This document shows, piece by piece, positions 1-64,000 of a DNA stretch of 64,000 bases. The DNA is from Lingula anatina (taxonomy: Eukaryota; Animalia; Brachiopoda). How positions within the stretch are numbered: the first letter of the stretch is position 1; each line of letters starts with the position of its first letter. The stretch covers positions 14,670,651 through 14,734,650 of the forward strand of contig CM120647.1 in the NCBI GenBank assembly GCA_051362555.1, written 5' to 3'. The notes under the pieces were generated by a model. That model did no database searches and was not told the DNA's origin. It was given only the letters and a program-made list of their open reading frames with translations. The position numbers were made by a program, and so were the translations under genes.

Positions 1-1321
1 ATGATGACGTTGCGTGAAATCACTTCAACAAATACTGAACGCTGGTATAGTAAGCTTCAGGAGTGCTATTATACCTTTGTATACTAGACAAAGGTCGCGT
101 ATTTGAAGAGGCGTTTTGTCTAGACAAATATCGGATTTTTAGGCACCTATCTTTTATTCATGCATTTGTTGAAATGTATTGGCTATTAGGTTGTCAAGTG
201 GTAGAATTTTACAACTGACGCCAGAGAAAACCTCACTGTTGTTCTTTTCCACGTTCTAAATCCAACGGGGTCAATCAACCTTTTAAAACATTTAACTGCT
301 TTTTTATGATTTAAATACATTTTACTGCAGGCTTTGCCTTGAGAGAAATGTCGTTTTTTAAACCAACTTAACAACTTTGCCTCGCTTTAGGTCATTTACA
401 ATAAAAATTATTTTTGGATTTACATGTATGCAAAACACGAATGACTTTTTTCACCGTGGCTCTTACAGTGTATAAGGTACAGGTATTGCCGTCAAGATTG
501 CAGAAAAAGCCTTAAAACTGGAGGTAGTAAATTTTTCAGATGTAGATAGGAAGGATATTATTCATTTTTTGCATTAATTGTATACAAAGGAAGTGCAACT
601 GTTCTTTCATTTTGCGTTGAAGTTGTTTGAATGGTGCCTCTTTTTCAAGAGCTCTTTTTTTACGATCCTTACTTCATTACGGACCAACGACTGGTTTGTG
701 ATACACGTGTCGAAAAGCTGATAGCTTTGTTTCTTGTACCATAACTTTGAACACATGAATTTATGATAAATGACGTAACGCACTCAACAATGCCATTATC
801 ACTTGCTGCCAATACCCAGATGTAACTACATGACTAAATGGCACTAAGGATAATTATGTTAGTATGCCATTGTATCCCTCTAAAGAGAATTATGAAGCCG
901 ACATTCGCCTGCACGTTTTTAATAACACTCATACAACAATTGTGTTTATTAGAAAATGTCGTGATTTAAGGTCCGAGGAAGTCAACTTGATGATGGAAAG
1001 AGTGGGCGGTGGTTTTTCTCTGAAACGTTCCATGGTAGCGATACCTTAAGGTAGAGTACAGTTGAACGTCGATTATATAATGGTGCCGATGCATTAGGTC
1101 CCAATGGTAGGGTTGAGGTAAACGAATTTATGTGGCAAGTGGGTGTTGTTAAGATAAGATAATAATTTATTAAAACAATAAAATACAAATGCATAAAATC
1201 GGGGATATTTTGCCCTGTGATTGCGCCATTGTTGAAAAAACTTTGACAATGTTATAAAATTAAATTACGTATTAGTGCTAAAATAGTCACTGCTGAAGGA
1301 TAAAAGCTAGATAAAATCGCT

Positions 1322-2597
1322 TACTACCCTTAGAAACTAAAAGCTTCGAGATACTGGTTAAAATTTGAATAGGGTGTGAGGTGGATCAGTCATGACGGAA
1401 GCTGTTTTATTTTGAACCCTATCGAGAGAAATGGAATTGATGGAGGTAAGATCCGTTCCAGTTACATTACCTGCAGTTTCGGCAGTCTTTTCAAGTTGAT
1501 TTGTATCCTCTACAGTTGCACGCCCATACCAAACAGTTACTGCAAAGGTTAAAATACTGTAAAAAAACACCTATAAAAGTTCGTTAAAATAGACACATTC
1601 CTGGCAAAAGCTTTCAATTTCCTAAGTCCTTCTTCAATACTTTCGTGGTGTTCTCACTCCAGGTTAGTCTCTTGTTCAGTTGGATACCAAGTAATTTATG
1701 TTCACAGACCTGTTTGACAGTTTTGCCGTTAATTTCAATGGGGCTTTCACAATTCTGATGTCTTCTGTAGTCTACAATAATTTCTATTGTTTTGCTCACA
1801 TTCAGTATCAAGTCATTGTCTGTACACCAATTTACTAAAGTTGTCACCGACTGCCTGTACGAATTAAGTCTCATCATTGTTATGTATCAGGCTGACTACG
1901 GTTGTGTCATCGGCGAACTTCATTAGAAATGTGTTTTCTTCCCTTGCCACACAATCGTGGGTGAATAATGTACTGTATATAAACAAGGCAATAAGAACCA
2001 GTTCTGCCAGTTTTTAAATTCGTTGTATCCGGAAAGTTCAAACCAACCTTTACTGACTGTTTTTTATTCAGAATAACACCTAAAACCCAATCACAGAGTG
2101 CTGGTGGAAATTTTAAAACCCTCAAATCATTCAAAAATTTAAATACAGTTTGTTTGGAATATCATGGTATTAAATGCTGAGCTATAACAAAGAAAAATCT
2201 ATCATAGGCATTTTTACAATTGAGATGCTGGAAAACTTTGTGTAGACACTTGGAAAGAGCGCCATCTACACATCTGTCACCACCGTTGGCAAATTGGAAT
2301 GTTTTCAAAGCTGTTTGGCACTAGGATTTTAATAACAGACAGAACATGTTTTTCCAATATCTTCACAGTCACCGGTGTAAGGGCAACAGGACGTAGATCA
2401 TTTAAATTCTCTTCAGTTTTAGTCTTTAGCACAGGTATAATGGTAGCTGTCTTTCACATGTCAGGCACTTTGCACATTTCTATTGGCCAGTTAAAAATAT
2501 CAGCGAACACCTCCGATAGCTGGCCTGCACTTTCCTTGAATAGTCTTTATGATATTCCGTCCGGACCTGGGGCTTTATGGATGTTTAAGGTCAAGGA
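1322..2597 (-). mobile_element. Degenerate non-LTR retrotransposon (Rex1/Babar-CR1 group) reverse transcriptase fragment, 5'-truncated, with frameshifts and stops
   Basis: Minus-strand translations across frames give KAPGPDGI, LNDLRPVALTPVTVKILEK, SSAFNT, MKFADD (gtcatcggcgaacttcat at ~1906-1923), LVNWCTDNDLILNVSKT..IVDYRR and YSILTFAVTVWYG, all typical of LINE ORF2 RT. Boundaries approximate. Confidence 0.9.
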
Positions 2598-5500
2598 ATG
2601 ACACTTTAAGGTACATATGAACCGTGGATTCCCAGTAACATATATAAACCACTCCTACTAGTTTCTTATACGACTCAAATAAATTAGACTTGCCAAGGGA
2701 TAAACTGAATAAATCTCTCGGTCAGCCATAAAGGAGCTTTAAACTGCTCCTTTATTTAATTATTTGGTTGGAAATTTAACCTACTTTCGTGACCTACTTT
2801 TCTGCCCCATTGATATACAGCATAGAATGCCAGCAGAAAAATCCGTTCAAATATCGTTTTTTGAGTAAAATAAAACAATACCTTTTGGTAATTTTCTAAG
2901 TTATACAGGCACTACTTGAAACTGGATTTGGTTGACTTTTGTGGCAAAAAACTGACTTCATATGCATCTTTAACTTGCCATTATGTAAATGATGGCTCGT
3001 GCGCTTCTAGGGTGGGTGTGGGAACAGGGGTGTGGTTGGTCCTCTCAAAAAAGGGGGTTAAACCCATTCAACTTGTTAGGGAGTGAGGAGTCCTCTGCAT
3101 CGACGGCACGTCTGGATCCCTTATATTGAGTGACAAGAGCAATGTGGTCCCAAAGATCCTTTGCATTATTGGACTGGGATTTCTGTTCGATTTTTGAATT
3201 AATATTTTTCTTTGTTTTTTTTTATAGCATTTTTAGTTCCAGTTCTGTTTTACGATATGCTGCAGCATTAGTTTGTTTCTTTCTCTCATGCGAACTTACA
3301 TTTACGCTTTTTGTCTAGCGATGGCTTTCCTATTAACCTGTAGAGAGACAATGAAAATGTTTTGCCTACAAGAAGTGAACATGCATAGTAGGAAAAAAAT
3401 CTGTTTGTATGCAAATGTTCCAGACAGCAGGAATAGGATAAGGACATGACATCAATCGCGACTGTTCAGCATCAAATTGCTCAAATCTGGGAATAAGAGC
3501 ATTAAAGGAATACGTTGAAAATGCGACCCAAATTCCCCCACCTTTTCTCAAGGGGTAACGATAATTGATTATTTGGCTAAACAATAATGAAACATAAATG
3601 GACTGAGGTATAGAGCATGTGATCGGTGATGTGAGGAGGTGTCGGCTGTACATGTCGGAGGTGTGTATATACGGTATATAAATGGATGTCAGCTAGGCCG
3701 GCGGTATATACTCGTAGACAGACACTGCTCATTCTGCTTCACCCAGACACTTTCCGGTGTATACAGCGCAGGGCATATTTTAGTAGATTGCATGGTCAAA
3801 ACTGTTATGACCAATGAGGATGCCCACTGGATGCAATTTAAAACATATTTTATGCTTGCAGTTACGTGTTTCATGGATACTGACGGCATTGTTTGACTAA
3901 GAGGAATTTATATACACAGAGAGGTTAACTACACGTTAAACCCCGGACCTATTTTATACTGAGGGGTGCATAATACGTAACATCGTTTTATTGCTTAATA
4001 TTGCAGTAATTGAAATACCCTCCATACGAAAGGTTGATCCGTCGCTGCAAGAACTCACAGGGCGGCAGTGTTTTATTTCTTCCAAGAAAAACGCAGTGCA
4101 TCCATTATGAACGGGACACACAGGCAGCTTAGCAGATGATGCTGCAGTAGTCTTAGAACGAATTCTTGCCATGAAATGGTTTCAGCGACAGTGGCAGGTA
4201 ATATTATGTCGATCTAGTGACACTTAAACTAGAAACGCCAAGAAATTGTGTTAAGTGGGAATGGACTAAAGCAAGGTGCAGAGTCCATCTGAAAATTAAA
4301 GGGTGTCAGACTTCTGGATAGAATATCAACGGTGAAAGCAATTTGGTAAATTGTCGTTTAGCTATCTTTTATTAATTAAGTAAGGAGACCCCGCCCAAGG
4401 GAATACTGCAAGGCATACAAAGAATACTTCATAGCACAAATGCATGTCTTGGGGCATAAGCAGCTTTATACCTCCTTAAATCTCGAGGAAAGTGAGTTCA
4501 TGAAAAGGAAATATCCAATTTAAAGGAAATTGCCCCTCTGGCATCCTTTTCCAAAAAAAAAAAAAAAATGCTAAAATACCGTTGCGAATAGACCATTACA
4601 CTTTGCAGAGTTTTCGCGGAAATCATAGCATCAGATACTGGCATGGAATTGTGATTGTCACATGAGGATAAAGAGTATTGATGTTTTGATGGCCGATCTG
4701 AAGATTTCTACTGGAGTACCGGGATGCTGCCAAGAAACAAAACTAAAATTTAGACCGCAGAAGACAGAGCCACTCTAATAGTCGATAGAACGCACTCACT
4801 CAGTTATTTTTCTGTCGTGGATGGGGAAAATATGACCAGAAAACATTTGGCACCTTAACTGACATGGGTAAAAAACCTACAGAGGTGACTTTACACACGA
4901 ATTCAATAGCCCAGTTTCTAGGACTAAGTTTCTAGGATTTGTCAAGGAGGTAGGAGAAGAATGTTTGAAAGCAATACTTTGTGGTGGAATACACCACTTA
5001 TCACTGACAGACTATTTTTAGGTGATTTCGTGTTGGCCCACTGTTGGACGTGGTAGATGTGATAACGGAAGCCGTAGTAATCAATAAGTTAGCAACGTAG
5101 TTTAGAAAGGTTTGCTTTTGTTCTTCAAGATTTCATTGAGAGCTGTGATTTGGAATTAATGGCTAAGATAGGCGCGTCGCTGTTTATTCTCGCTCACGTT
5201 TTCGTATCTTATGCCAACCAGTAAAATGATACAGTAAGTATATAGGGGATGCTAATATCGTGGCACATAGCAGCATGCACAGCATCTCGAACGTCTCAAT
5301 ACTTAATCAGCGGAGTGGGCCGGGGGCGTTCTCTGTTGGCAGTCGTTTATATCACGGACGCTGAAGTAAATGGGTTAATAACTTAAAAGGATCGAGCGAG
5401 AAGAACTACATACATATGCTGGTACAGGCATACAAACAAGCTAACGCTTTCACTGACATCAGCAACATCAGCAACTATAAGACATACAGCATCTAATGAA

Positions 5501-6664
5501 GGAGACAGCAATTAAAACCAAACTCATCAAAACAGTCACGGGAACACAGCGCTCTGGACCGACGATTCTGTGAATTGCAAAGAGTGGGAATATATTTTTC
5601 TACGGAAAAAAAGGCCACAAATACTGTTGCATATTTTTGTTTAGTCACATGTAGGAATTGTGTTGGGTTATTAAATCCGACGGACTATGAACCAAATAGT
5701 TATAACTCTCTGCCCTTATCTTAATGCATATTTGATTGTTGTAGAAATCACTGCTTGTATACGCAATCGCTTCATTTCTAGAAACATTGGTTACTCTATT
5801 GATATGCAGATCAAGCTCAGATACATTTGTAAATAGCTTTCCACGATTGAAAGCAACTTCTGAGATCAAGTTTGATGACCAAAAACTGCCTTGTAACGTT
5901 TCATTCGCCTTGTGCGAAAATAACAATTCACCACAGCTGGGCGGAACAAGTAGGAGAGGGAAATCGGCGTCACGTATGCGGCTTAAAAAGGAACAATCGT
6001 GACAGAATCATGTTCTGATTTTATAAGAATAACGAGGAGAACAACGAAGGTAATTATCGTTTCGTGTTATACCTGTGACTATTATTAGTGTCAGTGAACC
6101 CATTAGGCCCGTGTTTTGAAAAAGTCGGTGATGACGCATATTAAGGGGGGAAATGCACGCCTTTGGGCAACAAACATGCTAATAAAGGAAACAGAATCGT
6201 AACGGAATCAATGAAATAGGTGGTATTTATATTCATTGCATTATTATTCTAATTAAAACCCATTAATTATTATGGACGGATTCTAGGCAGAGGAACTGAG
6301 CACTGTACTGCAGTGTTACTCCACTCTTAGTGCGAATGTCCACAGTGGATTGACACTGAAACGTGATTTATTGAAATAGAATAACGATTACTGCGAACAT
6401 TTGCTACGTAGAGCCAGTGCCAGCGAGCAAGTGGATAAAAATACACAGAGCAAACAGCGCTTGTATTAGAACAGTGATCACACCGAAGGATGACATCTGG
6501 ATACCGCGTGCACGTGTTAGTTATTTTGCCACCAAGAATTACTGAAGGTGAACAAGGACGGATATAAAACCGAACGAATAGGACACAAGGAGCGCCGTGC
6601 CGAGTTCCAAAAGCAAACATGATGATAAATTCGCACATTTACGTTGATTGATACATTGGTCACC

Positions 6665-7723
6665 ATGGACGATATCGAAGCCAACTACTCTCTTCAGTTT
6701 ATCCCCAGCTGTGACAACGGAACCGAATTCCGCCTGACCGAGGCCTCTATTATCGGTCTCCCGGTCTTGCTCGGGTTGATCTTCGTAATCGGCCTCTTCG
6801 GAGATGCACTGGTGCTGTACATCGTACAGAAAAACAAACACATTAATATTCTGTTTTTTCACATCGCATTGGCGCACTTGCTTCTACTGTTGGTATGTAT
6901 TCCCGTGCTCTGCGTGCGCTACATCACGTCCTACGAAGTCGCCATCACGGACCCACTCTGCAAACTGGTGCACTTTTTAACGTACGTTGCCGTTGGGGTA
7001 AGCGTGAACTGCTTAGTTGGAATATGCCTGTTGAAGTACATTGCGATCACACATCCCGTTGACTGTATGATAACGAGTCGTCATGCAGTTATTCTGGCCT
7101 TCTTCATATGGGCCACCATAGGCTCGGCAAATGCACCGCTATTGTGGTACTACAAAGAAGCGGATGGCGACGTCTGCCGCCTAAACCCAGAACACGACTA
7201 CCAGTACCTGATTTTCATAGGCTTGACTTTTGGGTTAGACTTTGCCTTGCCGGTGTTGACAATTTGTTGCATCACTTTGGGGATAGCTATTCAGGTACAC
7301 CGCCAGGAGGTGCACGAAGGCAGTACAGCACTGAGGAGAACTAACAAACGCTTCATTCGGCTTGTTTTGAGCATCCTTCTCGTGTTCGTTCTTACGTGGG
7401 GACCCTTCCATCTCGCCTACCTACTTGCGATGTTTCGAGTTTATGACAATGCGTGTCCTAAAAACGCCGCTGTGTTTAATTTTGCCGTGGTTTTGGGCCT
7501 CTCAAACACGTGCCTGAATCCAATCGTGTATCACTTGGCTTCATTGGAGTTCCGCCAGGCGTTTTGGAACACGCTAAGGGCAATGCGAACAATGGGTCAA
7601 GCACCGACGGACCACGAGGCTGGGCTTGAGCTGAGGCCCCTTTCAGGCATATTCAGGCAGAATAATGCTAATGTGACGTCATACTCGTGTAGGTCACCAA
7701 CATCAACCACGTGCCCAGTGTGA
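6665..7723 (+). CDS. Intronless class A (rhodopsin-like) GPCR, peptide-receptor-like, with atypical activation motifs (paralogue A)
   Basis: 352-aa ORF from an ATG in strong Kozak context (gtcaccATGg); the ORF track starts at an upstream TTG. Seven hydrophobic segments, N-terminal sequons (NYS, NGT), TM3 Cys (LCKL) plus ECL2 Cys, TM5 FALP, TM6 TWGPFH, TM7 SNTCLNPIVY, helix 8 EFRQAF. Confidence 0.95.
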   Translation: MDDIEANYSLQFIPSCDNGTEFRLTEASIIGLPVLLGLIFVIGLFGDALVLYIVQKNKHINILFFHIALAHLLLLLVCIPVLCVRYITSYEVAITDPLCKLVHFLTYVAVGVSVNCLVGICLLKYIAITHPVDCMITSRHAVILAFFIWATIGSANAPLLWYYKEADGDVCRLNPEHDYQYLIFIGLTFGLDFALPVLTICCITLGIAIQVHRQEVHEGSTALRRTNKRFIRLVLSILLVFVLTWGPFHLAYLLAMFRVYDNACPKNAAVFNFAVVLGLSNTCLNPIVYHLASLEFRQAFWNTLRAMRTMGQAPTDHEAGLELRPLSGIFRQNNANVTSYSCRSPTSTTCPV

Positions 7724-7766
7724 AATATGATTGGTTCGAGCCTAAGAATGACGTCATATGACGTCA
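7674..7766. promoter_or_regulatory. Cluster of three perfect CRE/ATF palindromes (TGACGTCA)
   Basis: TGACGTCA at 7674-7681, 7749-7756 and 7759-7766; the last two form the 18-bp palindrome tgacgtcatatgacgtca. Function not demonstrated. Confidence 0.3.
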
Positions 7767-9108
7767 CATTGGAATTGTCCTACCTGAAAATGCATTAACA
7801 TGGGTTCAGTTTTACCATGCATATAGATGGAAAACCGTCGCTTTTGTTTGAAGTTGTCAGTAACTGTCTCTTTGATGGATAAGGATTGTTGAAGTAGTTT
7901 CATCCTAAGTGATTAACGCTATCTTTACTTACAACAACTTGTATCATAAATGCAGTAGTTTCCTTTAGTAATGAAACCGTGCAATACTTGTTATTTTTGG
8001 ACTGCACATGTTTTTACATTTACATGCATATATTGCTTAAATTTAGATGTTATTTAAAAGACATTGCTGTTATTAGTTGACAATGTATGACCATGGTACA
8101 CAAACGGTCAATAGAAATGTCACCCTTACCAATACTTTGGGGGAGATAAATGACTGTGGAATAATATGCTCCTGGTATCATTTTATTAACATCAAATTTC
8201 ACAAAAAAAAAAAAAAAAATGTAGACCAGGCATTATAACTACTCAAGATCTGCCTACTTTGATAATTGATTACTTGATTATTATTTGATTACTCTGATTC
8301 AGGAGGGTGACACTTCTATTGTCCATTGTGTGTACATGCAGATGTCAGAGTCGCTGTGTAAGTTATGTATACGACCGTGGTAAGACAACAGTTTCTTGGT
8401 CCAATAGAGTCGGGTACACGTTCACCCTTAGAGATATACACGCTCACCCTTCTCATTTTTTTTGTACTGCATGGTTTGTAATATTTACGATACACTGCAG
8501 TGGATGGAAGCTACTTCTTAATTAAGGCATAAACTTCCATGTAGTCAGGTACTCAATTGATATAATGAAGATTCACTGTTTCCTTTCTCGCAGCGTACGT
8601 GAGCTATAATATATTAATATATTGATAGGAAGACACATAAAATAAGATGACACTGAAACCTAATGAAATATTGGACCAGTACCGGAAGATATGATAGATG
8701 CAACATGTATCTCTTGTAAAACGTGTCCCTTTAATTAACGACTCTTTCACTTAAAATTATGACATGCATTTAAATATAAGTCTAAAATTAAACAGACAAA
8801 TGAAAAATTGCTGCGTTATAGGCTTACAGCTAGCAGTGCATGCTATAGTCCTGTACCACTCTTGTTTGATGGAATGACAGATTTTGCACCTAAGATTGCT
8901 GTAATCCAACCGTTTTACATATGACCCTGTACTAGGGCGACAGATTGATTTTCCACAGATATTCACAGATATGTCTCTAGATAAATAGACAGTCGTTTTG
9001 GTCTGATTCAGCCAAAAATGTCCACAATAATAACTGCGGACCTGGTAGAGGGTACGAGATAAGTGACATCATGGGTAACCAAAGCAATCCTAGCTTTATT
9101 GTTATTAG

Positions 9109-9448
9109 AGGGATAATAACTCTTCGTTTTGGCCCAAAAATGAATTTTCCTGGAGTAAACAACAATTGTCCCATACTTACCAATGGTTAATGAATCCAAT
9201 TTTTACATTCAAAGTTAGTCCCTGTTTTTTTATCTGAAAAGTTTTTTTTTTCTGTAATAATCTCGTGAGAGATTATAACAGAGTATAGCCATCAATGGAG
9301 GTCACGTGGTCTAAAAACAAGCTCAGATATCAGAATAATAGTTGTACCTGCCGTTTTTGTGGTACAACAGAATATATTATATTTCTATGAGTTGTTCACA
9401 ATGTTTTTATTGTGAAATGTAGATCTCATACGAAGAGTTATTATCCCT
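9109..9448. mobile_element. Non-autonomous TIR element (Kolobok-like MITE)
   Basis: 19-bp TIRs agggataataactcttcgt / acgaagagttattatccct, flanked by ttag and ttaa (TTAA-type target, purine-first termini). A second rearranged copy lies at 29078-29388. Confidence 0.8.
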
Positions 9449-11044
9449 TTAAATAATTCAAAGCCCCCCCCTTCTATTTACTTGCTGAAACAGAAACCCA
9501 GCCATACCATAGCAATGCCAATGACTCCATTACTGCCTTAGTTCTATGAAAATTGCACTGAAACTCAATCTGCATCATTTGTGCATATAAGAAGGTATTT
9601 AAGTGATGATAACACCATATTCATCAGTGCATTTAAGACTTAATTTGATAATTAAGGGATCATTTTATGACGCCTGAGTGCGATCAGACTGACGTGAGTG
9701 GCCTATAAAGTACTATAGATATGACATGTTGGTACTTTATCTCGTACTCATTATCACGTTTAAGCAGCTATTTCATACCAGTTACCAGTTTCAATGAATG
9801 CATATTGTCGGTAATTGCACATATGTTTGCCTTGAAACGATCTATTTAGGTTTTGATACCATTTTATCTCGTTTGTTATTCCAGAGGATCATTCACGCTT
9901 GCTTATAACTGCCTGGAAGGCAAAGTTGATAGTTTAGAATTAGAAAAAACCTGTAATTCAATGAAAACATCCACACAATTTTCAAGACGCCAAAGCAAGC
10001 AGCAGCCATTTCACTGTAAAATATTTGGCCAGAAGTCTACCGCAGTCAAAAGTGTCACAAAGTGTCTCTAGCTTACAACTCGAGCACGATGCGACATTGC
10101 CTCAAAAATAAACTTGGCAAGTGACAGACTATGGGAATATAAGATCCGTTTTACAAAGCTCTAAACGGTTTTAATCAGGCGGTAGCTTTGTTTGTAAGAC
10201 GTTTATAAAGTAGATTTATATTGCAACAACGTTCGGGATTAATCTTCAAATGAGGCGAACCCTCGACTTCGGATCCCTGTGGCGAAATTGCCCAGGGACC
10301 TTAGCTCTGCAAAGAAATATGAGATGATGAATAAAACAGAACTGCTTTATTCCTATAGCCCCTATTGATGAATGTGGATTTGCATGAAACCATGTCCTAG
10401 GGCTATCAACAACTTAGCTTCATTTTGTCTGCTAGCCATCAGCGCTAGCCGATTTTAATTAACGCCTTAAAGACATGAAGAGGCATTGAAACATATGTGA
10501 GTTTGACATACAGGAAACAAACGGCATTGAATTTGGCGTGGTTTGATATGTATCTGCATTATTAGTCATGGAGTCATGGTGAAGTGCGTCATCAATTTAA
10601 ATCCGCCGATTGAACTTCTTATCAATTTCCTGTGCAGTTCTTCTGTTGGTTATCTAGATTCTTTTCCAATATTTTAATGGTGAAAATTCATATCATGTAG
10701 AACTTTGATTTGAACAATATCCATGCAACTGCCAGTAAGTTTTTGATATTTGGAAGCACAAAAAAGCAACACATTCGTAAGGTCTCGGCTCTTCATAATA
10801 TACCACGTCTATCGGACATTTGCCCAAAAAGTCTGAGATACCAATGTAATTCACTTGAGATAAATCTTGATTAGGAAATTTACGATCATTTATAAGGATT
10901 ACTCTTTGTTAAATGAAAACTGGAAAGAGAACGACGCGTGTCTGAATGTAATGAGAAATATTTATGGTACTCCTGTTTTTTTAATCTTGTTAACACTGAA
11001 AGCACGCGATTTTGACATTAGCTAATATCGGTATATATAATATC

Positions 11045-11046
<2 letters not shown>

Positions 11047-11087
<41 letters not shown>
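11047..11087. repeat. (TA)n microsatellite
   Basis: About 20 TA units, preceded by a short duplicated taatatcggtatata. Confidence 0.95.
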
Positions 11088-11090
<3 letters not shown>

Positions 11091-12427
11091 CATAACGGAT
11101 ATAAAACCAACCCCTTGATATACTTGAAATGAACACACCATATTGTAACGTTAATGTCATTTTACGTTAAAGATACTGCAGATCATGCATATTTGGTATT
11201 GATCATTTTTACCTTATGAAGACGGTTCATCTCAACCACATTAAATGCATTTAAATACAAGGCACATATCTTACTGCAAACATTCTAAATGTCATTATGT
11301 GCGTGTAAGTAAAATGCCACGAAAATGTAGGAACAATTAAATTCAACTTCTAGCGCATGTGCAAACGCTGGCAATTCATGGTATCAATCATTGCTCTTGT
11401 TTTCCGGAGTCATTTCAGACAGTGATTGGGATCAGACTGGATCAAGAAATCCAGAGATAAGATGTAGATTTATTTAGTCAATACACATACATATTTGTTT
11501 GGCCAATAAATATACAATAACGGGAATTTATTACCCCTTCGTTAGCAAAGAAGTTGGGTAAAAGATAAAAGATATAGAACCTTTATAAAACCATGATTAG
11601 GCAAAATCTCAATTTTGAGGGTTGTGGGGGGGGGGGGAGCGGCTCACAAGGAAAACGGTATCTGCTAAAAAACTGCAACAAAGGGGGCTACAGTAATTAC
11701 CTGGATTTGTCGGCGACCATATGCTATCAGCTACATGAATTTGTAACATTAATAATGCTAATAAAGATAACAGTTACACTGGTTTAACCTTTGATTTTTT
11801 TCAATTTGATAGTGAATACCTTTTGAAATCGATGTATGTACAGTTTTAGGTCGAAATGCTTTTCGAAGCATAACTTTAAATCTAATTGCTTTCAAAACAG
11901 TTTTAACATCCCCATACAACCCTTAGAAACTAATGTTTACATACACTTAAAGAGATACATATGTTGAAAGACAGACTACAGGTAACAACAACCTGTGACC
12001 TGACAACTACATGTAGATTACTGGTATGTATACCGTTCATATGCTCATTTAGCCCGTTTACACTGTCATTTAAAAACCTTTTTTTTTCTTAATTCGATTC
12101 ACTGGTTTGTTCACACACGCTAAGCGAAACCAAATCCCACGTTGAAAAGTTCCAGGTTCAACTTCCTGTTTTGAACACTCACGCATGCGTCGCACAGGAA
12201 AACTCAAAATACAAAACAAAAATATGGCGCCATTTACGGCTCTAATCGTACTCAGCTTCTGCCTTCTGCTTTTATTTTTGACAGCAAGTGCAACTCAAAA
12301 GATATGCTCATAGTACCGTATAGCTTACAAAAAGCCCAAAGATTACTTATTAGAAACATCCGTCATTATGAATAGTGCAGTCATTTTTGTTTTCGGTAGC
12401 CATTTCTTGCGTGCGGTCATCGTGGTT

Positions 12428-12699
12428 TATTTCCAGATAAAAGCATTATTGTACTTCTGTCTATTAACCCACTGCTTATCTATGGTTATTAATGCTTTAA
12501 AAAGCTCTTATATTGCTGGCTAATTTAGTCGCTAATGGATGATTCGTGTAGGTGATGGGTATTTCCAGATCAAAGCATTATTGTACTTCTGTCTATTAAC
12601 CCGCTGTTTATCTATGGTTATTGATACTTTAAAAAAGCTCTAATATGGCTGTAAGATGGTTGATTTAGTCTCTAGTGGTTGATCCGTGTGGGTGATGGG
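12428..12699. repeat. Diverged tandem duplication, two units of ~132-140 bp
   Basis: tatttccagat(a/c)aaagcattattgtacttctgtctattaaccc...ggtgatggg starts at 12428 and again at 12560. Confidence 0.9.
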
Positions 12700-12779
12700 T
12701 GGATTAACACGAACGTCACATTGTTAATGTGTTCAGTTGTGCTGAACCACATATTTCCCTGCACGCAACATAATGTGTT

Positions 12780-13022
12780 TAGCCTAGGTCCCAACCGAAC
12801 GTACGGGCTATTACGTGTGGTCTACGGCCAAAAAAATGGGGAAAACGTGGGAGTTCGTGCCTGAGGAGCACGTCCATCGTGCGACTTTTGGAGGACGCAA
12901 ACAGCACGTAGAAACTTTTCACCAATTACTTGATTCCTTCCCTTTGATCTATCTAGCTACGTCCTAGCCGGACGCAAGGAACCTAAAAACCGTGCGTCCA
13001 AAACGTAGTTGGGACCTAGGCT
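12780..13022. mobile_element. MITE with 15-bp TIRs (possibly Academ-like, TAG-type terminus)
   Basis: agcctaggtcccaac at 12781-12795 and gttgggacctaggct at 13008-13022; GC-richer interior. Confidence 0.7.
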
Positions 13023-16000
13023 TTAGTCTTGAACTTCATTTCAAATTAGTTCTTAGAATTCCTGCTGATACATAACTGCCGTTTCATGTTATAAGGCATA
13101 CGCTCTAATATCTGCGTTACACTTGGACTGTTGTCTTCTTCTTTCAATATATGAGCCATATAATCAACTAAGTGGGAAAAGGAACTTAGTCAGTATGACT
13201 GATCTTAATCACTCTAAGGTTCCGTGGTCATATTGAGACAGGGGAGTAAGACAGACTAACGTTATATATATTTAAAAATTAATTTGACTAACACGTTACT
13301 CAAATTTAAGAGTGAGATCGGACTTATGTTTCCTTGTCATTCGAACCTGGTCTTGGTTATAATTCCACGCGGGATTTCATTTAATCAATCTAGGGAAATT
13401 CGAACAGATTGCCAGTTCAAGGAAATGTGCCACTGACCATTCGCGAATTACGCCAGTGAAAGACGGAAAGGTAGATTTCATGTTTACCTCATTTCCTCTA
13501 AACTGATTATTTATAAGGAACTTCCTAATCAATGTAGAAGGAAGCTGGTTTTCATTTCCGAGGATGTACTGTTAGGTTAATAGACAAACATATTCAAGAA
13601 AAAGGTTAATTGGAAAACATACTCAGGAAAAATTACTTTGTTGCTTTTTTATGCTCATTCATATTGCAGCCGAGATATGCCGGTATTAAGAAGATTCGGG
13701 GGAACGTGCGTAACTTATACATGTAAGTTGCATAAGGGCGCTCGCTGCAGTCGTCCTATAGGGTTTCTGTTGTCTCAGGCCTTTCTTGTTGTTGTTTAAA
13801 TAAGTCATGCTTGTGTCTCGAATATGTAGCTTTTTTTCTTCCACCCAAACACATGCACACTCACTCATTAGTTTAATATTGCAAATAATCCATACAACTG
13901 CCTGCTTCGCTTCAGGTAGCTGCGGTAAACGTGGTCATTAAATCACATCCAGGAAAAGCTCAGCATTGTTTGGGTGCTTAAGCCATACAAATTGCTCGAC
14001 GAAGTCAAACAAAATCTCGGTGGCTTTCATCTCACAATTACCTCGTCATGAAGCCCTCATTGTTTTCACATATAATCGATGCACATTACATGAAAATTTA
14101 CTAGAAAACATCTTGAACACACTGTTTGGTTGTTTTGAATTTTGCTGGTGCTGCTTCTTTTTTTTGCAGAACAATCGCTTCGGTTATTTTCTACAAAGAT
14201 TAAAACTAGAGCTAACCAAGAAACAACCCGAGATTGCAACGGGAATACGGACGTGCAATGCATAAGCGACGACCATGTGGAAGAAGACGCCAAACCCCTG
14301 CAGAGAGAAACTCAAATTTGAGCCGATATTTGTTTTCTTATCTTATCCTGTTTTAAGTCTGTTGACATGCTGTGTGAATTACAAAATCTTATTGCAACTC
14401 TGATAAGTAATATAATAGCAATGTAGTAGGGCATTTGAATTTTTTTTGTAAATTGGTTGGCGTGATAAGATCTTATTGTTATTGGATGATCTGACTTGAT
14501 TCTGACATAATCCTATTGTAATATTTATTGTAATAACTCGATTTCTTGCACTAGATATCTGTCCTGTCTGTCCTGAATGAACGTATAACACATAAAATAC
14601 ATAAATAAAGAAAAGGAGGGATAATGATAGTGACAGAAAACAAATTTTAAAAAAATATTCGAAGAAGAAGGCGACGATGATAAACGTATAGCAAAGGATA
14701 GCAATAATAGGAACATATTATAAGAAGAAAAATGATGAATATAATTGCGATGCCAATCTTTTCCCCTGTAAAATGAAACTGTGAAAAGTAGGAGCGTTGT
14801 TACCCTGTACCAAACCTGATGACCTCGCCTAAACGCCTATCTTATTGAACCTTTTATTACCATGTCCATTTCCACTCTCCCGGGAGACCATCGATATGCT
14901 AGTGTATCAAAGCCACGCGGTCGCAAATGTGGTGCTTAGAATTATCAATTACAAAGCTTCGTCGCAACTTGGCACAACGGAGCCGCTATAATGCTCAACC
15001 GTATGGTCTCAATGCACGAAATCCGTGCTGCGGACAAATTTCCCTTAACGTTGGTAATCAGGCGATGTCCACTCGGGGCTCGTCGCTAACGGTCAATTTG
15101 TTTTGCCATCGGATCGCAATTTACGTCTAACAAATTGCCCTGTGTCCTACGAGGAAATTATCACGCCGGTCCTACTTGGTTTACCAAGAAATCTTGGAGA
15201 TATGTGGTGTACGGGAAAATCAGGATGAAATTGGGGGGTTAATGTAGTGCCAATGTTTTTGGCGTTATGTGTGATGTAGCAGAATTAAAGTCTGTTGTGC
15301 CCAAATTATAATGAAATGCTTTGCTATTTTTTTTCGAAGAAGAACTCTTTTGAACTGTTTCATAAAATCCTCCTCAGAGCAAGTCGAGACACCCAGAGGT
15401 TTCCATTACACGTATGTACAATCCTTTCCACCAATTCACCTTCACACACGAATATACGATTCCAGTTTCTGATTGTCAGAACCGTGTTTTGAAAAAACGA
15501 CACCAGCTTACCAGTAGTTTTTTTTATTTTTATTTTTTAGCGCTGGAATCTTTCTTTCTTTTTTTTTCTTTTTGGTTGCCAGAATCTTTTTTGAAAAAAG
15601 ATACTGGAAGCTATACACACTATATGCAGCGCCCCGAAGTGTGATATCGAATGGAAGAGTAAAAAGCAAGTCCTGACCATGCCTAACATGTACTAGTAGA
15701 AGGGCTGTGACATATTTAAGAAACATGAGGAACATAATTGGCTTATTAATATAGGAGAAATGCAGTTGTCTGGATATTTCGGCACTATTTCCCCACAGAC
15801 ACTATATGGTATACTATGTCCAGGAACTGTTCACTGAAGTGAGATTCAGCATTAAATTTTTCCCTTCATTAGTGCTGGAGCTATCACAGAGAAAGGAAAT
15901 TATCAAATCTTTCACAGAAAACAGCTGAGCGAGGAAATTAATTCTAAGCAAAATTTCTGGCTGGAGAGTTAAAGAAATGTTAAGAATTTGCCAGAGATAT

Positions 16001-16696
16001 GAATCTCAATACTTGGTGAAAAATTCAATTTGTGGCCTTGGTGCGGGTTAGCGAATTTCACTCGTGACAGCAAAAGTGAAAAGTTATCAATATTATATAA
16101 GCAACAAACAGGCATTGTTTGTCTTAGGCCAGCAATACTGGACAAAGCAGAGTCAATTTATACATACAACTGTAAATGGAATAAAATGACAACCACCCAA
16201 TGCTTTCCATCGTAAACAGATCCTGCAGTAGTATCCTTAATTGATATTTATTAGAGACGTAAATATCCCCAATGCCTAGCTAAGATTTTATGCCGTCACT
16301 ATAGGCGTAGTGGACCAGAGAAACTAACCAGAACTGAGAGGGAAATCGACTGCCATCAACGCTGGAACTCTCTCAGTGAATCAACAAGAAACACAATACA
16401 ATTTCAGCATTTCTTTTAAAAAAGATTCGATAACATATATATATATAATGTTTATGCCAGAACGGAATTGGTTCATTTTTTTGTTGCTTTTGGACCAATA
16501 ATAAAGTATTTTGCATTCACCACCAAAACCATCCTATTTTCAGAGATTGTACATACGATAGGGATTGTTGTAAAAACATGAGAAGATAAGTGATATTTGC
16601 ATTTTTATAGAGAAGCTGTGGCATCAAATTCACCAAAGCCTGCAATTCAAGATAGAACTGATTAAAAACCCTCAGTCGATCTTTTCCAGTATCTAT

Positions 16697-17009
16697 GGGA
16701 CCATTCAGATCGGGAAGAGACGAGGTTTGGCTAGGCCGCGACCTAAATATGGCGGACCTACATGAAAGAAAGACCGGTTAATCCTGTAATGGTCTCTCCG
16801 CCTCTCACACGGCTCCCCACGCGTCATCCCTCGACCGGTTGAATTGAGCCGAGATTTAATTAATGTGCCCCTGCGCGGACGACGCGTGGGGAGGAGTGTG
16901 AGAGGCGGAGAGACCTTTGCAGGATTAAGCGGTCTTACTTTCATGTAGGTCCGCCATATTAAGGTCGCGGCCTAGCTAGACCTCGTCTCTTCTCGATCTG
17001 AATCGTCCC
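16697..17009. mobile_element. Palindromic MITE, PIF/Harbinger (Tourist)-like
   Basis: About 135-bp inverted arms (gggaccattcagatcgggaagagacgagg... / ...cctcgtctcttctcgatctgaatcgtccc) with 3-bp TSD tat at 16694-16696 and 17010-17012. Confidence 0.9.
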
Positions 17010-17473
17010 TATGTTATCTGTCTTGTCACAGTAAACAGAGCAAAGAAAGCCCAGTTCTGTACGTGCTATCCAGTTATTCTATGATATTGTACTGGGTAAA
17101 TTATAACACATAAGCCATTTTATGGAACAATTATTTCAATTCAATTCAGTTTATTTACTTGTACGTAGATTAGCATGGCCTTGTAAAGTATAATGTTATA
17201 ATAAAAAGAGCAAAATAATGTGAATGAGCAAATATAGCCTTAAAAATTGGCAGATGTACTAGTTAAATTACTCATGGAATAGTATAACTTAATGGTTATA
17301 TTCAATTTTTTGGTGTGTTCAAATATTTTTCATCAATATAAATCATTCAGCATACATTTACACTGTGCAGTTGCAGTGTATGTACCTGTATGTAACATAA
17401 TATTGGGTAATTAAAATTTTACAAATTATACATGTATGCTAGGAGTTACCAGGAGAGGCAATTCCTTCCACTT

Positions 17474-18950
17474 CTAATTAGTCGTCTGTTCTGAATGTGG
17501 TTTTAGACGTAGTTCAGCAAGGGCTGATAAACTGTCATCATTTTTTGTTCAGGAGAGAAAGCCATTTTACCGTTGAATTGAAGTTAAGTGTTGCGTAATT
17601 GAGTAAATTGCTCGATTTGTCTCTGAAAATTGTGATGAAGTGTTTTGGAGGCGACTGACTAAGCCAAGCAATGTTTGATTACTTGAAAAGGTTAAAAAGA
17701 CAGGGCTTCCTTTTGTCGGCGTTTCATTTTCAGTTTAATGAAAGTGCATGTGCGTAATGGGCGTTACGTACATTTTATGTTATATAACGTTACAGTAATG
17801 CAGGCTTCATGCGCATCGAGACTGTAATTTCCTTTCTACATTCATTTTAAAGGGAAAAGGGTGAAGCAATCACTTGTTCCACTTTTTTTTCCTGTATACA
17901 CGGATGCTAATGTCACAACTAGATTATCTTTATAGCGAAGTCAATGAACTACTGCATTATTAACTGTCACGGAGAAGAAAAAAAGGGGACGTTAAAAGAA
18001 GACTTATTTATCTTTGTTGGCACTGTTACTAAACACTTCGTATAATTTTCTTAATGATGACCTTGTATCAGCTTTTAGGGTTGACGGTTTACTACAGAAA
18101 GTCTCTGGTCTGTATGGGTCATTGGGTATTGAAGTGTAATAAGTCATTCATCTTAAATTGCCCCTTGGGTACACAGTCGATAGATTGTGCCGCACCTTTC
18201 AGTTTTCAGCCCCGTGTACCGCCCTGTTTGGATTTGGAGATTATGATCACTTAGGCCGCATTCCGAACAGCGGAGTAACTAGTGCGCAGGTCAAATATGG
18301 CGACCCACTAAGGGCTTGCCGTCTAATCCGCTATTAGACACTAAAGGAGTCCCCGTGGGGAAGTATTCAAGTGGGTCGGCCATATTTGATCCTCGGACTA
18401 ATTAGTCTTCTGTTCTGAAAGCGGTCTTAGACGTAGTTTAGCAAGAGCTGATAAACTGTCATCATTTGTGACTGTATCAACAGATGTTGCTCTTTCACAT
18501 TTTTTGTTCAGGAGAGAAAGCCATTTTGCCGTTGAATTGAAGTTAAGTGTTGCGTAATTGAGTAAATTGCTCCATTTGTCTCTGAAAATTGTGATGAAGT
18601 GTTTTGGAGGCGACTGACTAAGCCAAGCAATGTTTGATTACTTGAAAGGTTAAAACGACAGGGCTTCCTTTTGTCGGCGTTTCATTTTCAGTTTAATGAA
18701 AGTGCATGTGCGTAATGTGTGTTATGTAAATTTTAATGTCATATAATGTTACGGTCATGCAGGCTTCATGAGCACTGAGACTGTAATTTCATCTCTACAT
18801 CCACGTTGAAGGGAGAAGGATGAAGCAATCACATGTTCCACTTTTTTTCCTGTACTCACAGATGCTAATGTCACAACCAGATTAGCTTTATAGCGAAGTC
18901 AATGAACTACTGCATTATTAACTGTCACGGAGATGAAAAAAAGAGACGTT
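17474..18950. repeat. Direct duplication of ~520-550 bp (17474-17993 and 18398-18950)
   Basis: Colinear copies from ctaattagtc to gacgtt; the second copy has ~35 extra bp bounded by cattt microhomology. Confidence 0.95.
18254..18426. mobile_element. Short Harbinger-like MITE
   Basis: Imperfect ~55-bp TIRs (ggccgcattccgaacag...tcaaatatggcgacccact / agtgggtcggccatatttga...ctgttctgaaagcggtc) with TSD tta on both sides. Confidence 0.75.
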
Positions 18951-20200
18951 GAGCTCGGATACTAGGATCTGAATGACTTTGATGTTCGAAGGCAGGTGGT
19001 CCTACTGGTGCCATCTTGCCATTTGGGAAAGTGCCTCCAATGTTGTCTTGGAAATCAATTATCACTAAACAGTCATTTTTTTTTTCTGACCAAGCCTTGG
19101 AGAGAAAATTATATTTCTTTCGTACTAAGCAGACAATACGGAAGCATGATTGATTTTCTGTGCTATTATCAATTTTTTCCTGCGTTGTCCTTTGTAAATA
19201 GTTAAAAGGAAAATCGACGTTGTCTGCCGTTATCCAAGTTACGTAATTAGTTTCCAGTAAAATTTAACAAATAACTGCCAGAAAAAAAAGAAAGAAAGAA
19301 ATAAAGATCAAGTAGATCAAAATGACCGGGGGGCAATACTGCAGCATAAAATACGTTTTTTATTGGTTGTAAATCCCTACTAGTAATGATTTTAAATTAA
19401 GGTGATACTAACTCAAATAAAATTAACGTCTAGGAGACATATTGCCATCGGAAAAATAGCGCTGTGCGTTGCAAATCTGTCAACTGCAATTTCATGTCAT
19501 TTAGAGTAGCAAATGTCTGGCGCAATGTGGGCTGTACCGCACGGTTCAGCGCGAGCTCGTATTCCGAAATGGTAAGCGTGTATTCTGGAGCTGCACAGAA
19601 TTGTTTCGTGCGACTTAGTAGTGGTAACCGCATCGTTGCTTCTAGGTCCCTTGTATAAAAATATATAAAAATGTATAATTGAGAAAGAAACGAAGCCTTG
19701 CCTGCGTTATAGCCTTATGTCATATTATTAGAAAAAATCTTTAAGACAACGCTGTAGCTGCTGATAGTTAATAAGAGTTATTGGGGTCAAGTCACAAAGC
19801 ATCTGCATTATTTAAGTATACACCATTGTTTAATTGTGTCTTTATAAATGCATCTATATTGTTCACGGACATTTGAGTCTAGACACGTAGATGTATCAGT
19901 TGTGAGTGGTGCTAGTATCATAAAGCACGCCTGTATGCATGTGTACAAGAATGACATGCAAAGCGCGTTTGTTTTCGGAGATAAAAAATCTTAATGATGG
20001 CTCGAGGCCTTAAGGGATCTAGGTACAATAGATGATCCAAATATAAATTTTCAATAATCTTTCAATCAAATAGACTAGACATAGCGCCTGGTATTATTGA
20101 TGGATTAGATAGCCAGTGAGTAATAACAATTATGGAAGCAGTCTGACTGATTCTACATTTACACGCTCAGTGAAAATCTCTCTCACTCACTGAATCTCAA

Positions 20201-20231
<31 letters not shown>

Positions 20232-20830
20232 GACACACATACAGTATATTCCTTCTGGCACACATTTCTCTCACACACACGCGCATAGACGCAAGCAACA
20301 CGCACATACTTATACATGCATATGGGGTTTGCACGTGAAATAGAAAGTTTTTTGTGACGCTTATATATAGTCAATGTATAATATATATATATATTGTTGA
20401 ATGCCTGTTTAAAATCGACAGCGTTTTGTCGAGTAGGCAAATAGTGAAGCGCGAAAGGAAACGAATATCGTTGTTTGATTTAAAAAATTTGTATGGAATG
20501 TACTGTTTGGTTAACGTTTTGTTAACCTTAGGCGCCACCTTTTGATAAAACAGTGTTTCTCAAACGACGCAATCGATTGCGCTTTGCGATTGGATGAGAC
20601 GCATTTTACACATGTCCCAACTAACGCAATTGATGGCGTACAACCGGATAATCAAATTGTTATATTTCTTGAATGGCTGCACTTAGGCAATTAATGAAAA
20701 ATAAAATAAATGGATAGACGTTAAACAGACTGGATATGCGACAAGATAACTTATACTTTTGATTGGGGAAAATAAGTATGATAATTGCATAGTGAGATAA
20801 AACTTAACAATAATTTTGTTGACTAGCTCT

Positions 20831-20833
<3 letters not shown>

Positions 20834-20861
<28 letters not shown>

Positions 20862-20947
20862 TAATAATAATAATAATAATTATCATTATTATAAAAATAA
20901 AATAAAATAAAATAAAATAAAATAAAATAAAATAAAATAAAATAAAA
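20834..20947. repeat. Compound simple repeat: poly(A), (ATA)n, (AAAAT)n
   Basis: Read directly from the sequence. Confidence 0.95.
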
Positions 20948-21156
20948 TTCTTTTAATCATGATATCCAACTTTTATACAAACCATTGAAGATTTCGTTCA
21001 TTTGGAGAACAGAAAAAAAAAAATAGATCACACCCTAAGACCAATTGGAGTGTCTACATTATGGATCGCCTACAGCGTCCCCAAATCATCATCAATCAGT
21101 GCCCGTCTGAAGCAATTATGTTTTAATGATTACAGTAAAAAGGAAAAACTTAGGGA

Positions 21157-21371
21157 AAAGGAATGGCCTAGTAAAATAAATGACCTAGTGAAAAGAATGG
21201 GCTGGTGAAAAAAAACCTGTTGAAAAGGAATGACCCAGTTAAAAGGAACGACCCAGTGTAACCTAGTGAAAAAAATGACCTAGTTAACAAAATGGCCCAG
21301 TGAAAAGAATGACTTAGTGAAAAGAGTGACCTAGTGCAAAGGAATGAACTAGCGCAATGAATGACTTAGTG

Positions 21372-21419
<48 letters not shown>

Positions 21420-21580
21420 CCAGTGAAAAGGATGACCTAGTGAAAAGGAATGACCTAGTGAACAAAATGACCCAGTGAAAAGAATGACCTAGTGAAAAGG
21501 AATGAACTAGTGCAATGAATGACTTAGTGAAAAAAAAAACCTACCCAGTGAAAAGGATGACCTAGTGGAAAGAATGACCT
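21157..21580. repeat. Minisatellite, ~19-21-bp unit (gtgaaaag(g)aatgaccta), interrupted by a poly(A) expansion
   Basis: Roughly 18 degenerate units with higher-order repetition, and a long A-run at ~21372-21416. Confidence 0.9.
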
Positions 21581-22470
21581 AAAATTGAAAGAGGTTCCCC
21601 ACAAAGTGCAATTTTTATTTACATTTTGGCGGTGCACGTAAATATTCCTACATTATATAACGGATGTAAATGTTAAATACTCTAATATACTAGAAACCTA
21701 TTGAGACCAAATACTGATTTATCCTTACATTATAGCATTTATACCTTATTTGCCTCCTTATGTGCACATACGGAACAGAAGTTATTTCTAAAATCTATAA
21801 ATTAATTGCAAATCTATATTAATACATTCTCTCTTATTCCCTTTTTTTCCAATTCCTCATATGATGTACCGTCAAGTAAACTTTCAGTTATTTGAACACA
21901 GACCTACATGAGAGAGAGAGAGAGGGGCACACAGGCAGACAGACAGACAGACAGAGAGACAGACAGTCAACCAGCCAAACTTGATATCCAGAGGAGAAGG
22001 GGGTGATGAAAAGACTGACAGGAAAGATTAATTGCATGTCACAGTCAGATTCATAGACATTCAACAGACAGAATATTAATCAAATTCTCACCGTGTTCTT
22101 ATTAACGGATGCCAGATTGATATCCATAAATCTTGACACCTTTGTGATTGTTACTGCCAAACACTGATCTTTGGAAGTTCGCTGAATTGAAGCCTGGGAA
22201 CATCCTGACGGTCTCTTTAAAGAGTATTTAAAGGTGATATTTAAATTTTACCCTGAGTCCTTCGCCAGAATTGATGAGTTAAGAAGAGTTCGTTTTTTTA
22301 TATTGCGTATAACCAGGCCAACATTATTACAGTGTGATTTAAGTTGCATGTTGGTTAGAAATGTCAAGTCCGTCAGGTGTATACCATCACATCATATTCT
22401 AACGCTTGAAAGACATACTTCTAGGCATACAATGCGCGGTAGACACATTGAAACATGTATATTGCACCGA

Positions 22471-22633
22471 TGTAATGAAACTGAAGGTCCGTGTAACAGA
22501 AAGTCCGCTCTCCATTTAGTGACATGTACTGGTATAATGGTTAATGACCATGTAATAATGACCTAAGTGGGTCAAAATTACAAATAAATGGGAAGCGGTC
22601 TTTCTATCATGGGGGACTTGTTGTTACGTTACA
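22471..22633. mobile_element. Non-autonomous Ginger1-like element, copy 1
   Basis: TGTAATG...CGTTACA termini flanked by ccga/ccgg; internally homologous to 38926-39091 (tgtaacagaaagtccgc, taagtgggtcaaaat, tctatcatgggggact). Confidence 0.7.
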
Positions 22634-22693
22634 CCGGTATAAAAAGTTTTGATTCCCAATGGAGAGGTATGGGCAATGCGCATTTTACTGTGA

Positions 22694-22732
<39 letters not shown>

Positions 22733-23058
22733 AAACCGCTTCTTTGCAGGTACCAGCACTTTAACCAGGAAAACTGACAACTAAGCACAATGATAACGCG
22801 ACAATCAGCTTAGGTCCTTAGGATATGCCATACGTGATTGATGGATACATGAATATGTATGGACACAAAAGAAATAACTCAAACTAGGTCACATAATGCT
22901 ACACTTTAGGGTATATTAACCTATAGCAGGATAGTAGCCCTGTTTTTCGATCAAAGTGATAAATGTTTTAGTCTTAAAATAAGCCTGTCTGGTGATCATG
23001 AGTTGCTGCAAGTCGCTGTATTGTGCTTCTCCCTATAGTGGGACATATATATATATAT

Positions 23059-23532
23059 ATAGTCACGAAATCAAATACATGAACTAATTCAAATACTAGG
23101 AAATTAATGCACTCGTTTGAGCGGTAATGCCAAATGACTTAATGAACAGTAATGACATCATGTACGTCACATGGGAAAATAAGACAAATATTAAACACAG
23201 ACTGATCTCAAACGAACGTACTTGTACAGAGGCAAGTTAGAATAACATCAGTAATTACTATGTTTAGGAAGACCGTAAATAGCGCATTTCTACCAATAGT
23301 CACGAAATCAAATACATGAACTAATTCAAATACTAGGAAATTAATGCACTCGTTTGAGCGGTAATGCCAAATGACTTAATGAACAGTAATGACATCATGT
23401 ACGTCACATGGGAAAATAAGACAAATATTAAACACAGACTGATCTCAAACGAACGTACTTGTACAGAGGCAAGTTAGAATAACATCAGTAATTACTATGT
23501 TTAGGAAGACCGTAAATCGCGCATTTCTACCA
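23059..23532. repeat. Near-perfect tandem duplication, 237-bp period
   Basis: atagtcacgaaatcaaatac...gcgcatttctacca at 23059-23295 and 23296-23532; one substitution seen (aatagcg vs aatcgcg). Confidence 0.95.
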
Positions 23533-23781
23533 AATTGCCATTTTCCTAATATGCCTTATTAAATCTCCCCAATAAAATGACATAAAATACATTAATAAGA
23601 TAACCTGCAAGGAGAATCCATTTTACTTATTAGACCACAAATGATATCCACTGGACAAATACACATTTACTGCGAAAAGAGAGGTCATGGTGACCTCGCG
23701 GTGGTGATTCAGTTTGGAATAGTGTCGCACACTACCGAGAGGGGCGTGAAACCCAAGAGACGCCCAAATGGAAGCTCATTT

Positions 23782-23838
<57 letters not shown>

Positions 23839-24565
23839 AGTGATGGTTCAGATGTTCCAATAATATCTTTCTCTGCCGGAGGGAATAATTTTTGGTCAAA
23901 CAGCATGCAGACATTGCCGCCGACGTTAAGAACCCCATTACTCGTATGCCTAAGGTGAATTGCTTTGTTTGTCAGGATTTATGTGATATTTTACAAGACT
24001 TAATGAAGAAATATACCCGGGAACCCTTTCATTATTCTTTGAAAAATCGATGGGGAACATGAACAAAATATGTTTAATGATAACTTTTTTTCAGGACGAT
24101 CATTAAATACTACTGTTACTCAGTTTGGAAATGTCGAAAATTCCTTCCGTCTCGGTCTGCTTTGCATTCAGCCTGGCGATATTATAGCGCCAAATGTGAC
24201 CAAAAGTGAATGATTGAAACGTTTGAGATTGTCTTTCGTACGAGCGACGGTGGCGACCTCGTGGCAGTAAAAACTCCGGCCCAACCCTACCAGCTGGCAG
24301 TGGAAACTCAGTTAGGGCCCAACTTTGTCGGTCCAACTTTGTGGGGATTCTTGCTCAGTGCAATCAGTGGAATCATTTTAATTGCCTGCCTTCTCTAGCA
24401 GCTACTGGTAGGGGGTATTTAAGTCGAAGGCACACGAAAGTTTATTACAGGGTTACCCATAACTGAACGAGGAGGGGAAACATTCAGTTTAGCCGATTGC
24501 ACTAAGCAAGAACCCCCGCAGAGTTTGACACATCCAACTACATGTAGTACGATGTGTCTACCTGA

Positions 24566-26500
24566 ATAGGGACAGTCGGTCATCCGGGCACTTTACCTTA
24601 GCAACCGGCATCTGGGGTAAAACAAATCGGGCAACATGGCGGATCGCATTGACTACTATGTAAAAGTTGGCAGACTTTGTCCGAAGATATCATACTTCAC
24701 AGTTCCTGACCACTTGTGTCAGTGAGGATGAGTTATTTACCTGGTCGATTTCCTTTACAGGCTTTTGTAAATATCCGCTGCACACCTGGTTAAGAGATAA
24801 AATCGGCCTTAACTGCCGATCGTTATCTGTGATCGGGAATCTTACAGTGGTAGATTGCAAAGACTCATTTGCTTACCTGGATGAGCATAATATTCACATC
24901 TCTTTGAAAAGAAAACCATACGGAAGCAACTGATATTATCAAGGAAGGTTTCAATTGTACTTATAACTGTTGACGTTGCATATTGCTGACACATACGAGT
25001 AGATTTTGCAGGCCTACTGAATTGCACAGGTACCGTTTAACTCTCAGGCACGTACAAAAGTTAAATAGTGGAAGCTTGCTGTGTACCAGGTGACACTACC
25101 AACACATTGATAAAATCTAATGGGATTTGTTAAATTTCAAAGATCAACGGAAAAGTAAACGACTGTTGCAGGCTATAGGTTGTGCAGACGTGACTAAATA
25201 CGGGATTGTTGATCGAAACAAGATTTGGTCATAGCTATACATGCACTACGAGATTTGTGTATGTGTGTATAGTTCATTTTATTATAGAGAGGGAGAAAGT
25301 CATTGTACCTTGTTTGGTATTTATGTTTGTCATTTGTTACCGGAATTAATAAGTAATATTTACAAGAAATTGAGATTGCATCTTGTTTTGGCATGTGTGA
25401 CGGTATATCAATTCTTTTAGTTAAAATTAATGGACTATAACGTCGAACTTTTTTGCTGTAAGTTGATTGAGTTTAAAGATAAGAAAAAATATGTACGTCA
25501 GTATATTGACAAACCTGTGAGTTAATGTCTATATCTTTAAGTTATCAAGTAAAATAAAAAAAGTTGCCATAAAAAAAGCGACCTTAACTGGTAAAATAAC
25601 ATACAGCTTTATTACTGTGTTTGTTATTCAATTTAATTTTAACCTTGCACGTTTTGAAACTTAGCGTTCTGTCTTCCATGATATTTCGCCAATTTTCGTA
25701 CCAGAAAAGTGCACAATAAGATTGTTAACACTCATAGACGCGTAGCTGCCAATATTAATACAGGAAACACCACGTGTCTTCTCTTCCAAAAAGTTAGCAA
25801 GCAACTGTTTATGCTGTCATTCCAGGCTTGCATTAATATTCATGTACTGTATACAGACCAAAGAGGCCATGGGACCGATGACATTGCCCCTATCCCGTCC
25901 CCCTGGCTATTGCAGCAGCAGGTGATTTAATCACAATTTGTAGAAATCTTATTCTAATAACTTCTCAGTGTTGCACATTTTGTAGGCCTTTCTTACGATC
26001 CACGTTCTAAGAAGCCATTCCTATTTCACCAACTTATGTACATTGTACATGTATATACTTAGGGTGGACATTTGCGTATGCAGTTTAGACCAATTTTATC
26101 CCGTAACAAGTTAAACAGTAGCTTATTACAAAGGCCTGCTTACTCATTAGTCCAGGTAAATGATTCAACCCGCCAGACACAAAAGGTCAAGCACTGCCTT
26201 TTCAAAATCTTCTGCTGTAAAATTGCCGATCACAGATAACGATCGGCAGTTATATTAAGGCCGATTTTATCTCTTAACCAGGTGTGCATCGGCTAATTAC
26301 AAAGGCCTGTAAAGGAAATCGACCAGGTAAATAACTCATCCTTACTGACACAAGTGGTCAGGCACTGTGAAGTATGATATCTTCGGACAAAGTCTGCCAA
26401 CTTTTACATAGAAGTCAATGCGATCCGCCATGTTGCCCGATTTGTTTTACCCCAGATGCCGGTTGCTAAGGCGCGTGACGTCAGCCCGACTGTCCCTATG
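24566..26500. mobile_element. 1.9-kb non-autonomous DNA element with ~280-bp TIRs
   Basis: 24566-24847 is the reverse complement of 26215-26499 with few differences; termini atagggacagtcgg / ccgactgtccctat(g); AT-rich interior with no transposase ORF. Confidence 0.9.
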
Positions 26501-27856
26501 CTCCCTTATTGAACATGTGCATCAAGTAAGGCTGGATGCACCTGCTTTGTCACTTGTAAAGTCTGGACGTACCATACAAGTTTGTATTGTGTATGTGATA
26601 CCTAATTTCAGTGTGCATCCCAGACAAATATTCAGAACGAATTCCAACCAATCGCATCTTTCCTTGCATGTGACCTAGGCATGTCCTCAGTGAAATTGAA
26701 GGCTTCATGTCCTTGTCGTGTTGTTATACCACAGTGCAGTGGATGGGGTTTCAAAGCGAAGCATATTAGACTGATGTTTTTGCTGCACTTGAGGCAAAAG
26801 GAAATTAATAAGTTATTTACGTTCATATTGTAATGCTTCTGGTAGGTTATTTTATTTCAATTATGTCAGCTTCAACAACTCTAAAAACCGCCTTGTCTCA
26901 ATAAAACGTTGACAAAAGAAGTTAACTTCTAGACTGCTTTTTCCGCTGAGAAACCTTCAATACAATTACTTGAAAAACCAGAGTTTAATTCCCGATTGCT
27001 CTTTGTTCTTAAGTACGCAAGTTTAACTTTGGCATATCAGCTCCTTGCAATTAAATGTCGTATATTTGTGACCACATCAATGGCAGGGATTCCATCAAAT
27101 TTGCTCAATACCTAGACCAACCCAAACTGTGTGCATGGAAGCGTTGTTAACAACCCCCCCCCCTTGCTGCCGCTGGAAGACCAAAATAAGCAGAGTTCCC
27201 AGCGGCATTTAATCGCACAATTTCTGCGATTCACCGCGTGCAGCTTTCCTCGCAATTTTAATTGTCATCTTTCCGAGATAATACTATAATAGGTACCAGT
27301 TTCCCCCTTTAGGAAATTAAAGGCATATTGGAAATGACATTTTTTGTTGGTTCTTTGATAGGACATCCAACTTACAATAGCGGAAGAAGGGTAACAATCT
27401 TTACAGACAGGAAAGTCACCTTATGGGATAATCCACGAAGGAAATTAAGTGCCTTCGTAAAAAAAAGGCGCATCCAGCACCAGCACCTTAACCTTATTTA
27501 ATGACACAGCTGGGTATTTTCCGCTGCGTTCTTTTTTAACTGCTTACATTATGACATTAACGGTACGGAGCCAGCGGGGAGTTCCTGTTGTTAGAATGAG
27601 CTTAATGTTGGTCTTTGATGCACTATACAATTAAACGTTCGCCCTTTCCGTGGAGTTTTGATTTCTTTGTTTGTGGCAATAACGTGTACCGGTATTTCAT
27701 GATCGAGAGTAGAATTAGTAGGATTGTTATTCCCAATTGGCATTTAAACCTAACGCATTCTGGTGTTAACTTTTTTTTCAAACTTGCTTAAGGCCATTTG
27801 CGTTGCTCATGTAAATATCAATTTGTGATTTATTATATTATTTGAATAAATCCCGA

Positions 27857-28077
27857 TGTGACGACCCGATATGTCCGACAGGCCAGATATGTCCTACGAC
27901 CAGAGAAGGCCAGATATGTTGTCGGACATATCTGGCCTGTCGGACACATCTGTCTCTTTTTTTTTTGGTCGGACATATCTGGCCTGCCGGACACATCTGG
28001 CTCTTTTCTGTCAGACATATCTGGCCTTCTCTGGTCGTAGGACATATCTGGCCTGTCGGACATATCGGGTCGTCACA
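27857..28077. mobile_element. Foldback-type element built from ggccagatatgtcc subrepeats, TGT...ACA termini
   Basis: About 63-bp perfect TIR (tgtgacgacccgatatgtccgacaggccagatatgtcctacgaccagagaaggccagatatgt); direct flanks tcccga / tcccgg. Confidence 0.85.
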
Positions 28078-29077
28078 TCCCGGTCAAGCTCTCCCCTCTT
28101 TCAGTGATGGTCTGCTTACAGAGCATTGACTACTCTGATGAGACTAAATGTTCCCTTAATAAATGCAACTTTGCGCTTGGATAATTTTTTAATGATCTGA
28201 TACGAAATTCGCTGATTCTAGATGTTGGTGAAGTTGGTTTTTATGATAAGCTTATAGCATTAGGGAAATCAGTACTGCACTTAGACTCCATCACCCTTGT
28301 TTTAAAAGAGTAAATTGTTTAGAACTTACAAAGTAGGATGCGTTTAAAAAGTAAATTTACCGACAGGAAATTGCCTACTAGCTAGTATTGTACGTGCTAA
28401 AGTGCAAGTATTTTGCGTGTTTGTTCAAAGATCTAGTTTACTGGGGTGACTTCAAAGTTAAGGGTTAAATCGTTTTTGTGCACCCGATGGGAAATTAACA
28501 CCAATAGATGTGTCAGCTCTGTGTTATGCGGTAAGTGTGGGAAGCAACTGCATTATTGAGCTTGTTGCAGAGAATTACTAGCAGTGTCTCAAGCGTGCAG
28601 AATCTAACCGTTAGCAAAATCGAAATTTGTGTCGGTTAATTTAATTCTAAGGTATCTTCTTAAATTGAACTATTGCATTACGTATGTCTTTTAAATATAG
28701 ATGAATGCAAACGAATACTCAGTGTGGTGTTAGTGTATTTTATTTTAAAATTTTATCCTGTTTAGTATGTTTGTCAATTTGAGTAAAGTGGGTTGCGTTA
28801 TTTACACGTTAATGATAACATTTGGCCATACACTTAAACTAACAACATGATAACTTCATCAGGCAAGGAAGCTTTACTGGTTTTAAAGACATTGCTGATG
28901 TGTAAATTCAGCAGTTTATCTGTCTTAATGTCGACTCCAACTCCGGATTAAGGAACGACCCCAGATAATGGAACGAACACAGTGTTTCACCCTTTTTCCT
29001 AGCATGCAGTGTATAATCCCACCTTGCCATTGGATACGGTGAAGCAGATGCTTCACACGTCCATTGCAATGGTCAAT

Positions 29078-29388
29078 GGGATAATAACTCTTCGTTTCGG
29101 TCAAAAAATGAATTTTCCTGGAGTAAACAACAATTTTCCCATACTTACCAATGGTTAATGAATCCATTTTTACATTCAAAGTTAGTCCCTGGTTTTTTTC
29201 TAAAAAGTTTGTTTTTTTGTTAAAATCTCTTAAAGGGATAATAACTCTTCGTATGAGATCTATATTTCACAATAAAAACCTTGTGAATAACTCATAGAAA
29301 TATCATATATTCTGTTTTACCACAAAAACAGCAGTTATAGCTATTATTCTGATATCTGAGCTTGTCTTTAGACCACGTGACCTCCATT
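29078..29388. mobile_element. Rearranged copy of the 9109-9448 Kolobok-like MITE
   Basis: 29078-29230 matches 9110-9263 directly; 29234-29388 is the reverse complement of 9293-9448. Confidence 0.85.
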
Positions 29389-29441
29389 CATTCAATAACT
29401 GGAGTAGGAGTGTACGTTATGTAATGCCTCCCCCCAAAAAA

Positions 29442-29483
<42 letters not shown>

Positions 29484-31313
29484 ATTAATAAATAAATAAA
29501 TAAATAAATAAATAAAATGAAAAAAATGATTGTGGTCAACGCTGGCATCTTACGAAACTTGTCATATCAGAACCCTAGACATTTTCACGTGCACGAGTTC
29601 CGCACGTGCACCAGCACCGTACAGAATATTCCACGCTATAAAACGAACTGCGTCTAAGGCGGAAGGAAGTCCCAAACGGAAACCAACCAGGGGTTTCTAT
29701 CTCGTCCACATTGTCTTGAATTATTAAGACATGTTAATAGCTGACACTGCCAGCATCTTAAGTAAAAGATAGACAAGATAATGGATGATAATGGGTTTTT
29801 TTGTCATGAATTACACCCAAGCATAGGAGAATCTTCAAAAGAAACGGATGTCCTTTCCAGTTGCACCCTGCGGCAGTTGCTGACGTTCTTTACTTAGTAC
29901 AAGAGGAAGGACGGCATGGCCTAAAACAACACACGCCGGTGATGAGGAATACTATCTTGTCCACATGAAAGTCTACGAATTGTTAAAACCTTGGGTTTTG
30001 TATCGGATAAAGTTAAGAGAGAGATTCAAATGTGAATGGGCCACATCTTTTCATTTATATCGCACGCACACTTTTAATTAGAACTGGATACATACATATG
30101 GCCCGGTGCTAAAGTTTTGATTTGTAGTCACGGGTGGCGAACCCTTCTACTGGTACTTACTTTTGTGACCAACCGAGGTAAAATACACGTGACTGTACTG
30201 TGACGAACTTATATAATATAATGGTAAAAATTGCATCGTTTTTTTGTGTGTTTTGTAGACTAAACATGATATTTCCCTATTAGACATGGCTTTTGATCTT
30301 TTCTCAAAGGGCCCTCATCATGTGACCGACTCGTTGATTCTGGTATCGTCATTACGCAAGAGGAAATGGAAAATCTATTTCACCGTCTGTAAATTAAGCT
30401 TTTAGTTTGCTGTGAGTAGAACAATCATAGCCTACTAAAATAGGCCTCCATGTACATATATGTAAATATAGCTGGTTGTTTGCCATGAATAGAAAAAAAT
30501 AGTCTGCCAAAATTAGACCTACATGTCTGTAAACGCATGTCAAAATCGTTTCCGCAATTTTCCTTTGTCCAGACCGAACAACTCATAATTCCATTACGAT
30601 CCGCCTCATTTGGAACCCAAATTAACGGTGCTTAAGCGTAATCTCATGAACCGGGATAGTGATTTCTTATTCATTTCATCTCTGAAATAGACACGTTCAT
30701 CTTTGGGTAATTATGGAAAGCTTCTCAGTCAAAGAATTGTACAAAGACTGGATATCCTTTGTTCTACATGAATTTCACTTTCTAATTTGGCAATTTCCTT
30801 GCATCTTAGACTTCCATCACTGACGCAGCATGGTTTCTACTTGTATGTGTTTGGTAAGAAATGAATCTTTGATGTTTCTCTATTAATCGAACGGTATGGT
30901 TTCTTCATGTACGTGTTTAATAAAAATGAATCTTTGACGATTCTCATTTTTTGAACGTAGCTCATCATTTACAAACGAATGCGTTTATCAGCTGAGTAAA
31001 TTCAGGTACATGCGCCGTGTATATGGCTTCCTCCATAACTCGGAGAGTAAGAAATACGCAATTTTGGAACGATCTATGGGGTTATTGAGCTGCATAATGC
31101 TCAGCTGCCGCTTGTCATGAACAAAATGTTCAACTGCATTATGATATGGTCATGAGCAAGGGACATTTAAGGAATTACAATTTTGCTTGTGCATGTATAG
31201 TGTCCACTCTTGTCACTAGTACATGGTTTGCTATCTCTTGACATTTGATCGGTTTGAGTTTAATCTCAACATTATACCAAACAAACAACTTCCGTTGAGC
31301 GTAGTGCTGTATA

Positions 31314-31900
31314 TAATAATAATAATAATAATTTATTGGCACAATAAAGGAATTGCATTTATATACTAAATAAATACAGCATGTTATATAAAATATACTT
31401 GTGGAGAACACACATTTTAACACTTATTTGACATTTGTAATTTACTTTTTTGAAATTTGTTAAGAGTTTTGTATATTAATGTTGCCTTATTCACAATTTT
31501 TACTGTGGCACTCGCACCGTGCGTAGAGAGCATGGAAAGCTGCCTCCCATTGTCTGTTAGACAATGCAAATTTACCTCCAGTAAACAGTAATTCTCTCTC
31601 GACTTCATGCCCGCTGCACTGACGAAAGTAATGCATCTCATCATCCATCCTGTCACAGTGGGGACATTTCTGTTTGACGCTGGTTTCGCTTTCATGCGAT
31701 CTGTAAGTCATTTACACTGTTCCTCATTTTTGCCAAAACCATTTGTGGGTTAGTAGGACATTGACTTTTAAATTTATTTCAGACTCACAATACTTTTTCA
31801 AAATGATTCTGTATGTTCTTTGAGTTCTGTATGAGTTTGTTATTTCATCTCTGTGCAATTCCTCCCAAAGACCTAGGGCTTGGTTTATTGTTTCTGTACA
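31314..31900 (-). mobile_element. 3' end remnant of a non-LTR retrotransposon
   Basis: Minus-strand peptide KCPHCDRMDDEMHYFRQCSGHEVERELL matches the C-x2-C..E.H....C knuckle at the C-terminus of LINE ORF2; a (TTA)n tract follows at 31314-31332. Confidence 0.6.
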
Positions 31901-33181
31901 TTGTGTTAATTGTCAATATGACAGCCATTTGTGTTGGAAGTTTTGTTGTCTCCAACAAAAAAGCAAACTTGGATGTTTCCCAAAACCAGTAATTCCCCCT
32001 TTCTGTTTTCTTCTCTGGTTTATTGTTGCATGTTTTCTTTACAGTCCTTTAGTCGGGCGATTATTCAACCTTGCACCGTATCTCAACAATAATGTACATG
32101 TAACGATGTCTGTGTATAAAGGGAAGTAATCAAGGTCTACATGGCAGGCATTACTGCTGGCTGGCTTTCTGACACCAAGTACACATTTGCACATCTGCAC
32201 ATGTAGGTGCATGTGTCAATAGATCATTTTGTTTATTTTCCTCATATATTCTTTTTCTCTTTAAAATTTTGTTGAGCCCAAATTTGGCATCCGTATAACA
32301 GCTGAATCAGAACCAAAACTTTACATGTACGCCAGACATCCGGTGTAAATTGCACTGAGACGCATAAGGAGTATGGTATACAAGAACCAAACCAATCTTC
32401 AGTTATATTATATTCTAAAGAAGAAACGGAAATGGGATCTTTGAAAAAAGTCTGGCTCCCGTTTCAACAAGAATCTTAAATCCATAGTTGACTAGGATAT
32501 GTGCATGTGTTCACGTAACGTTGGTAACTAAGACGTTCGCCACGGAACTGATTTTAGTTTTTTGATCAATCTGGGCCTGCTTTTCAGGCAATTTAAGTCG
32601 AACAGCAAAGCATTTTTTATCATTTAAGCTGTATTGGTTTCATTCTTTTATATTTTATATATCTCATTTAATCCCTAGTATACCAGTGTGTAAAACAGGA
32701 GTAGAATTATGATTCCTTTTCTTATAGATACATACATTAAGGGGGTTATTTTCAATTTTTTAATCAAGGCAAAAGTACTCTTGTACTCTTATGAACATAA
32801 CATGTAATACATAGCTTTCCTTTCTGGATCGGACACAAATGAATGAATAGATCGCATAGAAAGTCCTGAGGGCAGAGAAGTATGGTGTGGTGATAACTAA
32901 CGGCGATATAGATACATAAATCAAAACAATTGTAATCAATATGTTGCCTCGATCACCATGGTTGTTAAGTGGTTTATTGTGCTGTTCATTAATACGATAA
33001 TTAAAGTACTTTTTCCAATGTATCATTTCGAAGGAAATTAATACACACTCACGTATATCGGTGGTAGTGGAGTTTTATAGGAATGCTTCTTAGTGTCATT
33101 TTTACACCACAAAAGACAACGACATTCACATCCTAGATACTGCTATTGGTCACTTGGTAGAGGAAAAAGGTATATGATGAT

Positions 33182-33212
<31 letters not shown>

Positions 33213-34735
33213 AACGATGGACTTAACACTGATCAGTGTTCAGATTATCCCTGATAATCACATTTGAGATCAGTCAGTATTTGCATTCGTATAATAACTC
33301 ACGTGGTGATGTGACCAACAATAGAAAGAAAAAAAAATTTTTCTTTCAGAATAAACTTCAGGGTCTGGAAAAGAGAAGCTTCTGGGTACTATTTTAATCA
33401 AGAAAAAATATATGTTCAGGTCCACAAAGCAAACTTGATTGGAAAGGATAATTGACAGTTGTAGTTTTTATCATTTGATAATCGCTGTCTTCAGTCCCAT
33501 GTTAAGCCGATATGATTAGTCTGCCATTAAGATACCGCGTTCAAGCGGGATATATCATTCTACTTCAGTGAATCGTTTTGCCAATGTTAACTTAGCCCCT
33601 CATGGTCGTTTTTTTCCTTGTTCACGAACGCAGTGAAACGCGAGAGATAGTACGGTTCCTCAGTGAATCAACACTTCATTTCGTGCGTATATAATCGATT
33701 ACTGTGAGTGGAATACCAACTGTAGAAAAAAGGGTGATCTTCCCGAGTAGTCATCGTTTTCTTTTATTGCCACAAGAATAAAAAAGCCTTTTTTGTGTGT
33801 AGAAAGGTTGTCTAAAGGGATGAAGTAATTGCACTTAGCATTTATTCAAATGATTCAAATCCACCGATAGTTAGGTCGGGAGAGGTCCTCATCCACAGAA
33901 TCAGAACTTTGATCGAAATTTTATGCTTATGCCATTTTTCACGATGGAACAACTAAGAGGTCAAAAAGATGTATCTTTCTGCTGAAAAAAATGAGTCTCT
34001 CAAATCTGAACTCACCGTTTCCATGCCAGAACAACATGGGCGTTTTGCACACGGCACAGTCAATTCTTTCAAGCAGGTCCTCCGTGATAATAACGGCCTT
34101 TTAAAGATGTCTTATAAGTACGGATGGAAATAATGATTAAGAACAATACAAAATATTTGTATACCACACATGCACATCACACAAGCACCCTTTTCTTCCG
34201 CGATAGAAAGGGAATTCTAGTTAAGTTTCAAATTAGTATAACGGTTTTGATCTACAATAAAATTCCATCTTCTAATAAAGGCTAAGAAAAAAGTACGTGG
34301 AATTGCTTCAAACTGGACTCTCTCAGCCTGGCTTCATATTTGAACTTAAGCCCAAATATTGGTTTAACTGGCATTTTGTATTGTGGCGTACTTAAATGAA
34401 ATTAAAGATGACTTGAAAGACGTCCACATAAATACAGAATTAGTCTGAAATAACCATGCAGTTTATACTTTGATATAAGGCGGAATATTTCACTTTATTT
34501 TGAACAAAGAAAATTAAATTCGGTCAAAAATTTTAGATCAATTTTTTTTTTCAGGCCAAAAGCTTCTGCTGATACCGTTTCTTGATTTTTTAAACGATTC
34601 ATCGCAAAAAGTGCAAACAAGTGTTGAAGTGCAATTTTATACAGGCGCGACAGGAACAGAAGTCCTAGAAAGTGAAGATTGGACTCCCATATGATTAGTA
34701 GAGGCTAGGGTTAGTTGGAGTATAAGGGTTGGTAA

Positions 34736-35848
34736 GGGCCCCTTTACACTGGACGGCGTCCTCTCTGCGTCTCTACTGCGTTCAAAAATGTGGTCAGGAC
34801 GCTCAACGGTCGTCAAAGCAATTAAATCGTGTCTCAGTGTAAAGGCGTCTGCGTCCCTTGTGCGTCCTTTGAACGGCCGAATCTTGATTTTACCTGTAAA
34901 ACTGCGAGCAACCCGCCTGCCTCCACTGTACTTCCCCTGTGCAACCCATGCGATGTTTTCAAGAGCGACAACTGAGCATTCTTGCTGCGTTCTCTGTACC
35001 TTCATCGGTGATCAGTGGCGTCTATTCTACGATCATTCTGCATCCTGCTTGACCGATGAGCGTTGTTTGGGCGTCCTTCTCTATATTCTAACTCATATTT
35101 TTTCATCGGTTCTGACCAGGTCATCCAATAAAGAACATTTCCAGTACACAAAACAAATAAATGGGAATAAACGCTTTAAACTATAGTGATGCAAGATCTG
35201 CATGGACTGATAATCAGCCAGATGCTCATTGTTATCCTTATAAGAAGGATGGACAGACGCCGAAAACGAGAAAGTATGACTGACACAACATAGAATGTTG
35301 GAATCCGTTTTCAAATGACGCATTCTGTAAAAAGTTCTGACAATTAATGCATCTTGTAAAAAAGGCAAATTGTTCGTTTTATAATAACCTAAAAAATGGA
35401 TTGTTTCATGAATTTTAGGAGAAAAAAACAATCGGAGGCTGATATGAGACCACTGTTGCCCTTTGATTCCCCGTTTACGAGTGAAAAAAAAAATGTTCTA
35501 CGTGCCGAACACTGGACGATCTTTGAGTTTTCATTCTGCAACCAAAGCGATGCTTGTGCCTCCTTTCTACGACCGCGGCGTTGCTTGTGCGTCCTCTCTG
35601 CGACCACGGCGATGCTTGTGCGTCCTTTCTGCGTCCATTGAGCGACCATCCTCCATCGCGTTCTCTCTGCGATTGTTTTGAACATGCTCAAAACTTCGCG
35701 GCGTCCATGGCGTCCTCGGCGATGCTTGAGCGTTCTTTGTGTGACCTCGGCGATCACTGTGCGTTCTTTGAGCGTCCAACGGCGTCCTGGCCAGTTTCAT
35801 GGTCGCAGAAAGAACGCAGAAAGGACGCCGTCCAGTGTAAAAGGGGTT
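34736..35848. mobile_element. Non-autonomous PIF/Harbinger element (~1.1 kb)
   Basis: TIRs gggccctttacactggacggcgtcct.tctgcgt / acgcagaaaggacgccgtccagtgtaaaaggggtt, TSD taa, GC-rich subterminal repeats (tgcgtcct, gaccacggcgatgcttgtg). Confidence 0.85.
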
Positions 35849-38800
35849 TAAGGGATGGACGAATGGCACCTGTTCAAAGTAATGGGAAACGGACTTGCGA
35901 CTTGCCTTCCTGTTACACCAGTTCAATATACTGGCCTAAGCTTACATATTGCTAGCTAGTAGCCTAGGGCTTTGCCGCAAAATTTTCTTTAAACGAAAAC
36001 ATCCGTTCCGTGTCAAACTGATGGAAAGGGTGAGAACGAAAAACAACGCCTTTAGATTACCAGCCTTAGATTACAGTCTTCCAGGAAAGCAAGCATGCGC
36101 AGAGTGAGTTTTAATCATCCTATTTTTATAACTATCACGTTCAATTCTTTCAAATGCAAATGCAAGCAGCCGTAAAAGCACTTGCACTTACACAGTTACA
36201 CAGTTTTGACATGCATTTCATGCACGGGTAATTTGATAGCTTTTCATAAAACGTCTGTCTAGAATTTCGCGTTAGGAGTCGTGTCTTGAAATTCGCCTTG
36301 CTTGGGTGAAAATAACAACCGTGTTATAATTCCTTTTCTTAGCAGGTAGGCTATTTTATGTCCTGTCTGCTTTCTGAATAGTTTTTCAGCAATTAGTACT
36401 CCACTGAATGACCAAAGTTGCAGGTCACCACAACAATAAGGTCGCGCGTCAAGGTTATTTTCAGTTGCACCCTGGATTACGCACGCTTGCTCCGCAAGGT
36501 GTCGCCTGTGGTCGGGGGGCATCACAGCCCATATGGTTACTGTGGTGAAGGTGACAGGTACTTCCAAACATTTTTTCATAACTGTCATTTTTCCTTATTC
36601 TATTCATGAATTTGATATTTACGGCAATTGAAAATGTGACACCGGCAAAAGTGAATCTAGGTGCGTTGACAGGCCGCACAGGTGTCCCCAATTAACCGCC
36701 GCCAGAGAAGAGACCCCAAGCATTAAACAACACAACCGGTAGATATTGGAAATTTGGAGAAAGTTAAGCAACTGAGGCTTTATTAGATTTGGACAGAAAT
36801 CGGGGGTAATGCCTAGTGACATGCCAAACCCCTAAGTTCAAGTCTTGGCCCTTGACACCTGTAACGCACCCCTTAGTCAAGAATCTGAACAAATCAATGT
36901 TGGGCAGGTACAGGGTATACTCTATTTTCTACAGGTGTTTTGTGATTTTATCAACTTGATTGTCAAGTGCCAGACCTTTTGTTCTCAGGTACTAGTAGCA
37001 AACTTTATCAGATAACAATCTGACACTAACCAAGCTGCACTAACAGCGCTGTAAACCCAGTTATCAATGCTGTCATCTTTACCTGTATCTTTACCGGTAT
37101 TATGCCAGTGGTACGTTTGATACATTTGAGTAAGGAAATATGCTTTTATGCTTACATTCATTTGTAATACGTTAGCATCAACCTGTTAATAAAAACTTGG
37201 AAACATTCAATGTTATTACACAATAACAGTATAATGATGGGAGATGTTATGATTAAATGCTTAGAAGAATAATAAAAACAAATTATGTGAAATATAAAAT
37301 GAATTGATTTTATTTGGGTTATTTGTTTATTTATTTCAAACCAATTAATTATCAAACATGAAGCTTATTTTAAGAAACATTCGCAGATATATGAAATAAA
37401 ACCCTGCTGGTACACAGATCTACAGTTCTAAAATGCAAATACCAAGTACCTTTCACACACCACTGATGAGATGTAAATAATCATATGTATAAAGTAGTAA
37501 AAATATCACAAAATGTGTGTAAGCAAGATATTTCTACAAGTAACCTCATTAATCAGTCAGGAAACTTCATAATGCACCCAATAAATGTAGAAATTTGCCA
37601 CAAAATAAGTTGATTTGTACTTGGTAGCCTGAGAAATAGTATCAGGTATTAATTTGAGCAGTAAATTGAGTAATAATACCACAGAGTTAACAATGACACA
37701 AGCATATGGTGTTGTGTAACAAAATTCATGCATTACATGTACTTGCTGTGGCAGTGTCCTCCCCAACCTATCGTGCACCGCAGGTTTTGATTTTCAATGT
37801 CATCAAAAATGTTTATTGTTGTTAGTTTGATTTACGTATCTGCTATTCAAATAATATCGTTTGGAAAATAACTAACTGATTTAATTATGCTTTTGCAACA
37901 TGAAATCATCATAAACTTTGCCGGTTCACGTGTATACAGTACCTTGCTATCAGTGCTGCTCTTTTCTCCCTAACTCGTCACTGACAGGCTAACCACATCG
38001 TTTCAAAACAACGTTGGTATGCTCCTTTACTTTTGGTGTTGGCAGTTTCGCCCCGGGGACATCGTTTTTGGTTAAAAACAACGTATCGTTTTCACCCATC
38101 TATACACTGCTCCTGTACAAAATGGCCGCTTGCTGCCCCCCCAAGGGAAAAATCGTAGCACGTGGGTAGTTACGCAAGACCTGTGACGTATAACGCGCGC
38201 AAGGTTATTCAATGCAAGGGTCAGATCATTTTAGACAATCTACGAAATGGGCCGCCGCATCCCATCAGATAAAGTAAACCACTTAGCTGCTTCCATTAAA
38301 ATGCCGGCAGATACAAACCCTTTCAAACAGATCGCCGGATGAAGCTCTCTTTGACAAAGCACTTATATGGAATACATCTAGGACGTACGCGGACATTTCA
38401 TGAAAAGGCTATTGTTAGTTTAGACTAGGCCGTCGTCGCTTTTTGCTCAGAAATACTTATCTGCGAATCCGTAAATACCACAAGCGATCGCATGTTCATA
38501 TGGCATAAAGCTGCGGTATGGGCCTACGCCGCGTTTTCAAATTCTTTCATCTCGATCTTTTTGTCTCACTTGCGCGTGCGTTAATCGTGGTTTTCTTTTC
38601 TCGGCCACTAAAAGGATGACGCTGAAAAGGGCAGGCTGTATCCAGAAAGGATGAAAATGTCACTGACCCAATAAAGAACTGAACAAGCATATAAATGTCG
38701 CACAATCCGGCGCATTTTGAAACCTTTATTAAGTAAGTGATCAGTACGGCTTTAATTTTTTTTCTTCAATCGACATCAATATACACGCCAATTTCTTCCG

Positions 38801-38925
38801 AAAAAAAGACAATGCTTTAAGTCTGGAACTACTAGGAATAAAACCGGAAATGACCTCGGTTTACAACATGTAAGAATACGATGTTCAGTAAGATTTATTC
38901 CACGACATACATACCAAGACTCCGG

Positions 38926-39091
38926 TGTAACGAAACTGAGGGTCCATGTAACAGAAAGTCCGCCCTCCATATAGTTATAATGGAAAGGGTTAGTCTAACC
39001 TAAGTGGGTCAAAATCTAGAGCAAGCTCACCTGTACAAATGGATTCTCTATCATGGACTCTCTATCATGGGGGACTCACTGTCACGTTACA
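38926..39091. mobile_element. Non-autonomous Ginger1-like element, copy 2
   Basis: CCGG-TGTAACG...CGTTACA-CCGG: perfect CCGG TSD and TGT/ACA ends. Confidence 0.75.
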
Positions 39092-39099
39092 CCGGCAAT

Positions 39100-39200
39100 C
39101 ACAGAACGATTTCAAACGTTACCATCACGTTATCATAACATTTTCTGGTTATATAAACGTTATGGTAGCGTTCTAATGTTCTGATTTCATGTTTGCTGGG
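39100..39200. mobile_element. Terminal fragment of a CMC-EnSpm-like element
   Basis: (a)acgtt subterminal repeats ending in tgtttgctggg (reverse complement cccagcaaaca); partner end not found. Confidence 0.45.
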
Positions 39201-39840
39201 ACTAGTTGATCGGCGCAGTAGTTGTTATAAAGTGCGCTTCTTAAGGGTTTTGAAACAAGATTTTATCATGAAAATTGGCAGAGTTGACCACAAGTGTATG
39301 GACTACAATATCGTGCCGTCATTTTGGTTTATATTTTTTGTTATGGAGTAATGGGCCACTAATTATATATTTTCATTAAACAATGGTATTATTTTGCTTT
39401 ATCAACGCCAAAATCTGAACTAAGAATTTTCAGAAAATTCGCTGGCGGGGTTTTGCAGTTCTAAAAATTATAAATTTAAAAATCAGTGTTGAAACGGTGA
39501 TCATGGGTGCTTAGGTAAAAGAGAAATTTGAGAAACCGATATTTCAGTTTTAACCCCATAATGGCAATAATGACGTCACCCGTAAGATGACATATGTGTT
39601 CATGTTAATTAATTTAGTCACTGAAGACTGAATATTTATCTATTACCCCAAAATATATATATATAAGGCAGTGAATAGGGAGTTTTGGGCAATGGTGGCA
39701 ATATCCGACCCTAGGTTCTAGATTTCAGTTTAGCCAGCTCGATCTTGATTTCATATATAACCAATATCAGCAAAAATGACTCTAGCGACTACCGTCAACT
39801 TGGAGGCGTTCTTCGGCAAAATTCTGCCTGGGGCACTTCC

Positions 39841-39950
39841 ATATTTGGAAGTCACAAGTTTCGTACGTCACAGCTGTGTCCGCCTGGAGCTTCCATAATT
39901 GGAAGTCACAAGTTTTGTACGTCACAGCTCTGTGCCACCTGAAGCTGCCT
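39841..39950. repeat. Tandem duplication, ~55-bp unit
   Basis: ttggaagtcacaagttt(c/t)gtacgtcacagct occurs twice. Confidence 0.85.
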
Positions 39951-42293
39951 TTCTCGCCTTGCGCTGACGTTATCTCGTGCAGACAAGACAAGAAGTAAAG
40001 TGGCTGACGAGGAGTTTGAAGTTTAAACTAAGAATATCTTGCAGTCGAAGTTCAGTACCACAGCACAAGCAACATTCTCCTTTAAAAACTGATTTTGGTC
40101 TAGCCATAGCGCAGCCCTTATAGTGGTATCGGGCTACAGTGTAGCTGTCAAAGGCACACGACAAGCACGTGTATTGTGTTTATATATTCAGGAGCATATG
40201 TTCTTTGATAAGCAAAAAATACAAAAACATTGGATATATCTTTTTCTTTTAGAAACAAATTATTTATTTTTCCACTTTACATCTTAAATTCAGTAAATAA
40301 GATTAAATAAAGCAGAATTAAATCTTTTTTACATTTCATTTTGGTCTAATGACATTCAACTGCAGATTCACTGCGGAGCAGTTCTTTTTTATTGACGGAA
40401 ATTGTACACTGTCGCTGTTCCTCAGGGTCACTGTTGAAAACCGATTCACAGTGACCCTGACACTCAGGGCACAGTATCCTTAAAGAGCTGTAGAACACGG
40501 ATGCAAACGTACTTTTATATGTGTTCACATCAACTCAGTGGTGTTTTGGAAAGTTGCACCATTCGAAGCATATGTTTTTGTCTGTCTCGAGGTTAAAGTA
40601 TTTTGACTGGTTTGTCTCAACAAATGTAATTTCCTCGGAAATTAAAAAAGCAACCTTACCCAACTCACGATCATTGCTTATCGTTTTTATCTTCTCTAAT
40701 TACATAAGTTACTTCAAGACACATCGTGATTCAGTTATGCAGCCACGGTTTCCTGACATTTCAAACGGAAATACCGTCGTCAGGCAGTTTTGTTTGAGGG
40801 TTTTCATCGCTTTTAAGGTTCTGACCTGGGAAAGATAAGCAGCGCGTTTAAATGGAGTTTAGACACAAAGATATGACTTTGGGGCATTATCAGGCACGTG
40901 TAGTATACCTTTAAAATCTAAAAGCACTTAGATGAATGCGAGCTCGAATATGTTATTTGACCACGAAATAACTTAAACCAGGCATGTTCGTGTCATCTCT
41001 TAGCATGTAATAAGATACCAAAATGTTTTCATCCAAGGGCGTTTTTGTAAATGTCGTGTCAATTAATTAATGCGTTTTTGGAAAGATCGGCTCTCGTTTC
41101 TAAAACGTGCAATTTTTCTCTGAGTGCTTTGCGTTTAGTAAGGCACACTCAAGGGTGCAGGGTGTCTGAAGCTTTTATTTTAAGCCTATGTCAGGTTCTC
41201 AAAAGTCCATTAAACGTCTGAGCTCATTGATATCCCCACACTTTGATCAAAACCGGTGTACTTTTTTCCACGGCACAAGTAGTACAGTACGATTAATCGG
41301 AGCAAGAGGTCGCGTTTTCAGAACCCCCGTCCGTACAATCTGTCATAACAGTTAAGTTTCTTTCAGATGAAGGCCGTCAAAAGTCCATTAGGTGACTTAG
41401 TTTATTGGGATATCCATTCTGTATATCACAAGTTGTGTGTTCTCTTAAATGTTCACAACGACGCTCGTATCCTAAGCGAAAGGGTGAGTCCACTCCCCCC
41501 CCTTCCGTCAATGCCGAAGGTCATTAAAACTCATGCGGTAAAAACCCATGCGGTAAAAAAAAGGAAGAGAGTAAAGCGGGTAAGCAGAGCATATTCATTA
41601 GGAAGAGAGTTTATTGCAACCGCAAATACACCATGGTGTGATAATTACCTCTAGTACATACATACATATATCAACTAGACATCTCGACATATGATAAAAT
41701 CCACTTATCTAAAACAGTGAAACCATTCCAATTCCGCTTTAAAAACACTTACAGCATTTTTTTTTCTTTTTTTTCTTTCTTTTTTTTTTTTTTTTTAATA
41801 AATATATCATAAAATGTATCCTCGACGGTACATTGCTTGAGTATAGAGAGATACGTGCGAAATGATGTACGAAATCATTGCTCTTTACAAGAAGGGCGAG
41901 TCGGTTTCTTATGGGAAATTGTGGAGGGAACATTATTTCATTTAAATTTTGTCGTAATGAACAATGTGTCAAGGTTCTCTAGGAGTTTACACAGTACGAA
42001 GTCATCAAGTTGTGCCCATTTCAAGCTTCTCAAACTGCGCCAAGGTTTCCTCTTCTTTGTGACTTTTGTTTCCAGACTATATAAATTACTATAAATATCT
42101 TTATCAATGGTAATGCTTTCTTCATATCTTTTAAAGGTCGTTTTTATTACAGCATCTACGCTGTAAACGACTTGAGATGTGATACACACTATGAAGATAC
42201 TCTGTCTTGTAGGTCTTATTAGGGCTCTGCAGGTTTGAAAAATATTTGGAAATGGGGATCCTTTCCTTTCTCCCAGTCTATCAGAAGTCTCCT

Positions 42294-42499
42294 AGGGCTC
42301 ATTACCAATGGTACTATCGTTCTACGAGGGGACTCGAGAGGAGTCGCTGAATGCAACCAGATTAACAATTATCGTACTCATTTAATCACCAGGTTTTCCG
42401 TATTCAACTCAACGTTGTTTATCTGATTGTATTCCGCCAGAGTCCCCGAGGAGTTGGATCGATCTAAGTAGTACGATATTTTCATTGGGAACGAGCCCT
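42294..42499. mobile_element. Old palindromic MITE
   Basis: agggctcattaccaatg..tatcgttctac...aaccagattaacaa mirrored by ttgtttatctgattg...gtagtacgata..cattgggaacgagccct. Confidence 0.65.
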
Positions 42500-43078
42500 C
42501 ACTTTCCTTCCACGTCGGCTTCCAGATCAGAACCGGAGGCGGTGCAACTTGCCTGTATGCCTGTATGAACTTGTAAGTCTTCAACAACTAACCCCCCCCC
42601 CCTCCCAGCAACAAGTGCCCCTGTATTGACCACTGCTACATCTTCTGGTTTTGAATCTCCAATTTGCCATCTGGTTCCGGAATAAGATCGAGTGAAAAAA
42701 AGTTTTAACCTTTGGAACTGTCATTGGAGCTCCCCCGGGGTCCGCAGGCATCTCCGGCTACACGTGTTTGCCTCAGGTTAAAAGTCATTATTTGACTAAT
42801 GGATGGCTGACTTCCGTGACAGGGAGTGACAGGGAGTTAACCAACGTGTACACGACCATATCCTTGGAATTAATTTGATTACTGGGGAATGTTTATTAGA
42901 GGTAACAGGAACAAAAGAACCCTTGACAGCGGATGCCGGACTTGATGTAATTGGCTTTGTTAAAGAGACATTGTCCCTACGGTTTCTTAAGCAAAGTTGC
43001 AAATTGATTATTGGGAAATAAAAAAGACAAAATCCCAAGGGAATAAAGAAAAAAGGGGCACTTGTTTAATTTCCCCTT

Positions 43079-43080
<2 letters not shown>

Positions 43081-43122
<42 letters not shown>
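43081..43122. repeat. (CT)n microsatellite
   Basis: About 21 CT units. Confidence 0.95.
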
Positions 43123-43125
<3 letters not shown>

Positions 43126-44477
43126 CTTTCAATCGAACTGATACTCACTATAAAAGACATTAGCTAAGCTAATGGGTCATTACCATATCCTAATCGCCCA
43201 TATATTAGAAAGTAAACGAAAAACCTATAATACATTGCTGAGAACCGACAACATTGATCCTCTACAGCTGTGATTAAGGCATCATTGCCATTATTACATG
43301 CTGTAATTCCAGCAAATCGGCCTTATTAGCTCTTGGTGTTTTGCGTAATATTTCTTCTTACGGCACTTGTTTAAAGATGCGACCCAATATCAATCATTGT
43401 GATGGGCATTTGAATGAGAGCATCAAAAGGAGAGCTTTCATTGGGATTTCTTTGAGTTGAAATCGTGTATTAATTTTGAAAGGCACGGAATCTGAAAGAC
43501 ATTTCGCAATTCAAATTTTGTGAACGTTTCCATACGTCTTGCGATCAAAGCTCTTTCAGTAGTTCTCAAATATCATGCTAATTTACCAAGGCGGGATTAC
43601 ATCCAAGACATAACTAAAACAGATGAAAACCAAGCAATGTACAAAACAAGCCGTATGTCAGGATAACTTTCTAGATTCATTAGCCTTCCTTCGCGTACTT
43701 GTGATACCACCGCCTTACGTAACTCTGCCCCTTACTTGTCCCAATTTACGAATGCAATGGAAAGCGGACTATCTGCCACACGGAACTAAAAATAAAAATT
43801 AAAAAAAAAAACACGTTTAATGCCGCGAGGTAGACTTATATGGCTAATGAACCTTCTTCCAAAATAAATAAATAAATAAAAGAAAAGAAAAGAAAATAGA
43901 AAAAGGAGACATTATGTACTACGCAGGTAACGCGATTTAAAACCCCGAGGCACCTGGTTCTAAAGAGCTGTCAATGGATGCAAACGGGGTCATAAACTAC
44001 AATAACATTGTCCTGCCTTTTGGCTAATCACACGTAAGTGGTGATATAACTACCCCTAATGGCATTAATGCAGACAACACGACAGGATGCTCTCCCACCA
44101 GAGACCATGTTCTAGCATATTTCAGACCCCCGCACTGATTACGTATTTGTAATTTCTGTACATTACCTGTATTTATAATCCATTAACTGTCGAACATCTT
44201 ACCTGGTATCGGATTTTATCAACAAATTGTGCAATGCACGCCTGAAACCAACTTGACTGTATACGAGTATAAATTTGATACACATTTTCCAAACACATGA
44301 ACTGTTACGCAAATATATGTATCAACACACGAGATATATTGAGTTATGGCGTTTTGCTGCATTTCTCTTCTTTGGACTGAGCAGCCAGTAAAGTGTTTCA
44401 GGTCCGAAACATCTAGCAAATATCGAAGACAGGCTACCCTGTAAACCTTCAGCAACTTTACAAAATTTTTAGTCACT

Positions 44478-44792
44478 CCTGTAAACTCTCAACCATTCTG
44501 TTAACCACTACTAAACTTTTATCCATGCCTGTAAACTTTCAGCCAGACCAGTTAACTTTCAGCCACACCAGTAAATTTTCAGCGACACCAGTAAACTTTC
44601 AGCCACACCAGTAAACTTTCAGCCACACCAGTAAACTTTTATCCATGCCTGTAAACTATCTGCCACCACTGTTAACTTTCAGCCACCCCATTACAATCTT
44701 TCAGCCGTGCCTTTAAACTTTCAACCACCCCTGTAAGCTTTCAGTCGCCCTTGTAAATTTCCTGCCACCCCTATAAAATTTCAGCCATGCCT
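44478..44792. repeat. Minisatellite, 20-bp unit (cagccacaccagtaaacttt)
   Basis: About 15 units, most homogeneous in the centre and diverged at the edges. Confidence 0.9.
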
Positions 44793-46242
44793 ATTACGTA
44801 TATACTCCCGATAGATCGGTAACAGCCGGTCAGCTATACAATCAGTGTGAACCTATGCACACTTATTATTCCGTGTCAGACAGAGATCAGTTCAATATTC
44901 ACTTCTTTACTTAACAGCAGAAAAAGCACTTAACAACAAGTTGTTTTAGAATGGACTGGCAGACTCATGTTTCCAATGCCTAGGACCTACCGACGTACTC
45001 ATTGCCTGTAACACTCAAACTTTATCCACAAGAACAATTATGAAAAAAGGTCGTTTACACAGGGACTGCATTCAGACAATACTAATCGAGGTATAGGTCT
45101 GGTTATTTTGGGTGCCTCCGTCACACAACAAACATAAATGTCTGGCCCATCTGGGAGCGATTGTGCTTCATGAAGAGTTGTTTCCAGAGTTGTTTCCAGG
45201 TGATCTTGAAACAAAAGCGCCCGAGTTCTCGTTAAGGTACTTCTAAACCGTTATCTTAACATGACAACACTTCATAATCTTCAAAGAACATCTAACTTCA
45301 TAAGTGGAGCTAAAATCTGCGTGAACATTATGTAATGAGCAAATTGACGTGGTAAATGGCAAGTTTCCCGACAAGTAGACTGGAAAAGCTGTTTGTTTTT
45401 CTAGCAGGAGATGTTGCTAATTTCCTAATATCAATAAGTTACTCTTAAGGGCCTCTCCCTGGGTTCCACAGGTCCGGGGAAACACCTCTAATAGAGACAG
45501 ATTATAATGACAGGCCGTGTTTAATTTGTGTCGTAGTCACTAAGACAGAAAAAAGGAGGCTCATGGTCGCCCAGGCCTATTGGCATGGTGCTTCTTAATG
45601 ATGATGACTGAAACTGGAAGGTTTTCCCAAATCTTTAAATATAAAGATGAGGGTTCTTCTGAAACTCAAGTTTGGTGCCAAATAGATTTCTGGTGCCAAA
45701 TTTTGTCTGCACGCTGTTTTTGTGAAAGCAGATGCAAAACGAGAGGATTGGGCACAGCAGTTGATGTTTACTTCCATCAAATCTGGGGTTTTATAAACTT
45801 TAGGGTACTGGGGATGAGTTATTGGTTGATATTGCTCCCTTTCTCTTGCCACGGGTTTTCTTTTCTTCTGAAGGAGGGGGGGGGGGGCATCCGATATTTA
45901 ACAGCTTGCCAGAGCCATTTACTGGGCCTGTCAAAAAATATAGATGACTTCATTACTGACATTAAATGATAACTTGAAACAAAATGAGTTACGAAATTAT
46001 TGCTGACGTGTTCCTCTCTCCCTGCAAACACAGTTAATTTATAGAAAAATGCTGTTTTAAATAAAAACCTGCCCAAGCCTGCGCTGAGCATATCAAGGCT
46101 TCGTATCTGTGCTATTTATTGAGTAAACAAAGTTAGACTCGATTTGCATAATATTCGAGAAAACCGCGTGGAATAACATCCACAGATTATTATAGAGGTA
46201 AATCAAGCTCAAATCCCGCTTAGGCAAAATAAATAAAACGTT

Positions 46243-46320
46243 AATGATGTAATTTTTCTTCAGTCAACAGCTAATACTAATCTCAATATTAGTTGTTGAC
46301 TGAAGAAAAATTACATCATT
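46243..46320. repeat. 78-nt hairpin: 34-bp arms with one mismatch, 10-nt loop
   Basis: aatgatgtaatttttcttcagtcaacagctaata - ctaatctcaa - tattagttgttgactgaagaaaaattacatcatt. Confidence 0.9.
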
Positions 46321-49300
46321 CCTATGACATAACACAACTGATGAAATTATTCTCTGACTTAAATAAAACTTGGCCGTATAGCAATCTAGTCCGTGGATTA
46401 TTGCCTGCGTTTGTGTAAAATATTCAAGTATAAATTTTGACATGAGGGTAAATGTACCGTTTTAAAAGCTAATTGCTGTATTATTATTACTCTTCGCATT
46501 GTTGATTGTTTTATGGGAGTCCAATGAAGACTGGATTGTCGTTTTAAGGAAAATCATTTCCGTGAGGCTGCTCGACCATTGAAGAAGGAGCAGGGCATAT
46601 TTTTTTGTAGATATATCTGCAATAACTGCCAAATGCCTGCTATAATATAAACTATGAGTTGGGATGTTGACAATGTTTAGTAGTCACAATATCTAAAATC
46701 TGTGTCCACTTTGAGATATTTTCAAAGATCGCATTTTGCAGGCGGTGGAGTGGGCAGTAGTTCTTTTTTCCAAGCGGTGCACAGGGGACGGCATGTATGG
46801 CAATACGTTCGCAGTCTCTTGCATATTCGTACAAAAAAAAAGCATATCGATATCATACACTCTGTAGGCCAGTATCTGTAACAACTGATTTAGCTATCGT
46901 TCATCTGGGATATTGCGTTTCACAGATGAACTGCAACTTTGAATCAAATCCAGACAGATAGCGGGTGGCGCACTCGATAACATCATTTTGAGTGATCAAA
47001 TGAGAGCTAATGTGTCGCCCAAATTGTCGCGAGCGACGGGTCGTCTGAATCAAGCTATTTTTTCATTCCGCGGCAGATTGACCGGGCATTTAATAGAGTT
47101 ATTTCTAGGAAGAACAAAACATCTATCGCGGTTTAATTATCAGATTAAATCCGACCAGCATCTTGGGATAGGTATGATAAAAGTAACACAGAAGCATTTA
47201 ATATGGACTTTTTAATGTTTTTTTATAGGTGAAGTTACAGAGTTTTGGAGTCTGCAATGTCTGAATGGACTGAAATAATTGCTACGGATATATGAATAAA
47301 ATTAAAATAGATGAAGAATAGATACAAATGAAAATGATAAAAGACTACAGATGTTTCTTAATGGATACAATAGAGAGCAAGGTTGGCCTCGTTATCCATA
47401 GGGAAATAACGAATGTCACGGATGAACTGTTACGATTATTAAACTCCACATTAATATATTTACAACAATGGAATTGAATTAAACAGGAGTAGATCACTAA
47501 GATTAGAAGTGAAAATCTGAATAGAGATTATATTACTTGGTTATGACAGCAGTGTTAAAAGGTACCCTGCCCGCTACGAAGAATTTTGAGCAAAATCCGA
47601 AATTTCCTCAGGAATATTTTTCTCCATTCCTACAATTGAATTGTTCTAATAAGGTTACTCAGTTCCAAATAGCTGACTGTAGACAATTATGCCATCATAT
47701 CGTCCCTTACATTTGAGAAAGAAAAGTGTATGCAGGTTCCTTTATTTCAGTGTTTTTTTATTGTTTTTGGACCTAAAAGCGGAAAGATTATTCGTAATAC
47801 AGAATATAAGGGTATAGAAAATATTACTTTGAGATATTTTCAAAATTAATAAAGCTCCCCAAAATACTGTATATTTTTCTTAAAACTCTGGGATGAGGCA
47901 GCTGCCCCCAGCACTTTGATGCCCTGGACATGGCAATTTTGCAGGAAAACTATACATGTACTATTAAACATGTAATAGTGCGTTGTTTTCATCTGCCATA
48001 CACTGTAGTTTTCCAATATTCAGACAGCATACCAGCAGGTTTGATGAATTATGAAACGGATTACTTTCTCAGCAATGACCTTTGTGAACACTGATAATTT
48101 AATACTGCAGAGATATGTATCGTCAGTCCAAGAAAACTGCACGAGCTGTGCATGCACTACAGATACAGAACGCATGCACACACGTGCACGCACACGAGGG
48201 CTGATTATTAATTAGGTTCATCCCTTGGCATGTCGACTTTATTCGAGGGGTCTAAAAACATAGTAGTAGAAGTGGTTTATATGCGTTACTTGGAATCCAC
48301 TCTCGGTTTAAATGTATCTTCAACGTTAAGGACATTTTTGGTTCAGGGTCATCGTATCGTATCGCAATCTCATTTCACGGAGATGCTCTACAGGTTAAAG
48401 AATAACGCTTTTTTTTCGCGATGACATTTCCAGGAGCTTTGGCACGGCGATTCCCGGAGATTACAAGATAACAAAGAACACCAAATGCCATGTGACCCCA
48501 TCGATATTATCAATTTCCTACCATAACTTTCACCCTATACACAATGCACTGAATTTATGCCGTTTTCATTTCGAATTGTAAACTACAGAGGGCTGAAGAA
48601 AATTGATTTAAACAAAAAATAAAATAATAATAATATAAAGAATAAAAAATAGATATTAAATAAGATATCCACAAGATTTGCAAAAATATCATGGTAAAGT
48701 AAAAGAAACCTCAGTTCTTTTTATATCTACATTGCAATACATGTAGGCTACGTTCAGGCAAATGGAATACATAAAATTCAATATAAATACGGTACCTGTT
48801 TCGACATACCGCCATGTGTATTTTTATGCACACTTCATGTATTTTGCATGTCTGTTGTCTGAATTTAAATCATTTGCTCTAGCTAATCACCAGGCATACC
48901 TCGGGGACAAATGAAACAAAAAATGATGTCGAGGAGATGGGGTTTGAATTCAGTCGCGTTCTTGCACAATGAGACAAAACGAACCCAGATCAATTTGACA
49001 GCTAGAAGAGCCATCCGAGCACTGGAGCTCCAGATGGTCGTGGTGACATCTTTGAAATTAACCTGCAGCGGTTCTCGCCGATCATTTACAGTGTACCTTG
49101 TACCACCAGGTTGGTTTTAAGTTAGTTTCGAGGTTTTCCCCTTCAAAAATTTGTCTCATTTCACGCTCACTTATGGTTCCCAATTTGTCTTAAAACATGA
49201 TGCTTTTATTTTTTTAATGAAAAATGTTCTAGGACATTCTGAAGCAATTCCCAAAAACAGTTAACGGACTGTTACATTCATTACAGAACAACATTAAAAC

Positions 49301-52300
49301 TGTAAAAAGATACAGTAAATGTTCTAGAATAGATTGAGAACCGTAAGTGAACGTTAAATGAGACATTTTTGCATTTTTGCAGTCAAATTCAGACCATTGC
49401 TCAAAATGTTGGCGACCCACTTTGCTTGGCAACTGACTGACACGTATGGTGTTATCTACCAGTAGATTAAACGCCATTGAAGAAATAAAAAGGGCATGCT
49501 TAACTTCTCTGTGTTCTCAAATTGTAGCTTTACTGGATCGGACAGAGAACAAGAGAAACGCATTTTACTAAGTCAAATGGGGACGTGTACCTAATGGGAA
49601 AGTGAGCTTGTTCTCAGAAACTGTCGGAAGATTGTCGATGGCTCAGAGATATCCTCATGTTTTCCTGGAGTTGTACATCAAAATTTTTAATCGAACAATG
49701 CTGTCATCATATGGTGCACTGGTGCACTTAGGAAGGGAGTTTGAACTGATAGTTTGGGCTCGCTCTTAAATATTTAGAGCAATACGGAATGTCCAAAATG
49801 TCATTTATTTTATCCAAGTTATAGATTGGTTCCCTTCTTTCTTAACTGCACGTGTTTATCAAGCAATCGCACCGGAGACAAACATTTATTATGAAAGCTA
49901 GAGTTTTTACTTATTAAAAAATTCGCTTATTTTGTCTTTTCGAAAACCGATTGGCAGAAGGCACTGAGTTTGCACAGAACCAACCACATCAATACCATGT
50001 TGAACGTGAGAATTAAAAGCACTTACGGACTCATATGACTATGATTACCACTTGCCATGCGTTTCTGTCATATATGTCATAAATGCACTTTATAACTAGT
50101 CATATATTATTCAGGACCTTCACCTCGTCATAACACACAGCTCCAATTCACTACGCTTTTATGAGACTGCTTTGGCTCAGCGGATTGTTCTAAAGATAAT
50201 ACGTGCTTTCAAAATCCCTGTAGTCCCGAAACACCCTGGATTCAAAACGCCCACGCTTCATACATAATAAGTTAGACAAGTCAGGTTATATTATAGATGC
50301 GTTTGCTCTTAAGGCGTCAATACAATAGCACACGAGGCTGTGTTGCTGGGGTTGGCCGACTGTTTTGTGATTGCGCACATCCGTGACATTGTTGCTGTTA
50401 TGAGAGCAATTGGCTTTTTCTGTTATCGGTGTTTCCCTGGCGGTGATACAAAATTGAAACAAGCTATTAAGAAGAAAAGACCCAAAGGAATATACACCTT
50501 GGAATACAAGGGTGATTTGTATCTGAGGATTGCAGTGCTCGGCGCACAGTCGGAAAGGCACTCGGTGTGTGTTGAGTTTTCTTTCTTTTTTTAAAACCAA
50601 AGTCACTGAGAAACTGCAGAACGAAGAGCACATTGATACAACCCACGCACGTCATTCTGCTGGTAAATAACATAGCACAAGTCAGACAAAGCGGATTAAT
50701 GTTATGAATAGAGGACAGAATGATGCATTAGTGAATTTACGATTTTAAATTGAACAGGAGAACGGCAGGAGTCAAAGCACGAGGTGCATATACCTACAGA
50801 GATTCTCCAAGGGAAGTATGGAACAGTGCTCCGGGAGATGGACATCCTTCCATTGCGGACTACGTAACAGCCATTAACGAAGACTAAATTTTCTATTTAA
50901 AGGAAATGGGGCAGCAAGATCATGGTATACGAATATACACAATCTATTTTTGGGTTTTTTAACAGGCTTAAAAGAATCATATGAAGAAAAAACATCGTAT
51001 TTCCGCCTTCATACCGGTGCAAGGATGAATTCTGACCGGTGTAGCGAAAGTTAGAGGACTGAAGATATAAGTGAAGAGAAGATTGGAGGAAAATGCCAAC
51101 GTATGTGCATTTACGCCACGAGACACATACCGGAATATGGTATATGTATGTGACATATACGCAGTCAATGTGAAACCCTTAATGGCATTTCTCTGTAGGC
51201 AGACATACTGTCAGGAAAAATAGGACAGTACTTGCTGCAGATTTATGCCCAATTCAAGGGAAATATAACAATTGGCGATGAGACGCAGCATGGCAGAATG
51301 CTGACCAAGGAGTAACAAGGTGTATTAGCCGAGTGAACTTGAATCAGAGTGTGAATTTTTCCGTTGTCAATTGATTCTATAATGCAATGTGCATGACTGC
51401 TTCAAGTCGTTAACATACAATGTATTCATTCTGAAAGCTCATGCACACTTACAACGACACAGCTGCTGTATAAAACTGGGACTCCATACACACGGACATG
51501 TGAGAAGAGTTTATTCTTGTTTCAAAAACACGGCGCCTCTCCTGTTCCCGGAACCTTTCTGGGATAGGCAATAATTTAAATGGATGTGTCATCGTTGGTA
51601 AAGAATGTTATTATTAATTCAAAAAGTGAAACTGTGTTACAGGGATGCTGGTTGCGTGATATCGCCAAAGAACGTTAAAATAGCTGCGGGCGTATAATAT
51701 AAGCCTGTATTCTTCAGCAAGAAGAAGGCACGTTGGCTACGTATATATCCATTGGCCAATTAATTCGGAAAGACTGAGCGACTTAAAACCCTTCCCATTA
51801 ATGCGATATGGACTGGAATAGATTTGGTATCAGTGTACATATTCTCTATTATTTGTAACCTCAAGGAAAAAAAAAACATCGATACTGAAAGTTGAAACGC
51901 CATTTGCTGAGTCCTCGGGCGTTGTTCGTTTACATCCGCGTTGGCAATTTACGCTTATTAACACCACTTTACAATCGCAATTATCAGGTAGTTCCAATAC
52001 GCAAATGCGGTGGTCTAATTAGGAAGGATGGTATGGTAATGTACACGAGTGATTAGCTGTCCTTGTCTCCTGGTCAGTAAGACGAAGGTGGCAGGACATA
52101 GTTTATTTGAAGGGCATTCTATCAACCCATCAATCTAAACAAATAAATCAATATTCATATATTTGTATTCATATAAACATTGGAATATTCCGATTGGCTA
52201 AAATGTACTACGAAAGAACCAGCAGTTGCCGCCAGCAACTCTACGCAGAGATCAGTTGAACAGGAATCAGAACTGCTACGTGAAAAATTGGACAAAAACA

Positions 52301-54119
52301 TGGCTTGCCAACGGGGATATTACAGTAAAGAAACAACTCTTTATTGAACTGTAAGCAGTGAAAAAGGAGACGACGAAAAGTTTTTGACAACAGCAAGCAG
52401 ACAAAGTAAAGAAATTAGATTATAAAGAATCAGAACTCTGCAGTGGCAAATTGGACAAATATTGCTGATATTACCAACGCGTGGAATAATGTCTAGAACA
52501 GGCAAGAATCAATCACGCAATACGCAGTGTAAAGAATAAGCAGGAGAAAAGTAGGAGTGGAGTGTGTTTGTGTCATTGCATTGCACACTATGTTGGTTCC
52601 CTGGCATTTTGGCAGTAAGTCCAATGCCCACTGAGACGTAAAATAGATTCAGCAAAGTGCAGTGATCTTGCTACAGACATCGATGTAGACGTGAATATCG
52701 GCGAGCCAACACACCGTGGGATTAGCCTAACATTGAACAACACTAATTAAGGCTCAGAGGCTCTCGAACACGTTTTTTCGAACCAGGGGAAATCCGACAC
52801 GACAGTAATGACTACGGGGATTTCTTGCCGAGAACGATACGTTAAATGCTTGGGGTAGAGTGAGAACAATGGCCTGAAGTTTCGTGATTACCACAGCCAG
52901 GGTAGTCTTCTAGGTGGAAAACTGCACCTGGGTCAAGTGAGTAATATCAAGATTTAAGGCACAGTTAGCGCCATGAATTACTCTATCCCGCACATTTTGT
53001 GTGTTCTTTCAGTACGTTTAGTTGATATGTAAAATAGCCCGTTGCGTTCACATACGAAGTGCCGGTCCACGATAATATAGGATACGGAAAACTGCTCACT
53101 GACATGCATATGAATATCGGTTATAGAGTTTAGTCAATTCAGACTATACTTTTATGTTCCTTAACCAAGCAGAAGAAAACATCTTGTTAGAACCATTTGA
53201 CATATGGACATAGATACGTTTAACGTCACATAAATCAACCCACTGCCGGGGAGTATGGATAATAAACCCGGACAATTAAGATACATGTGCTGTTATGTAT
53301 ACGCCGGGTAAAATATGCGAATGAAATTAACGACTTATTCCCAAACTCGATAAAATTGCGCATAAAGCATACCTTTTAAGAAGATAAGATTCCGTCGTGT
53401 TTCATGACAGCTTCACGTGATAAATCTGTTATAGTGCACAGTATTCCGCCAAGGAAAAAAGGACAACTGCTGGAGAAACAGGAATGCATTTAAGAAAATA
53501 TGTTTTATGAAGCACGGAGTTAGCATAAACTGTATACACTTTTTTTCCTATTAATCAATTGTCTTTTCTGATAATTTCGTTCGTTAGACTTTGTGAATAA
53601 CTTTTGATCTTGTCGATAATCAACTAGACCAACGCCGGCGAAGACGTAACCGTCTTAAGGTTTAAGGACGTACGTGTACAGTTATTACACGCGAATAAGA
53701 CTTTTCAAGTCACCAATGCACTGGATTTGAAGAGGCGATAGATCAATTATAAACTATACCTAAGTGCAAGGCAGCAGCGCTTATCAATCGTGCAGTTGGA
53801 AAGTGTGGAAGGTATTCAACACGGAGCCGCAGTGGGAATTTCACAAACCGATAACCATAGTTAAACTGCTCTTGGAGAACAATTATTACACACTCTGATA
53901 TATTCACGCTGAAAGAGGAATCCGAGCAGCAACTGGAATGTACGGCTTGACAGCTGTAACGAAGGGAATAACGGAGTTAACATCAACGAAATCAAGAAAC
54001 AAAAAATGTGAGCTGGTTCACGAAGCATAAATTAAGTCACTAAACCTCAACTTAAAGATTGTAGTTAACGAGCCCTCGTGCTCATTGGTGCCTGTAGCGA
54101 CGCACGCGCGATAGACTAC

Positions 54120-54320
54120 CAGCAGCCAATGCGTACATTCCATAAGTTCGCGAACATGAAACTGATGTGCCAATCCGTGATACGACGTTAAGTGGAAGGA
54201 GCCTGACGCTGTCTGTCAACGTGATTGGTATAAATAGAGCATTCTCCACACAGTTCTTTGTAGCTGTCGTGAAGGACAACGCTGTCGTAGGCTCCAACTT
54301 CGTGTTAACGGGAGCCAATT
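54120..54320 (+). promoter_or_regulatory. Candidate Pol II promoter for the downstream GPCR
   Basis: CpG-rich patch with several CCAAT/ATTGG boxes (~54126, 54170, 54224, 54316), TATAAATA at 54229-54236 and Inr-like cagtt at 54251; possible 5'UTR splice acceptor near 55118-55122. Confidence 0.35.
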
Positions 54321-55153
54321 AGATTGCATAGCGTGGGCATCTTGGAATCACCAGCAACAAATCGTAGCATCAAGGCGTGCTCTACCTTCCCCTTAATGAG
54401 TCCTTAGACATTATTGGATAGAGACAATTCTTCGCTGATGATCGAGGAGAAACCAGCCACCGACCTTGGAAGATATATAGGAATTTTATAAGCCGCCTTC
54501 CTTTTTATATTGTAAGAAGGGCAACGTGAAATGAGATTGCGGGCAAAGCGAAAAGACAAAGACAGTTAAGATTAAAGCACAGGACTGTCGATAAACGCCA
54601 AAGGAGTTTGGTGAAGGTCTGTTCGTGCCTTTTTGTGCTGATAAACCGATAGCTACTGTCGTTAACATGTGATTAGACGTTGAACATTGTCGTCTTCGTG
54701 GCATTCATGGTTTAGAAACTGCGCTAAGGAATCAATTCAGAACTGAAAGGATAGTTACTCAGGGGCTCTGCGTTTGCCAAGTAGATTCAAGTGAGTGATT
54801 CGTGGCAAAGATAGGAATAAAGAGATCAGATTTTAGAGTCAGTCTGTCTTTGAATATATAAATACGTATTAACTGAAATACACCATTACGTTCTAAAGCA
54901 CGTGGTAGGAGTTACATTTCACAAAGACGTCAGGACAGCTTCCAAAGCAATCTGCGGCATAGAATTGGAAGCTGGATCTTAAAAGCACTGATGGAGTGTA
55001 AACTAATATTTTGAATAATGAACATTTTTTTTTTAAATCTACACACAACTGGGAAGAATAATTTACAGGGTTTGAACGAAAATCAGTGACGTGTTATCAT
55101 TTATGTTTTCCGTGACAGACAGGTGTTAAAATTGCAATAAACAAAAGCCAACG

Positions 55154-56176
55154 ATGGAGGGTATAAATTCAACTGAAATTTCCCTCTCGGATGACGTTTT
55201 AGTAAACACGACAGTAGACCTTATTTACCAGCGTTGTGGAAACCGAACCCATTTTCGAGACACCGACGCCTCCAAAATCGGAATCCCGGTACTTCTGGGC
55301 ATCGTGTTTGTCGTCGGGTTGCTCGGGAATATGTTGGTTCTATACGTCGTTTGCAAAAGCAAGAGGATCAGCTACCTTTTCTTCAACCTCGCTCTCTCTC
55401 ACCTGTTGCTGGTGTTGGTATGCGTGCCTCTCCAAGCAGCGCGGTTCGCATCAGGGTACACCGTGTACATTTCGAACCCCATGTGTAAACTGGGCTATTT
55501 CCTCATGTACACCACCACCGGGGTCAGCGTGAACTGCATGGTGGCCGTACTGGTGCTCAAATACATCGCTATCACGTGGCCCATCTCGTGCGAGATCTCA
55601 CGGAGACACACCGCAATCACAGCAGTGGGATTATGGATAGTCCTGGGGATCATCAACGCCCCTCTGTTGGTTTACTACAAAGAAACCGGTGAAAAACAAT
55701 GTGAGCTGCAACCCAGCAGTGACGCTCAGTATTACTCATTCATCGTCTTGACTTTTGGTCTTGACTTTGCCTTGCCTGTGTTAGTGTTCATGTGCATAAC
55801 GATGTCCGTCATGGGGAAGCTTAAAATGACCGCCATTCAGGTGGAAAATCGACTGGCCATGGCGGCCAATAAAAGACTGGTCATCCTTGTCCTCATTATC
55901 TTTGTGCTCTTCGTGGTCACCTGGGGGCCGTTTCACTTTAGCTATCTTTTTGCAATATTCGCCAGCCATATCTACAATCCTTTCTGCCCCTCACCGGAAA
56001 CGGTCGGCCTAAATTTCATGATCGTGTTGGCGTTTTCAAACTCGTGTTTAAATCCAGTGGTCTACAGTCTAGCGTCCATTGAATTTAGGCGTGCGTTTCA
56101 GGCTACCGTCAATAGATGGCGCTCCGTCACCCACACTGCCGAGGAGACTGAACTGACTAGGGTAGCAGAGAAGTAG
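55154..56176 (+). CDS. Intronless class A (rhodopsin-like) GPCR, peptide-receptor-like, with atypical activation motifs (paralogue B)
   Basis: 340-aa ORF, Kozak-like aacgATGg. Sequons NST, NTT, NRT; TM1 GN; TM3 MCKL plus ECL2 Cys; TFGLDFALPVL; TWGPFH; SNSCLNPVVY; EFRRAF. Colinear with 6665-7723. Confidence 0.95.
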   Translation: MEGINSTEISLSDDVLVNTTVDLIYQRCGNRTHFRDTDASKIGIPVLLGIVFVVGLLGNMLVLYVVCKSKRISYLFFNLALSHLLLVLVCVPLQAARFASGYTVYISNPMCKLGYFLMYTTTGVSVNCMVAVLVLKYIAITWPISCEISRRHTAITAVGLWIVLGIINAPLLVYYKETGEKQCELQPSSDAQYYSFIVLTFGLDFALPVLVFMCITMSVMGKLKMTAIQVENRLAMAANKRLVILVLIIFVLFVVTWGPFHFSYLFAIFASHIYNPFCPSPETVGLNFMIVLAFSNSCLNPVVYSLASIEFRRAFQATVNRWRSVTHTAEETELTRVAEK

Positions 56177-58837
56177 CCAGCGTAGCAGTAGTAATAACGT
56201 ACTGGCGTAATTTTGAAATGCAAAAACGGCGTTCTCCATGAATCGACCGAAAACGATTAGCACGAGTACTTTGAGCCAAGCTTGAATCGTCGAGATACGA
56301 CCGCAGTTCAGTCGCTTCAATTTCATATCTACCGGCACCATCTTGAATTGCTTCTCCACAGTGGAGATATGAAGAAAGAAATACCAACGAACAACAATGC
56401 CCATCGTTTGGAAACCCAATGACTTCAATCATGTTGTCATTTTCGCTCAATAACTGAACGATTTCCAAACAAAAAATGCATAACTTACGTATTGTGCATC
56501 GTCTAACAATTATCTCCGTTCAAGATATGCTTCCGCGTTAATTCCATGCAATCGATGGAGTTTACGCCTGGATAAAGCAAACTTTGAGCATTGTCTTTAG
56601 CATGCAATATACCTTCAAGTAGCTATACTCAATTTATAGGCAATTCCATGCAATGTTGTTGGCCTTAAGACAAACCTATATATACAGACCTAATCATAAA
56701 TGCCAGGTAATCCACAGGTAACGTTAATATTTATACCTTATGTATTTTTATTGATATATTGGTTATTGGTTACTAAATATATACCTATATACATATATTT
56801 ATCCTATAGCTGTAAACTTATACAATGATGTACAGGAATTCGGGATTTTGAGTTTAGTAACGTATGTCTTATTCATTTACTTGAATGGGGAAAGTGTAAT
56901 TCCAACAGCCAACTGATAGTTTTACTGTCGTGTTGCTTGCACCACATGTTTTGAAGTAGCCTTTTGACCATGTAGGGGCACATTCATACATGCCACAACT
57001 TACATTTGCAATCAATAACGTTACAATTATTAATTAATGCTAAGCACGATCAAAATGTAGCCAAAATATCATTCTTATTTCCTTATATGTTTATTTAAGA
57101 TAAATAGCGTACTGGAGATTTTTTTGGTACACTTCCTTACCTGCGCATGCGTATGAAAAGTATGACAGTTCTTGTGAAAAATCTTGTGATCAAGTTTTTT
57201 TTTTCTTTTATTAATTTCATTATTCTTTATTATGGACCGTGATATTTTACTAGGTTATAAGGCTTACATAGGGTCGTCTTTTATCTGTGAAGTATTCCTT
57301 GCACATGCGTTCAGTGTATGGTACATGCATTATTATATATATCTTTAGTGCTAAGCTGGAGCATATGGCAATCCAGTAATACGGCTGTGTTATTAAAATG
57401 ACTTAGTACAGAACAAGGTGATTTACACGGAAAATGTTCGTGTTAAAATCCAACAGATGTTCCGCACAACATGTCAACACGAATAGATCAGATACGGATG
57501 AATATGGGAATGAAAAAAAAAAAAAAAGCGATGAACAATATGCCACTTGCAAAGATTATGTAAAGTTCGGTTCACTTTCGGTTGAGAAAGGGATTGCACA
57601 TGTATTTTTCTTTTGTCTCGAAAATAAACACGATCTGGTGTTACATTGTATGTAGGCACATAATTCACGTAATTTGTGTCGTTTACAAAAAATCGAAAAT
57701 CTTCAGTCGTCTTAACTAGGACAAATTTAACTCCGGAATCGGTTTCCTAAAACGACTGTTCAAAGTCCGTTTATTAGATTAGCATTTGACAGCACTTAGA
57801 TTTAGCCCAATATAGTTGCTTTTCCTAAAATACCACAAAAGGTCACATATCTTGTTTTAAAAACAAAACCATGTTATTAGCTGTGCAATAAACAGACATC
57901 GCCATGTTGGTATATTTTTATTCATGTTCCGTTCCAAAACCAAGTAGATTCTCGAATAGATAAAACACGACAAAATCACGTGAAAAGTGCATTGCAAGTC
58001 CATAGCTGCTGTTTTGATGTCAATACATGTAGTAGCTCATGCGGTGTCATTTCTGTGTTTCTTGTTTTTTCTTGGCAAATATGATTTAACTGGATTCTCG
58101 TTATTCTAAGAGGACAATTGCCTATACAGTACGCGCGATCTTTCGGTGAATTATCAATTCTACTAAGGTTTTATGATGGAGAGTCTGCTGTTAAAGAAAA
58201 GAAGCGGATATGTATGATTCAAAATGGCCGTACTTGATGGGCATAATTTGATAAATGGCCTATTTAAAGCGAAGTAAAAATCGATTATTTTTTCAAACAC
58301 TAAGGGTTCAGATCAAGTCTTTGATACGGTAGGCTTCAAGTGACAATATACATCAAGATTGAATCTGAGATTACATTTTGCGAGGACATTCACTCTAAAA
58401 GCCATACATTATACACAAGACCAACGGCACCACCGATTTCCTTGTTCTTAAACCTTACAGATATATGTCAAGACCGTTCTTTATCGGGCTGGCAGACACA
58501 GTTTGTTTATTCTTTTTTTTTTTTTTAAGTTTTGCTCCCGATGGGTGCCACTGTGAACAATCATTGTAAACTTTAAACTCTCACACCAGGACCAGCTGAA
58601 TCTGATCATGAAGATGTTCAGACAACGATAAAATGAATGCACAGTAACTTTTACAACTGACAGTTAATGGGCAAACACGAGTTCCGGCCATTGTTCTCTG
58701 ATGTTTGACGATTGCCGTTGTCGCCACTGGAATTCAGCCATATGATTCATGTATTCATGTATTACTTCAAGCGACAGGCCTGGGTATAAATATTCCACAA
58801 ATCTTCTTCCGGCGAATCGAATCAGCTGCCTATACTA

Positions 58838-59045
58838 CCCTTAGCAAAATGAAAAGTTTGAAACAATATTGCAGCAACGAATTTGCAAGATTTTGCAAGA
58901 AAAGATATAGCTGCTACCTTGCAGCCCTATTCCAGCAAATATGCTGCAAATTTGCCAAAAAGGAATTGCAGTTTGCAGAAATATTGCAGCAATACTGTAG
59001 CAAATTCGTTGCAAATTTGCAGCAGGTCTAATATTTTAATAAGGG
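58838..59045. mobile_element. Short TIR element with internal ttgcagcaa subrepeats (CMC-EnSpm-like MITE)
   Basis: Termini ccctta...taaggg flanked by ta/ta; interior of direct and inverted aatattgcagcaa / gcaaatttgc units. Confidence 0.7.
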
Positions 59046-59198
59046 TAGCGCTGTTCCCATGGTGTTTTGCTCTCCCGTTTGGATATTGTGGTACAGAACA
59101 GTATTTGTGACTGCTCCCTTTATGTCACAATCACATACAACGTGATATCAATAATAAAGAAATTGGTGAAATTTAAGATCTTTTGCCATTGATATTTC

Positions 59199-59435
59199 AC
59201 CAGGATGGTGCTGTCTTGATGAAAGCCTGCGTTCTGCGAGTGTTTTTCAGGTGGTGTATATGCAGCAAGTATCTGAAGGACTCACTGTGTATCTCATAGT
59301 CGTCTCTATCTGGAGGGGTGGGTTCGATTCCCACGCTCAAGTTTAGAGAAAGGATCGGAACTGTCTGTGTATACGCCCCAGGCTTTGATACAGGAGCCCG
59401 GGTAAAAGGGTGAGGCTTCCTTAACAACATACAAT
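59199..59435 (+). pseudogene. tRNA-Leu-derived relic or SINE head
   Basis: caggatgg...ctgcgttc...gtctctatctggaggggtgggttcgattcccac resembles the 5' end, anticodon arm, variable arm and T arm of animal tRNA-Leu; B-box GGTTCGATTCC at 59321; D arm and acceptor stem broken. Confidence 0.45.
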
Positions 59436-61094
59436 ATTATTTCACCGCTGTTAGGTGAATCACTGTGATGATGAGTATGTAAACTGTTTTATTGAAATAT
59501 GGAAAGTATTAAATTAAAAGCATCGCATTGATGGTATGAACAAACCGTATAATTTCTGCATAAAGAATTCGTTTCATATTTACTAACAGTCATTTCACAT
59601 CTCATATTTAACATTAATCGAAACTTTCGTCAGTATTAAACCGGTATTTAATTATTTACACGGGATGCGGGATGTTTAATTTGCACACATGTAGAACTAC
59701 TTTTTCTCCGATATATCACGGTATCAGGTGCGCCATGATCGAGCGTGAGATCTTTGACACCTTGTTTGTCATCAGTGATCTTCTTTCAGCTGAGCTGGAT
59801 CGATTGCTGTCTTAACACTCGCGTATATCCGGCTATTGACTGAAACACAACAGATCACGATCACAGCGGAGTTTATAGGGTGTCTCTCTCTCTGCTCCCA
59901 ACTAAAGCAGATCAAATTAACAGCACGGTAAAATGGATGCTCAGTCATTCAGCGTCCACCGTGAGGAGTTTTGGTCCATCCTCTGTCTACGATTGTTCTC
60001 GCGACGTTGATAGTGTTTCTAGATCGTCCCCCTGATGCAGTTATTAAGCAATTCTTGTCTTTTCTCTAACTGCTGCCTTTTCCTTGAATTCCACAGGCGA
60101 TACCTTAAGTGATGTATTAAGTTAGTGTGTTCTTGCGTCTTGCTTACGTGCCTACGACAATCTGTGTTTAACTCGGAAAGCCGTGGAAAAATTTGGCTTG
60201 TAATCATGACTAGTAAATCTTGCCTTCTATGCTTTCAAACCACAGGGCCCCCCAGATTCACAAAATCAATTAATCTTTTTCACTTTTGTACATTTTAGTA
60301 GAGACCAATCTGAAAGTATTGTCTGACATGACGCCGACTAGACAATTACTTCCAATTACTACCAATTTTATATGAAATTTATAAATTGCTAAAGAGATGC
60401 ATAAATGCAGAACACTCATAAAGTGCATAACTCTTCCTTAATATGTGCATAAACGAAAAAAAAAACACTCAAACTTTCGCCAAGACAAACAATTAACTAA
60501 CAATAAACCATTAATTAATAAACAGATCATCCCCAAAATCTTAACATTTTAATTTGCCAATTTGTGTCTGATTAGCACCCTTCGTGGAAATTTAATGATA
60601 TATATGGAAGGATAAATATTCACGATTATATTTAATTATATGGTTGGATGAAGGGATACGTAGGAGGTCAATTCAGGAATAAAACATCACATGTAAACAT
60701 CCGCAAACCCATCTGACGATGATTAATGCTTCTTTCCAGAAAGAGATATACTGACTCTAAAATTTATCGGTTTCAGATAAAAGAACAAATTACAAGCACT
60801 GGTATATAATCTAGGATTATTTGAAATGGGGGGGGGGGGTGAACGACAGGCCTCAGATGCCAAGCCGATCGTCACACTCTTGGTGTGGGGTTCGGGGCCT
60901 GCTCAACCCCCCCCCCCTCTAAACCCACCACTGTATTCTGTCTCACATAAATCATGGGCTTTTTTACTGTAGATATCTACAAAGTACATCTATGAACTCA
61001 AAAGTTCATCTGCTGCAGGTTCAAAAAACTAACCAAAAAACAACAAACGCATAGCCGTACTCCCGGACTTTTCAATCTCCACTTAAACATTACA

Positions 61095-61672
61095 ATGAGA
61101 CGATGCAGATTTTTTTATTGCACCACTCATAGCAAACTGGCTTGGGAAGCTGGCGTTAACTTGCAATCCATCATTCCAAACCATAATTTTGCATTATCCT
61201 TAAGGATTTGTTTAAGTCAAAGATATATAATCACCAATCACGCTTCTTTGACACAAGTTTTTCGTCTTCATCACCCTAGAGTTCAAATAAGGAAGTTTTC
61301 AGACAAGCTGTCAATAACTAATAGCGTAGTGTATGGCCTGGGGATTACGTAGTGCCAGTCAAAAGCCTTACTTTCTTGTCATTCTTAACGTTTCTTATAT
61401 TGTTGATGTGAAGGCTTTTTTATTTCAATTGAACTCTCAGCTAAACTTGGTGCCCACATTAATGTGAACAGTATACAGTCCCTTGCTTAATTTGTGTGGT
61501 CTGTATCTTAATTTACATGCCTGTACTTAGTTCAAAAGATATTGTGATGTCTTTGTGTGAGAGTGGTCTATCAGCGAATTTGTTGTTTTAATGTGTTTAA
61601 TGTATACTGCCCTTATATGTTTGTATGTTAGTTTGGTGTCTAAGATAATAATAAAAAGTTAAAAATAAAACA
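61095..61672 (+). mobile_element. Possible highly decayed LINE 3' end
   Basis: Peptide TTHSKLAWEAG resembles the post-RT region of CR1/L2-group ORF2; T-rich 3'UTR-like stretch ending in aataaaaagttaaaaataaaa. Confidence 0.3.
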
Positions 61673-62590
61673 ATGATAAAAACGGGTTCCCATGTGTATT
61701 TTAAAAGCAAAGTCAAATAGTTTTCAGCTCAAGCCCGAGGGTCGCAAATTTTAACTAAGTGTGGACACTCTAGACCGGCGGTAAGCTGGGCAGTGACACA
61801 AATTTCTTGCGAAAAAAAAATTCTGGGCCAAACAATAAACCACGCACACACCTCTGATGTAAAGCCTGAGATTTATTTGTGAACATCTAGTTTAAAAAAA
61901 GTATCATTCATGGTAAGGAGTTACTTTCAGAAAATTAGGATAAAAGTCGCCCACTGATTTCATCCCGATCCGGTCTTGAATGCAGTGTGTCAGTCAGACA
62001 GACGTTAAGGTTAGGTGGCGAGTTTACTTGGTCACTTCAGTCTTCCCTTGACAGAGCATTCCCTCTACTGTCTAATTTTGCTTAGTATGGATAGCATCAT
62101 GTCACCGTTATCAGTCGTTATCGCTGCACCACGCAGTGTTATTGCTTACATTTCCTCGACCCCCAATGACCTGTTCCGTGATTCATTAGCTTCAAAACGT
62201 TGTATTGCTTTTGATGTCGTAACCACGCCGGCGCTACTCTTGTTAAAAATCTGCACGGAATTTTACGTTGGAAGTGTTGATTTATGGCAGTACCGGTAAG
62301 TGGACTGTACTTGGGAGACCAAAGGCGTGTTCCTACTAGGGCGGATGTGGATCGATTTTAAGGTCGAAGACTCCGTTTTCATTATGATGATTGAAACGGT
62401 GAATATTCAGGCACGTGAGAAAAAGATTTTATGAGTTCAGACTAACCATTCAGAAAAGAATCGGCTAATACGCGAGCACGTGTGTGTGTGAATGTGTGTG
62501 TGTGGGGGGGTCCCAATGGCGCCCCCAGCTCCACCTGCTCGAATGATTGACTTGGCTGCAAAAGTAAGAAGTTGGTGCTGACATCGCTAG

Positions 62591-62641
62591 CCCCCCCCCC
62601 CACCCCCACCCCCCCCCACCCCCCCCCCCCCCCCCACCGCC
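62591..62641. repeat. Interrupted poly(C) tract (G-quadruplex-forming on the minus strand)
   Basis: Several C-runs separated by single A residues. Confidence 0.9.
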
Positions 62642-64000
62642 ACTTTCCCCGCCAAAGTCATTAGGGATATGTTATTAACTTTGTGTTTTCCCATGTACGA
62701 GCATGCAAGTCAGTATATCCATAATTCACACACCCATTGTTAATGCATTCCATGCGCGAGATAATGCTGTTAGACCACGCATGAGACATTCCCTGCTCGT
62801 ACACGTTTCTGGGGCTATGTTAAATACATGGTAGATCTTATTTTTAGAAAGTGTTCGTACATTTAGTATTTTATTCCAACACGAGACAAATTGAAACTGA
62901 AGCTAGATAGAAATACCTTGTTCTCGCAACCTGTGACTTTATGCGTTGCTCTTCACGTTGGAAAAGCCTTTTCGTCATGCGTGAGAAGCTCCATGCAAAA
63001 TGGTAATTTATATCACATTACGACTATTACATGTATATTTGATCAAACAATACACTGCATGGAGTCAAATGCACCACTTTTTTTCATAAATAAATCAGAT
63101 TTAATCCTGTAGTACGCTTTTGTAACGGAAGGCATGTCGGTATGAGGCTTTTACGTAAACGAGGACCGCAGTCGCGTCTCCCGGTCACATTAATGGCCGC
63201 CTCAGGCGGGTGGCCTAACTGAAACAGATGGTATCCGTACAGGGTTCTTTCATTCTATGGCACAAATCATTGAACAGCAAATGTTCCTGTGTTTATTGCG
63301 TGTAGAATGAATCACGCTCATGCTTGTCTGTGATCATGTTTCATCGAAATGTTATTTCCACCGGCAAATCCAAGGTTTTTTGGAATTTTGGAATGGCAAA
63401 GTTATAAATACTAAATGTCAAATATCCTCAACCCAGAATGTGTTGCAAGCGCGTTGGCTGCTGCAAAGCTCATCTATACAACTATGCCAAGGTAGAAAAT
63501 GAGCCTAACATAAGTCACTGTCATTAAGCAGCACATGTGCTCCTACTCTATCACATTAAGTAAGGTTACAATTAAATAAGACATGCTGATTGGTATTTAT
63601 TTGTCATGTTATGTTCTCATTATTATGGATGTATACTACTCTTCGTAAGTTAGTTAGCCAGCAAATGTCAAGCCATGCACACATTCAGCGCTCAATAACC
63701 ATTATAACAATACTGAAATAATCCACTGTTACACCCCCCTTGCCATCCCTTGAATGAAGGAACCTGTGCCCACCCTTACCTCTTCAGAGTTTTATTTGTC
63801 AATATTTGGTAGTCAACATCATGTCCATAAATCAGTATTATTTAAATATTTAGATGAATATCTCGTCTACTTCCTTTCGACCCATGGCCATTGGTTTTAA
63901 AAATAAGTCGTGTCTAGCATTATGTCGATTTAATTTGTGCCAGAGTTAGCAAAGAGTTTAAGAATTTTTTTTTTGACGCGGCTTATTCCTGAAACAGGTC

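What the first reader, a model, noticed from the sequence alone, without database searches (positions are those of the whole stretch)
6665..56176. Pair of intact GPCR paralogues sharing a rewired activation machinery (H2.50, LKY for DRY, T5.58)
Seen: both ORFs are intact and well diverged, yet carry the same substitutions at near-invariant class A positions. TM2 LAxxD is IALAH / LALSH (His codons 6875 and 55400). TM3 DRY is LKY (7031-7039 and 55556-55564; counting from C3.25 places K at 3.50). TM5 position 5.58 is Thr in both. S3.39, W6.48/P6.50, NPxxY and helix 8 are kept. Known: D2.50 coordinates the allosteric Na+, R3.50 and Y5.58 are central to G-protein activation, and altered DRY motifs typify atypical scavenger receptors (ACKR2 has DKY). 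Inference: retention in two old paralogues suggests selection rather than decay. This may be a lineage-specific subfamily with non-canonical signalling, such as decoy/arrestin-biased behaviour or a His in the sodium pocket conferring pH or metal sensitivity. Whether it is already described cannot be determined here.
Basis: partly seen in the sequence, partly recalled or inferred. Interest (0 to 1): 0.8.

Follow-up and report, generated by a model that had tools for sequence, protein, structure and literature searches.

The report
Brachiopod receptor pair lacking sodium-site aspartate
Two intact hormone-type receptor genes of a lamp shell share a very rare histidine where almost all such receptors bind sodium, but most of their other oddities are inherited from a known receptor family, so they are likely sodium-independent peptide receptors that still signal rather than decoys.

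Summary
Observation confirmed. Both ORFs (352 and 340 aa, 49% identical) are intact class A GPCRs with H2.50, L-K-Y at 3.49-3.51 and T5.58; the genome is the brachiopod Lingula anatina. The interpretation needs splitting. Hydrophobic 3.49 and Ser/Thr 5.58 are not special to the pair: all 16 members of their clade have them. That clade matches the brachiopod group published as orthologous to the Platynereis FLamide and DH31-2 receptors, and the deorphanised FLamide receptor itself has I-R-Y and Ser5.58. Only H2.50 and K3.50 are pair-specific (0 of 195 other fetched proteins), and each arose once in the pair's ancestor. K3.50 is compatible with G-protein coupling (RXFP1, BILF1). The genes are under purifying selection and weakly transcribed, but specific selection on His or Lys is not shown. 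Best reading (0.45): sodium-independent, still G-protein-coupled F[V/L/I]amide-type receptors. Decoy/arrestin reading: 0.25. New variant of a known kind.

The parts
6665..7723 (+). Gene A: uninterrupted CDS, 352 aa class A GPCR of the brachiopod FLamide-receptor-like clade
   Evidence: reads
6803..6805 (+). Gene A Asp at 1.50 (normally Asn); possible partner of His2.50
   Evidence: D in 1 of 197 rows
6860..6862 (+). Gene A His at 2.45 (Asn in the other 15 family rows)
6875..6877 (+). Gene A His2.50 (pair-specific)
7031..7039 (+). Gene A L3.49-K3.50-Y3.51 (Leu family-wide, Lys pair-specific)
7238..7240 (+). Gene A Asp5.46, family signature, likely facing the ligand pocket
7274..7276 (+). Gene A Thr5.58 (Ser/Thr family-wide)
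55154..56176 (+). Gene B: uninterrupted CDS, 340 aa class A GPCR, sister paralogue of A
   Evidence: reads
55400..55402 (+). Gene B His2.50 (pair-specific)
55556..55564 (+). Gene B L3.49-K3.50-Y3.51
55763..55765 (+). Gene B Asp5.46, family signature
55799..55801 (+). Gene B Thr5.58

Best explanation
The window holds two old tandem paralogues of a brachiopod GPCR clade that matches the published relatives of the Platynereis FLamide receptor; they share His2.50 and Lys3.50, and are likely peptide-activated receptors that still couple to G protein but would be insensitive to sodium. Shown: intact genes under purifying selection, weak transcription, clade placement, and the order of changes (acid lost at 3.49 first, then Tyr5.58 lost and Asp5.46 gained in the brachiopod clade, then H2.50 and K3.50 once in the ancestor of the pair, then D1.50 in gene A alone). 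Inferred: an Arg-Phe-Leu/Ile-amide type peptide binds with its Arg near Asp5.46; His2.50 fills the sodium pocket and leaves no anionic ligand for Na+; with no acid at 3.49 there is no lock on 3.50, so Lys suffices as the cation facing the G-alpha C-terminus; in gene A Asp1.50 may pair with His2.50 and restore the charge balance.
For: Clade: A+B 100/99, with P0002 99/95, inside a 16-row clade 100/100, inside a 26-row clade lacking D/E3.49 (93/92) (40 rows chosen from 194). Lingula transcripts matching P0013, P0015 and P0016 and one Novocrania sequence with the same signature are in the gamma-rhodopsin set of PMC8557429, whose text says the only orthologues of the FLamide and DH31-2 receptors are in brachiopods. 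The FLamide receptor has I-R-Y and Ser5.58, DH31-2 has L-R-Y (read by eye from the supplement passage); the assay of that study used G-alpha-16 and aequorin (described in PMC5577450). K3.50 couples in RXFP1 and BILF1; ORF74 signals with S2.50 and V3.49. G-protein-facing positions 3.53, 3.54, 5.61, 6.33 (PMC6954041) plus P34.50, hydrophobic 34.51, R6.32 and helix 8 keep ordinary residue types in A and B. C-tails are not richer in Ser/Thr than relatives (11 in 47 and 5 in 20 residues; relatives 0-15). Lingula encodes four F[V/L/I]amide precursor transcripts, many peptides ending Arg-Phe-Leu/Ile.
Against: No functional data exist for A or B. D2.50A abolishes agonist response in A2A and a D2.50 variant makes the delta-opioid receptor arrestin-biased. 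No receptor combining H2.50, K3.50 and loss of Y5.58 was found signalling; RXFP1 keeps D2.50 and Y5.58. A and B depart from canonical columns more than any relative (9 and 8 of 30 against 3-7 in 14 relatives), as expected if activation were no longer needed. The kept G-protein-facing residues are also structural and used by arrestin. A and B are far from the FLamide receptor (nearest family member 36-39% identical), so the ligand is a guess. The published tree file was cut in the viewer, so the link between this clade and the FLamide group rests on the paper's text plus shared sequences.
Confidence: 0.45

Rival explanations
1. Decoy or arrestin-biased scavenger: the pair bind the family's peptides but no longer activate G protein, and remove or shape peptide signals as atypical chemokine receptors do.
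For: ACKR2 has D-K-Y-L-E-I-V and signals through beta-arrestin 1, not G protein. D2.50 loss abolishes or biases signalling in A2A and delta-opioid receptors. A and B have the most departures at canonical columns. The two changes appear together on one branch. The 8-row subclade has an N-terminal Cys and an ECL3 Cys in 8 of 8 rows, like chemokine-type receptors (comparison recalled).
Against: ACKR2's motif also carries Glu at 3.53, whereas A and B keep Ala3.53 and Ile3.54. K3.50 receptors RXFP1 and BILF1 couple. No Ser/Thr enrichment of the tails over relatives. Scavengers are usually abundant (recalled), whereas read counts are low here. The tree places them with allatostatin-A/FLamide-type receptors, not chemokine receptors.
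Confidence: 0.25
2. His2.50 is a proton or metal switch: its protonation (helped in gene A by Asp1.50) replaces sodium as the allosteric cation, making the receptors pH- or metal-tuned.
For: His is titratable near physiological pH (established chemistry). Position 2.50 is proposed as the protonation switch of class A receptors (PMC4286134). GPR151 shows that a built-in cationic side chain (K3.39) can take the place of Na+. Gene A has D1.50, H2.45 and H2.50.
Against: No measurement. D1.50 and H2.45 are absent from gene B. The change from Asp to His is a single base, and a buried neutral His can simply serve as a hydrogen-bond partner. No second conserved His/Cys near the pocket is shared by both (3.39 Ser, 7.45 Asn, 7.49 Asn).
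Confidence: 0.13
3. Ligand-independent (constitutive) or accessory receptors: loss of both inactive-state stabilisers (Na+ site, 3.49 acid) gives tonic signalling, or the proteins act as partners of other receptors.
For: D3.49N raises A2A basal cAMP eightfold; D-R-Y to V-R-Y makes CXCR2 constitutive and BILF1 with K3.50 is constitutive; ORF74 with S2.50 and V3.49 has high basal activity.
Against: W6.48, P6.50, F6.44 and NPxxY are canonical; the pocket signature Asp5.46, Tyr3.33 and His6.52 is kept in both, which suggests a ligand. Loss of Y5.58 removes an active-state latch. The FLamide receptor lacks the 3.49 acid yet is ligand-activated.
Confidence: 0.13
4. Decaying pseudogenes or assembly errors.
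For: Low read counts; A and B are absent from the transcript-based set of PMC8557429 (0 hits for four motifs); a near-identical copy of A is annotated as a 218-aa fragment.
Against: Both frames are open although synonymous sites are saturated (pS 0.796, pN 0.346). Differences to a diverged population are mostly synonymous (12 of 18 listed CDS changes, expectation 25%, p 0.0002). The same rare residues in two genes 48 kb apart with different Lys codons cannot be one sequencing error.
Confidence: 0.04

Closest known systems
Platynereis FLamide receptor / DH31 receptor 2 group and its brachiopod orthologues (Thiel et al. 2021, PMC8557429)
   Same: Rhodopsin-gamma peptide receptors next to allatostatin-A receptors; hydrophobic residue at 3.49; Ser5.58 in the FLamide receptor; Lingula relatives P0013, P0015, P0016 are in that paper's set.
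   Different: All of those keep D2.50 and R3.50; the annelid receptors lack Asp5.46; A and B are not in that data set and have no tested ligand.
Allatostatin-A/buccalin receptors (and galanin, somatostatin receptors)
   Same: Sister group in the tree (35-row group 98/92); best solved relatives SSTR5 and GALR2 at E about 1e-26; source of the automatic names of the family.
   Different: They keep D2.50, D-R-Y/F and Y5.58; Lingula has separate D-R-Y type sequences in the PMC8557429 alignment.
RXFP1 and EBV BILF1 (K3.50 receptors that couple to G protein)
   Same: Lys at 3.50.
   Different: RXFP1 keeps D2.50 and Y5.58; BILF1 keeps Glu3.49; neither is related by descent.
ACKR2 (atypical chemokine scavenger)
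   Same: Lys at 3.50.
   Different: Keeps Asp3.49, adds Glu at 3.53, binds chemokines, vertebrate; A and B keep Ala3.53/Ile3.54.
GPR151 (orphan with rebuilt sodium pocket)
   Same: A basic side chain in the sodium pocket and a non-polar 3.49.
   Different: There Lys3.39 pairs with a kept D2.50 and 3.50 is Cys; here D2.50 itself is replaced and 3.50 stays basic.

Membership tests
Class A (rhodopsin-like) GPCR | 7tm_1 match above the curated cut-off and a 7TM plus helix 8 fold | tested here: met
Brachiopod FLamide-receptor-like clade | Nested with strong support among Lingula proteins that are in the published brachiopod group | tested here: met
   (16 rows, 100/100); transcripts matching P0013, P0015, P0016
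Brachiopod FLamide-receptor-like clade | Signature seen here: hydrophobic 3.49, Asp5.46, Ser/Thr5.58, no ECL1 Trp | tested here: met
   (Asp5.46 in 15 of 16 clade rows; the rest in 16 of 16)
Platynereis FLamide/DH31-2 receptor orthology group | Sister relation of the brachiopod clade to the annelid receptors | tested here: inconclusive
   Paper text says so; my tree joins the clade to unnamed look-alikes and an Owenia protein (98/92), with TM3 of P0056 matching the FLamide receptor at 27 of 32 residues by eye; the Platynereis proteins were not in my tree and the paper's Newick was cut
Platynereis FLamide/DH31-2 receptor orthology group | Activation by F[V/L/I]amide or DH31 peptides | not testable with these tools
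   needs a cell assay
Allatostatin-A/buccalin receptors | Inside the D-R-Y type AstA receptor set, with D-R-Y and Y5.58 | tested here: not met
   motifs absent; A and B lie in a separate 26-row clade
Atypical chemokine receptors | Descent from chemokine receptors | tested here: not met
   A and B group with AstA/FLamide-type receptors, away from the XCR1-like and chemerin-like rows
Atypical chemokine receptors | Altered D-R-Y region | tested here: met
   L-K-Y-I-A-I, but without ACKR2's acidic 3.53
Atypical chemokine receptors | Ligand uptake and arrestin recruitment without G-protein activation | not testable with these tools
   needs a cell assay

The most novel reading that the evidence does not exclude
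A natural class A GPCR pair in which the sodium/proton switch at 2.50 has been inverted from acid to histidine, with gene A adding a reciprocal Asp1.50-His2.50 ion pair and gene B having neither of the two canonical buried acids, so that peptide signalling is gated by pH instead of sodium.
Probability: 0.12. Interest if true: 0.75.

Novelty: new variant of a known kind. Interest (0 to 1): 0.42.

Why it matters
D2.50 and D/E3.49 are described as the only two conserved buried acids of class A receptors and the ends of a proposed proton-transfer path needed for activation (PMC4286134). Gene B has lost both and has no Asp7.49; gene A has lost both and gained Asp1.50. Close natural sisters keep D2.50 and R3.50, so the family is a graded series for testing whether sodium and the 2.50 acid are required for signalling. 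It also bears on the open question, raised in PMC8557429, of which receptors serve F[V/L/I]amide peptides. The reach is limited: one brachiopod genus so far, no ligand, and single-motif losses have many precedents.

Tried and rejected
No whole genome is held, so family size is a lower bound from protein searches. Word-seeded searches with A, B and the family profile and the full scan with A (best 150 of 5213 hits listed) found no orthologue of A or B outside Lingula; orthologues above 50% identity could hide inside clusters. The run index listed no RNA holder, which is no evidence either way; raw reads were laid instead. Reads piled at 7222-7257 were rejected as evidence for A: their loose ends match gene B, so 27 of 41 reads in X7-X9 and 3 of 9 difference rows were dropped. 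Whether the diverged population keeps His2.50 and Lys3.50 could not be read (only 40 of 275 differences shown; depth about 1). The idea that this clade supplies a missing buccalin receptor ('not identified' for Lingula in PMC8514136 table S1) was dropped because D-R-Y type Lingula sequences are in the PMC8557429 alignment. The association of acidic 3.49 with Tyr5.58 (100/14/41/42, Fisher p 8e-9) is not used: the rows are kin. ESM Atlas gave only generic 7tm_1 neighbours. Pfam scan of 143 shorter frames: no hit above cut-off. Searches for a class A His2.50 (6 papers each) listed class B and other non-class-A uses; only PMC4286134 was opened, and its H2.50 is class B numbering. I recall, unchecked, that human GPR141 has His at 2.50, so the residue may not be unique. 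Bauknecht and Jekely 2015 is not held. Four look-ups of earlier findings returned nothing. The model of B was not searched; complex prediction was not run because receptor-G-protein pairs would pass by likeness.
Full report
Observation. The window has two ATG-started ORFs of 150 aa or more: gene A at 6665-7723 and gene B at 55154-56176, both on the + strand and uninterrupted. tblastn finds no third copy in the window, and 143 shorter frames give no Pfam hit above cut-off. Both are 7tm_1 proteins, 48.9% identical. His2.50, L-K-Y and Thr5.58 sit at the stated coordinates, and alignments to SSTR5 and GALR2 fix the numbering. The AlphaFold model of A is a normal class A fold. Among 197 aligned proteins, His2.50 and Lys3.50 occur only in A and B; the 181 rows outside my initial 16-row family set have Asp 178, Asn 1, gap 2 at 2.50 and Arg 179, Cys 2 at 3.50. 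Gene A alone also has Asp at 1.50.

Organism and family. A's 90% cluster contains a protein named from Lingula anatina on a contig of the same length. After the pair and A's near-copy, the ten best hits of the full scan are all L. anatina proteins with automatic names such as allatostatin-A receptor-like. In an IQ-TREE tree of 40 rows chosen from 194 (near-identical duplicates left out), A and B are sisters (100/99), joined by P0002 (99/95), within an 8-row subclade (95/93) and a 16-row clade (100/100); this lies in a 26-row clade with no acid at 3.49 (93/92), beside D-R-Y type allatostatin-A receptors, with galanin and somatostatin receptors outside (FastTree on 194 rows agrees). Of the 14 other clade rows, 13 are named Lingula proteins and P0042 is unnamed. 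All 16 have a hydrophobic 3.49, Ser or Thr at 5.58 and no ECL1 Trp; 15 of 16 have Asp5.46. The fewest changes on the tree are one for 2.50, one for 3.50, one for the 3.49 acid and two for Tyr5.58. So the 'rewiring' came in steps, and only His2.50 and Lys3.50 belong to the pair.

The clade is known, the pair is not. In PMC8557429 (passages of the main text and parts of the supplement read) the gamma-rhodopsin set holds Lingula transcripts matching P0013, P0015 and P0016, a Novocrania sequence with the same signature and a Glottidia fragment very like P0012. The text states that the only orthologues of the Platynereis FLamide receptor and DH31 receptor 2 were found in brachiopods. Read by eye from the supplement, the FLamide receptor has I-R-Y and Ser5.58, and DH31-2 has L-R-Y and Tyr5.58. 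The deorphanisation procedure of that study used G-alpha-16 and aequorin, as described in PMC5577450 (passages); the original paper is not held. Thus loss of the 3.49 acid and of Tyr5.58 is compatible with ligand-evoked G-protein signalling in this lineage, at least with a promiscuous G protein. A and B themselves gave no hit in that supplement. Ten literature searches listed nothing on this pair; the library lacks most subscription papers, and two image-only supplement files of PMC8514136 could not be searched.

Selection and expression. Over 279 codons, pS is 0.796 (saturated) and pN 0.346, so the duplication is old and the proteins are constrained. For B, four RNA runs gave 20, 10, 246 and 4 reads over 50000-58500; in the three stranded runs about 16 of 17 pairs are in sense orientation by the depth table, and some lie upstream of the CDS; no splice joint was seen. 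For A, run X2 gave 10 reads, and X7-X9 gave 14 after 27 cross-mapped B reads were dropped. Listed CDS differences to the reference (mostly from the diverged population in X7-X9) are 7 synonymous of 12 for B (12 of the 40 rows shown out of 275) and 5 of 6 for A; together p 0.0002 against 25% synonymous sites. Against residue-specific selection: 117 of 239 ordinary columns are identical between A and B, as are 3 of 11 His and 6 of 10 Lys columns, so keeping two given residues is not remarkable. A and B also depart from canonical columns more often (9 and 8 of 30) than their 14 relatives (3-7), which fits either new function or relaxed constraint on activation.

Mechanism. D2.50, D/E3.49, R3.50 and Y5.58 are 92, 94, 98 and 90% conserved in class A (PMC4286134, passages). 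Lys3.50 is found in receptors that couple: RXFP1 in a Gs complex (bioRxiv 2022.01.22.477343, passages) and BILF1, where K3.50A abolishes cAMP inhibition (PMC4353375, passages). It is also found in the scavenger ACKR2, which adds a charged residue at 3.53 (PMC9168005 and PMC6174752, passages); A and B keep Ala3.53, Ile3.54, Pro34.50, a hydrophobic 34.51, Arg6.32 and helix 8, several of which are listed G-protein contacts (PMC6954041, passages). Loss of D2.50 is the harder change: it silences A2A and biases the delta-opioid receptor to arrestin, yet ORF74 signals strongly with Ser2.50 and Val3.49 (PMC12462484, passages), and GPR151 has a Lys in place of sodium (PMC13167728, passages). I therefore infer that the pocket no longer binds Na+ (fairly safe), that the receptors still couple (0.45), and hold the decoy (0.25), pH/metal (0.13) and constitutive or accessory (0.13) readings open. 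The ligand guess is F[V/L/I]amide peptides: Lingula has four such precursor transcripts with many Arg-Phe-Leu/Ile ends, and Asp5.46 could be the counter-ion (inference only). The Asp1.50-His2.50 pair in A recalls the Asn2.50/Asp7.49 swap of the mammalian GnRH receptor (recalled); side-chain geometry could not be read from the model output. All 8 rows of the subclade have an N-terminal Cys and an ECL3 Cys, against 1 ECL3 Cys in the other 8 clade rows, suggesting a second disulfide.

Other papers opened: PMC8514136 (passages, table S1 rows), PMC4595640 (passages: 1.6% heterozygosity, extensive family expansion, no GPCR mention), PMC6037435 (passages), PMC6408891 (no Lingula mention), bioRxiv 2026.06.25.734477 (two passages).

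Verdict. Real, intact, weakly expressed paralogues; a new variant (H2.50 + K3.50) of a known annelid-brachiopod receptor group. Interest 0.42.

Noticed in passing
P0003 (contig of 481,582 bases, outside the window): A near-identical copy of residues 135-352 of gene A (2 differences in 218 aa), annotated as a 218-aa protein: recent duplicate or second haplotype.
   Followed up: partly
P0002; P0013 and P0014: Other family members lose other near-invariant residues: P0002 has Asp at 6.50, P0013 and P0014 have Asn at 6.48, P0013 has Phe at 7.53. The family as a whole tolerates switch changes.
   Followed up: no
window 7222-7257 and the matching TM5 stretch of gene B near 55747-55782: A 36-base tract is near-identical between A and B although synonymous sites are saturated elsewhere (9 of 14 same-residue codons identical in that block against 52 of 147 overall); it causes cross-mapping. 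Old gene conversion or strong constraint.
   Followed up: partly
window 55100-55125: A pyrimidine-rich stretch ending in AG about 30 bases upstream of the start of gene B looks like a splice acceptor of a 5' UTR intron; no joint was seen in reads.
   Followed up: partly
window 6710-6712 and 7454-7456 (gene A), equivalents in gene B: N-terminal and ECL3 cysteines shared by all 8 rows of the subclade, a possible second disulfide.
   Followed up: partly
window 1614-2161 (-): Two short frames that resemble, from memory, a decayed non-LTR reverse transcriptase; no Pfam hit.
   Followed up: partly
window 16697-17009, 17532-18950, 21151-21581, 23059-23533, 24596-26471, 44512-44787: Repeats between the genes: an imperfect palindrome, a 463-base direct duplication (92%), 17-mer and 20-mer arrays, a 237-base tandem pair at 99%, and a 266-base inverted pair (94%).
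   Followed up: no
P0011/P0158, P0012/P0159, P0019/P0160, P0029/P0199: Near-identical pairs on different contigs, probably haplotype copies that inflate the family count.
   Followed up: no
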